DNA of 64,000 nt from positions 5,331,489-5,395,488 of the forward strand of contig CM121342.1 of the NCBI GenBank assembly GCA_051530055.1. Reading direction: 5' to 3'. Position numbers and translations under genes: made by a program. The notes under the pieces were generated by a model, which saw nothing but the letters and a program-made list of their open reading frames with translations, was not told where the DNA came from and made no database searches. Below are positions 1-64,000 of the stretch, piece by piece. The stretch is from Neoechinorhynchus agilis. Lineage: Eukaryota > Animalia > Acanthocephala. Each line of letters begins with the position of its first letter. Position 1 is the stretch's first letter.

Positions 1-2503
1 GATGAGAACTCCATATTTTTCAATAAAAATCAATGCGTGAGCGTTGTGGCCGTTATCGAAAGCAAAACTGACTTAGAGGACAATAAAAATCTGAAAAATG
101 GGCAACAGAAAAAAAGAGGATTGAACATGACTGAACTTCGACTTCATTTGCCCATAGAGTGACATCGTACATGTTAGCAAGTTGCCTCATTAGATTTCTT
201 GCAATAAGATCGGCTCTTCCTATTAGGATACTAAGGAAACGTTTGAACACTTCTCTTATTAAATTGAACTCTTCTTCGTTAACATCGACAATCCTTGCCA
301 TACGAATGCCACTTGAAAGCCATTCTAGAAACCAGTGGGATCGACAAATAACAAGTTCAAGAGAATTTAAAACTCGAAGATACGCCATCTCTTCTTTTGC
401 GTATTTTGTAAGAAATGTATCGCCTATTAATGCATTAAGACGTTCTTGATGTCTTTTGACTGCATCGTCGTCCATCGTTTGATGAAGAGCAAGTGCACTT
501 CGTGTTTGTGACAAAACTAGAGAATTGAGGCTCTTTTGGTCAATCGCTTGAGCTTCCTTGTCGTTCTTCGTCTCAATTTCAAGCACTTTTACCTCGAGAT
601 CACGAATTTCTCGCTCTTTCTGTTTCACTAAAAACCTGAACTTGTTCATGGTTTCCTCCTTGTCGACCAAAGTGTACTTAAGCACTTCCACTTGTCTATC
701 ACTAGTCGCTAATTTTGCCTTAAAAGTATCCACCTGCTCTTTTAGACGAAGATTCTCCTCGTTAATGGTCTCAGTGATTTCGTTGTCCACTTCACACATC
801 GCATTAAGGTCGTTTAAAGCGGGAGATACTCGTTAATGGAACACACACCTTCATCATCCCATAAAAAAGGAAGGACTTTAAAGGAAGAGGAAACAGTTTT
901 TCCATTCTTTTCAACGACGAGAAATTTGTGTTTAAAAAAGGCAAATCAAAGCGTTTTTCATCAAATTGAATCTAACAAAAATATACAACTCACAGCCGAG
1001 CGATACGGCTCATAGAAAGTGACCAAATACTTTGAACCTAAATCAAAGTTTAATTTCTGATAGAAAAGAGTTAAAGAGCGACATTAAACCAGTACATTTA
1101 AAGTATCTCCTGCCAGAATTGTTCATTTAACTCCGATATTTTGTCTTCTAAATTGAGGTTTCTATCTGTAAGGACTGCAACCATTTTCTCTGCTCCCAGG
1201 CAGGCATCTGACTGCTCTTTTAGATCGCGATTAGTTTTCTCAAGATCATCGACTTTCTGACTTAGACTTTCGTTTATCTTCACAGTTGCCTGTAAGTCGC
1301 TCTCAAGACCATCAACCTTCTTTTTGAACGCTTCCATCTTTCTTCGGTCATCTATAGCATTATTACGGAGCTGCATCAGCGCATCACTCATTCTAACAAT
1401 CTTTTCTTGTTGTTCTTCGTATTTTTGGGACATTTCAAGTTCACCATTCGCACCACTGCCCTCTTGGAGTTTATAGACTTCCATTTGTAATTTCACTTCT
1501 TCTAATTCGCGCTCAAGCTCTGCATTCTTGATTTCGGCAATCTCAAGTCGTTCCTCTGCCATCTCCTTATCGACAGTTATACATTCAATCTGCTCTTCGG
1601 ATGAACTCATTTCATTTTTATAAGTCTGATACTCAAGCTCAATTCTCTGTCGCTGACTTTCAGTTTGGTTCAATTTATCCGAAAGCTGGGCCAAGTGGTC
1701 CTTTGCTTCTTCTTTATATTTCTGTAGCTGCTCCAACTGAAGCTTTAACCGTTCAAATCCTTTCATCGATTCCTTGTATTCGTTAAGCTTATTTTCAAGC
1801 CCGCCCTTGACAGATTCTAACTCGGCTACCCGTTCACGGAGTGCACGGACGTTTGTTATCTCTTCGGGGGTCGTTTCTTCACCGCCATATTTCGTTTGGT
1901 CGTTCGAAGTAGAATCAGAAGCATCGGAATCATTGATAAGATTTTGGGCTACTGCGGGAGGGTAGAGGCGATCCTCGTCGTCGTCCTCCTCCTCCGTTTT
2001 CGGACTCACTTGAGTTTTTTTCAATGACCGTACTGAAAGCTTCGAAATACGACTATGAGGTTTTAGAGTTCTTTGTGAAGAGATATTGCTCGACTTTTCA
2101 GAAATTTGATTATATCGATGATTTGAATCGGAATTTATGGACCGGCGGCGGGGGGACCTCTGAACAGCGCTCCAAAAAAGTCTAACAAGGAAAACTAATA
2201 ATTATTGGGATTATATTTTAGTGGTTTTTTTCAACGATGGCGTATGTTCAAAAAACCCAATAAAAATCATCGATTAGGCGAACGAGATCGTTTTACTTGG
2301 GATGATTTTACAAATATGCCATGAAAAGGTTCACATTCAAAGTATTTTGTTCCCCCGACGCTTCCATCATTTCGTCCGAGCGGAACATTAAGAATAACGC
2401 CGATCCATTGACCGTTTGCGAATTCAGTTTCTCCAATGAATGCAACAACGCCCTGACCTTTATTTCCGACCGTCACCCGGTCGCCAATATTAAATTTATC
2501 CAT
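1..2503 (-). CDS. DCTN1: Dynactin subunit 1 (p150Glued), 5' part; runs off the left edge. ATG 2503, canonical GT-AG intron after KSSQ, non-canonical junction 813-1113, canonical ~40-nt intron near 90-130
   Basis: CAP-Gly motif GETEFANGQWIGVILNVPLGRNDGSV..KYFEC; long coiled coil with VDKEMAEER and EKMVAVLTDRNLNLEDKI motifs typical of p150Glued. Confidence 0.93.
813..1113 (-). other. Predicted non-canonical GC...AA intron (301 nt) closed by a terminal stem
   Basis: In-frame stop in the upstream exon; no single in-phase GT/GC-AG pair found; arms GCAGGAGATACT / AGTATCTCCCGC pair 11/12; spacer TTTAAA. Confidence 0.7.
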
Positions 2504-2764
2504 CAAACAAAAATCAATCACATTGATTTTAAGGGGAAACGTTACACGGAAGAAACATAGACTCAAATCCTTTTAAAATTCGACTAATTGCAAGTTTGGA
2601 AAAAGGTGTTTGGGTTTTCGCTATTCCTCCCCAACTAAAGAAAAAAGTTGGATCGTAGGACGTGAGGAAAGAGATCCGCTAATAAGGAACTTTCCAAAAA
2701 CAACCGGATTCATTCGAGTGTTTAATTCAATAAGCTGAAGAAAAGCCGTGGCTATATCTCTGAG

Positions 2765-3613
2765 ATGGAAATGAATAAGGACGATGAGAAGTTCTGGGAT
2801 GAATTGAACGTTGACATGGAAGCGCCCAAAAGTATGGCTGAATTGTTTTGTACGATGAACCAATTGCTAAAGGACACACGAACCCGATCATCGATTCGAG
2901 AACGTATTTGTGATTTTGTACTATCAAAAGTCAAGTCATACCATTTTCCGAACTTCACTTTTGATCTCGTCAATATTTTTTCTCCGATACTGTTAACAAT
3001 GATTTATCGCATTAGCGATGACCGAGAACAGATTACAGCTCTCAATGCGATCAATCACATCGTTAAAGAATGTACCTCTGAAGCCGTTCATAAGTGTAAT
3101 CATGCCGACCTTTTTTATGATGCATTGACAAATTCAAGCCAATTAAATCAATATTCCGCTGGAAGGTCGCCTCAAATTCTCCGTCAATTCCTTTTAACGG
3201 CACAATCGATGCTTACATCATCATCATCATCAATGTGCTGGTTCAATGCGTCCGAGAAACGATTGGAATTACTGAGGTCACTGAGTGATTATGTTCGATT
3301 TGAAATGAAATTCGCAACAAGGCTTGTTGGCTACGAAAACGTTCTTTTGTTGCTCAATGAAGTGGGAAATGACATGATTTTTGTGAGAAAATCGCTGTTT
3401 GATCTTGTTTACGAGAACTTGAATGTCCTTCGTCGCGGTGACCAGGATGAAAGAAGCCGACGTGAAATTGAGCTTTTAATCATGATTGTTAGAAAGCTTT
3501 TTGAAGCGCCAATTGCTCAACATGGTTTAGAATGGGATCGCTACTGCGAGATTAGAGAATTAGTTACTGAATGGGATTTCGCCAGAGAAATTGTGGCTCA
3601 TTCTCAAAGTTGA
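2765..3613 (+). CDS. HEAT-repeat protein, TTI2 (TELO2-interacting protein 2)-like, intronless
   Basis: 282-aa ORF; SDDREQITALNAINHIV...NHADLFYDALTN resembles the recalled TTI2 segment DDYQTENKILGVHCLHHIV...RAQVLYHALSN. Confidence 0.6.
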   Translation: MEMNKDDEKFWDELNVDMEAPKSMAELFCTMNQLLKDTRTRSSIRERICDFVLSKVKSYHFPNFTFDLVNIFSPILLTMIYRISDDREQITALNAINHIVKECTSEAVHKCNHADLFYDALTNSSQLNQYSAGRSPQILRQFLLTAQSMLTSSSSSMCWFNASEKRLELLRSLSDYVRFEMKFATRLVGYENVLLLLNEVGNDMIFVRKSLFDLVYENLNVLRRGDQDERSRREIELLIMIVRKLFEAPIAQHGLEWDRYCEIRELVTEWDFAREIVAHSQS

Positions 3614-3726
3614 GTAGGATAAAGATTGTGTTCCCAGACTGACCTTGTCCACATTAACAATCAAAATAACAGTTTATTTTTTAAACTACACTTTTTTGTT
3701 TCAATCAGTGTTGTTGACTAATTTTC

Positions 3727-4494
3727 TTAGGACGATTCCGTGAAGGTTCTTATATGGGCACAACAATCGGGTGACTTTTTTGGCTTGAATTCGTCTGGAA
3801 GAGCGACACGTTTTCCATCGGTCACAATTCTGACTACATACAAATCATTTGTACTGTCATTGATTTCATTGGTCTTCTTTCCATCTATTAAGCTTTCCAG
3901 ATAACGGAAGGATCTTTTCTAGAACAACATAGAGATTGATTTCTTTTTGGATAAATGCCAACATACCTCAAGTCTTCTTGTAACTGGATGATGATTAATT
4001 CTTGCTCCACTCTGTCCACAAACTGGACAACTGACTTTTAAGCACCTAGCACAACCAATGTTACAACTCATACAGTTCACACGGCAAAGTAAACATTGTC
4101 TACATAAGCGACATGAGTGGCATACGTTCAAACATGAACAAGGTTCACATTGGCAAGGAGTCAAACAGAGCCTTTTTGCACAATGAGCACAATTGAAACA
4201 TTGATAGTTCAATTGACGCTTTTGGAGACTGTGGAATTGTGAGTTTATTGACGGTTGTCGCACGTAGACCGGACATGGTCCACACTTTTCCGATTGAATC
4301 GGATATTGATTCACGTACGAGAGAGATTGGTCTTGGCTGCTCAAAAACTGATCTGCCAGGTCCAAAGAATTGTAGCCATTCAAAGGCGTACATATCACTT
4401 TACTTTGTCTCATATATTGAGCAAATGCGTTGATGCCTGGTAGCCGCCAATCAATGATGATGATAATAATAGTTTGGAGCAAACAATAAATCAT
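3727..4494 (-). CDS. Secreted cysteine-rich protein, 2 exons (GT-AG intron GTATGT...TTCTAG of ~48 nt)
   Basis: Hydrophobic N-terminus from ATG 4494; dense CxxC/CxC tract; splicing restores an open frame to the TAA at 3727. Confidence 0.6.
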
Positions 4495-4679
4495 GGGTTT
4501 AGACACTGTCAATCATGACTCGTTTCTTTTTTCGTTCACAGTTGCTGGGTAACGAAGCAAATTAAAACACACACACACTGAGTTTTCATTCATGAACAAA
4601 TTAAACTTTATCATTTATTAACACATTTTGTTAAGGAAATCCAAATTAATCGTGTGATCTTTTTAAAAAAGAATTCACA

Positions 4680-4900
4680 AAAAAAAGATCAAGTAAATTC
4701 GACCTGGTGAACGCGTTTACGTCCATGTAGTCGACGTCGATGGTACAAGTAGACTAACCAGTCGGTGGTAACCTTTCGCGATCATACCTGAATAATGGCA
4801 ATCCATCTCAACTCATCAAATAGCTATCATCCATACGAACACTGTCAAACAATCAGGAATTTCGATATTTTCGATGACCGCCTTCGAAATGAAATGGTAA
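4680..4900 (-). mobile_element. Possible decayed LINE endonuclease fragment
   Basis: Minus-strand translation gives FTRSNLLDLFFVN, similar to the APE C-terminal motif TR.N.LDL.F.N; flanked by stops. Confidence 0.3.
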
Positions 4901-5517
4901 TAAAATTCTCGATTTTGCATCATTTCATGCTTGTCCTAATTATGCCCTAATTAACATCATTGTTTTGATCAAGACTGGAACTAATTTAGATCTTATTGGC
5001 TACACCCTCTCTAATAACGGTCGATTTGTACGTAAGATGCAATATCATTCGCTCGTTTAATCGGCTTATATAACTAACAGACTTACCACTTTTTAAAAAA
5101 TATTCACTCTTGCGATTCTATATTCGTTGCATTAAAATAGAGAACAATCGGATATGAGCGATTATGCCTCTCTTTTTTTTAATAATCATTGAAACATTCC
5201 TAAAAGTATTTTAAAAATTGGAAATCTTTTTTAGGTCTGCATTTGGTAAATAATTTTTTTTATCAAAAACGTTCCGAATCACGAAGGGTTAAAAAAAGGA
5301 TTTATTGGGTAAAGACCTAAACATTAATCCTAACCTCACATATCGACATTTTAAAAATATGATGTATTGCACCTTAATTTTATACTTTTATTTTATAAAA
5401 TTAAGAACAATGAAGCTTCTTACACAGCTCAAAAATTTAGAAACAATTAATAATGTTTGTTCTATTGTTTCCCGTGTGGTAATTCATCTAACTTATTTCT
5501 TTTCTCATTTTCAGAAA

Positions 5518-7128
5518 ATGCACCCCAAAAATATTGCGCAATGTAACTTTGCCAAAGTAGAAAAATTCGAGCAATGGTCAACAAAAATGACATTTGCGCT
5601 TTCAATCGTTGCACTTACGTTCAACTTTTTCCCAGCATTCCAACTTCCTTTTCTCCTTTCTAAAAATGGCGGAGTTGCATTCTTCTTACCGCTACTGTTC
5701 TTCACACTCCTTGTCGGATGTCCACTCATCGGATTGGATATATTTCTCGGAATTGCATATCCAAATGGATCCATTCATATATTCAAGCAAATATTTCGCC
5801 CTTTGAAGGGAGTCGGTGCAATGATGGTTCTTACATGCATTCCAGTCACCATAATCAACAACGGGATTCTATCTTGGATACTTAAGTTTTTAATCGAAAC
5901 TATTAACGGACAACCTCCTTGGTGGTCTAATGAAAATTCTACAATATTCGAAAATTGGATGGATGAATTGTTTAACCCATCGAATAGTCAAAACATAGGC
6001 ATCAGCATTGACTTAGTAGGACCTTTGATGTTGATCTCAGCGATCACATATGGAGCTGTTTTTCATGGACCGAAAAGCATTCAAACTTACTCTTACGTTG
6101 GAGTTAATATTCCACTAATTGGATTTCTCACAATTCTTCTATTTTCATTGACTGACAATGGTCTGATTGGTCTAAAAATATTTCTGAAACCTGATTGGTT
6201 GAAGCTTCGAAGTGTGTCCGTTTGGACGGATGCATGCATTTATGTGCTAAAGACACTTGGTTGTGGAATGGGCATCGTAAGTACCTATGCCCGGTACAAC
6301 AAACCAAAGATATTTACTTCAGTCGAAATTGCAATCATATCATTTATGATCCCGTTATTGTCACTCATTTTCGGTATCGCAGTTAGTTTGGCTCTATTCT
6401 CTGAAATTGGACCAATTATCGGTCACCAAGAAAGTATCCTTATTCTCGAAGGAAATGGACTTCACAATATTCTTGTTTTTTATCCAATTCACATCAGTAT
6501 TTCTAATCAACCTCGCATTCGATTGTTGGTATTCTTTACTGCAGTCCTGGTACTGGGCTTCAATACGATCGTAGCAACAACTGAAACCATTCATTCGGCA
6601 CTTTCGGGAGTTTGCAAATTAAATAAAAGATACAGAGGCGTTAGTCGATTTATGGTTGTCTCAATGTGCTTTATCGTTTCACTCCCAACGATTACAACTC
6701 GAGGATTCCGCGTGATCGAAATTATAGACACATTCGCAATTACGCCGAACTTGCTATTAATTGTCGTCTTCCAATTGGCTGGAATTTTCATTGTGCTGGG
6801 ATTAAAGTTATTTACGCGGGATGCCGAATTGAACTTAAAACGGCTGGTTGTCACCAAAACCAAAGGGAGATTAATTGTTCTTTGGATGATTAGTGTTATG
6901 ATTGGTTGTGTTTTTCTTTACGTGAAATCAATGATCGAAATCGACAAAGATTCGCTTAAATTCGATAGAAATGCGGTAAAGTATGGATGGACTTTGTGCG
7001 CTTGCATTGTTTCTCCAGTCATTTTAAATATCATCTTTGATGTCATCTTCAACTATTGGCTCGAAATCCGAAAGCAAAGAACTCCACTAACGGCTCCACG
7101 ATTTTCAATTTTGTGCACAGATGTATGA
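5518..7128 (+). CDS. Divergent SLC6/NSS sodium:neurotransmitter symporter family protein
   Basis: Multi-TM ORF with NGGVAFFLP, GIPLIGLD-like, KPDWLKL.SVSVWTDAC and LGCGMGIVSTYARYN motifs of SLC6. Confidence 0.85.
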   Translation: MHPKNIAQCNFAKVEKFEQWSTKMTFALSIVALTFNFFPAFQLPFLLSKNGGVAFFLPLLFFTLLVGCPLIGLDIFLGIAYPNGSIHIFKQIFRPLKGVGAMMVLTCIPVTIINNGILSWILKFLIETINGQPPWWSNENSTIFENWMDELFNPSNSQNIGISIDLVGPLMLISAITYGAVFHGPKSIQTYSYVGVNIPLIGFLTILLFSLTDNGLIGLKIFLKPDWLKLRSVSVWTDACIYVLKTLGCGMGIVSTYARYNKPKIFTSVEIAIISFMIPLLSLIFGIAVSLALFSEIGPIIGHQESILILEGNGLHNILVFYPIHISISNQPRIRLLVFFTAVLVLGFNTIVATTETIHSALSGVCKLNKRYRGVSRFMVVSMCFIVSLPTITTRGFRVIEIIDTFAITPNLLLIVVFQLAGIFIVLGLKLFTRDAELNLKRLVVTKTKGRLIVLWMISVMIGCVFLYVKSMIEIDKDSLKFDRNAVKYGWTLCACIVSPVILNIIFDVIFNYWLEIRKQRTPLTAPRFSILCTDV

Positions 7129-7764
7129 TTGTTCAAAATATTAAAGAATGAAATAAAAGTGTAATTTTTTTTACTTTTATGTTTTTTGACTGCGTTCGGT
7201 AACTGCAAAAATTGCACCGACGGGAATACTCTTAAAACGACGACCTTCTCAGTAATCGCGAATTATTGATTATTTTTGAGTTGTGTGGCACTGTGATTAT
7301 AGCATTAGAGTGAATTGGTTTAAAAAGACTCGTAATGCCACCAATTTCCATATGAAATAAAGCTTCAAACTACGTTTGACGACAAAAGATTCTACGACGG
7401 TTGGTCCACTCTAAGGGATTATTTTGTTGGCAGAAAGTCGGCAATGTAGTCAAAAGAAGACTTCAAGATGCAAAGGCAGGTTTGAACATCTCGGAAAAGA
7501 AGAGCTTTAATTTGATATACAGCTGTCTCAAAAATGAAGAATGACCACTTGAATACTAAATACGTCCATGTGAGAATTTTGCGATAGAACCTAAATCTTT
7601 AACAATGGATTCTCAGGAGCAAATCCTGACTAATGTTTTCAGATTCCTGTTGAAAGTTTTTAACGGTGATCTCAAGTTCGCCTAAAAGATTTCCCATACT
7701 TGTGTAGTTGTAAGCAAAATAAAGATTTTAATGTAGAGAGAAATTAGTTCGTTCTTAAGATTGT

Positions 7765-8364
7765 TTAATGCGACTTCTTAGCCAAGTATTTGGCAACTCC
7801 TTTGTTTGCCATAACACTTTCTCTTACGGCCAATAATCCTTTGTGTTTCGCGACTTCTTCTTTATTGAACTCCTCGTAGTTCTCCAAATTGTCAAATACG
7901 AAAAGATCGGCCCAAGTGAGTTTATCTCCAACCATGTGCTTTTCACTTCCGTACATCTTCTTTAACTTTTCTAGTCTCCCTAGAACAAGCGGGATTTCTT
8001 CATTTTTGAACTTTAGTAAGAGCGCTTTTTGATCCTCGCCCTTGCTGTGAAAGCGAGCCTCGATATAGGAGTTTAAGGGATCCAGAAGCGTATCCACGAC
8101 AGCATCAATCTTAGCATTTTCAAGGATGCAATCGCTGGCAAGTCCATGCTTCTTTGCAAGATATCGAGCGATGGCCATACTTTGAGGAAGGACGGTTCCG
8201 TCGTCTAAGACGAGAAATGGTAATTGTCCCAATGGAGTGGATGGTTTAACTTCCGGCCACTTGGTCATCGCGATCCGTTCATCAACGAGCTGGACATCCG
8301 CGGCTGCCGCTATCAATCGCGTGATTTCTCCTTTTGCTCTAAGATCAAAGTAGCAAAACTTCAT
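7765..8364 (-). CDS. Glutathione S-transferase, sigma-class-like, intronless
   Basis: YFDLRAKGEITRL, KPSTPLGQLPFL, PQSMAIARYLAK, VGDKLTWADL motifs. Confidence 0.93.
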   Translation of the reverse strand: MKFCYFDLRAKGEITRLIAAAADVQLVDERIAMTKWPEVKPSTPLGQLPFLVLDDGTVLPQSMAIARYLAKKHGLASDCILENAKIDAVVDTLLDPLNSYIEARFHSKGEDQKALLLKFKNEEIPLVLGRLEKLKKMYGSEKHMVGDKLTWADLFVFDNLENYEEFNKEEVAKHKGLLAVRESVMANKGVAKYLAKKSH

Positions 8365-8649
8365 TGCTGTGCAAACGAAGCCGTTTAAACGTGCATTTAT
8401 AGTCGAAGAAAGCGTGAATCTCGAGCGTGATTCATTCCTAAGGAGTGCTACACCATTGTTTCAAGAATTAAGCTCCCGCTTGGATTATGCAACCCTTAGG
8501 AATTCTTGACAAACTCGCTCATGAGTAATGTTCATTGTGTCTAAAACGTAATGACACAAAGTGCTTTTGTATTCATCTGAAAAAGGTTTTTTTATTTAAC
8601 CATTAAAGCCCAGCATTTGAATAATCAATAATTTGGTTTAAGTGCAATT

Positions 8650-11600
8650 GACACCCATTTCTGGTTCAACGAGGCAATGTTTTTGCAACCTAACGTTGCG
8701 GCGGAGGGTGGAACACGGCCACCAAAAAGAATACCTGTGCCTCAAGAGATTCGGAGATAAATTATCAACGATTCCAACGTTCAGTCGTTGACGCTTCATC
8801 GATTTCAAGACCTTTTGAGCCTTCGGTTGAGGCAATGGAGATCGATTTGCATGAAACAGAAGCACCTGACTCTCATCACGGAGTGTCTGCCAAGAATACG
8901 AGTGGTCAACGGCCATCTTCTTTTCCAGCCTTTTAATTACGGTCTGATCAACGAGAACAAATGCTCTCCCATCCACAATCTAAAAGTGTCATTTCTGAGC
9001 CATACTCGGCTCTTCCTACCAAATCGAACCCTATGACGCCCTTATAACTCATTGGGCTGCCTCGGTTCAATAACGGTGGCATAAAAAGAGTTGAAAAATT
9101 AACATATTTCGCCGGTACCATGCAGATTTACGCAAGTAGTTATGAATGGATGTCTAGCCTGGTCGAATTCGCCAACTCCAACCTTCCAATTCAACTATAT
9201 ATATTTAATCTCCTCTGTAACTTCTGAGAAAATCCAATTTCTCGCGCATGGTCTTCAGCCGGACATGAGGACAAGGATCCCTTCAAAGCATCCTTCGGAT
9301 GCACGATAAAATACTTTCTCAAATCAAGGAAATCCGGACATTCTATTTCTATTGCAGCTGTTGAAAGACCAAGACATCATCGAGACGAACTCTGCACAAG
9401 TAGACCTCGGGCCTTTAACCGTTTCTCAATTCATTTTTCTCAAAAGTCCTACTGTGAGCAAGACGATTACGTGTTCCCTCGATGCAATCTCTGCCAGCAA
9501 TGGGGACATTGGTGCCAAAACTGTACTCATGAGGTGCAAGCAAAGTGTTGCCACTGCTCCAACACCGACCACAGCTTAGACTGTTGCCCCGATCCACTCA
9601 AGAGACGTTGTGTCAATTGTCAGGGATCTCATGCTGCATTCTTTAAAGGTTGTCTCAAGTTTAAACAATATTTGGCTTGGTTGAAAAATAGAGGAATCAG
9701 GTTAGGTACTTTTATAGCTCGCCGTCAAGCTTCAGCGTCATCGTCTCATGCCTGAACTTCCTTCAGACCTTCGCAAAAGAGAATTCGAATCAGTTGGTGG
9801 CCATTGAACAACTGGAACTGCGGCAACAACATACTCGTCTTACAGAGGCTTTAGTCAGTTTCGAAAGGACACTTCTGACAAGATTGTCGGATCTACCTGA
9901 CATACTATCGTCTGCTTTCACACAACCTAAATCATCCCTCCTTAAAAGGACTATGTCAAATCAAGTTGATGATGATAACCTCACGGACGAATTCGGAATT
10001 CGTGAGTCGAATCATCAAGGAACAATCAGTCGCAGCCCTCATTTTCCCTAGCTGGCTCAATCCGAAGGCTGAGAATTTGTGCCTGTCACAGTGGAGCTGT
10101 GGGGGGAGGCGACCAATCTCATTAAAATTACTAATCTCATATTGAGAGCTTCTATTTTTCTTTTCCAAGAAAGTAAAAGTGTATACAATACATCTCAACT
10201 TTTCAATTTCCTACTTCAATTTGACTCTCCCGAATATGTTTTTTTATCAGTCACAAGGTCTAATTTCTGTCTTCCACACTTCTCTTAATCCATCTTTAAT
10301 ATCTACCTTTATTTCAAATGAGCTGTCCTACTCCCATTTTAAATTTTTCTTCGATCGCCGGCGTCTCACTATTGCCAATCTGCACCCCGGCTGTTAAGAA
10401 TATTGTCAAATGCCTTCTCCATTCTAACATCGATTTCATTGCTGGCGATTTCAATGACCCTTCGGCGAAATGGTCCAAGGCCATAGTCAACTCGGTCAAA
10501 CCTCACTACGAACTCTCTGCATCTCTTACTCCGTCCAATCACAACATAACGAAAAATATCCACTCATTCTTAGACCTTATTGAAAATGTTTGAATTTGTT
10601 AATTCAAGTAGAGCGGAAGGTGTCTCTCTTTAACTTAGCTGGCCATAACGCTCTAATATGGTCTATTGGAAGTATTAATACTTTAAGGAGAGTCCTACAC
10701 TTGTCCCCTCTAAACATTGCTCTGTTCAGATCAGTTGACCAATTGCTTCTATCGCGGAATTATTTAGCCAATAATTTGAATTATGCCCTTCCTCAAATTA
10801 ATTGTTTTATCAATTCAACTGCTAATCTGTATATCTACCAACCACAGAAGGTTTTCTCTAGACCTTACGAAAGCAGATCACTTCGTTTTATTGGGTGTCA
10901 ACTATATCAAGCTAAATATTGCGGAGACTTTTTCCTATCAAAGTACTTTCCATTCAATACTGGCAGCTCAGACAACAAATGGCATTTGACGGCGCCTTTT
11001 TAGAAACTTTAAAACCTTTCTCTTCGGAGTGGTGGAATACGATTTCAAGGAAAAACTGATTTTCATGCCTCCGCTTGCGCCAAAGACAATATTCCGCCAA
11101 TCATATTTCGCAGATTAATCCGTAACCGCTCTGATTTGACTCAGAATGATATTGCTAAAGTTTGATCTCTTAATCCCAAAATTTCCTCATCCAACAGCAC
11201 TTCAGGAACCAAATGCTACCGCGGGATTGCGTCCTCCACATAGCAAACTTGATGTTGTAGTGTTCCGCCTGGTGGGATATTCAAATTAAGGATGCGACTC
11301 CCGCCGGATGTTATGTGACGCCTGAATTGAGAATCCCTGTGTTTTAGATCGCTGAAGAAGATCCGAGATAGTGGATCGAAATATCCAATAAAATCTTAAG
11401 TTCATTTATCTCTCTCCTATCAACAAATAACAAGCAATTATCTTTTCAACATATATCTCACGGTACATCTTGTTGGTTAAAAATGGGAAAAGTCAATGCA
11501 CCCAAAGACCTTTGCCCGATCTCCTTGCAAATCACCATCTACGAACGTTCTCTAGCGCATAAACTCAATCTTTTCGTCTTGGAGCACAACTGTCCTTTAA

Positions 11601-12600
11601 AAGGGAAGTCTGTTCACTCAGAGTTGGCTGATATTCGAACTTTGGCGACGCCGCATATTGACAAAATCTCCCTAAGCTGTCGAAATGATGGAATATTTCA
11701 GTGTTCCACATAACCTAATTGCTAGGATTCATAATACCCTTTTCTCGAAAGCTTTTTATTACGATGATGCTGGTCGGTGTTCCACAAGGATCGCCACTCT
11801 CTCCTATTTTATTCCTTTTTTCTTCGCAATACATTGTACAAAATATGACTTTCTAATACAGATGAAATCAGCTTTGTGATGAAATCTCAAAGGGTAGCCA
11901 GGCTGAAACTTTTAATCGAACAATCCATAGAGTATCTAAAGACCAACAAAATTGATCATTAAAACCCGCTCAAGCCGAATACACAGAGACTTCAAACTGT
12001 TCTTCACTTTTATCCAACAATTCTCAATCTTTTATGCCCAACGAGCTACGATTCTCGGACACACGATCCCAGTCAATTTATCCCCTAGGACAGACATTAC
12101 TAAAACTTCTAAAAGTAGCAAAATCGAAAACAACTCGTGCGCCTATAAATTGGGGCTGAGTTTCAATAACCTAAGAACTATATGGAAAACTTGTGCTTTC
12201 TCCAACCTTGTTTTTTTCTCCCGAACACAATTTACTTTTTATTGAGAGTTTCTAAAGAATTTTTTCTGTGCCCTAAAACTTCTTAAATTCGATGTAATAA
12301 AAAAGCCAAAAGAGCTCTAAAGCTTAGTTGAAATTCTGATCAAGCACAAGTTTTATGGAAATACTGGAGCATCCCTGGCCTGGGTTTCTTTTCAAGAAGT
12401 CGTCCACCCTAACAAAAGGCTTTGTTCATCAATACCTTCATCAAGCACCTCTATTCCGGGTCGGAGAGTTAAAGAGTTTCTACTCCTCACGTTTGCAGCA
12501 CTGGATTTCATACATTTTCGATCAGAAATTGCCTGCCTATGAATGAGCGATACAAGTAAACGACGACAGCTACTTGATATATTGAGATGATTTCGAGGGG
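8650..12600 (+). mobile_element. Decayed APE-type non-LTR retrotransposon (LINE) with ORF1 zinc knuckles, endonuclease and RT remnants; boundaries approximate
   Basis: PRCNLCQQWGHWCQNC..C.HC...H...C..RCVNCQGSH at 9471-9700; IAGDFND at ~10440; KDLCPISL at ~11505; many stops and frameshifts. Confidence 0.8.
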
Positions 12601-12742
12601 GGGGAATGGATATTGCAATTTAATACTTCACACTATTTTTTAATGCATGAAAGCGAATCGCAAATTATTTAACCACCGCGCGCACGCGATTTTTTATTTA
12701 TTATCAAGGCCTCATACACTTGTTGTCTATGACATCTTTTTT

Positions 12743-12968
12743 GGAGAGCTTCGGCTATATTCCTTTTTGAGCCTTTCGGCTAACTTGCACACAACGAAGG
12801 CGCTTAGCCGCACTCGAAGGAACAGGACCAACCCCCTTTGGGGCCGATGGGCGATCTCAAAACCTGACGCCACCCCTTCCGGCAGCCTCGCACACCCGTA
12901 AAACCCAGCGATCGGTGGCGTTGAACCTTCGACATATCAAGCACATTATGAACGCGCCACGCGATTTG
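12743..12968. ncRNA. Candidate structured non-coding RNA (GC-rich island of nested stems)
   Basis: AGC-TTCG-GCT, CGGCTAA/TTAGCCG, CCCC-TTT-GGGG and ACGCCACC/GGTGGCGT stems; no family recognised. Confidence 0.4.
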
Positions 12969-13022
12969 AACTACAATAAACGAAACTGTCCAGTGCTAAA
13001 AAAACCAACTTAAAGTTTGTAT

Positions 13023-15492
13023 TTATTGATCCGGAAACAAACAATCTAATATGTGCATCTTTTCATAGAGTTTTTTAATCCTTGCCGAATGTCGTTCATT
13101 ATAGGCCAATAATTTTTCCGATAAAGGTTCAACCAATAATTGACCAGCTTTACCAGTTGCAAGAATTCTAATCAGTACTTCTTGGGCATAAGCACTCTGT
13201 GAAGCGAGTGTGTTCCAATCAGCAACAAATTCAACCAACTTTCCGCATTCTGATTTCAGCTCCGGGTTAAACACTAACTCCTGGATTATTCTATCGAATT
13301 GGCCCGTCTCCTGATCAGCTATCATCTCCTTTACTATGTTAAGAGCCTGCCTTCTTCGTCCAAGTCTTAAACAAGCCAGAAGTGCTTTCTCACGGGAAGC
13401 ATCCTTCAAATCAGCATCGATTTCATCAGAAACCTGTTGCTTTCTTTTTTCAATTAACAACCGCTTATACTCCGACAAAAGACACTCAATAGTCCATACA
13501 TTTCCACTCGCCTTATCCACCACTATTTTGCAATCTTCTTCAGCTTCATTAAATAAAAGATAACGTCTAGTCGCATCGATTATTGATACAATCATCTTCC
13601 CGATACCAACATTCTCACACTTTCGAGCGTCAAACACTCGAAATAAAGTCGATCTTTGGTTTGTAAGTTCGTCAGAGGCGCTGTCATCCATTATCTCGGC
13701 GATTAGAATGCATCCTATCGAAGTCATAAAACTGGCACCTATTGCCCATCCGGTGCACTCGATCGTTAAATAAGAACAATGTTCGTGAATTCCTTCATAA
13801 ATACGAACTTCACTTTTCTTCTTTTTTGAATTAAGAAGCATCAGAAGCTGAACGGTTTGATGTGAAGAGAAACTGAGTTGTTCAATGGTATACCCGGCAT
13901 CGATCTTTGTGAAGGAATTTGGTTTCTTAGCTTTCTCCGTCCATGTCCACACTTCATTGGACGAAGCTACTGCGATTGTCAGGGGATTCATTTTCCGAAA
14001 AGCAAACGTGTTCATTATGTGTGACAATTGAAGAGATTGAATGCAAGTCCCTACTATGTTCGTGGTACATTCGAACACTTTTAAGTTTGCCTTGTGGTCA
14101 AGAGTCACTAATGAATCGTTTCTGGTAACAGCTAATTCAAGTACCGTCGATCACGTAGAAGTATACGAAATCAATCATTATTGATACATTTAAGTCGGTG
14201 AAAAATGATCAATTGTACTATAATTACTTTAGGCGATGTGGTTCTAAGAACTTGACTAAAGCAAATGGGTCTAATTATTTGCAAAAAAAGTCTCCTTTCA
14301 TAATCTTTAGGGATCGGCGATTCTTGTGATTTAAAGCAACTATTTGCGTCTCGTGTATTTTGACCAAATCCAAATGTTCATTGGGACCATTTAGGTTCAC
14401 GCGGCACATTTTTCCACACTTAGTTCCGACCAGCAGCAATTCGTTTTCGTTCACATGAGCACACGAAAACTGTGCTTTGAAGCATTCGGCAATTAGTGTA
14501 AGATTATTCATGTCATTTATGAATATTCGATTCTGAGTTAAAACGAGCACTTTAGAATTCCCCAACGATATACATTCGATCAATTCATCAGTGTGTGCCA
14601 TAAATGGAACATTTCCGAATCGACCTAGACCATATTTATCGATTCTAATTATTGTTGACTCATTTGAAACCGCGAATTGTAACGGTGCTGAGTGTGATAT
14701 CTTCTCAACAAGTCCAACATCATTGAACACATATTCATGAACGCTTCCAATCACATGCACGTTTGTGTCTTGATATCTTACCAGCAGGATTTCATCGTTT
14801 TCTTCGGTACAGTAAATGATGCTCGGATAAGCACATTTTTGCTTCCATAGATAGATTGTCCCATCCACGCATCCGAAAACGATATCAGCTTCTAAATGTG
14901 CCATGGATAAAACCCGATTTCCTGAAAAGTGTCGCAACTCCTTCATTCCCTGGTCAATGTCATACTCAAAGAGTGTCCCCTGCTCATGAGCGACGTAAAA
15001 ACTCGTTGATCCGGCATAAAGACCACAAATCGGCCCATGGTCACTATTGTTAATTACTCGGAAACAAGCTTTCGATTGCCATAGTCTAACTGTACCTTCA
15101 GATCCAGCAGTTGCCATCACTTCAGTGGACAGTGATAGGACCGAGCGGACTATACCTCTATGCCCATGTTTCCACTGGCACAATAAATGAACTCTCTGAT
15201 CGTCCACAAATTCATAGATTTTTATGAGTCCAGAACGTCTTTGAACGGTCACCAAGCACGAATCATGGCTCCGTAGCGATACACATACAATATCACCAAA
15301 CTGTTCCGAATCATCATTGGTCAATGTTACTTGTTTAATGGAACCTTCGAAGTTGAATCGTTGGATTCGAGTTCCGTCAAAAACATACAACGAATTCCCA
15401 AACATACAAATCCGATTTTGAACAAGAGGCAGCAATGGGTCATGACGGATATTTGGTTGAAAAATTGATCGAATGTTCACTGGATTCATCAT
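13023..15492 (-). CDS. TBL3: Transducin beta-like 3 / UTP13 (WD40 + Utp13 C-terminal domain); probable 1-nt homopolymer error at 14283-14289 and a non-canonical intron at 14136-14218
   Basis: WD repeats in the 436-aa ORF; C-terminal WNT..SQSAYAQEVL and LLAYNERHSARI..LDCL match the Utp13 domain. Confidence 0.8.
14136..14218 (-). other. Predicted non-canonical GT...AA intron (83 nt) with terminal stem
   Basis: GTACAATTGATCAT pairs with GTGATCGACGGTAC 12/14 (two U.G); spacer TTGAA; phase-compatible, giving KVII/LAVTRNDSLVT. Confidence 0.6.
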
Positions 15493-15793
15493 TCTAAAAT
15501 TAATGATTGGAACCTTTTCGTGTCCTCTACGCTTTAAGGCGAGATGCGAATACGCTCTAACGGTACTGATGAACGAAAAGAACAAAATGTTTCAGAATTA
15601 GAGAGTTTGCATTTCCGACAAAAACACACACATGAGAATGTGAACATTATTTCACTCGACTTATCGACGTTCCGAGAGAAAATTCTCAATCTTCTTCAAA
15701 AATAAAAGGTTTACCGTGACAAAGGCAAGTGAGTTCGCGTGCGTATTTTAATCATTCAAATCCCATCATGTCATTTGTGAATGCTCCTTAAAT

Positions 15794-16787
15794 TTACATG
15801 ATAGTGCAGCTCTGACTTTCTCCGGACGATACAATTCGTCTTCTACGTCGTCCGAATCTACTTCTTAAGTTCTGGTCCTCGTCGTCTAACCGCCGATCAT
15901 TTTGATGGTGCCTAAGCGAACGAACACTTGAAAAAAATTGAAACGGCCAAACAAAAGAAGCCAACCTGACCATCCTTACAAGTTCATGGAACGCCATGTC
16001 GACATTGACGGGAGGATTCTTGGCACTTGTCTCGATTGATGAGATCTAGAAGAGATGACAATGAAAAAGACGTCTATGTAAGACAACAATGGAACCTTCA
16101 ATTGATTGGCCAAGTCGGATATTTGTTCTTGAGTTATTTGTCGTAGACTAGTCAAATCGATTTTGTTCGCTACCAATAGTTTGGGAAAATCATTACTAAA
16201 AAATTTTGTCACTATTTTGATCAGTTGGTAAGATCGTTGCCGGTCCCGGAAAAGATTTGTAAAATAAGTTTATATATTTTGAAATCATTTCTGCTCGGAA
16301 TATCGAAATGAACCTCATATTCTAAAATCAACAAAACGTGGGCTTGTCCTAATAAAGAAGAATATATTTTTCTAGAGAGACCGACACGATTTCTGTTTCA
16401 TTTGAAACTAGCCTGCCCTTGACTCTGGCGATTTGATTGCAGAAATTGGGAATATTCCGGAAGCTGGCTTTATCCGTGACTGAGAACACGATAAGGAATC
16501 CGTCACCTTTCCTCATGTACTGTTCCCGCATGGCACTGAACTCTTCTTGTCCGGCAGTGTCCAGAACTACAAAAACTTTTTTTTTCGATTGTCGTCGACT
16601 TCGAAAACAAACCATCAAGAACACACAATTGGCTGTCGACTTCAACGTGTTGAATATAGGAATCTTCAATGGTTGGGTCGTACTCTTCAACGAACATCTT
16701 TTGAAAGAATTGAATGGTCAGGGCTGATTTGCCGACACCACCGTCACCCACAACGACCAGTTTATATGTTGGAAGGTTATCGGTCAT
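15794..16787 (-). CDS. MRAS: M-Ras GTPase, 5 exons; includes a GC-AG intron at 16196-16412
   Basis: [68 protein letters not shown] end CTIM. Confidence 0.95.
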
Positions 16788-18880
16788 TGGAGGACCCGTT
16801 GACGACCGATGTCCGTTTCGACCACTGCAACGACCTAATCAAGGATCTTTTAAAAAAGAGAATAAACCGAAACTTATCTACTCACATAGTCCACACGAAT
16901 AAGACTGGGAAGACATTCAGGTTCTGAAAAACAAGACGTGAACTTGGCGGTTTTTTTCTACTAGTCATAAAGAAGAAAGAACGGACAGAAATCAATAACT
17001 TTCGCCTTAGAAATTATCCCAAATATTAAATGGAAGAAGAGATTAACTTCCGTGCTATGTAGTGGCTATAGTAAATTTATTGAGCCGCAATAAATTATGG
17101 CCACTCGACAACAATCATGAGCAGTTTCATTTTTCAATTATATAAAGATGTTGACGACTCTTTTTTGAAGGACACTTGAATAGTTGTGTGCGTCGACGAT
17201 TCACGACGCAACCTTGAAAGAGTCAAACGAAAACATTGCGGTTTATATGAAGAATGGATCGTCGTTGTGAAAGAAAACCGAATAAGCCGCACAAACGGAC
17301 TGAACCAAAAAAGAATTGTACACAAAAGGAGGAAGAAAATGTGAGGCTCGAGCAGAAATCTTTGTAATTCCATTAACCTAAACTTTACATGAGATGACCG
17401 GAGAAATCAGTAATGCGAGGCGTCGGCTGGATTGTCAAAAAGCATTAGACTGACAGAAGTTATCTCTTCTTAAATGGGCATACCAACTGGTAGACGAACA
17501 TTCCTCTCTCTCTCTCGTATGATTCCAAATTCTTAGTGACGCTCAATTCTCTCTTTTTTTTATGAACAAAATTGAGAAAACATAATTTTTTTCATTATCT
17601 ATGATTACATTCGGCTGTGTAGCTTGTAATCTAAATTCACTCTCATAAATCGGCGACTTTCAAAAACCGAGCAGCAATCGGAAATCTTATAACGTAATCG
17701 AAGATGATTTGCTTAATCGAAACTGAAGAACCTTCAAGATTTATGATGCATTGAATGATTGTACTCAAATTGTATAAAGAGAGCATTGAGTGTAATTTTC
17801 CTCTTAATCACCACGTCAAATCATCTCATTAGTAGCGACGAGGATCTCTGATTTTTAACGTAATCTCAGTTGAAACGATTTCAAAATTAAACCGCACACA
17901 CAAATGAGTCAATATTAGATGAGAAAGAGCAATAAAGTCTTTTGCCATTACTACAAACTCTTTTGATACAAAGCTTCTTAAATGAACTCTGCTTTAGTCC
18001 CAAGATTCACATTTCCCAATTGATTTTGGGTGATTTGAGAAGACTTGACAGGTGGTGGTGACCTCCCAAAAGCTAATCGAATTATCATCAGCACTAGAAA
18101 CTCGATAGCCCTGAAGCCGAATAATTCTAGATGAGATGACCATGGACACGTGCATTGAAACCGATAAATCATTTAGTTTTCTTTTTATCAATTATTGATA
18201 TCTCTTCATTAGGAAAATAAATCGCAGGTAGTTCGTCTAATAGCGACAAGATAAGTCTCGATGGGGATATTCACCACGTGGACTGGAATGTTGTGGACGA
18301 TGTGTGGATTATCCGTTCTTCGGTCTGGAATTGGACGTTATGGTTCGCTGAAATGCGGTCCACATCATTACCTGCTGCTACATCGCTAGGGCAGCCAACG
18401 AACGCACACAAAAGCTATCGAATTATTTGGTCGGTCGGTTCCACCACGACCACTCTCGGCACCTAAGAGCAGCAGACACGAATTGTGTGAAGTTTGGTCA
18501 CTCATTCACGCACCAAAGATCCTCCTCCCACATTGCGTTTCACAAAAGACTAAGAAAAGATGTCGTCGTCCTGAGATACCTGATTCCAGAGGAAGTCACC
18601 GGGTTTTTGCCCTTCCGATCCATATCTTCTTTAGACACCATTACAGATTTCTGATTGTCGAGACCAGACTGATAAAATAACGATTAAGATGAGCGAATTT
18701 CTCATTTCCGTCTATCGCCGGCGGATACAGCAACCTCACAACAGTCGTAGACACAATGTCGCATCCTGCGGAAATCAAGTTTGAAATCCAATGATACCCT
18801 AATCGCCATTGAACAAATCTGTAAAATATTTTTTATGGGACCACTAAGCATATATATAGCGGGTTTTTTTAGTTCTTAAT

Positions 18881-19035
18881 CGGACGAAATAAACAAAAAA
18901 TCAATTAATTTCGATATTTCATCCTCTACATCGTCGGAGGGAGGAAGGTGGCGAATAAAAACACTTAAACAATATTGAATTAATCAACACGATGTAGAAT
19001 ACGAAATATAGAAATTGATTTTTCTATTTCGTCCG
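18881..19035. repeat. Imperfect long inverted repeat (foldback/MITE-like), arms ~55 nt
   Basis: CGGACGAAATA..AAAAATCAATT..TCTACATCGT versus ACGATGTAGA..AATTGATTTTTT..TATTTCGTCCG. Confidence 0.7.
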
Positions 19036-21105
19036 TTCAAACAAAAGAGTTACGGTTTCAATGAGTTGGAAGTCGTTCGAATATGTTGAAGTTCTTTTTT
19101 TTAAAACAACCACGGGAATTGTTTAAAAGAGTATCTAAATAGAATGAAAATAATTTATTGAAAACTCACACCACTTTTATAGGCATCTACAAACGCTCAG
19201 CGGTTGTTTTGGTGTTGTAATGGGTTTTAAAGGACGACTGCTAGCAATATATTAAATTGGCCATTTTTGAACTTGGAAATCAAGGTATTCTTCGAGTGTC
19301 GTTTATTGGCATCTAACGATATTTTCTGCGCAACTTCGATTTGTAGAATAAAAATTTGAGAATTACGAAAAGAAATTAATTAGATCAGAATTCAAATTAT
19401 TTCTTTTATTAGAATAATGATTTATATTTTATTTATAATTCAGACAGCTTATAGGCATCAAGAGTAAAATTGATAATTTTAAATTCGTTTCATTACACAT
19501 TATTGCTTTATTAGGTTTGTATGCGTTCCACGCATAACTGCAAAGGGACGCGGCTATGTCGCTTATTTCAAATCAAGAATCTTGTGAATTTGACTTTATT
19601 TTTAAACTTTGCGCGATTAAAAATGTATACTTTGCAATTTTTTTGGAATTACCTAAAGGTTCCGATAAAAATATAGATCTCTTACACTTGCTTACGACTT
19701 TAGAATTCGTTTTTGTTCAAATTGACTTAGTTTGCTTCTATTGTCTTCGTGTTTGCCATTCCGCAGTGTTTTTTGGCTAAATGAGAACGGTGTCAATTTT
19801 TTTCATGGTTGTTGTTGCCATAATCGTTGGGTTTTTTCCGCTTACTGATGAAATTGGCAGAATAAAGGTCATTATTGGTGTGTGAAGTCCTTTTATAATG
19901 GCGAGAGAATTGAATCACATCGTCCCAGTCCGTTTAATCAATTCGTTTTGCTTCTTTCTATAAAGATTCATTTGCGGAACTGGTCTCTCTCTCTTAGGTC
20001 TTTAAATATTTGGTCTATTGTCTCGTTTCAATGTCTTTATGGTGCAATATAGACAATTCTTTAAAGATGAGATAGATTTAGCCAGGACGAATGGTTTGAT
20101 GGTGTTCGTCATTAACACTCCCATTAGTCGGTCTGGACAGCAGAGCGAGAGAAGTTTGAAGTCCTGATTGGGGTTCATTTGAAGTTCGAGTTAAATTTTG
20201 TGTGATTGGACGTAGCAGCAGCAGCAGCATTAAGATTTGTGTTCCCTTTAGAAGGAATTTGCATTATTAAATATTTGAGACGAGAAAGCTTCCGGTGTGT
20301 GTGTAAATGACCACAAGCGAGGGTTTGTGTGGGAAGCAATTGCTGATTGAATTAAAAACATTTGGTTTCTCGTTCCGTGGTGCTGTTATGCAACAACGGC
20401 TCCTCGGCGACCTCGTTTCCATCTAATTAAATTGTTTTCTTCTACTCTCTCTCGCCAAGACGTGTGTATAGAAAGTCACAAGTTGACAAGATGTTGCAGA
20501 AGCAGCAGCAATGTCAAGTGCATTAGAGTGTTTACAGAGAAATTCGGCTCACTGGTCATCACTATACACGGGGTGAGCGCTTAGATTGAATCCATTGCTT
20601 CCACACATCTAACAGATTGTAGCCGATGAGACTGGCCCACTGGCCGTCTTCTAATGGGACCGTTGGTGTCCTTGGCTCCACCACCCACTTCACCCCCCCC
20701 CGCGCACACAAATCACACCTCCACACATAATGACTCTAATCAGTCGGCAACAGAGCTCGATTCCACCAAAAGCGGCGTCACTTTTCTCTTCTTAAATGTA
20801 GAGTACCCCTAGAACCCATTAAAACCGAAATAATGGACGCCCATTAGAACTGAGATCTTCTGAAACTGACACACACACGAATCATCGATTCTGTGTTATT
20901 CGGAGGAACCGCAAACATCCTTCTAGAGGACGGCTCCCACACGCATTGTTTCTCGAGAGGACCGCTCCTCAATGGCTCTTTAGCATCTCACCTTGAATCA
21001 CCATGGAATGTCTGATATAGAGAGAGAGACAATGGTCCTCCCATTCCATTCATAACTATCTCGTTTAAGACCTCCGCCACCGCCACCACTGATGACCACC
21101 CTAAC

Positions 21106-23832
21106 ATGAAATGGAGATTCATGATGAAACTCACATCGGTGCTCTTCACCTTCACAGGTTCGTATTCTTCTTTGAGTTTGAATCCGGTCATGCAAGAAAA
21201 AAGTAGTCGTATTAACGTACACTCCGTCGACGACGTCCAAAACACGGTGGACGACCGCTTACTCGTGTACTTCAAGAGGATCCGCCAGTGCCAGTATTCT
21301 GATCGATTGCGTCCATCATGGATCCCTCATTCAAATCGGTCGGGCACATTACGGCGTTAGTTTGTTGGCAGATAACACAAACAAAGCCAAACATAAGACA
21401 TGTGAAAAACCAAGTCCCATCGATTGCACGATGGATTACACTAACAAAATAGCTGAACAATGCAACGGACTCTTGTCGTGTAGAGTCAATCTTATCTCAC
21501 AGTATGTCCATAAATGTCAAGCTGAGGCCTCATACCTTTATTTGACCTACAAATGTGTAAAAGGTTAGTAGAGGAATCCACACCCCCCATAATGAGATCC
21601 TTTCTTTTTTGTAATCAAAAAGGAGATCAAGTGCACGATGTTTGTAAATATGGTGCCGTGTCCAAAAAACTTATACATTTGACCAGTCCGAATTTCCCAA
21701 TGAGTACCAATGAGGAAACCAGTTGCGAATGCCGAATTAATGCGCCACCAAGAGCTGTTCTCAGTGTCGAGGTAAGATACTCCGTTCTCTTCTACATTAT
21801 TTAAAACAAGATTAATCTTTGAATATATGGGATTTTATTATCTTATCTTAACATCCGCTTGATTAATTCATCCACGTACAACAACCCCGTTGAAGACTCT
21901 ACGTGTGAGACTAAGCATGTCAAATTTGTTTCTTTAACTTATGAAAGGACAATTGTTCGAGACAATAGTGATGAGAAACAACGTGCCACTTAGAACATAT
22001 CGGTTCCATTTGTTCCATGAAAGTCCGGGCTAGTGGTTTTGCTGTTTGAATTTCAGTAAATTTTAACCGGTTCGCAATTGAATACCACGGTAAAAAAATA
22101 GCGAGGAAACGATATGCTTTGTCTCATTTAGCACAAACCAAGAGGTATCAATCAGCCATTACCGTGGTGGTGCCCTTTGTGGAATTTACGATCCCTTTTT
22201 CAAGACGTGCAATGGTGAAAAAACAAATAGTCACACTAAATACTCAGGCGTACATTGCGAACGGATTAATGAGATCGAAATGTATATGGTTCCATGCTTC
22301 AACTTTTAAATTTTTTTATTTAACATCCCTCGTACGTGTTACACCATTGAACATCGTTGGCGAGTCGTGGTTTTGTTCGTCTAACTTAATCCTTCCAATT
22401 TTCCAGGTCGCTTTTATTGCCCGGAAATACTTGTTTTTGAATTTCGCAATGTCAAAAAACCTAATATTTTACCACTCGTTCAATCATTCAATACGCACTG
22501 ATGAATGCTCTACAATCCACGAAATCTATTTAATTCTCCATCCCTTTTACACGCGTTTAGAGAGTGAATCTCCAGATTCAGGAGCCTCATGAGCTCGAGA
22601 TTTTCAAACAAACCGAACCACCGTTTCGCATGGATATGTTGTACAGTGATCAAATAGTTCATTTTATGGATTACAATAAGGCGGAAAACGGTTCTCGTAT
22701 AATTATTCGATTTAGTCCTCGAACGTCATCTCGATTTTGGATGACCCTTATCGCCTACCCTCAATGTCCTCTAGATTGGGTACTTCTCGATAATAAATGT
22801 GCTCGAGTAATCAAATTGAAAACCACCTACACAGTTGCACAAGAGACTTGTCGCCGATTAGGTGGACACCTTTTAACGGTTTCAAAGGATCCTTTAAGAG
22901 CGGCAAGAGTAAATAGATTAATCAATGACCAAATGGACATTGAAGTAAGTGACTCGTGGTTTTGGGTTGAAGATATGGACCCCAAAGCCGATCGGCGTAT
23001 ATCGTACTCAATGTTTGACGGTCTCGATGAGACTAACGTGAAGAACGGGTGTATGGCTCGGAATAAATTGAAATGGACTCGCTTCGATTGCAAGACTAAG
23101 AAGTTGAACTCCATTTGTGAGCAGGAGTTTTCACGTCTTGCTCAGCCTGTGAGCGTTCACTGTGACCGCTTGGAACAAGAGAAGGAAATGGTAACTGAGT
23201 ATTACGACGAGCATATCATGGACGCTGATAAGACAATGATTTTTGAGTCCGAGACTCAAGAATCGCCCGTGGTTCAAACGACCAGTGTGTCTCTGATTCA
23301 CCATCACAAGTCCAACAGGAACAAGGTTCTGACAACCAATCCATGGATGAGTTTGATTTTGCTGATGTGCATCTTTTTGTTCCTCGTCGGATTCATCCTT
23401 TTCTGCAACAGCATTATCTTTTATGTGTGCTGTCGACAAAAACGGAAACATATTTCTAGTTTGCTTCTCCAACAGGACAATACATCCAACGAGTCCTCGC
23501 TTCTTAGATCAAGACCACAAAGCCTCAGGACAAAACAAGCCGTTTCCCGAGATGAAGATAATCTGTGTTATCGATGTCACTGTTGTTGTCCTAATGAAAT
23601 GCTCCATCCCTCTCTATTCTACAATCTCGATAATCATTCATCGGGACTCATGTCAGAAGTGACTGAGGAAAGCTGTCTTCTAATGCGATGTCAACAGCAT
23701 TGTTGCAATTGCGATAACGAGAACGGCTCATCCCTCCTTCGAAATCACTGTGGAGGACCGATAGTAGCTTCCCAAATGGAGCAACAACACCACTACGAGA
23801 AACTCATGTACCTTTCCCCATCAGACGAGTGA
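21106..23832 (+). CDS. Type I membrane receptor with SUEL/Gal-lectin, CUB-like and C-type lectin domains; multi-exon, internal structure partly unresolved
   Basis: Signal-like N-terminus; IQIGRAHYG..C..C..C..SYLYLTYKC; LTSPNFP..SCECRI; CPLDWVLLDNKC..AQETCRRLGGHL..FWV..C..W..C..ICE; TM helix at ~23345-23430. Confidence 0.75.
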
Positions 23833-23971
23833 TTGGATGGTGTTAAAAATAAACGTGATTTGTATAGGTGAAAGAGCGAGTTGTGTGCGCGTAGGACGGA
23901 ATCCAAAAACACAAAGATCTTATATCCTTGTATATCCCTTGCTCCTTTCCAATCATCTCTACTCGCAAGCA

Positions 23972-24325
23972 ATGCGTCCCGCTCTAACCTCGTTCATGCT
24001 TTCTTTGTGGCTAATTGGAACTTTCAATGAATTCAAAGTCGAAGCAATGATCCCGCGACCAGCAGTACCATCTTCCCATTACTATCCTGCAGCAGCAAAA
24101 CCATACATGAGTAGTTCAGAAGAGAAAATCTACAGGATGATCGACTACATCAATGCAAATAAACAATACGACGATGTCTATGCATCGACCGTGGACGATC
24201 AATTCGGCGAAGATGGCTGCGATCCACATTATTCTAGACGAAGACCAAGTGCTTATGATTACGGCGCTCATGATCATCATTTAGATGAGCAGGACTCAGA
24301 ATGCCCAGCTGCAAAAAAGAAATGA
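23972..24325 (+). CDS. Small secreted protein of unknown function
   Basis: ATG 23972, signal-peptide-like MRPALTSFMLSLWLIG, 117 aa. Confidence 0.55.
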   Translation: MRPALTSFMLSLWLIGTFNEFKVEAMIPRPAVPSSHYYPAAAKPYMSSSEEKIYRMIDYINANKQYDDVYASTVDDQFGEDGCDPHYSRRRPSAYDYGAHDHHLDEQDSECPAAKKK

Positions 24326-24399
24326 ATTTCGATTAGAGCCTTAGCGAAGAAGATTTTAATATTATACTCAAAAACAACCTTACATTGAATCGAGAAATG

Positions 24400-26997
24400 G
24401 GAGGGGGACGTATGCTTGTTACCATACCACTCAATCTGAAAATCTTGACACTTTGACAGCTCTACAAGTGTACAATTACTTTTTCTAAGTTAATGTACTT
24501 TAATCAATTAGGTAGCATGGATTACCAGTTCTCTAACTGGAGCTTAAAGAGCTTTTGCACTTGTAGTAACGAAGCCTTGGCAAACTTTTGTTCTTAAGCT
24601 TTTCGACTTTCTATACAAATGGAGCTTTTTCTTAGGAGCCAATTGATTGTTTTAGACGAAAATTTCTAACATGCGGTTAGAGGCCACGACGATCCAAATG
24701 CAAGCCACAACATAAATTGGGCAGCCATTATCTCATCAGCATTCAATCAGAGTTAACAAATCCAAATGCGATGTCTGAAACGATAACAGAGATCAATGTC
24801 CATTAAACTAAAATTATCTCTAATCTGGGACTCTAGGATCAGTAGATAAATTCAGCGATAGTATCCCCAGGTTTTCTGATATTTAGCTTAATGGCGATAT
24901 GGATGGTGAGAATGATTGATCGCGTCGGGTGCTGAAAGGCGTTTTTAAAATACACGTTTTCGATATTAACGAATCGTTGGTCGCAAAATACGATTTCTAC
25001 TGAAATCGAGGAATTCGAATATCAATGACATTTGGAAACATTTCAGAAACAATGGGGCGAGGGGAAACTAGCAATGAGTTTATCACAATTCGGCAATTGG
25101 CGACAGAATGGACCATGAATAACATTATCTTTTGGTACATTTAAGAGCTTTACATTTTGCTTGGATGCCTCCTCACAAATGTGAGAAAATAAGACTAGAC
25201 CAATTGGAGTTTTTAATCTTTTTGATTATTTTATCCAATTGTTCCGTCGGCTGGATGTGTATTCTCACTGGCTGCGAATTTTCAAGACATCAATCTAATT
25301 CTCAAGCATCTAAAAATGGACTCGGGTGCTCTTATCCCCTTCGCGGTCATTACATTGCTGAGTTTGAGTTCTACTTGAACCTTAGAATAAGAATCTTAGA
25401 ACACAAAGGGGGATCGATTAAGCACAGACATGCCCATTGGAACTGTTAATTTTTGAAGAATATTATCAAATTATGTGGCTATCGAATGGAACTGATTTAT
25501 AGATAAGAAGCGAGAATTACTTTTCAATCTGAAATGTATTAAAGTAGATCACAGTCTAAAAAGGGCATCGCTGACAATATGAGCCGAGTGAGGGATGTTC
25601 TACAAAAACACTTAATACAACCGACTATTCAATGCTTACTTCAAGGGGTATAAAATTGGCAGAGTTTGTACAATCCGCGGATCAGTGTTTAAGTGGGTCA
25701 AGGAATCCAGAAAAAAGGGGGCAGGAAACTATCCGGAGGAATGTACAAAACTCATAACCGTATGCATCAGAGTATTCCATGGCACAGATCCCTGGGGGAT
25801 GTGCCTAAAGGAAAAAACACTTAAGAGTCGTTGGGTTGATGGAATTTTTAATCGTTTTTGTCGTTTGATATTACGACGCGCAGGACCTGGTAAATCAATT
25901 GTCGAAAAGAGACTGAGACAAATCACTTTTACGATCCGAGATCAGGAGCCCTTTCGACCATTACATCAGGACGACACCTTGAGTGATCCAGAAAGGCGGT
26001 GTTGTGAATGATTTCTGCTCCGAGGTTAAGTGAACCTTTATAAGAAAAAGCGGGAAAAAATAGAAGATTAGAATCGACTGACAAATCAATGAGAACAGGT
26101 TTCATATTTATTCGACTTAGTTTAAAAGTTAGTTTATCTGAAATTGTGACCATACCCCGTAACCCTTGTAATCTTCGGGGCATTTGTGGTAGTGCTCAAC
26201 GCGTGATTTTGCTTGTCCGAATCGAAAAGAGCACGCTTCAGCGACGGACTTTGACTGCTTTGAACACTCTCTACTTCCTTGAAAATGACTTTAGCGGTGC
26301 CTGTAGTGGTCGGATACACGTCCGCCTTCAGAACTTCGGTTTGCAAATCTCCTCGTCCACTTTTTTCTTGATGTATCAATGCATATCGATTGGCTGCTCC
26401 AGCACCCGGGATGAGCAAACATCGTATGATTTTGATCTTCGATTAAACCTCACCGTGGTCCGAAGTTGATCTGCGATGCCTGTAATGTAGACCACGTATT
26501 CAAGATATTGGAGTGCAGCGGATGGAAGCAAACGGCTACTCAATACAATAAAGAAATAGTTTGTCCTCGGAGCAAAGAACACAATTGATCTCTTCACTTG
26601 GGGTCGCACATTACAAACCCTTCACTGGGAATAGCTTAGGAGTACTTAAGGAAACGGCTCTTATATAAAACGGAATAATGGGTAGAATCTAATTAGGGAA
26701 ACCCTATGCGTTGAGATTCATGAATGTCCGGGGAAACCGACCAAAAACGTCCCGATCACCTTAGTGTTCCGGTATTCAAAACAATTCCTGCAAACAATAA
26801 AACTCGAAGGATTCCATTAACTGATTTGTTGCTTCGTCGGGGCTTGGTCCTAATTGAATTATTAATTCTAATCAAGAGTTCGAACCATTGGTCCAAATAC
26901 CGAACAAATCATAACAATATTAACCGATAATTATCATTCGATCCAATGCACTATACTTTTTTGGCGTCGTCTGACCCAAAATGTCAAAACATTTCAT
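24400..26997 (-). CDS. Probable multi-exon gene with tiny introns, unknown product (weak FN3-like hints); boundaries uncertain
   Basis: Short open segments separated by GT-AG candidates (e.g. GTAAGC..TTGTAG near 25610-25650; GTTAAT..TTGCAG at 26792-26825). Confidence 0.3.
26448..26843. repeat. Source copy of a ~370-bp segment duplicated in inverted orientation at 47270-47636
   Basis: Near-identical reverse-complement match read by eye. Confidence 0.9.
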
Positions 26998-27117
26998 GTT
27001 AGTAATTCTCACCTCTAAACAAGACAAATATTTGCGATTTCAAAAGGTTCGATTCGTGTACCGTATAGAACTCATGAAGCTTCAAACGATATAGTTGAGC
27101 GATTTAGACAGGCAAAA

Positions 27118-27441
27118 ATGAAAGGATTTCTCGTTTTTGTTTCATTGTTTTCGCTGATATTATGCGACCGTGAACAGAGTTCATTTTTGCCTTCTCAACT
27201 CGACCGTTTCATCCGAAATATGGCTCATGCAATGACATCTCGATTCTGTGAAGTCGAAATAACAAATCTTCCATCGGAAATAAAGTGCGGACAAACTATA
27301 CTTGTACAGTTCAAAGTACTCATTGAAAAAATGGATGATATGATCTATGAGATAGAGATTTACGTTCAACCGAAAGGATTTTGTGTCTTAAATCTCACTT
27401 ATTTAAATCCACCTGAATACAGACTTGTGGATCTATTTTAA
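27118..27441 (+). CDS. First exon(s) of a secreted protein; probably continues downstream
   Basis: MKGFLVFVSLFSLILC signal peptide. Confidence 0.5.
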   Translation: MKGFLVFVSLFSLILCDREQSSFLPSQLDRFIRNMAHAMTSRFCEVEITNLPSEIKCGQTILVQFKVLIEKMDDMIYEIEIYVQPKGFCVLNLTYLNPPEYRLVDLF

Positions 27442-28019
27442 CTCTCTTTTTTGTGTTTTTAACATAATCAATAAAAACATAAATCTTTTGTCGATAGAAT
27501 CCTTCGAAAAATATAATGTTGGTGAAAATCCGTTGGGTTTCTCTCCATTTTAACTTAGATTAAAAAAGACAGCGCCCAGTCTTTCTTTTTAGCAATATCC
27601 AGCAAGATTGTAGCAATGAAGTGTTCAATGAATCGATCTTTCTAAGGCCACAGAGATACTTTTGAAAAGTTTGATTATTAGTGATAATTGTAAACATACG
27701 CAAATGACTGGGAAATATTTCTCCTATAAATCAAATATAGGTTATAACCGGTGGATTTTCAATATTAAATCTTTTCTTTTTTGGAAGTGTTCAAATCATT
27801 GAATATGGTCGTGAAGCCATGTTCGAATTTGATCGCAAATATTGCGACTTTGTTAAATATTGATTTTCTGTGAGAGATCACCGCTCGTAAAAGCATTGTT
27901 ATTGTTGCCAATCACGCAGACTTAGCGCAAAAGCCTTTTTCTCATAGAGGACCCATAGATTTCGAAGCTGAACATACTAAAAACCCATCATCCGTACTTT
28001 ACATCAAGAATTTATTGTT

Positions 28020-28379
28020 CTATGAAATAACGAAAACGATAATTTCGCAATGAAGAATCTTGGTACAAAATCGAGCTCTTATCATGTGATCATCGCATTG
28101 ATTCCAAACACAACGACAATAAGTATTGATCTCGTTCGATTTGTGATCGGTCTCCTCTCTTAAATTTACGTGAATCGCAAATTTACGTTTCTCCCTAGAT
28201 GTATCAATGAGCTCTAGCATTTTTTGTTTTATATCAAGTGCTATTTGGTCGCTAAGAGCACTTAGACCAATTAAACCAACATCTTTTGTTGACAATTTCT
28301 CACAAATGTAACTTTGAATGGTTGTCTTTGCGGCGGCGGCGACGGCATCGAAGTTGTCTTTGGACATTGAGTTTCTCAT
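28020..28379 (-). CDS. Tctex-1-type dynein light chain family protein
   Basis: 119 aa; LSDQIALDIKQKM, KRKFAIHVNL and RCVWNQCDDHM match the Tctex-1 domain (R.KY.V.V..; CLWD...D). Confidence 0.75.
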   Translation of the reverse strand: MRNSMSKDNFDAVAAAAKTTIQSYICEKLSTKDVGLIGLSALSDQIALDIKQKMLELIDTSREKRKFAIHVNLREETDHKSNEINTYCRCVWNQCDDHMIRARFCTKILHCEIIVFVIS

Positions 28380-29382
28380 CTTTGTTTAGAATTGTGTTCC
28401 AAAACGTAGCCATGGTTACATCTTTCAATATGATCCAAAAAGCATTCTAACAAGTATAACGATTCAAGAAAGGAATATAATTAGCAGAACTCCGTATTTT
28501 TGTAGAGATCAAACTTGATTTGAATTGCCTATCATTCAATACTAATGGATTACTTTTATAAAGATTGGCCAGTCGGTAACTTATATCAATGTGTGGTGGC
28601 CTTTTATCCACGGCTGATACTTTCCCTTGGGCACACAACCCACCGACCTGGTTCAGGGAAGCGAATAAAATCAATTAATATCGATAAATCTTCCCGTAAA
28701 AGAGTTTGTACATCCTCGTCCGGATTCTCAGGTACCTCCCCCGAGGACGTGGGACTTATCAGTGAGTTTCCTCCTAACTTCATCGAGATATTTCGTCCCT
28801 TTTGATTGTGTGTGTCATCAGCAGTAACGGATTCGAATCCGTTGAGGTTCGCAGAGAACGTCTTTTCTTTTTGATAAATTACCTCTACAAAACTTTCGCC
28901 CGATATTCAAGGATCACGATTAAAAATATCTTTGGTTTCGCTTGTAGAAAAACGATCAAAAGTATTGCTTCATTGAGGATCGCTCGGAATAGTGTTTCAA
29001 TATTTAAAGAGATCAAAACAATTTCAATAATTCTAAAACAACAACCAGCACTCGATCTCCGCCTCCTTGATTCTGCAACGAAATCACATCGATTTATTCT
29101 ATTTTTTGGTGAAACTATTTCGCTTTTCATTCTTGTAAACATTTAGACGTTGTTCCCTCGCTGTATCGCGATTGCGATTCGTTGAGGAAATATTTCGAAA
29201 GCCTTCTTGGTAAGTGCGTTCTTCCGTAGTAATGAATCTTTTCAAAATAATTCAAATGTATCGATGACGAGTCACTGTTTATCTTTCTTTTTTGTTCGTG
29301 CCGTCAAATCTTGGAGGCTTTTCATTGGAAAAAATTGAAAATTCTTACTTTTCCTTTATTTTCTAAACAAGATCTCGATTTT

Positions 29383-29888
29383 TCATGTCGCACGTTTAGA
29401 ATTTTGTATATGTGTGTTCTTTCACTAGAACTCGATTTGTTTATTGTTTGCGAATAAACATTTGTTGTTGTTTTTTTCGATTGTTCATGTCGCACGTTTA
29501 GAATTTTGTATATGTGTTATCTTTCACTAGAACTCGATTTGTTTATTGTTTGCGGATAAACATTTGTTGTTGTTTTTTTCGATTGTTCATGTCGCACGTT
29601 TAGAATTTTGTATATGTGTTATCTTTCACTAGAACTCGATTTGTTTATTGTTTGCGGATAAACATTTGTTGTTGTTTTTTTCGATTGTTCATGTCGCACG
29701 TTTAGAATTTTGTATATGTGTTATCTTTCACTAGAACTCGATTTGTTTATTGTTTGCGAATAAACATTTGTTGTTGTTTTTTTCGATTGTTCATGTCGCA
29801 CGTTTAGAATTTTGTATATGTGTTATCTTTCACTAGAACTCGATTTGTTTATTGTTTGCGGATAAACATTTGTTGTTGTTGTTTTTCG
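29383..29888. repeat. Tandem repeat, 102-bp unit x ~5
   Basis: TCATGTCGCACGTTTAG recurs at 29383, 29485, 29587, 29689 and 29791. Confidence 0.95.
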
Positions 29889-30022
29889 ATCTCGCTTTCT
29901 AGATCGACTCCCCGATTTTTTCTCTCTCTAATTGTTCTCGATCGAAGTATCCACCTCTTAATCGATGTGCTTTGAACTTTGTGTGTTCCACGTTTTCTTC
30001 GAATAGACAAAAATCTTTGTAG

Positions 30023-30388
30023 ATGACGAACGCCCCAAACCCTTTCGGTACGAATGGACACGTCTCCGGTTCGGTTCCCCCGGACGATTTCCACCCTCAG
30101 AACCCGGACAATAATTACATTGAACAAGAACAGCGTTCACTCGAGCAACCAGACGATGATACAATCAATAGTTTGGCACAACAAATCCACAGCAAGTTCA
30201 ATGAAGTTAATCAACTTCTTTATACGCTCCAAAAGTCAGTACCGCAGGCTTACTCTAATCCTAGACAAGGTCCTGAACGAATCAGGCGCCAAATTCAAGT
30301 TATCAAAGGGTTACTCAAGGAAATAACGGCCGATGCTGTTCTCGTACAAAATGCAGCGGCAGCTACCAATGATGGAGGAGCGCTGTAA
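30023..30388 (+). CDS. CDK2AP1: CDK2-associated protein 1/2 (DOC-1)-like
   Basis: SKFNEV..LL..L.KSVPQAYS.....ERIRRQI..IKGLLKE aligns without gaps to the recalled [44 protein letters not shown]. Confidence 0.7.
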   Translation: MTNAPNPFGTNGHVSGSVPPDDFHPQNPDNNYIEQEQRSLEQPDDDTINSLAQQIHSKFNEVNQLLYTLQKSVPQAYSNPRQGPERIRRQIQVIKGLLKEITADAVLVQNAAAATNDGGAL

Positions 30389-30551
30389 GAGAATAGAACA
30401 CCACATATTATAATCGTCCTAACAATACACATTTAATTCTCATCAGTCTTTTTTGAACACTAACACACTTTAGAAATTTCCAATGAAAGCTCAAATCAAT
30501 TTAAAAAAAGCTTGAACATTTCATTTATTTACACCATTCCGAGAAAACGCA

Positions 30552-32850
30552 TTAGTCACTTTCGGTCCGAGAAATATCGGACAGTATCACAACATGTTGG
30601 CCTGTGAAAGTATTTGGTTGAATGGTAACGTCGAACATTGACTTTGTCGATGATGATGATGATTGTCGATTGATTAGATGGTCATCGGTGACTTCTACCA
30701 GAACTCTAATCACATTAACAGTTGTTTGAAACGTTCCACATAAACGAACCCTGGTGATGGTTGTGGTTCATGTAGTAGAAGACTAGATATACTTATATTG
30801 AACCGTCTTGATAACTAAGCATTTTTTAGAGTCAAATTTCGTTGTTGCATACAAGAGCGCCTCGAACCGCTGCTTTAAGTTTCTCTGAGCTTGCCTCAGA
30901 CAATCTAATGGTCTGAAATGGTTTATTTTTATCGCTTCTAATTAGTACACTGTATCGTATGCTCCTTTTCTTGACCAAAGTCCTTCTTGTAGCATAGGAT
31001 TTCTCAGAATACCTTTCACGCCTCATCTCGTTGCCGATAATTTCATCAACACTTTCAAACACCTACTTTCCATTAGAAACCAACAAAATCACTAATGTGT
31101 CTTACATGCTTGGGAATGAACAATACGGGCAATAGCATATCCGTGTCGCAATTTGCTTCCAGTTTAACACACTTCACCGGATCTTCCAAACATGGAGGAA
31201 GAAGAGACTTAAGTCCAAGTTTTCGTTGTTCGTCTCGCCATTTCCTTTCAGCTCCCTTCAAACAGAAATCAATTAGTGCTATTCGGATACGAATTGATGA
31301 TAACCTTGTCGCAAAATACTCTTAGTCCAATCGAAGCTCGATAGGAGGACAATTCTGCTTTTGGAGGCTCATTAAGGTCGAAAATGTCTACTCTCAATCG
31401 TAAAGGAGTTATCTGCAAAACACCAATAATGATCACAGCCATTTTTGAGGCATTTGATCAAACCTTACAATTCTTGTTGCCACAAAAGTCGTTACTGAGA
31501 CAATTTATGGATACGTCCACCTTTGCACCTAAAATTAGTGCTCACGTTTGATAAATGACACTTACCTTCAGGTTCCCCTTAGAAGACTTCCAACAAAATC
31601 GTGCTCCGTTATATGCTAATTCTTCAACAGAGCCATCCACATTCGAATATGTGTCATCTAAGTTTTCAAGAAGTCTTTATTCTTTTTCGAGCTGATCTTA
31701 CAAATAATGAGTGCCCGTTGGCGCTGGTCTAAGGGTCGCTTTGAATACCACTTGTTCCAAGAATTGTATTGCTGGAGATTAGACGATCTTCCGTTCGCAA
31801 CGAGCGTCACGTAAACCTGAAAGGAGTTTTGACACAATTTTAACTCGAGGAGAATACATGCGAATTATTTGCAGTGGTCAACTTTGAGAAATCACTACTT
31901 ACATTGTAAAGTACGGCCCTTGTTGGTGTGGCAGCATGAAGGCTAAGGCAATAATTTTGTCCCTTATTAAGGAATGGTACAGGTGATCCGAAGTCGTCCA
32001 GAATTGGAGAGCACAATGAAGTTAAGTAACATTCAAACGGTGTTGTTGAACTATTCGTTTTCATTGATTCTGGATTTGTCACATTTATCTGAACGTTGTT
32101 GCAGCTCATGAAATAGTTGTTGCCAACATTTGGCTGAGATGTAACGCACAAAGCCCTCTGCTGTTGCATCATTGATCCTGAAAAGAACATCTCGCTCGAA
32201 CTGAAAATCGATTCGAGTGATTGATTGGTACATGCACTAGGTGAGTACAGTTCTTGGCTTTCGGTAAAACCACTCGTTTTGCTCATCACGACAAGTTCAT
32301 TGTTTTTAGGCTGTTTCCGTGGCGGTGTTTCCAATTGTGCTACTGATTCACTGTCGACCAATGCATCCTTCGTTCCTGAGAACTGTCGTCGTTTGAGATT
32401 ACTAATATTCGTTGACACGAATGATTGAAGATCTTGCAATCCAGATTGACAGTAATCGAAGTCATATAAGTCGCCATTTAGGTCCGATGAAATGGACGCA
32501 AAGTTGTTGTTGGTTGATTCGTGTACAAAAGGTGGCGGCAGCAGCACACTGAGGCCAATAAATCACTGATGAAGTCGACATAAACTCACCATGAAAAGGT
32601 TTGTCCTGGTTGAACGTTTGTTGGTGGAGACTCTTTGGACCAGCAGTTATGTTGATTGAACGTGTCTTCAGCGGCCGCAAAATCGGTTCCAAAACTGAAT
32701 ATCTTATCTAGGTACTTGTCCGGATCCCTAAAAGGATCGGCTCACTCGTTTTTCTCGAATTTTTTTAAATCAACCTGCTGAATTGTTCAAACTCCTCCTA
32801 CAAAGCACTCATGGACATACTCACATTATCGAGTTTTTTTCAGTTGCTTG
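30552..32850 (-). CDS. Grainyhead/CP2 family transcription factor, ~10 exons with short GT-AG introns; start approximate; probable 1-nt error in GGGG at ~31575
   Basis: FLNKGQNY, EELAYNG..F.W, INCLSNDF, VFCDK/GAERKWRDEQRK, VLVEVTDD motifs. Confidence 0.85.
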
Positions 32851-33294
32851 GATGTACGAGCTCTCTGTGTCTCAAATAGCGTTTGAAATTGTGTTTTTCT
32901 CGAGCCGTGAGTACTAGTAACCGTGAGTCAGGTCCTCCTAACGTCTACATGTTTATTCGACTTAGAGGTGATTCATAAATTTTTTTAGGAGCGCACTCAC
33001 GTGATGACATGTGGGTATCTTATTTTTTTCTCACTAAAATCACTCTTTGTTTCTGGCGATTTATAGAAATTCACGATATAAAAGCATGAAAAAACAATCG
33101 GACGTGTTTTAAGTGTGGCTCTGACAATTTTGTTTAATAAACAAATATATCTATCAACAAATGAGAGTAAAACAAATAAACCCCATTTATCATGTCAAAG
33201 TGTCTTACAAACCTGGTCATGTGTCCACCAACATAGTGAAGTGTCAGTTGATCAAAAAAAAGGTTGGAAACTTCATTCGTCGATGGCACTTTAT

Positions 33295-35646
33295 TTAAAA
33301 AGGGCAATAATGGAGAACTTTCTCGTTCAGACCACGATTATCTACACCCAAATGTCTCATATAAGGATCTTGCTCAATTTCACGATCTGTTCCGTATTGG
33401 AAAAAGTGTGGAACGAGATCGCTGAGCCATTTCGGCTCTTTGACCAATGAAACATCGAATATCGTGTCGTCTTCCGATAAACTGTAGAATACAAGATAAG
33501 CCGGCGGATTCAGATTTACGTCCTTCTTATAAATCACTGAATCTTTATGAAGGGAAAACTCTTGCCCACTTAAGACGGACTCGTAGATATGCGGCCGTCG
33601 CTCTGATAGATCGCCACTTCTTTTTAGTTTAACTACATGTCGAAATAGACCTGATACAATGCATCGAAGAACGGTATCGGTAGATTCAGATGAAGAATTG
33701 GGATCAACATTTAGTTTCTCGAGTTGATTATGTAGTTGGTCTCGTATTTGGAGAGCGCGAATGCATGCTTCATGGTTGAGACCATTAGAATTGCAGAATT
33801 GTTTAGAAGGGCACGAAATGTGGAGAAATTCGGGCTAAAATCATCTTAAGACACAAAATGGCCACATCTCGTGCTTTAGATGCTGCGTTCCTTGAGAACA
33901 TCCTCATCGCGTTTAAGAGAGTAAGAAGGTCTCCTTCGGCACATGCAAAGTTCTGAACTTTTTTCGTTTGATTGATAAAAACGGCTTTGACCTGAAGCAT
34001 CGCTACAATGTCCAACATTTCAGCAACGCATCCAAACTGATCGGCTCTTAGTAACATAGCAGCACATTCCACATCGACGGGTAATTGAGCGGCCACTCGT
34101 CCTTGTGGTTCCATTAGTTCACCCGTTGTCTCATCAACGAATTTCAACGCAATGAGATTATCAAGGGCATTTATGACCGATTGAGATGGTAATTGAGTTG
34201 GTAAGTGGAACTTGCAAACGTTTTGAACTCCTAGAGATAACAATTGGAGCAGAAATCGACTAAGGTCCATTCTACATATTTCTGGTAAATTAAACGGTTT
34301 CAAGCGTATTGATTTGGTATAGAGACGATAGCATACACCTGATCGAATTCGTCCAGCGCGACCTGCACGTTGATCGGCTATATCTTTGCTTACTGGAACG
34401 GTAATGATTGTCTCGAATCCATATTTGTCCGCAAATCGTTGCTTTTAAGTCGCGAGCTCTTAACTGACGAAGAGTATACCCTAAACCTACTAATTTCGTC
34501 TATTCAATGGATTTTTGTCTGAAAACTCTTATGGATGCGACCCTCCCCCCGCTCGGCCGAACGAAACTGAAAAAAAGAAACGCGCGCGCGACCAATAGTG
34601 AATCCGGAATCGACGACGAACACAATATCAGGCACCGTAACGGACGTTTCTGCGATGCTAGTAGACAGCACAACTTTTCTCACCCTTTGATTCCTGCGTC
34701 GTTCAAATACCAAAGACTTTTTGTGTCGACTTAAGCAGGCGTACAAAGTCAAAGGTTGCATCTTCATTTGAACAAGTGGACGATTCTGGGCGACATAATC
34801 AGTTAGAAGAGTGAAAACTTCTTTAATTTCTGATTGTCCTGGCAAAAAACAAAGAATTCCTCCTGGATCATCCGGATTACTTTCATGGATATGAATGATT
34901 GTTAAGAAAGACGCTCTTACATAATCAGCGACAGGTCTTTCGACATGGAGAATTTGAACTCGGTACTGCCTTCCATCGACCTTCAAGCGAACTGCCATGT
35001 TTTCCGATCCACCATTGAAATAGTCCATAATTTCCTCGGAATTCAGGGTAGCTGACGTAAGTACAACACGAAGCTTATTAGTTTGAGACGACAGTATTTT
35101 TTTAAGAAGTGCGATCGATAGATCGATATCACAGCTACGCTCATGGACCTCATCTATGGAATGATTTCGAACCTTAAGCTTGTTCAAAATCATAGCTACC
35201 ATGATAACTTGAAAGGTGTCGTCCATCGATGGGCTCCGAACAAACGTTCTCAAAAGCATTCCAACAGTCATGTAAGTGATTCGAGTGTTCTTAGAAAGTC
35301 TTTGTTCGTTCCTGATCGAATATCCGATTTCTCCAAGATTCTCTTTGCGCTGACCAGCCACGTATCCAGCCAAAGTGACCGCTGCCATTCGACGAGGCAC
35401 TGCGACTACAATATTCTCATAACCGGCATCAAGGAGGAATTGAGGCAATTGGGTACTCTTTCCCGATCCGGTCTCACCCACGACCACAACTACGCGATAA
35501 TTCTCCACAAGGTACAGGAAATGATCACGGTGCTTCAAAATGGGCATCGAACTCCATTCAGATCCAAATTTATCGTCAGTCACTTCATCGCCTGATTTGT
35601 GGTCCACGTAATGACGATCAATCAATAGTGATCGGGAATCATCCAT
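33295..35646 (-). CDS. DHX35: DEAH-box RNA helicase, DHX35-like; three structured insertions/introns
   Basis: GETGSGKSTQLPQFL, DEVHERS, TSATL, FLPGQSEI, STSIAETSVT, QRAGRAGR, FFQYGT near the C-terminus. Confidence 0.8.
33802..33874 (-). other. Predicted GC...AA hairpin intron (73 nt) flanked by the direct repeat TCTAAA
   Basis: GCACGAGATGTGG / CCACATTTCGTGC 13/13 paired in RNA (one G.U); in-frame stop; removal gives RNAASKQFC. Confidence 0.6.
34444..34592 (-). other. Predicted GT...AA hairpin intron (149 nt)
   Basis: GTCGCGCGC / GCTCGCGAC 8/9 paired; spacer TTAAA; removal gives VVDSGFTIEQRFADKYG. Confidence 0.55.
35155..35199 (-). other. In-frame 42/45-nt hairpin insertion inside Walker B (motif II); probable non-canonical intron
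   Basis: ATGATTTTGAAC / GTTCGAAATCAT 12/12 paired in RNA; separates VIM(V) from DEVH; the GT-AG reading (46 nt) is out of frame. Confidence 0.6.
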
Positions 35647-35774
35647 ATGTAATCTAAAATATTCAATAAACCAATCGAACCATCCATATGCGATCCAAAG
35701 ACTAGAAAAAAAGGAAAATCAAACCGATCATAAGAACGAGAAAATTTAGTCGGAAATCGACCACAGGATTGCAC

Positions 35775-37400
35775 CGGATAATCGGGGGGAGGGGAATGTT
35801 GGATAACATTGAATTCTACGCAAGAACACTCATTGAACCGGCGAAAATGGTCCGTCTTTTTATCGGGCTATTTGCACCAGGATTCGGCGAAAAAAAGGAG
35901 AAATTAGTCGATTTGTCGCGAAAATGGTCCGTCTTTTTATCGGGCTATTTGCACCAGGATTCGGCGAAAAAAAGGAGAAATTAGTCGATTTGTCGGGAAA
36001 ATGGTCCGTCTTTTTATCGGGCTATTTGCACCAGGATTCGGCGAAAAAAAGGAGAAATTAGTCGATTTGTCGCGAAAATGGTCCGTCTTTTTATCGGGCT
36101 ATTTGCACCAGGATTCGGCGAAAAAAAGGAGAAATTAGTCGATTTGTCGTTGTGCCTTTTTTTTGGGGGGGGGAATGTTGGATAACATTGAATTCTACGG
36201 AAGAACACTCATTGAACCGGCGAAAATGGTCCGTCTTTTTATCGGGCTATTTGCACCAGGATTCGGCGAAAAAAAGGAGAAATTAGTCGATTTGTCGTTG
36301 TGCCTTTTTTTGGGGGGGGGAATGTTGGATAACATTGAATTCTACGGAAGAACACTCATTGAACCGGCGAAAATGGTCCGTCTTTTTATCGGGCTATTTG
36401 CACCAGGATTCGGCGAAAAAAAGGAGAAATTAGTCGATTTGTCGTTGTGCCTTTTTTTGGGGGGGGAATGTTGGATAGCATTGAATTCTACGGAAGAACA
36501 CTCATTGAACCGGCGAAAATGGTCCGTCTTTTTATCGGGCTATTTGCACCAGGATTCGGCGAAAAAAAGGAGAAATTAGTCGATTTGTCGTTGTGCCTTT
36601 TTTTGGGGGGGGGAATGTTGGATAGCATTGAATTCTACGGAAGAACACTCATTGAACCGGCGAAAATGGTCCGTCTTTTTATCGGGCTATTTGCACCAGG
36701 ATTCGGCGAAAAAAGGAGAAATTAGTCGATTTGTCGTTGTGCCTTTTTTTTGGAATGTTGGATACATTGAATTCTACGGAAGAACACTATTCGGGAAAAG
36801 GTCCGTCTTTATCGGGCTATTTGCACAGGATTCGGCGAAGGAGAAATTTTGTTTTTCTCATTGAACCGGCGAAAATGGTCCGTCTTTTTATCGGGCTATT
36901 TGCACCAGGATTCGGCGAAAAAAAGGAGAAATTAGTCGATTTGTCGTTGTGCCTTTTTTTTGTGCAATCATCGATTCAAAAAATTGAAGAGGCTCTCCAT
37001 GGTAAAGATGTTAGATTTATTTCCCATTTCGGAACTTTTTGCATATTTAATCGGGGAATTCATCTGCTCCGAATGCGATCAGAAATCGCAAATTCTCCCT
37101 TGCAGCTTAAGGATTCCGCGAAAACGAAGGAGAAATGAATCGATTTGTCGCTGTACCTTTTTTTTGTGCAATCATCGATTCAAAAAGGGAATCCTGCGTT
37201 TTTAGACGCTCTCCATGGTAAAGATGTTAGATTTATTTCCCATTTCGGAACTTTTTGCATATTTAATCGGGGAATTTATCTGCCCCAAATGCGATCGAGA
37301 ATAGCAAATTCTCCCTTGCAGCTTAAGGATTCCGCGAAAAGAAGTAGAAATGCATCGATTAGAGGCTCTCCATGGTAAAGATGTCAGATTTATTTACCAT
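35775..37400. repeat. Complex tandem array: ~66-bp and ~141-bp units, grading into diverged ~190-bp units
   Basis: GGATTCGGCGAAAAAAAGGAGAAATTAGTCGATTTGTCG repeated about 8-9 times, with variable G/T runs. Confidence 0.92.
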
Positions 37401-37618
37401 TTCGGAACTTTGAACTCTTTGATATTAGAAGCCAATCTTTTTGTGATTACCTTTTGGAAATGGCATTCTTTGAGCAGCAATAATGATAGTTAATTTTGTA
37501 GGTTGTTTCCTTTATTGTGGGCAAACTCGCAGTTTCTTAATTATGTGCCGCTTTTGCTTTTTAAATTCTCGAGCATTAAAGTCAAATCGTTGTCGTTGCT
37601 GTAGATATTTGAAATCGA

Positions 37619-38867
37619 ATGGGGAAGGAAAGGCCTGGTTATTTAACTGCCAAGGCTATTTCAAACCGCATGAAAGCCCGAGGCCTACAGAAACTTCGCT
37701 GGTATTGCCAAATGTGTCAAAAGCAATGTCGAGACGAAAACGGTTTCAAGTGCCACACCAATTCTGAGTCTCATCAGCGGCAACTGATGATAGTGTCCGA
37801 ACAACCTGAGCGATTCATTAACGATTTCTCAAGAGAGTTCCATCGTGGTTTTATGAGTACCGTTCGTCGTATTTATGGCACGCGGCGAGTGGAAGCGAAC
37901 ACTGCTTATCAGGAGTACATCAGAGATCGCCACCACATCCACATGAACGGAACCCGTTGGACTACTCTTACTGGATATGTCCAATTCCTGGGAAACACTG
38001 GACAGTGTATAGTTGACCAATGTGAAGACAAGTGGTACATTCAGGCAATACCAAACGATCCCGAACACATTCTCAATTCTGAAAGGACTTTAAGAAGAGA
38101 TAGAACCAGGTTGAACGATTCTGAACGGGAAAGACGTTATATCCAGAAGCAAATGGAACTGGACAGAAAAAGGCTGGAGGACAAGGGCATAGGTGCACGT
38201 GTAGAAGAAGTGAAGGAGTTTTGTGGATCGGCTAATATTCATCTGAAACTTGCGAAGAAACGGAACTCGGATTTTGCTTTGATGCCTTCCATCTCACTTG
38301 AAGAAGATAAACGAGCTAAAAAGGAAAAGAACATTGAGAGTGTTCGTAGGTCCGCACTTGATGATATTATAGCTGATGAGGAACATAAACGAAGAAGAGA
38401 ACGGAGATTGGTGTGGTTAACGAAAGGTATTGTTGTTAAGATTGTTGATGCTGATGATGGAAATTATCCAGAGTTTAATTCGGTGATCCGTATTAGATGA
38501 ACACTGGATACTTAGTATGGTCGATAAGAAAGCAGTAGTTGAGAAAGTGTCTCAGTTCGAAGCATTGCTACAACCTCTTAGAGCGAATGGGCAATTTTTA
38601 TCGGCGAAAAACAGTATTGATCATCCTAATTGGTTTCATCAGGATCAGTTAGAGACAGTGATTCCTTCGATCGGTCGCCTGGTCAAAATTGTCAATGGCG
38701 CCTACTGTGATTCCGTGGCTACTTTAACAAAGGTTAATCGACTAAACTATTCGGCAAATGTGGTTATTAGCCATGGACCATTAAATGGACGAAAAGTCGA
38801 GAATCTACCGTTTGAGGATATTTCCAAGTTATACCACGACGAAAGCTTTGAACGGAGTTGGAAGTAA
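37619..38867 (+). CDS. KIN: KIN17 DNA/RNA-binding protein, 2 exons (43-nt intron GTTTAA..CTTAG)
   Basis: KARGLQKLRWYCQMCQKQCRDENGFKCH..SESHQRQ; QDQLETVIP; FEDISKL. Confidence 0.95.
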
Positions 38868-39722
38868 TTGTATTTAACGAATTTCAGTGTGCGTCGTTTG
38901 TGAGTCGGTCATTAGGTCATCCTTACACATTGAGGCATTCCGTTTAATTCGAATATTTCCCAAACTGGCCACTTTTGCATTTTAGCTTACGTGCAGAGCC
39001 TCTTTAAATCGTTCACTCTAATCTCAGAGATCGTGATGAAGTAATCGTACTTCGATTTTATCCCGTAGCCAACGACTCTAGAATCATATCGAGTGAAAAT
39101 CCATCGGGATGGTGAATTTGGACTTGTACCGTTTTATTATTCGCGAAATATTTCGAAAGAGGAAGCCTCTCCTTATCAATTGGAAGTAGCGAACCTGTCT
39201 ACATAGGAATAACAATAACCAAAAACCTTTTTAGATGATTATGAAGCTGCGAGGTTTCCTCTAATGGCACCGATTCTAGAATCTCTCACCTCCAAACTGA
39301 AGCTTCGCAACAAACGCCGTTTGAAATTAAGTTTGCTCGTTGGAATTTTGCACTTTTGGTCTTTAAGCGCAATTATACCTTTTTTTTAACTATCTCTTGT
39401 ATCTTTAGTGTTCAAGAGGAACTTGGGGACGGATGCACCTCATCAACAAAACAAGAAGCGAGCGGAGTCGATTCGCGAATGTTGTGACCTGTTTGTGTCT
39501 CCTCACACATTTTAGATTGCTTCTGAAGCAGTAAAACGGCGAAAGCTTGGCAAATAAATCAACTATATCTATAGGTCGTACAAATGTCAAATTGAAAACT
39601 TTATCGAATAAGATTTCGTCTTGGCTGTCCCGATTTTACTCGTTGATTTTAAACATTGCATTTTTAGTTTGCTGGATCGACAAACCCCCCCCGTGCCCAT
39701 TGAACGCATAATTAAGCAAATT

Positions 39723-41508
39723 TTAAGAATGTGAGTTTAAACGAGTTTCGCTGGACGACACATCGACAGTACCATAATAATGTGAATAGACGGATTTGAC
39801 TCCTTTTAAAAATGCTAACTGTAATCCAAACTGCAACGTTAGAAATCCAAATCCTTTGAATAATCCGAGTGTTCCCTCGGTTGCTCTTTCGCCAAGGAAA
39901 CATCGATATAGACAATCAATAGGTCCAGTATAGTTATAGATTATAGGAAGATAACATTTGGCTGGCGAGGATGCATTCCAGTTATCGATTATAGATCTGG
40001 TGCCTTGTACTAATAGGCGACAAAGGATAGTTTCTAGTGGATACGTTAAGCACTCGGTCATGAAACAGTCGACAATTTCAAGTTTCGAAGAGCGATACAG
40101 TGTATTTTGAGAGTTTTGTGTGTTTTAAAAGATTCTGGTATGCTCTTTGCCAGAATATTTTTTTTGTAGATAAAGTCTTCTCGAGTGTTTCTATTCGCAT
40201 TTTCTTTGGTAGAGAAAAATCGTTGTAAGATGGGTGAGACGAATGAGGATACCAATGAGCGAGATGCAAAGTATGAAGCAGTTACGAGCATCAAGTAATG
40301 GACGGGGTATGGTCGAGCGAAGACGGGAAGGCTGTTGGACGAAGTGAATGGAGTTATGAGTCGATTTAAAGTATCCGTGAGTACGGTCACAAAGTCGGCT
40401 ACATCGACGGTCGCTTGACTCTTGTTGTTCAAAAGTAGACTTAAGAAATTTATAGAGGCGAAAGACGAACCTGAACGCATGTGTAGATGTGCATCGCATA
40501 GAGTGGAGAGGTCAGAGCGGTCGATATTGTGTAACTCGTAAAGATTTTAAGTCGGTCGATTACTCTTAATGAACGAAGAATTGCTCAATAGAAGACTGCA
40601 GTGACGGAAAATAACCTGTTATCGTCTCTCTTGCTTTCAAACAACAAGTTATAGATTGATTCTCGAACCATGAGTTCAGTTCCGGTAAAGATGTGGTATG
40701 TCGCCATCGATGATAAATTAATCGTCCCTTTTGACTAGAAATTCAGGCAATTAGCCAAACTAAACTGATTTCTCGCCAAAAATAATCTTATTGTCGGAAT
40801 AATAAAACTGGAGAGATTAATAGTTTTTCTATTTAAGATATGCACAAATCATCAAGGCAAAATCCTTCGGAATGATGGAGTTGGAAATGTGGAGATCATA
40901 AACCGCCGCCCGGGTAGAAAATATTTTGAAATCGGAAGTCTCGCTTCATCATTCATTGTCTGATAATTGATTAAAATATTTTCTATTCTTCGGATTATGA
41001 TCACCACATCTCTAACTCTTCCAAACAAATTTTTATCGGTGATTAATGACTAGAAATGTGTTTATCGATTGAGAAATTGTTAAGAAAGCCATGTGATTGT
41101 GAGAGACGCCTAAACTGTATCCCGTGGCCAATTTCGAAAACAAAAACTTTTTTCCTAACGGCTCTAACAACTTACAATTGAACGGATCAATGTCTGGCTC
41201 GTTACTTTTAAAGCATCCAAAGGAGTCAAGTGGAATGCGGTTGATCCATCATTGACCTAAATACCGAAACAAATAATTTGGCTTAGACTGTCAAATACCT
41301 GTATTTGATGTCTTAGAGACTTAAATGGAAATACAAGAACGTATTTGGAGATGGTTCTATAAGAGACGAGACATCTAATTGAGAAAGGGACGAAGTTTTT
41401 TAACCTGGCTGCAAAATAGACGACCTCTGCAGTTGAATCAAGAGAATGATGTTCCTGGTACTTCGGTCCTCTGATTGGCATATTTCGGACTTCGTATAAG
41501 CCAGCCAT
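39723..41508 (-). CDS. SLC25A46: Mitochondrial outer-membrane carrier SLC25A46, multi-exon
   Basis: VLVFPFKSLRHQIQ/VN..FHLTP, SPLYA..TCVQ/S, YPLETILCRLLVQGTRSIIDN, GLFKGFG. Confidence 0.85.
40083..40150 (-). other. Predicted GC...AA hairpin intron (68 nt)
   Basis: Frame change between two conserved segments with no usable AG; CAAAGAGC-ATAC pairs with GTATCGCTCTTCG; removal gives YKKNIL/LEIVDCFMTECLTYPLET. Confidence 0.55.
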
Positions 41509-42249
41509 GTTCTGAAAGGTCCAACTTTTTCAAAGTTACCGATTTCCAACGACTCATCCATCTATCGAAAAAAACAACCCACCATCACCCGTTCTTTTAC
41601 TCATTTTGAATGGACAAAACCAATTTAGTCGTTCATTGATGGATCCTCAAAGTCGAGGAACTCACTAAAGAGACGAATTGCGAAAGAATACTTTTATCTG
41701 TGAGTCATTCTGTAGATCGGAATTCGTGTTCACTCAATGAAGACGATCTTGTCGTACTTGGTAAATTCGAGGAGGCCATACAAAACAGAGAATTGGTCGC
41801 TTAAAGGACGTTTCTTTAGATTCGTTTACAACTTCCTCATAGATCGTTGGCTGAACTTAGCGCTCGTTCTTCATCGACCTTTTTTGTTTTGAACGAATCT
41901 CTAAAGAACTCATTGAAGTGATGAACACAGTTAAGGATAGATTAGAAATGGAGACTATTGAGTGCTGCGAAATGACAGCTCTTTTTAAAGTGAACTGTTG
42001 GTTCAAGTCAAAAAATGCAAATGGAATCTAACGGTTCAAAAAGACAAAAAAAAAGAGAGGAGGTTTCAAAGGGGAATTCTAAGAAACAAACTGAAGATTT
42101 ACAAAGAAGAAGAATACGGTTTTGATAGATTCCATCATTGTGGCACAAAAAACTACTAAGAAAGCTACAGTTGAACAAAAGGTCAACGAAACATCTGAAA
42201 ACGAATGAGGAAAAAAGGTAATAGAACGAACCGATTCATTTCTGTAATG

Positions 42250-43000
42250 ATACGCCTTCTCCACCCCCCTCGATCCGTCGTGTTACGAACTCCTCCATCA
42301 AAGACATCGCCACCTTTAATTCTTCATATCACTCAACTCCTCTGCTAATTCCCTCCAAAAATCCCTTCTCAAAGTAACTTTTCACCAATCGTTTCCTTAA
42401 CAAGAACTTTCTCTTCGTATCTATCCTTCACAAAAATCAACCCGGATCTCATTTTCTCTATAGTGTCCTTCACTTTTAACGAACATCCCCAAAACTCGAA
42501 GAATAAGCGACTCCTCGTCTTCTTTGACTACGTTCAACCCCACAGACCCCCGAAATACCATAAATGACAAATCCTGTCCTTCCATATTGAACATTCTTTC
42601 CCAAAACCTATTTAAATTTGTCCCATTCTGAACTAAAACATTTTCTAGACTCCACCAATGAGAACCTCTACCCTGACTACTGACCTTTTCACTGAATCAT
42701 CCACGAACTCATCGACCCTCTTACCCACATTCTTCTCAAAATGCTTCGAAATGATACTCTCAATCTCCCACTTCCAGCGTCCTACGAGCCACCTCCCCTT
42801 TCGCACACCTTCCGATCTGCTTTACCTACCAAAAGACCGAAATCACAAATCCGTCACATTGAAACGTTTCATGGAAGAGTCTTTAAAATTTGGCCATCAT
42901 CTTTAGAAGATTTTAAACAACCGAACCGTATCTCAATTTAAAAACTACCATTTCTACTAGACTTTATTCTCTTTTTTCGCAAAGAGCACAACACACGTAA
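42250..43000 (+). mobile_element. Possible highly decayed non-LTR retrotransposon remnant
   Basis: C-rich, A-rich sense-strand composition and broken ORFs (e.g. KRLLVFFDY); no diagnostic motif. Confidence 0.3.
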
Positions 43001-43079
43001 TCCCGATTCCTTTTATAGTTCCTTTTCCCTTCTACCCAATCCTCTGTCGGATTTACCGGAAATTGAACCTGAGGAAAGA

Positions 43080-43961
43080 TTCAAACCCTCCAAACTCTCC
43101 TCGACGCGAATAATCACCAACTTTCCCCTCACTCGCGACCACGCCAAAACCCAACGAGGTAAATTGTTTTTCGTCTTCTTTGAACAAAAACGCGTTATTA
43201 TTAGAATGGAACAATATTGGCACATCTCACGTTCACACAATCAGGAATGCAGCATTGTCTTTGGCATACAATGTTATAGACACAATCGTACCAGAGGCAG
43301 CACTCATCGCTCGTTGCACAGTGGTCGTGCTTCGCTCCACAAATTCGAGGCAAAACGAGCTCACTAAAGGAATCTATTCAAGATTTGATCGGTTGAAGGA
43401 CCTCTTTTAATTTGTTGACTAAAATTATCCACCTTTAAAAAAAATACTTACAAATACGGCGCAACAGCCAATCTTTTTGAGCGGTTCGGAGAAATGAGTC
43501 CATTGTTTACTGCTATTATCATTACCATGAACCCAATCAATCTCATTTCAGATCGGTTTTCTTCAATATGAGCACAATCAGCAGCGTTTCTCACGGTTTG
43601 GATGCAAACGTCGTAACGGAGCACGTATTCGAGATTATTGCCGAGTTTGCTTCCAAACGGGTTGAAGGTAGGCTTGTGAGACATGGTCCCAAAGACCCTA
43701 AGAATCCGAACAGTTCTCATTGAAAAACTGAAATTTATCCAAGATGCTTGTTGTCTCATGTCGCGAAAATGCATAGACCTCTTTCGCTCTATAGCTCAAC
43801 AAACAAATGAAGACAAAGCCGGCGAAATCGAGTCTCTAGATGTCGCCCTTCTTGAATTAAAAAGTTCTGTACAATCATTGGAAAAGACCGTTGGTCGTCT
43901 CAGGAACCGAATTGTAGCAACTGAAGCAGCTTTGAAAAAAGTAGAAGCGAAAAAGGTGTGA
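43080..43961 (+). CDS. Short coiled-coil protein resembling the N-terminal half of tektin; ~4 exons; start approximate
   Basis: EWNN.., TNSRQNELTKGIYSR, KRVE...SRKCIDLF spacing matches the recalled tektin KRLE...KRMGIDL. Confidence 0.4.
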
Positions 43962-44252
43962 GTTAATCTTGGGTGAAATAAAGTCCGCTGCGAACAGGAT
44001 TCGGAACTCTTTTTCTGAAGGATTCCATCATATTTCGCAGTCGGTCCATAACGAGCTCAGGTTTAACATCTACAAACGTTTTCATAGTTTAAACTGGTTT
44101 TGTGTTAGCCTCGATCGAAGCTAAAGATCCGTTTGTGGTCAGCTACTTGTGAACGTATCACCGATTTACTATTTGTTTGAAAAAGTGATAACCGAATTCC
44201 CAGCTTTATTGGATTCATTCAAAGTATTTATTGAACACAAAACGATTTAACA

Positions 44253-44660
44253 TCAACGCTTTTGCTTCGAATATTCCGAACTTGAAGCAGCAGTGTCGTC
44301 GTAATCACTGCTCTCCTCTTGGCTTTTGCCCTTACTGATTGAAAAAAACGGCTCTCCTGCGTGTTTTTTATGGTAATAGTGAACTCCACAAGCGCATGGA
44401 ATTATAATCAGTGGAATCGCGATCAGCAATACTAACGCCGGTAATGGTATCTTGCGTTCTTTGACTGGAACAAACTCTTTATCCGCCGCTAAAAGGTCCG
44501 GATTCGGGCCTAAAGGCGCTCGTTTTGGACCATCATTGCCGGATTGCGGGTTTGATTTCGCACTCCTTTTGACTAAGGAAGATCTATGCGGATTGATCGC
44601 CAACGAACTTAGGATCCAAAAATAAACTGCAACTATAACAGCCATCTTCATGTGGTCCAT
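44253..44660 (-). CDS. Small single-pass membrane protein with signal peptide
   Basis: MAVIVAVYFWILSSLA signal; TM LPALVLLIAIPLIIIPCACGV. Confidence 0.6.
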   Translation of the reverse strand: MDHMKMAVIVAVYFWILSSLAINPHRSSLVKRSAKSNPQSGNDGPKRAPLGPNPDLLAADKEFVPVKERKIPLPALVLLIAIPLIIIPCACGVHYYHKKHAGEPFFSISKGKSQEESSDYDDTAASSSEYSKQKR

Positions 44661-44884
44661 TTGCTTCAACAATGCCCATCAGCGCATTTTCATCTTGCGT
44701 TGCTATAGTAATATTGGTAACAAGTAGCCTAACGATTTCATTGATTTGTTGCAATTTTTCAAAGAAAAAAAGCGTTCAATAATTTTTTTCAATGACAAAT
44801 TAGGTTGAAAATGCTTTTTAGACCTTAGGAGACATGCGTTTGGGTCTATGGGTGAACCCAAAAACCCTTTTTGCCACTGAACCT

Positions 44885-46450
44885 TCACGATTTATTGTAA
44901 GACTCTTTGTTCAGTTCCTTATATAATGGTAGTTCGTTGTTAAGTGCTTTGTGATTCGTTGTAAGTTTGGATGTATTGTCGTCTGATTTGAAGTATTTTT
45001 GAATCCACTGTGAAAACCTGTTGCCAAACTCCTTTGATTTGTTTCCGGTGTCCCTAGAGCGAAATTCTTTACTTGCGGCCTTTTCCTTTTTCCGGAAACT
45101 TGTTAATACTTTTAAATGACGGCCTTTGCTAATAAAACTACCGGTGCTCGTGTTATTTGAACTTGGTTTTTCGATGTGAGTGCCGGGTTCAGCGCTTACT
45201 TTAGACTGCCATTTCTTATTACATACCGTGAAGGATCTACTGCTGAACGTGACACAAGGACTATTTGTGCAATTCCCATACCTACGCTGATCGTTTGCAA
45301 AATTTGAGATAACAGACGTTGGTGTATTGCAAATAATTCGATCAAATCGACTGGGTGCTGTGTTTTGGCGAACCAACAAATTCGATGCTCCACATTCTAG
45401 TTCGTCTGTTCGGCCACCTTCGAATACATTACAATAGTGCGGAAATTGGTTCTCAGTGGTTTTTCGGCAGTCGGGAACTTCTTGCCTAAAGCCGTTCGCA
45501 ACGGCATAGTAAGTTTTAAAACGAAATGTGGGCGTATAGTCCTTTAGGGAGCCAAGTCTCGGACGATCAGGCAATTCTGTTTGTGTGCTGGACTCAACTG
45601 TGCTCAAATTAATCGACTGAGTGCCGGAATCTACGAGAACTTTAAGTTCGACGACGTTTTTCATTTCTGGAAATTGGCATCCGATGTCAATTTTCTCGTT
45701 GGTTTCATAGCGATAGACAAGTGGATGGGTCCGTGGTTGTCCTGGTGGTACAGTCAGTTGACCTGATGGCAGAGATGCCCGATTTCCTGCGATACAATAG
45801 GCTGCATGTGCTGGGGCAATAATCTGTTCTGTCAGGCGGCGACAATATTTAGATCGGGAATGAGATTAGACTGACGCTTAAGCTCATCCCTGATATTGTA
45901 CGAAGATGTCTTGATTCATTTGGACGGAAAACGGCATTACCTTCAGTCGACTTCTTGGTTGGAGATAAAGACGATTCACGAATGTACAGTGTGGACGTTT
46001 GATTTGGAACGTCGCTTATCTCCCGAGTTCTCATTGCAACTGACATTGAAGGGGGCTGGCGGACTATTGGGTCTATGAGCAGCGAGAGTTTTTGTACGTG
46101 TACCGAAAAGTAAAGGAAAGGGCTGCTAAAACGAAACTAGCGACCTGCACGTGACATTCTTTAACAAAAGAGGGACAGCAAGACACAGTTCTCGCTTCTT
46201 GGCATGAAACTCGGTCTATGCGCTGGAGGTCACAACGAGTCGTCCAAATGTGTTCAGCATTCGGTAGCGAGCAACCTTCCCCCCTTCCCAAAAAAAACTA
46301 TGGTATTTTTGTTGTTAACAACGAAACGGTCAAGAATTAGAGTCAATAAAAACGCCTAAACTTGCACGCCCGAATTAGCGACTTTAACAGTTGTGAATAC
46401 CGGCCGTCCTCAGCGATATGGACAATGCGATCGAACCGAACCGCAGGAGA
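44885..46450 (-). CDS. Unknown Ser/Thr/Lys-rich protein, multi-exon; 5' end uncertain
   Basis: Reading frame open from ~45863 to 44885 (>320 codons), with further upstream segments. Confidence 0.5.
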
Positions 46451-47269
46451 GTTCCTAAACCGTGACACGATTCAGTTCTTTCAACAAAAGATTTCACTTG
46501 CACCATAATGCTCTAAAAATTTATTATAAGCAGAGATTACAAAATGGTGCATTTAACAAGTAACAGATGAAACAGAATGGCTTCTAAAATACTCAAAATG
46601 AATCCCTAAAATGTTCTGTACCAACAATGGATTTATAGATTTTGGAAAGAAAGTCGACGTACACTTTTGACAGGATTCGTAACTTTTGGCTTGCTCTCGT
46701 GCTTTTTATTTCAGTTAAATCCGTCAGACATTGCGGATATCCTTATTTCCATGAGGAAAACATTTGCATTACAGATTTGGGCTTATGATTAGATCACGTA
46801 ATCAGACGCAATCAATAATGATTCTTTTTGTAGCATTTATTTTTTCTTTTTCACCAGGAACAATCTAGTTTTGTTTCTCCAAATGTTAAAGTCAATCTCT
46901 TTGCTTCTAGGCAAAATGGAAACGCATTATTGGTTGCTCATTTTAGACTTTAGTTTTTAAGAGCTCGTTTTTGACCGGTCGAAATGTTCGGTCCATCCAA
47001 ATCTTTAGGTACATTTAGCCAATAGCGTCATTTGTGTGATCTATGAGTGTTCAATGAAACGTATTTGTGCGGCAACTTCTACAGCAAAAAGGATGCACCG
47101 TCTCAGTGGAAACTCTTTGGTCTTAATTCCAAAGATTCATACATGAACACTTGAAATTCTATGCTTTTTGCCGTCCCTGATCTATGTAAAAATTTCGCCT
47201 ATTTATTCGTAAACTCATGAATTTAGACATCGTGTTCTCAAACGCTTGTCATACCGCCAATTTCATTTC

Positions 47270-47636
47270 GCCCCGACGAAGCAACAAATCAGTCAGGAAT
47301 TGTTTTGAATACCGGAACACTAAGGTGATCGGGACGTTTTTGGTCGGTTTCCCCGGACATTCATGAATCTCAACGCATAGGGTTTCCCTAATTAGATTCT
47401 ACCCATTATTCCGTTTTATATAAGAGCCGTTTCCTTAAGTACTCCTAAGCTATTCCCAGTGAAGGGTTTGTAATGTGCGACCCCAAGTGAAGAGATCAAT
47501 TGTGTTCTTTGCTCCGAGGACAAACTATTTCTTTATTGTATTGAGTAGCCGTTTGCTTCCATCCGCTGCACTCCAATATCTTGAATACGTGGTCTACATT
47601 ACAGGCATCGCAGATCAACTTCGGACCACGGTGAGG
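47270..47636. repeat. Inverted duplicate of 26448-26843 carrying a 29-nt deletion
   Basis: Direct sequence comparison. Confidence 0.9.
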
Positions 47637-48214
47637 GGGGAAACAAAGTGAATTAGCCCGAATTTGGAAAAGGCTGCTTTAGAGCATCATAGAAAACAGG
47701 AAGTTCCGTATATACTGGTACCGTGGTTTTCATCTCAACCCGCTTTAATGGCAAAGGTCGATGTTCATCAGGGCATGACTACTTCAACACAATTTTACCA
47801 TACGTATGAATTTGTCTCTTAATCTCTCCAAATCAATGGGCATTTTCAAGGTCCGTTATCTCGACCTCGAAAAGATCTTAAATCCTTTTTTTAATAATCT
47901 GATGAACCCTGTGAAGGATGCGAGAGCCGACAACATCTTCATGCTTCTTGCCACACGTTTACAATTAATCTATCCCCCCGCCCAAAACTGATATTAACTC
48001 AACAAAATGGCCAAACGAGCGTTGAAACTAAGCTCGAATCCATGGAAAGCTCTGGAAAACTTGGGTATCCTCGGCATAGTATTTTTCTCAAGAGGTCGTC
48101 CTCCAGAACTTAAGGCTTTCTTTGTCGACGCCTTCCTACAGACACAGAAGTGATGCCGTAAACATTCATTATCGTTAATTTTTTAATAGTTATTTTTGTT
48201 TCAAAGGGAAACTT

Positions 48215-48505
48215 TTTTTCTAGGTTTTACGATAATGAAACAAAAAACGCGCAATCACCACCGTCCGCAAAATCGAAGCTTCTCTCCTTCCTCGGCCGTT
48301 TCTCTCAATTTCTTCGAGAGATTCTGGAGCAGAGTGCCGAGCTGCCAAGCGCTATTCTGAAGGGGACAAAATAGTGGGCCCTTGCTAAATCCCTATATTT
48401 TCGTACCTTCCTCCCTTCCGCTGCACCTCCAGCGATTTCGAGAGACTGGGAAATGTTGCTTACTGCGAGGGAGTCCACAATCGTGGCGTCCCAGAGAAGA
48501 CATTA
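48215..48505. mobile_element. Rearranged fragments of the CRE-like retroelement (sense thumb-region piece plus antisense RLE piece)
   Basis: 48245-48355 matches 61981-62120; reverse complement of 48375-48505 encodes CLLWDATIVDSLAVSNISQSLEIAGGAAE and matches 63010-63100. Confidence 0.8.
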
Positions 48506-48944
48506 ATGAATTAATCTTTTTGTCCCTGAACTTTGGGAATGCGAGTCCCGTCTAACCGAGCAGCGGAAATTTTTTATTTTCTAAGCATTCTTGCACGAGA
48601 AACTCTTTCAGTACCACTTCGAAATGAAAAATTCTTTTAAATAACCAGAATTGCGGCACGAGACGGTGAATGCCAAATTAGAATCAAAATGCAAATTGGT
48701 CACGTAATTGAGTTTTTGTATGGATTTTTTGAAAGGATGCTTATTCCGCTCACTAATGCAGAATACTTGCGAAAATGCATATTTTAAAAGTAGATCAAAT
48801 TTGTTCAGGGTCCATAGATGCATTTTTTGCTAAATTCCACATTCGATTTATCAGAAAAAATGGAAGCAATTTCGCCCATTAATTTAGAGGGCATCGAACT
48901 CATCGGTACTTAAGGAATGCAAGAAAAAAAAGTCTAGCATATTA

Positions 48945-51900
48945 TTACGGGCTATCAAAATCGCTGTTTTCCGTAAGAGTCCTCTGATTTTCGTAGCCGT
49001 CAATTTTACGGCTTGTTTCATCAATGAGATCAAGCGCAACCTCGTATTCAATTGCTCTAGGTCTGTCCAACTTGTCAGCATCAACTCGTCCTCCAATGGT
49101 TCCATGAAGATAAGCTTGCCTCTTGGCATTCTCCAGACTGACCATCGTGTCCATCCCATAAATGGCATCATTTGTGTATTTTAAAAAGTCATTTGCTCCA
49201 TCAACGTTTTCCAATGTACCATCCATCTGAAAACATTTTTTTATTACTCCCTCTTGATTTCCGCGTCGAAGCAGTGTAGAAATTTTGCTATGAAAAAGAC
49301 TATTCTTTTTCTTGAATTTTTCCCGCGTCTCAAGAGTCGGATTATACAGTGAAGAATCGGATAGAAGAAATGACGGCTGAAACCAATCAGGTTGAAGCTT
49401 TATTTCAGGTTTCAGCGTTCGCGCTCGCATCTCGGCATCTACTCGTTGACGCCAAATATTCATTTGTTGCTTCGTTATAAATTTTCTGTCGAATTGCGGT
49501 GAATACTTTTTCTCTTCCGTCTTCGTCTCCTTCTCTTCAAGCTCAATATCCCTGCATAATTTCAAGAAAATTTAATGTTTTTTCTATCGCCGATTTAACA
49601 CCAACTTTTCGGTGCAAAAATACAATTCTAAGGCTTAACGCGGCAGTGACCAATATGCCGAACAATTAAATGATCGGCTAAAATTCTTTTTTATGGGTGA
49701 AATTGAAAAGCTTAGATTGAGAAAAAAAGATGAACGGTTTCTTTGAACGCATGATTTTTACAGATTTACTTACGTTCCTACAAATGTGACTCCACGAGCA
49801 AATTCCAGATTCTCTTGCAATTTAGCTCGCTCGAACGGTAGCGGAAATACGTTGTATCCAATAAGCTTCGTAATCTTCTTACGTCCGGACATCATTTTAT
49901 CGGCCATTTCTATAGCATCCGCAGCTCGTTCATTGGCATCCATGAAATCAATAGGATCCGAATCTTCCAAGGATTTGTCAATTGGCTTCGAGAACACTGA
50001 ACCTTAACGTAAGTTTTAGATGAAATATTCACGGTGCCAAAAGATAGCAGCGTACGGTCATATTTGGTAGTGGCAAAAGTTTTTAGTGGACGACGAGAGT
50101 CTAAGGCCACGATATCGCCCAATGGTTTCTGGAATAAATCAATCCTCTCTATTTCAATGGGCAAAAGGTTTATGTTGGAGAAGTCCTTCAGTAGAGGATG
50201 TACGTTATATCGACTCGAAGCGAGATTGTGTACTAGATCGTCAGTCCACTCAATGAGTCCTTTAGCCATCTTTTTTCGGGGTAGTCTAAAAGTACATTTT
50301 TAGAGTAAAGGCGCTTTTAAATATTACGGAAACAATCGCTAAATCATTAAATTGGATTTTATATTTTCTAGTCAATTTGCACCACAAAATTCATTGAGGA
50401 TTTCTCTCGGATAGTCATTGTATAAGGTTCACATGCTCATTACGGGGTTTGAAGTAAAAAATCGAATAAGCTTTACAAACCTGGGCGTAATCATAGGTGA
50501 ATATGGCGCTACTGTTTGAATTTGTTCTCCAAACATGAAATCCGTGTCCAATAATGCTAAAAGTTTGCATAATAGAAATATTTGTGTACAATTGAAAAGC
50601 ACACATTTTACCCCTCGTGGTCGCAACTTATCCTTTATCAATTCTCTCAATTCTTCGTGTATTGTCGATTTAGCCAAAGATAGATCCTTCCGCTTTTTGT
50701 CAATCCGCTTTTTCAACCTTCTACGTGGTCCAACATCCATTGATACTTTCTTACTTTCTTGAACTCTCTTTTCCAATTCACCTAAAGTACTGATAACATT
50801 ATCAACTGAGGATAATAAGTCCTGCAAATCCTGCCATTTACGCTCATCGACGCTTTCCGCTACTTTCACCTTTTTTATCGGTATTTTCATTTCCTTCTCC
50901 TTAACGTAAATTGATTTCTTTAAAATCGGCTTAAGAATTTTGGATGTCTCCACCGTTTCTACTTTACCACGCTCAATTAATCTTGGAGCTTGATGCCGAC
51001 TTCTAACCTCCTCTGCCAATTTTTTCATTGATTTCAGCAATTGATAAAAATCAAATGGGAGAATTTCGTCCCGCTTCGCCTGCTCTTTCATCATCAAATC
51101 GTATATAAGCCGTTGATCATAAAGCTCTTGCACCAACATTGAAGATCTCATTAGCCTCACAGACAAGCGATCTCGTTTCAAATTATTTAGTATCCTTTTG
51201 GTATTATTAATCATCTTTTTTAATGCCCGAATTCTCTCATTTGGACGTTTTAACTTCTTAACTCCACTTTCAATGGCTTCCAAATCTTCTTGTAGACTTT
51301 TTAGATGCTTTATCAAAACTTCATTCAAAACAGATGTAATTGGTGATTTCTCTTCAGACACCGTAGCGGGTATGTTCAGTTTGTGTTCGTGGTCAATTAC
51401 ATCAGCTAATAACATATCCAGAAATCCAGAAGATCGCTCATCTTCAATCAGTTCAAGCTCTCCCCTCTTTTCTTTGCCCTTCTTTATTTCAACTGAAGCA
51501 TCACTGTCAGCAGCGACCTCTTCGTGGGTCCTAGCTTGCACCTCAGATTCCTTGTACACTTCTGGAAGTGAAATATTCTCAGACAATTCACTCTTTTCTA
51601 TGTCCTTATCTTTCACTTGGTCATCTCTAACCATTTCCTCAACATCAGTAACTGCTCGAAGATCTGCATCAATTAGAGGCCTCTCCTCCTTGTCAAGATC
51701 CATTTCCTTCTGCATGGATAAAATTCGCTCTTGGATTTGCTGAAGACGAGGTTCAAGACTTTTCGGTTGTTTTTCAACTTCCAAACTCTTAATCTCGTCC
51801 GTTGAAAAATCTTGTTTCTCCAAAATCAACATATCCAAAACTTTCTCAGTTCTATTCACGTTTTCCTCATACGCCTGGATATCATCTTCTGTAGCTTTCT

Positions 51901-54900
51901 CAAAATCCACCGCTTTTTCCAGCAAATGCAACTTATCTTCTTCAATCTCAATCATCTCGTCAATTTGAGGTGTTATTAACTTAATATCTGTCAGAGTTGC
52001 ATTTCGCACAAGCATTGATTCCTTTTGCGTCGTCGTAAGAGGTATGGAACTCCTCACAAAGTCCGAAATCATGTCATGTCGTACTTTATCCTGCGGATGT
52101 CGACGTCTAACAATGTTTGAGACTTTTTGACGATTCTCTAGATCGTCAAGTAAATCGAGTTTGTGAATCATCGCACTGACAAGTTCATTTATCTGCGCAT
52201 CATCGTCCATTTGTCCGTCCCGAGAATCTAACTTCTCAACTTCCGCCTCACGGTGCATTGCCTCCTTTGAAATTGCATCGGAAGTTTTCAATTCTGCCAA
52301 TGGTTCTTCGACCAAATCACGTTCAAAATCGATAGTCTCGCTCTTTTCTAAAGAAGATTCCGTATGCTTATCCATATCACCTACTTCCTTCAGTAAAACT
52401 TCCTCGTTTACTTCAGCTCCCATCTTCTCAGAAACTAAAGAACCCGAAATGTCTTCCTCTCGATGAATCAATGATTCGGTTGTAGTTAAACTAATAGGTT
52501 CCTTTATCATTTCATCCTTGGATTCACCGTCTTTGTGGTATTCAGCTGGTTCCAGAAATTTGCCTTGATTTAACCATTCATCCTTCGTCTGTTCTACTTC
52601 AATTTGATCAGACTTCCTCAAATGCCCTCTTTCAACAATATCCGGCTCCTTTAAATGCCCTCTTTCAACAATATCCGATTCCTTCAAATGTCCTCTTTCA
52701 ACAAAATCCGATTCCTTCAAATGTCCTCTTTCAACAAAATCCGAATCCTTCAAATGTCTCCTTTCAACAATATCCGAATCCTTCAAATGTCCTCTTTCAA
52801 CAAAATCCGAATCCTTCAAATGTCCTCTTTCAACAAAATCCGATTCCTTCAAATGTCCTCTTTCAACAAAATCCGAATCCTTCAAATGTCCTCTTTCAAC
52901 ATCCTCATCCAGTAGTTCATCATCACCAGAATCAGATTCCTCGAATTGGACTCTCTCAACGAAATCTTCCATTGATTGGTCCTCGGGGTGTTCCACCTTT
53001 GGCGAAACCGATTCTTTGAACGGGATTTCTTCGATTGCCTTGTCTGATATTTCATCTGCGGCTTGTTCCACCTTTGGCAAAACTGATTCTTTGAAGTGGA
53101 TCTTTTCGATAGCTTTGTCTGATATTTCATCAACCGCATGTTCCACCGTTGGCGAAACCGATTTTTTGAGCGGGATCTTTTCGATTGCCTTGTCTGATAT
53201 TTCATCAACCGCCTGTTCCACTTCTGGCGAAACTGATTCTTTGAACTGGATCTTTTCGATTGCCTTGTCTGATATTTCATCAACCGCATGTTCCACCTCT
53301 GGCGAAACTGATTCTTTGAACTGGATCTTTTCGATTGCTTTGTCTGATATTTCATCAACCGCCTGTTCCACCGTTGGCAAAACTGATTCTTTGAACTGGA
53401 TCTTTTCGATGGCTTTGTCTGATATTTCATCAACCGCCTGTTCCACCGTTGGCAAAACTGATTCTTTGAACTGGATCTTTTCGATGGCTTTGTCTGATAT
53501 TTCATCAACCGCCTGTTCCACCTCTGGCGAAACCGATTTTTTGAACGGGATCTTTTCGATGGCTTTGTCTGATATTTCATCAACCGCCTGTTCCACCTTT
53601 GGCGAAATCGATATTTTGAGCGGGATTTCTTCGATTGCCTTGTCTGATATTTCATCAACCGCCTGTTCCAGCTCTGGCGAAACTGATTCTTTAAACTGGA
53701 TCTTTTCGATTGCCTTGTCTGATATTTCATCTACGGCCTGTTCCACCTTTGGCGAAATCGATATTTTGAGCGGGATTTCTTCGATTGCCTCGTCTGATAT
53801 TTCATCTACGGCCTGTTTGACCTTTGGCGAAATCGATTTTTTGAACGGGATTTCTTCGATTGCCTCGTCTGATATTTCATCTACGGCCTGTTTGACCTTT
53901 GGCGAAACCGATTTTTTGAGCTGGATTTCTTCGATTGCCTCGTCTGGTAGTTCATCCACTGCCTGTTCCACCTTTGGCGAAACGGATTTTTTGAACGGGA
54001 TTTCTTCGATTGCCTTGTCTGATATTTTATCTACGGCCTGTTCCACCTTTGGCGAAACCGATTTTTTGAACTGGACTTCATAAAAAATCTCTGTCTCTTC
54101 TTCTTTATGAAGAACACTAACCATTTCTCCGTCAAGCTCTTTGGCACGTGCCACACGTTCAAATTTCAATTTACTCTTCATTCTTTTCATTTCACATTTC
54201 CGGGCCTGTTTCAACGCCAAAATCCCCCGACTAACTGTCTCCAATACTGGATCCAGCTGAGAAGCATCAATATCTCCCATTTCTCTCTTCAATGCAACCC
54301 ATCTATTTTTCATTTCCTCGGCTTTCAGCAGTCGTCTTCCCTCCTCTTCTAATCTCTTTATCATAGCTCTATCAAGTCCTGGCAACTCTTGATCATCGCC
54401 ACTTCGAGAGTCGAGCACACTTTCGGCTTGAGCTACATTCCCAAACCTCATGAGCCTTTCCAATTGGTCCATTAGACTTAAATCTGTTTTCAGCATCTCG
54501 ACTGACTTTTCCTTGAAATTGGACGTAAACGGTTTTCGAATATGCTTCCTAGTTATGGTTGTCAAATCCACTTTTTCGAGCTTTCCATAGGTAAGATAAT
54601 TCCGGTAGGCTCGATCGGAAATGAGCTTAAGGTCCCTCATAAATCTGACATGATCTTGATCAAAATCGATTCCTTGCGCAAAGTCAAATAGATCCTTTCC
54701 CGTTAACCCCGACGGTCGTCTCGTTAGAAAATCTTTGATCTGAGAATGCTTAGCAATAACCTGTTCTGCTTTTTCCAGTTTTAAACCGGAAACGAGCAAT
54801 TCATCGAATTTAATGAGACTGACCGCCACTCTGTCCTTGATCGCACTCGACATATCGAATTTTTCTATAAAGCCATAATTTTCGATTGGTTTAATTAATT

Positions 54901-57900
54901 CGTTATACTCTTGCTCACTAATTGCACTCACATGATCTTCGATCTTCTCAATCATGCGTTCGTCAATAAACCCTGGCATCGCCAATATATCTTTGGCCAA
55001 GTCTGAATCGATCAATTGAGCTGCATTTTTCATATCCTTGATGTCTGCATTTAGAAGACATCGATGGACTTGAAAATGAGGACGGATCATGTCATTCTTA
55101 ATTAATCCGTACTCTTTAGCCGCCTCGACAAAAAGCTCAATTAGTAATCTATAACAAGAAATCATGTCTTTTGAAGCAAACACCTCTCGTTCATTTAGAA
55201 ACCTGTCCATAACATCTTTTTTTATCCTTTTAGCATTGAACAACTCATATATGCTGGCTGTACTCAAATCGTATACTGCGTTCATATGCCTCAATTCTTT
55301 GTAATCGATAATGTCCTTCAAGATTGGCAATTGCTCCGAATGATCGCTTTCATCCCCCGAATCTTTACCTTCAAAACAAGTCTTTAAAAACGGGAGAATA
55401 TGATTTCCGGAAATCACGTACACTTCTCGACTCGGTTTTCCCCGCTGATGTACTTGGAGATTCTTAAAAAATCTCTTCACATTTGCTCGACTAATGTCAA
55501 CAAAATACATGGCATTGAATAGAACGTTGATTTGTTTCAGCGATAAATATCCTTCGCTAAGATCATCCGTTTCTTTAAAATACCCACTCTTTTTCATAAA
55601 AATGGTAAAAACGTGGTTCATCAGTAGAAGCTTACTGTCATTTTGATCCTCGGGATCGTCTCTAATTATAGACCTTCTTAATTCTTTGACCAATTTTTTG
55701 ACGGCAAGATTCTCGTTTCTACCTAAGAATCCCAGAATATCCAGCATTATTCCTCTATCAAATCCGTCGATCAATTCAAGGACGTCGCCTCTAGTCACTG
55801 GACGTCGCGATTGAACATTCATTAAAATGGTTGCTATCATCTTACTTAGAACCTTAATTATGCTTTCAATCAACAACAGTCGTTTAGGATTCGCTCCTCG
55901 GTATAACTTTGTTAGAAGGTCACCGTGTTGAACAGATTCTTGTTTGGATGAAAAAACAATGCAGAATACTGCCAATCTAGAGATTATAAGTATAGAAAAA
56001 CGCGGTAGCCACGAATCATCCGATCGACAGGAATTACTTTCAAAAATTGAACTTTCAGGGGTGCTTAGACTTCAGAAATATGCTAAAATTCATCAAAGAC
56101 ACGTCGTTTTTTTTGTCTTTATAAAATCGTTTCTACGCATAAGATAGTTTTTGACATGGACCAACAAAGGATTCAACGATTTCTTTGTAAGACGACTAAT
56201 TAACAAAAAAAGAAGATTAATACCGGTTAAAAATTAACAAGAATATGTTGGATTATTGTTTTTTATAATGCTTAAATACCAACTGTGTGTATAATTTCTC
56301 AAGCAAATACCCTTGACAGTTTTTCTTCAATGTTCCGTGATCTTCAAGTTCTTCTTTAAACACTATATTGTTTCTCTCAATGTAATCAACGATATCATTA
56401 ACATCAAAAAGCAGCCTCGCCTTGGCCAGAACAGCCTCAAAAACTGGAACGGGAATTGATCGAGATGCGATCATATCCAGAAAAGTGTTCACCAAGTGCT
56501 TGTAGTACTGCCGAAGAGCACCAGAGAAGTTTTTATCTAACAAAGGGTCTCTTGGAATCTTATTTGCACGAGTGTAACCGTATAAGGCATCGTATGTAAC
56601 AGGAATTAGATTAAAGAACTGAAGAATTTCAACACTTTCTGGAGAAAGGTCGATTTTTCTGAAGAGATCCACATTGGAAGAGTGTTCCGTTTGAAGAAGA
56701 GCTTGCAATTCTTTGATGCGTACCACGTAGTTTTGATAAACTCCGAGCCGATCTCGAATTACTTGCTTTAGATCTCCACTTTTCAAAACCAAAACATCAG
56801 TTAGTTTTCCAGAACGCTCCCAGCTACCAATCAAGGGAATCTCCGATAAATAATTTGAAGTGTCACGAATATCAATTGGTTTTGTGGTTGAAATTATCAG
56901 CATCACACTAGGAACTGACATGTATGTATACAATGATGGAAATGCACCTTCCTGAAAGTCTAGATGTGGAGAATATTTGACACATTCCAGAAGTGAATCG
57001 ATATCTCGAATTAATTGGTTGTATAAATCGATTAGATTAAGATTTCTTGCGTTCCTTAGTTCTTCGATCAGTTCCTTTGCAGCTGGATAATATTTAGTGT
57101 CGCAGAAGAGTCTGAGAATGTCGTTCCGTTTTCCATTAGAAAACGGATGACGGTCAAGTATGCTACGAAGCCACATTTTATCGAAGATTTTGTCTCGGCA
57201 ATTTTCGATTTCGTTGCTTAAAGCAAGCTTAAGAAACTGGATGTGATCGTGTTTTGTTCGTTTGGATAAATGCAGAATACATTCGAGAGTAACACACCTA
57301 AAATTCTGACACTGTCCGTGATTGTTTGTTCTTATCGACTTTAAAGGAACTATGACTGAGTGTTCGACTATGATGATTGAAGAAGTATACGAATATTCTA
57401 AAGTTTTGGTTTATAAGACCAAACTTATGCGTTTATCAAAAATCAAAAGCCTTGCCCCTTCCCGCTTCATCGGACGCTCAGTGTACCGGGACAACGCTGG
57501 AAGCACAAATCAAATCAAAGATACTAATGGCCCGTAGACGCAACAACTGATTGCAGACATCGTCCAACTTTACATAAGTACAAATCCCACGAATATTTAC
57601 ATTCTTAGAAAGCACTTCAGCGTCGTCACAAAGCACATAGAGCATATCCTGTTCAATAGCGTTAATCCACTCGTTCAAGCGAATGCAGCTCTGGCTAACT
57701 TGACTGGTCAAAGAGAGAAATAGACGATTGAACTGAGTCGCTTCGTCCATGTTGGTTAGAATGAGTTGCGGACTGACATATACGAGTAACATAATATTCG
57801 AGAAATCCGCCAAGGAAATCTGAGAATCCGATTGTGTCTTATAGGCATTTAGAATCTCGTTGAACACTAGCAATCGGGCATCGTTTACACTACATGATGT

Positions 57901-58302
57901 AAGGGCGCATTTGGCTTTGAGTAGATCAGCTACTACTTTGAATTCACTGCCCAATCCACTTAGTCCTTCTTCATTAAATCGGAAACTAATAGAGTCTAAT
58001 TGGTACTTTTTTGCATTTTCTGTTAAGAACTTTAGTGCCACATCCCTTTCCAGGTACGTTTCCTCCATGGACCCTTCAATGAGACCGTCGACTATTTCGC
58101 AAGCCGCGAATCCATATTTAGCAAAGCAATCGAATAAGCCTTGTTTCAGCTGAACAGGTCTGACTGTAGATAGAACGTTTTTGTTCATACAAATGCAACC
58201 CGTACGTTTTGAGCGTGGACGGGCAAACGTTTCGAACCATTGAAGGCAATGAAATTTAAAGTATTTATCTATTAGGAACGAAATTTCGAAGCATTCCTCC
58301 AT
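48945..58302 (-). CDS. Giant orphan acidic/coiled-coil protein (~2,900 aa) with internal repeats; ~7 exons
   Basis: ORFs 57478-58302, 56253-57176+, 50429-55975+, 49910-50269, 49770-49997 and 48945-49565 can be joined by phase-compatible GT-AG introns. Confidence 0.7.
52615..52905 (-). repeat. Coding tandem repeat, 33 bp (DFVERGHLKES) x9
   Basis: Visible in DNA and in the translation. Confidence 0.95.
52990..54075 (-). repeat. Coding tandem repeat, 75 bp (FKKSVSPKVEQAVDEISDKAIEEIP) x14 plus a partial unit
   Basis: Visible in DNA and in the translation. Confidence 0.95.
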
Positions 58303-58397
58303 GTATATAAAACAAAAAATGATTTTTCATCTTTTTTTGTCGACCGGTTCGCGTTGTTGTCATGGATACTTCACTCTTTCTCTATGTAAGCAGAAAA

Positions 58398-59312
58398 TGA
58401 TCGTCGCGGATGTTCGAGCCTTGAACGAAAGAGTGAAATTCCTTTTCGAAACACTGATTAAATCGATGAATTCCCTTACGACATTTGACCTTTATATTCC
58501 TCATTCCAAATGAAAAAATCTCTCAGAGTACCTTTTGACCTTCTTTTTAAGACGGCGCGTGCGAGGTCAAAGGGCGCCGTAAATTTACTTCAAAATGAAG
58601 CGCTGAAGGCAATTTGAGAGCGTTTGAACCAAAAATGTGGAGATTCCCGATAGGTCTTGCACTCGTACTGAAAATCATCTCATGTTTTCGCGAAGAGTAT
58701 GCCAGAAGTTTAATTTTATTGGACTTCCAGCCCGTCATTAATTCCATTGTTCCGGAGCTTTCGGTAAGTGGCACTCGACGTATTTGTGTGATTTAAAAAT
58801 TAACATATAGGTTAAAGCGGAATGTCGTTTTAGAATAAACGATTGTTTACCTTTCATTGATTCTTGTTAGATTCTTTTTTTTAATAAAGAGCGAGAATCG
58901 ATGAAGACTATACAATAGTCGGTTGAATAAACCGATTTCGGTTGACGTTTCGCGAACGGAACAATCGAAACGGACACTTGTGTTTTGTAGGATAAATCAC
59001 AAATCTAGTCGCAGTTCGGTAAAGATTCACATGGTCACTAGATACGGCAAAACAAGTGGACGAACATCGACAATTGTTCCATATTCGCAACCAGAAATGG
59101 CAATCGATGATCAGCACCATTTCTATGTGTTTCTATATGAAGAGATTGAAAGTGATCAAACATCAATGGATTCATTCGAATACAATCGGTCTATGAGCGA
59201 CGCTGAGAATTTCGTTGATATTCGATCACGCCAAAGGAGGCTTCTGGCCGGTACTGGATTTAACATTAACATAAATGATGAATATTGCCTCGGTGGTGAT
59301 CCTGAGACTTAA
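58398..59312 (+). CDS. Probable small multi-exon gene, unknown product
   Basis: Open segments on + with a GTAAGT donor at ~58764 and the 129-aa terminal ORF. Confidence 0.3.
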
Positions 59313-59729
59313 GACCATGTTTAGAACAAAAAAACTCGTCCATTTGATAAGTTTATATCCATGGAGGTCTTTTCACTTTTGTTTCGCTTTCCCTCTCATA
59401 CTAGAGAGAAGTCGCTTTGTTAGCTTGTCCTCAAAAATCAAACTTCATCCGAACGTCCGTTCGTTCCTCAATTCGGCGAGTAAATGGGGAAGGGCATCCG
59501 GTCGTATACCCCTGCGCCAATTTGTATCCTTACAAATCTTTCCAATCGAGATTCCTATTTTTTTAGGTGATAACAAAGAAAAGGACTCATGTATCTTTAA
59601 TCTTTTTTTGATGACGACATTTGTGCTATTGTTTTTGGTTGTTGTCTTCTATTCTTTCTTCCGGATCAATTCGAATTTGGAGGTTTGAGCCGTGTGGGGA
59701 AGAAAGGTACAAACGCGTGTAAAATATCG

Positions 59730-60182
59730 ATGTCCTATCGCTTGTTAGCAGCGGCTGGTTTGGCTGTAGCTGGTTTTGCAGCATATTGCGCCTATTTTGA
59801 CTATCGACGGCGTTCAGCCCCTGATTTTCGAAGAAAGCTTAAGGAACGGCGAGCACGTCAACAAAAAGAACGATCTACCGTAAAGTTAAGTTTTGATTTA
59901 AATGTCCCGGCTCTCTCGGACCCTAGGGAGATGCAACGCTTTTTTGAACAACATCTTATGGACGCGGATGCAGCTTTAGGTGACGGTGATGAAGATTTGG
60001 CTGCTCAACACTATGCAGTAGCTGCCATTTGCAGTCCAATGCCCGAAAAATTGGCCGAAATTGTATCATCCGCCGCTGGCAGTGAAATGGCCGAGAAAAT
60101 GAAAGGATATTTCCCGTTGGTTCAACGACAAATAACAAAAACTCTAATGGAACGTGGAACTTTGATCCGCCGCCCGTCATAG
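59730..60182 (+). CDS. TOMM20: Mitochondrial import receptor TOM20
   Basis: AGFAAYCAYFDYRRRSAPDFRRKLKERR; P.LSDPREMQRFF. Confidence 0.92.
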   Translation: MSYRLLAAAGLAVAGFAAYCAYFDYRRRSAPDFRRKLKERRARQQKERSTVKLSFDLNVPALSDPREMQRFFEQHLMDADAALGDGDEDLAAQHYAVAAICSPMPEKLAEIVSSAAGSEMAEKMKGYFPLVQRQITKTLMERGTLIRRPS

Positions 60183-60344
60183 TGACTCGCCGCGTCTACT
60201 GTTCTCGCCCTTTTGTTTGGCAAAAATAAAACATCCGATTCTTGCCGTGTAATAGTTCAATCATCTCCAAATTCTTTAGAACGAGTACGCGAAAGAACCA
60301 GTTTGTTTGAGGGAAACTTCGAAAAAAAACCCGGATCTACATTG

Positions 60345-61815
60345 ATGGACGAGATTAGGAAGGACCGCAGGTTTCGTCATGTTTTCCAGGATCCGATGTT
60401 CCGTCCCGTTCCAAGATCGATTCACAAGTCGAAGCTTGACGATCGATTCAAGTCCGTTTTGAGTGACGATTCGTTTCGGTCTTATCCGTCGAACAAGGAC
60501 GCACGAGGCGCAAAAAGACTCAAAAGTGAAATCGATAACCTTGATCGATATTATGACTTTGACGCCCACAAAGCCACTAAGAACACCGTGGATTCGAATC
60601 GTAAAAAAGAGAAAAAGGGACGTTTAAAACGTAAAAATCGTCAAAAAAGTAGCCCAGGGGAGATTGCTTTGGAGCAGGAGGAAAGCGTCGTTCGCAATGA
60701 AGGTGCTTATCAACGGTTGGCCATTTGTGGAATGGATTGGGACTTTATAACGGCAAAAGATTTGTTCGTGGCGTTGGCGTCGGTCGTCGAAGACGACGGG
60801 TGCCTTGAGAGCGTCAAGATTTATCCTTCTCAGTTTGGTTTGAAGGAAATGGAGAAGGAAAAATCAAGCGGTCCAAACATAAAAGTAAGTACCGGCTCCC
60901 TAAAAGATGATTTCGATCAATATCGAATAATTGACGAAACGGAAGCAGAAAAGGCGGAAACGGAAGCGCTAATGCATTTAGATTCTAATGGCAGCTTAAT
61001 AAGTCTCGTAAGTACGCTTTTTGGAGACATTTGCGTCTTGTAAATTGTTTTTTTGAACCTTTGGCAATTTCTTAAGAATTATAAATGCCAAAAGGACCTA
61101 TCAATTAAAACGCCTTCGGTATTACTATGCGATAGCCACCGTGGATAGTGTAGCAACCGCTAAAAAGATCTACGAAGAGCTCGATGGCCAAGAATACGAG
61201 AACTCTGGAAACCGTTTCGACTTGCGATACGTGAGTGACGATATTTCATTTGATTCTGAGCCTAAAGATGAATGTATCCACTTCCCGGGCGAGGACTATA
61301 AACCCACGGAGTATTCAACCAAAGCTCTGTTCCAAACGCGAGTCGATTGTACGTGGGATGAAACTCCAAAGGAACGTCAATTGATGCTCAATCGCCGATA
61401 CGACAACCCTGAAGAAGCCCTTCAAGCATACGACGAAATCGCAAAAAAATATATAGCTTCCAGTGAAGATGGCGACGATGGCTTACTACTTGACGTAAGG
61501 GACAATTGTGGAGATGAAAAGGATGATGTTGAAGTCGAATGGGATGACGATGAACCCTCTGAACCAAAGAATAAACCCAAAGGACATCGTATGAAAATGA
61601 AACAGAAAGCCTATGAAAAATATCACAAAAGAAAAATGACCAAGGACAAAGCGGTTGACCCCGATGAAGAGGTCGCTAAGATTACAGGCGACAGTAGGTT
61701 CACAGAAATGTTCAAAGTCAGCAATTATCATATCGATCCAACATCAACCCTCTATAAGGAAACGGAAGTAATGAAAAGATTGATTTCAAGGCCCATGTCA
61801 GATGATGGCGTTTAA
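60345..61815 (+). CDS. ESF1: Pre-rRNA processing protein ESF1, 2 exons
   Basis: DRRF..V..DP.F, RLAICGMDWD.ITAKDL, VKIYPSQFG, YQLKRLRYYYA, DGQEYE..GNRFDLRY, VDCTWDET, IDPTSTLYKET. Confidence 0.93.
60974..61094 (+). other. Predicted GC-AG intron (121 nt) with terminal stem
   Basis: GCATTTA-GATTCT pairs with AGAATT-A-TAAATGC; spacer CAAAAG; removal joins EAL(M) to TYQLKRL. Confidence 0.55.
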
Positions 61816-61949
61816 AAACGGTTGTTTTGAAAAATCGCCTTTTTATTTTAGTGCATCGGCGATTGAGCGAACAATAATCAAGCTTTTCTACTTAACGTAC
61901 AAAAGTTTTTTGCCAAAACCTTTTTTTATTTGGATTTCGATTTTTTCAA

Positions 61950-63110
61950 ATTTTCTAGATTTTACGATAATAAAGCACGAAACGCGCAATTACCACCGTC
62001 CGCAAAATCGAAGCTTCTCTCCTTCCTCGGCTGTCGCTATCACGCTGGCAGCATTGCTATCGCCGGTCGTTTCTCACAATTTCTTCGAGAGATCCGGAAG
62101 CAGAGTGCCGAGCTGCCAATGCTAAATCCCAATATGGCCTCAGACAGTCGATCTGGGACAGATCTCTCGTCGCGAGAGCTCTCTACTTTCAGGTTCTCAC
62201 GATGGGGTCGTCGGAGCTAGACTGTTGGCAGTTTCAACGCGAGAATCGGGTACGTGGTTGGAGGCTGTTCCTCTGGCATCTGTGGGAACTCTTCTTACTG
62301 ATGAGGTAACGAGGATCGCAGTGCGACACGGTCTCGTTGGCCGAAAGTCAGGACTAAGGTGCTCACGCCATTCTGAGATCAATTTTTCGGGCGTTGAGAA
62401 AGGCGAACTTCCTGAACATCCTGGAACCCGCCCATCTTTGTCGACCTGACGGAATTTCGGTCCTTAAGTGGCGAGAGGGCAAATGTCTTCCCCGGGACGC
62501 TAACTGCTAGGGTGTAAGAATGGGGAGAATGACCGATAGGTGATTTTCCAGATTTTGAAATGTTCTGCTCATATGTTCCAGACATTATCAATATTTAAAA
62601 TAATCGTCAAATTCACGATTAGAACGAGTTAATTCGTGGAATAATGATCTAAACTGGTTCGAATCGTTTGAGATTACCAAGTGCACAATGTGTTATCAAA
62701 ATTAAAACTGCTCTTCTGATTTTGGAAATAAAGAGCGGTTCAAATTCTCAGGCTCAATCAGAGTGCTATTAAATTTTGTTTATTATTATTGAAATAACGA
62801 TTGATAATATAGTCTAATTCCATTTAGTCCTACGACGTGACTAAAGTTCTCACGTCATTCTGAGATCGATAGCGCTTCTGAGATCGATAGCGCAATTTCT
62901 CGGGCGTTGAGAACGGCGAACTTCCCCAACATCTTGGAACCTGCCCATCTTTGTCGACTAGACGGTTGTCGACCTGACGGAATTTCGGTCTTTCCGTGGC
63001 GGGAGGGCAAATGCCTTCTCTGGGATGCCACGTCCCTCGCAGTAAGCAACATTCCCTACTCGCTCGAAATCGCTGGAGGTGCAGCCGAAGGGAGTAACGT
63101 ACAAAAGTGC
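61950..63110 (+). mobile_element. Decayed CRE-clade (RLE-type) non-LTR retrotransposon 3' region, partly tandemly duplicated
   Basis: ARLLAVSTRESGTWLEAVPLASVGTLLTDEVTRIAV and LDGCRPDGISVFPWREGKCLLWDAT motifs typical of CRE-type RT-RLE C-termini. Confidence 0.8.
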
Positions 63111-63191
63111 CCTTATAAGATCCATTCATTTGTATTCTTCTCAATTACAAAAGTGCCCTTATAAGATCCATTCATTTGTATTCTTCTCAAT
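63100..63191. repeat. 46-bp direct tandem duplication at the end of the CRE-like element
   Basis: TACAAAAGTGCCCTTATAAGATCCATTCATTTGTATTCTTCTCAAT x2. Confidence 0.9.
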
Positions 63192-63413
63192 CTGGCACCT
63201 CTGTTCAGCAAGAGGTGTGATTTTAGAATGTGATTGAAAAAACATTAGACCAGTGCCCGGTTTTATGAGTGTGGAAACGGAAAAATACAAAAAATTATAA
63301 TCGATTTCTCACAATCACTCAATGATTGATCATTGGGAATGGGGGGACAGTGTGTGTGTAGCACAAGATTTGGCATAGTTTTTACACAAACAAGAGATAA
63401 TGCCATTTGTATA

Positions 63414-64000
63414 TCACTTCCTCAGGAATACAAGAAGAATAACAATTAGTACGGTGAAGAGGAAGCAAAGAATTATGGCAATGATTATTTTCTTCTTGAG
63501 AGCGGCACTTCTGTATTTAACAGCTTTTTTGGTATCTGCTTTGGCCGAATCGATGTAATTGACTGATTGGCTGACGTTGTACTCGATCCGATCAATCATT
63601 TCCCCTTGGGATTCAACGAGCATTGCGAGATCCATGAACATATCGTGTAGTTCTTTTATGCTGCTTTCAAGTTTCATTATATCATTATGGCGAGCTTCGA
63701 TTTCGGCCAGTGTTTGTCTGGCGTCCTGAGCTTCAATCATGATCTAATTATGAGATTATTGTGTGTGTTTTGCTTAAAGTCCAACGAACCCCTTTGGTAA
63801 AAATGGCCGGATTGCCCGACTCCAGCATTTGTTCAAGTTCATCACTCGTCGTCGTACGTCCGGCTAAAGACACCCACAGAGATGAAGACGCGTTTAGGTC
63901 TTTCACAACAACACTTTACGAGAGACGCTCACTTATTCGAAGCTGACGCTCGAGCATCTTTTTATACTCCTCTCGATGTTTAACTTGTTCAGCGCTCAAT
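63414..64000 (-). CDS. STX1A: Syntaxin-1, 3' exons; runs off the right edge; two canonical introns
   Basis: [72 protein letters not shown]-terminal TM. Confidence 0.95.

What the first reader, a model, noticed from the sequence alone, without database searches (positions are those of the whole stretch)
813..61094. A recurrent class of hairpin-closed, AG-independent (GY...AA) introns in housekeeping genes
Seen in sequence: seven insertions interrupt conserved coding regions (DCTN1 813-1113; TBL3 14136-14218; DHX35 33802-33874, 34444-34592, 35155-35199; SLC25A46 40083-40150; ESF1 60974-61094). In most, a GT/GC dinucleotide is the first base pair of a 9-14 bp stem (offset by 1-6 nt in two cases). 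The partner arm ends 3-9 nt (mostly 5-6) before a phase-compatible junction. The 3' ends are TTTAAA, TTGAA, TCTAAA, TTAAA, CGAAA, CCATA and CAAAAG, so five end in AA, one in TA and one in AG. The donors mostly lack the GTAAGT consensus, and the stems share no sequence. Ordinary GT-AG introns without such stems coexist in the same window (STX1, Grainyhead, KIN17). Established knowledge: structure-defined non-conventional introns are known in euglenids, and diverse non-canonical U2 introns in the larvacean Fritillaria. I do not recognise this GY-stem...AA geometry in an animal. Inference: a structure-guided splicing route in which the stem juxtaposes the splice sites and replaces AG recognition, possibly seeded by many unrelated TIR elements.
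Basis: partly seen in the sequence, partly recalled or inferred. Interest (0 to 1): 0.92.

Follow-up and report, generated by a model that had tools for sequence, protein, structure and literature searches.

The report
Hairpin-closed non-GT-AG introns in a worm
In the thorny-headed worm Neoechinorhynchus agilis, short hairpin-forming inserts inside essential genes are cut out of the RNA exactly, although they lack the usual GT...AG intron signals. The cut points seem to be set by the hairpin, a kind of intron known so far mainly from Euglena and a few other organisms.

Summary
Transcript contigs from four RNA runs skip four non-GT-AG, hairpin-closed segments exactly:
- 34444-34595 and 35154-35195 in DHX35
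- 40121-40164 in SLC25A46

All three reader boundaries that could be tested were wrong: two by 3 nt, and one used the wrong stem. For ESF1, 131 of 131 orthologs require Leu-Arg at the junction.

The DHX35a and DCTN1 inserts are collinear with solved human proteins, but their exact junctions are untested. TBL3 is unresolved.

True junctions lie about 3 nt outside the closing stem on the 5' side and 3 or 6 nt outside on the 3' side. They share no terminal dinucleotides. A canonical GT-AG intron and AG-dependent spliced-leader acceptors coexist with them.

The best reading is RNA-level, structure-measured excision, closest to Euglena nonconventional introns and Amoebophrya introners. The machinery is unknown.

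The scan has already noted this intron class in at least eight other windows of this genome. I found no paper describing it in Acanthocephala.

The parts
34444..34595 (-). Nonconventional intron in DHX35, 152 nt. RNA sense: UUGGUCGCG...CGCGACUUAAA. It can slide by 1 nt (TT..AA or AT..AA).
   Evidence: Skipped in contigs of all 4 RNA runs. An unspliced 211-nt contig is also present in X1. The closing stem falls in the 0.2% background tail.
35154..35195 (-). Nonconventional intron in DHX35, 42 nt, in frame, inside the Asp codon of the DEVH (DEAH-box) motif. A 12-bp stem with a 9-nt loop. The direct repeat TAG lets it slide by 3 nt.
   Evidence: Skipped in all 4 runs. Fold z = -4.2.
33802..33874 (-). 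Predicted nonconventional intron in DHX35, 73 nt, with a 13-bp closing stem. TTTAGA is repeated at both ends, so it can slide 0-6 nt.
   Evidence: The flanking exons are collinear with human DHX35 residues 557-563 with no gap. Fold z = -4.1. No collinear GT/GC-AG alternative exists. No transcript was checked.
38462..38513 (+). Nonconventional intron in KIN17, 52 nt (AA..TT or AT..TA). It has 3-nt spacers on both sides of a 7-bp closing stem.
   Evidence: Skipped in all 4 runs. The spliced CDS gives a 398-aa KIN17. Fold z = -3.0.
40121..40164 (-). Nonconventional intron in SLC25A46, 44 nt. The direct repeat ACA lets it slide by 3 nt.
   Evidence: Joint seen in X1 and X4, with matching loose ends in X2 and X3. 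The spliced frame is continuous.
60971..61091 (+). Nonconventional intron in ESF1, 121 nt (AAU-stem...stem-CAA). It can slide by 2 nt.
   Evidence: Only this removal restores L-R-x-YQL, where R is present in 131 of 131 orthologs and L/V/I/M precedes it. The gap in the Pfam RRM_ESF1 profile is 17 positions and is filled by exactly 17 residues. The public annotation is truncated here.
813..1113 (-). Insert of 301 nt in the DCTN1 coiled coil, closed by an 11-bp stem. The exact junction is unknown; 816-1116 would give 3-nt spacers.
   Evidence: The exons align to DCTN1 up to residue 459 and from residue 463, with exactly 3 residues between. No in-frame GT/GC-AG solution exists within 60 nt. No background segment had an equal or stronger end duplex (0 of 3000).
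14134..14329 (-). Unresolved interruption of TBL3/UTP13. The best single-intron, stop-free solution is about 190-196 nt, closed by CAAGAAUCGCCGAUC / GAUCGACGGUACUUG.
Evidence: RNA runs hold only 0.41-0.73 of the words of 14014-14449, which does not distinguish the two models.
39358..39407 (+). Ordinary GT-AG intron, 50 nt, with a poly-U tract and no closing stem, downstream of the KIN17 stop codon.
   Evidence: Skipped in X2 and X4. End duplex -2.0 kcal/mol, fold z = +0.65.
37603..37604 (+). AG acceptor for spliced-leader addition to KIN17. The mRNA body starts at 37605.
   Evidence: The same 23-nt leader is attached here and at DHX35.
35654..35655 (-). AG acceptor for spliced-leader addition to DHX35. 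The mRNA body starts at 35653.

Best explanation
These are nonconventional introns of Neoechinorhynchus agilis, removed precisely from pre-mRNA.

Each intron is closed by its own terminal hairpin of 7-13 bp. The exon-intron junctions lie in the short single-stranded tails just outside that helix. A 3-nt 5' spacer fits every resolved case, and the 3' spacer is 3 or 6 nt. The junctions are not at GT/AG or at any shared dinucleotide.

The hairpin brings the two junctions together and most likely acts as the ruler that sets them. This is inferred from geometry and has not been tested.

The route coexists with a normal U2-type system that uses poly-pyrimidine plus AG, seen in one GT-AG intron and two spliced-leader acceptors.

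The catalytic machinery is unknown. I lean slightly (about 55:45) toward a recognition route separate from U1/U2AF, as in Euglena and possibly an endonuclease-ligase, over a relaxed spliceosome as in Fritillaria.

An origin from foldback or MITE-like insertions is plausible but not shown.
For: - **Transcripts.** Contigs of four independent RNA runs skip 34444-34595, 35154-35195, 38462-38513 and 40121-40164 exactly. Depth is near zero in the intergenic satellite region, and spliced-leader sequences sit on the 5' ends, so the runs are RNA.
- **Unspliced form.** One is present in X1 at depth 36, against 61 for the spliced junction.
- **Protein restoration.** Removal restores conserved protein sequence: the DEVH motif, KIN17 at 398 aa, the ESF1 L-R-x-YQL motif in 131 of 131 orthologs, and collinearity with DHX35 and DCTN1.
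- **Terminal stems.** They are far stronger than the window background (0.002, 0.003, 0.010, 0.056; Fisher p = 6e-6). Yet inverted repeats are barely enriched across the window.
- **Unused canonical options.** In-frame GT/GC-AG alternatives exist near two verified introns (30 and 32 of them) but are not used.
- **3' ends.** The nonconventional introns lack the poly-U/AG ends seen at the canonical intron and at the spliced-leader acceptors.
- **Published precedent.** Comparable codes are described in Euglena (PMC12501133), Amoebophrya (PMC7789003), and Fritillaria and euglenids (review PMC11282704).
Against: - Only four junctions are transcript-verified and one is homology-fixed. Sliding (1-6 nt direct repeats) makes the '3-nt spacer' rule a fit, not a proof.
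- Blind enumeration shows that stems alone do not pick the true junction: rank 36 of 5554 for DHX35b, and tied 2nd of 4590 for KIN17.
- The runs are flagged 'RNA?', and contigs drop rare variants.
- No DNA reads from the same animals were examined.
- There is no evidence on lariat versus circle products, or on the splicing factors involved.
- No repeated element family or consistent target-site duplication was seen in the window.
Confidence: 0.8

Rival explanations
1. This is a GY...AA intron class in which GT/GC is the first base pair of the stem and the acceptor lies 3-9 nt after the partner arm and ends in AA.
For: Stems do start with G-C in four inserts, and several 3' tails are A-rich.
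Against: The ESF1 GC...AG version gives Met where 131 of 131 orthologs have Arg. Real 5' junctions lie 1-6 nt upstream of the stem. Terminal dinucleotides are heterogeneous.
Confidence: 0.03
2. The same introns are removed by a relaxed U2 spliceosome, as in Fritillaria borealis. The hairpin merely helps to pair the splice sites. This rival concerns the machinery only.
For: A working spliceosome is present: a GT-AG intron and spliced-leader trans-splicing. Fritillaria MITE-derived non-canonical introns are reported to be removed by the spliceosome (PMC11282704). The loops lie 19-27 nt from the 3' junction, a distance that would suit a branch point.
Against: There is no preferred terminal dinucleotide (Fritillaria has AG-AC and AG-AT). 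There is no poly-pyrimidine tract. The 42-52 nt introns are almost wholly base-paired. The junctions track the stem.
Confidence: 0.4
3. Insertion polymorphism. The assembly carries MITE insertion alleles, and the 'spliced' contigs are transcripts of insert-free alleles.
For: Direct repeats of 3-6 nt flank three inserts, like target-site duplications. X1 shows both forms of one locus.
Against: All four runs show the skipped form at every assessable locus, while the assembly carries the insert at all of them. The inserts disrupt essential genes, and earlier notes report them across the genome. Common null alleles at that density are not viable. Two verified introns have only a 1-nt repeat.
Confidence: 0.04
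4. Programmed DNA elimination, similar to ciliate IES excision. The inserts are excised from somatic DNA, and transcripts come from the rearranged genes.
For: The removal is precise, independent of signals, and often flanked by repeats. Earlier notes mention TA flanks.
Against: The whole-worm DNA assembly keeps the inserts. An unspliced transcript form exists. Germline cells would lack functional DHX35, ESF1 and DCTN1. TA is not present at most of the junctions seen here.
Confidence: 0.05
5. Reverse-transcriptase template switching across stable hairpins creates false deletions in the cDNA.
For: Hairpins with short direct repeats are the classic context for this artefact.
Against: The skipped form dominates (depth 61-153, against 36 or less) in four libraries. 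Retained inserts would frame-shift essential genes. Removal restores invariant residues. Two introns have only 1 nt of repeat.
Confidence: 0.03

Closest known systems
Euglena nonconventional introns (PMC12501133; review PMC11282704)
   Same: - Non-GT-AG introns with base-paired ends and junctions in short spacers outside the helix; the 3-nt 5' spacer matches.
- Frequent short direct repeats that make the introns 'slidable'.
- Coexistence with conventional GT-AG introns and spliced-leader trans-splicing.
- Suspected transposon origin.
   Different: - No CAG/CTG motif at the start of the stem.
- The 3' spacer is 3 or 6 nt rather than 5.
- The host is a bilaterian animal.
- The stems are long and unique to each intron.
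Amoebophrya introner elements (PMC7789003)
   Same: - Inverted repeats of 8-20 nt form a hairpin that joins the exon borders.
- Direct repeats of 3-5 nt overlap the boundaries.
- There is no dinucleotide signature.
- The host is a parasite.
   Different: - Amoebophrya elements form repeated families; no copies were found in this window.
- Direct repeats are present in only about half of the introns here.
- U1 status is unknown here.
Fritillaria borealis non-canonical U2 introns (Henriet 2019, via PMC11282704 and PMC13326754)
   Same: An animal in which many introns escape GT-AG. The introns carry inverted repeats and target-site duplications, suggesting a MITE origin.
   Different: Fritillaria has preferred AG-AC and AG-AT ends and an exonic TAC, and removal is reported to be spliceosomal. 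No shared ends are seen here, and the machinery is unknown.
Ciliate IES excision
   Same: Precise removal of short, repeat-flanked inserts from genes.
   Different: IES excision acts on DNA in a separate somatic nucleus. Here the insert is in the assembled DNA and in an unspliced transcript.

Membership tests
Canonical U2-type GT-AG / GC-AG introns | The intron starts with GT or GC and ends with AG, preceded by a poly-pyrimidine tract. | tested here: not met
   No verified junction allows GY...AG, even with sliding. The control intron 39358-39407 does meet this feature.
U12-type AT-AC introns | A 5' /RTATCCTT consensus and AT-AC (or GT-AG) ends. | tested here: not met
   By eye on the sequences, only KIN17 (ATTATCC) comes close, and it has an extra base. 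None of the introns ends in AC in register with an AT start.
Euglena nonconventional introns | Non-GT-AG ends with base pairing between the intron ends. | tested here: met
Euglena nonconventional introns | A 3-nt 5' spacer and a 5-nt 3' spacer. | tested here: inconclusive
   A 3-nt 5' spacer fits all five resolved introns. The 3' spacer is 3 or 6 nt, or 5 for DHX35b if the G.U pair is not counted.
Euglena nonconventional introns | CAG and CTG motifs at the start and end of the helix. | tested here: not met
   The helices start GGUCGCG, AUGAUUU, UAUCCAG, AAAA.AUUCUGG and GCAUUUA.
Euglena nonconventional introns | Base pairing is required for excision, and the machinery is not the spliceosome. 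| not testable with these tools
   This needs mutagenesis and analysis of the excision products.
Amoebophrya-type introner elements / MITE-derived introns | Terminal inverted repeats of about 8-20 nt. | tested here: met
   Stems of 7-13 bp.
Amoebophrya-type introner elements / MITE-derived introns | Direct repeats (target-site duplications) of 3-5 nt at the boundaries. | tested here: inconclusive
   The repeats are TAG, ACA and TCTAAA in three introns, but only 1, 1 and 2 nt in three others.
Amoebophrya-type introner elements / MITE-derived introns | Multiple related copies that form families. | tested here: not met
   No second copy of any insert occurs in the 64-kb window. Genome-wide copy number was not testable.
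Fritillaria non-canonical U2 introns | Predominant AG-AC or AG-AT ends after an exonic TAC. | tested here: not met
   Only DHX35c can be read as AG..AT. The others cannot.
IES-like DNA elimination | The insert is absent from somatic DNA, and no precursor RNA carries it. | tested here: inconclusive
   An unspliced contig is present in RNA run X1 and the insert is in the assembly. No DNA reads were examined.

The most novel reading that the evidence does not exclude
A bilaterian animal runs a second intron-excision system like that of Euglena. It measures junctions from a terminal hairpin, ignores GT/AG, may be independent of U1/U2AF or of the spliceosome altogether, and accounts for most coding-region introns in housekeeping genes. 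In this window, all five resolved coding-region introns in DHX35, KIN17, SLC25A46 and ESF1 are of this type.
Probability: 0.35. Interest if true: 0.93.

Novelty: new variant of a known kind. Interest (0 to 1): 0.8.

Why it matters
If this holds genome-wide, an animal lineage (Acanthocephala, within Syndermata) has independently evolved a structure-defined intron code that was thought nearly unique to euglenids and a few protists.
- It would give a metazoan system, with existing RNA-seq from 74 individuals, for asking what machinery removes such introns.
- It bears on how transposon-like insertions become tolerated inside essential genes.
- It explains why the public annotation of this genome breaks genes at these sites; ESF1, for example, is split into 256-aa and 143-aa 'hypothetical proteins'.
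- Gene sets, orthology calls and 'gene loss' inferences for acanthocephalans may be biased until a motif-agnostic annotation is made.

Tried and rejected
- **Transcript-derived proteins.** I looked for them to fix the other junctions. The databases hold only truncated NCBI models, P0001 and P0002.
- **TBL3 homology.** phmmer of the TBL3 pieces against PDB was too weak to place the junction.
- **Blind enumeration.** Listing every in-frame, stop-free removal and ranking by end-stem energy put the true solutions high but not uniquely first. Stems alone cannot define junctions.
- **Share-of-words test for TBL3.** The values 0.41-0.73 fit both the 83-nt model (expected 0.72) and the 196-nt model (expected 0.44), so it was inconclusive.
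- **Known RNA families.** Rfam and tRNA scans found nothing in the inserts or elsewhere in the window.
- **Motifs rejected by eye.**
  - Archaeal bulge-helix-bulge motif: the exon flanks do not pair with the intron ends.
  - U12 consensus.
  - A uniform TA or 9-bp target-site duplication.
  - CUUAAG as a branch site: it sits at the palindrome centres.
- **Inverted-repeat excess.** Across the window it is marginal (210 against 176 +/- 14 at k = 9). The intron-stem link is therefore specific and not a compositional effect.
- **Earlier-findings word searches.** Searches for transcript or snRNA notes returned nothing.

Full report
**Organism and context.** The window is from Neoechinorhynchus agilis (Acanthocephala), assembly GCA_051530055.1, chromosome record CM121342.1. 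The ESF1 fragment P0001 is an NCBI protein of that species at 100% identity. Earlier notes of this scan report "TA-bounded hairpin non-GT-AG inserts" in at least eight other windows of the same genome, several of them stating that no transcript check was possible. I treated those notes as leads only.

**Gene map relevant to the finding**:
- DCTN1 on the minus strand at 53-2566. Its CAP-Gly exon is at 2267-2566.
- TBL3/UTP13 on the minus strand at 13023-15585.
- DHX35 on the minus strand at about 33298-35646, 694 aa.
- KIN17 on the plus strand, starting at 37619, 398 aa.
- SLC25A46-like carrier on the minus strand at about 39700-40480.
- TOM20 on the plus strand at 59685-60182.
- ESF1 on the plus strand at 60213-61815.

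**Transcript evidence.** Four runs of one 2025 study hold 63-69% of the sampled words of 34300-40299. They are flagged "RNA?" and are probably the individually sequenced worms of PMC12690905.

Laid on that stretch, their contigs cover the genes at depth 50-170. Depth falls to about 0-15 over the intergenic satellite region at 35841-36839. Their 5' ends carry one shared 23-nt leader, so the runs behave as RNA.

The contigs show five joints:

| Joint | Skips | Runs | Gene |
|---|---|---|---|
| 34443>34596 | 152 nt | all four | DHX35 |
| 35153>35196 | 42 nt | all four | DHX35 |
| 38461>38514 | 52 nt | all four | KIN17 |
| 40120>40165 | 44 nt | X1 and X4, with matching loose ends in X2 and X3 | SLC25A46 |
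| 39357>39408 | 50 nt, canonical GT..AG | X2 and X4 | downstream of the KIN17 stop |

In X1, a 211-nt contig at depth 36 retains 34444-34595, beside the spliced junction at depth 61. Insert-bearing precursor RNA therefore exists.

- *DHX35b.* The intron is 34444-34595, not 34444-34592.
- *DHX35c.* It is 42 nt, not 45 nt. The transcript form gives IMVDEVHER, which keeps the hydrophobic residue before the DEVH motif. The junction lies inside the Asp codon of that motif.
- *SLC25A46.* The removed segment is 40121-40164, closed by AUUCUGG/CCAGAAU.
Its only coding-region intron is nonconventional.

**Inserts without transcript data.**

*ESF1.* The Pfam RRM_ESF1 profile is matched up to position 89 by the upstream piece and from position 107 by the downstream ORF. 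The 17 missing positions are filled by exactly 17 residues if 121 nt are removed.

An exhaustive HMMER search returned 150 relatives. In the 131 that contain the YQLxRLRYYY motif, the residue two positions before Tyr is Arg in 131 of 131. The residue before that is Leu, Val, Ile or Met in 131 of 131.

Removing 60971-61091 (which can slide by +2) gives EALRTYQL. The GC-AG alternatives add 4-6 residues and put Lys at the Leu position.

*DHX35a.* The exon pieces align to human DHX35 (PDB 9s2f) through residue 557 plus five residues, and then from residue 563. Because TTTAGA occurs at both ends, the mRNA is identical for shifts of 0-6 nt.

*DCTN1.* The pieces align to DCTN1 211-459 and from 463, with exactly three residues between them. 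No in-frame, stop-free GT/GC-AG solution exists within 60 nt. The exact junction cannot be set by homology.

*TBL3.*
- The best of 2925 single-intron, stop-free solutions is a segment of about 190-196 nt (about 14134-14329) with a -14.8 kcal/mol closing stem.
- Against that solution, a KFLEP-like peptide in the skipped part argues for a more complex structure.
- RNA runs hold 0.41-0.73 of the words of 14014-14449 and never all of them. Something is removed, but the models cannot be separated.

**Stems.** I compared the duplex energy between the first and last 20 nt of each transcript-defined intron with 3000 random same-length window segments.

| Intron | Fraction of background with an equal or stronger duplex |
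|---|---|
| DHX35b | 0.002 |
| DHX35c | 0.003 |
| KIN17 | 0.010 |
| SLC25A46 | 0.056 |
| ESF1 | 0.024 |

The Fisher combined p for the four transcript-defined introns is 6e-6. The canonical intron has no closing stem (-2.0 kcal/mol). Whole-intron fold z-scores are -3.0 to -4.2 for the three short introns.

Perfect inverted repeats within 400 nt are barely enriched across the window, so the association is specific to these introns. No insert has a second copy in the window.

A caution applies. Stems cannot replace transcripts.

**Geometry.**

| Intron | Unpaired nt, 5' / 3' | Sum |
|---|---|---|
| DHX35b | 2/4 or 3/3 | 6 |
| KIN17 | 3/3 or 2/4 | 6 |
| ESF1 | 3/3 to 1/5 | 6 |
| DHX35c | 2/7 to 5/4 | 9 |
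| SLC25A46 | 3/6 to 6/3 | 9 |
| DHX35a (predicted) | 0/9 to 6/3 | 9 |
| DCTN1 (predicted) | sum only | 6 |

The only 5' spacer that fits all five resolved introns is 3 nt. The 3' spacer is then 3 or 6 nt. The introns with a sum of 9 are the ones with direct repeats of 3 nt or more (TAG, ACA, TCTAAA). With only five introns this is a fit and not a proven rule.

The 3' ends lack the poly-U plus AG found at the canonical intron and at the two leader acceptors.

**Mechanism.** What is shown is precise RNA-level absence of the inserts, and a terminal helix at a near-fixed small distance from the junctions. What is inferred is that the helix juxtaposes the junctions and measures their positions.

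The rivals can be weighed as follows.
- *Insertion polymorphism* is very unlikely. The assembly carries the insert at every locus, while all four animals express the skipped form. The inserts disable essential genes at a density of at least seven per 64 kb.
- *RT template switching* fails for the same reason: functional protein is needed. The skipped form also predominates.
- *Somatic DNA elimination* is disfavoured by the unspliced transcript and by the germline's need for these genes. It is not excluded without DNA reads.
- *The machinery* is open. A relaxed spliceosome (the Fritillaria precedent) is about as likely as a separate structure-reading route (the Euglena precedent). I lean slightly to the latter because poly-Y/AG recognition is clearly retained for canonical sites yet absent at these introns.

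**Literature.**
- Neither N. agilis paper mentions introns (PMC12690905 and PMC12256650).
- Full-text searches for acanthocephalan or rotifer non-canonical introns found nothing relevant.
- The closest published systems are the Euglena nonconventional introns, with 3-nt and 5-nt spacers, CAG/CTG, essential pairing and 84% slidable introns (PMC12501133).
- Next are the Amoebophrya introners, with 8-20 nt inverted repeats, 3-5 nt direct repeats and a hairpin that joins the exon borders (PMC7789003).
- Fritillaria has AG-AC and AG-AT ends and a proposed MITE origin (PMC11282704).

**Verdict.** This is a real and significant intron class, here backed by transcripts. I rate it a new variant of a known kind, apparently undescribed for this phylum.

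Noticed in passing
window 35653 (minus strand) and 37605 (plus strand): The same 23-nt sequence, GAATATTTAAAAACTTACAAGCA, is attached to the 5' ends of the DHX35 and KIN17 transcript contigs, immediately after genomic AG acceptors. Variant leaders appear in X1 and X3. This looks like spliced-leader trans-splicing, and from memory the leader resembles the bdelloid rotifer one. My one full-text search found no paper reporting it for Acanthocephala. The leader gene is not in the window.
   Followed up: partly
window 60279-61040 and 61384-61812 (L001:10001-11669): The public annotation splits ESF1 into two 'hypothetical proteins' of 256 aa and 143 aa. The first reads into the insert and stops there. 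The second half of the RRM is left unannotated.
   Followed up: yes
window 2108-2279, minus strand: A further candidate hairpin-closed insert lies in DCTN1, between the CAP-Gly exon (ORF 2267-2566) and the next exon. Its arms (ATCGATGATTT...AAATCATCGAT) are 29 nt long, with flanking TA on both sides and a -23.5 kcal/mol end duplex, the best of 4324 in-frame solutions. Canonical GT-AG alternatives also exist here, for example GTAAAAC at 2296.
   Followed up: partly
window 39358-39407 and 38867-39700: A canonical 50-nt GT-AG intron downstream of the KIN17 stop codon is spliced in only 2 of 4 runs. KIN17 contigs run on into the 3' end of the convergent SLC25A46 gene, so the 3' regions overlap or transcription reads through.
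   Followed up: no
window 39684: The X1 transcript contig has one more C than the assembly in a C8 run in the SLC25A46 3' UTR. This is a homopolymer length error or a polymorphism.
   Followed up: no
window 14275-14300: TBL3 has an in-frame TAA immediately after a T7 run. An assembly indel, a tiny intron and a larger intron cannot be told apart.
   Followed up: partly
window 40878-41018; 18876-19040; 5230-5321: These are long, imperfect inverted-repeat pairs with arms of 28-32 nt. The first lies about where the X1 SLC25A46 contig should end, by its length. The last overlaps the start of the SNF-transporter ORF. They may be further foldback elements or introns.
   Followed up: no
window 35841-36839; 29375-29890; 52618-54075: Three tandem arrays are present. 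A 77/147-nt satellite lies between DHX35 and KIN17 and explains the spurious ORFs at 36163-37138. A 102-nt unit is repeated 5 times. Repeats of 33 nt and 75 nt lie inside the 1848-aa ORF.
   Followed up: no
L001:16832-19882 (about 3-6 kb beyond the window end): The public annotation splits a DEAH-type helicase into a 687-aa gene (DEAD...HA2) and a 222-aa gene (OB_NTP_bind). This is probably another unrecognised nonconventional intron.
   Followed up: no
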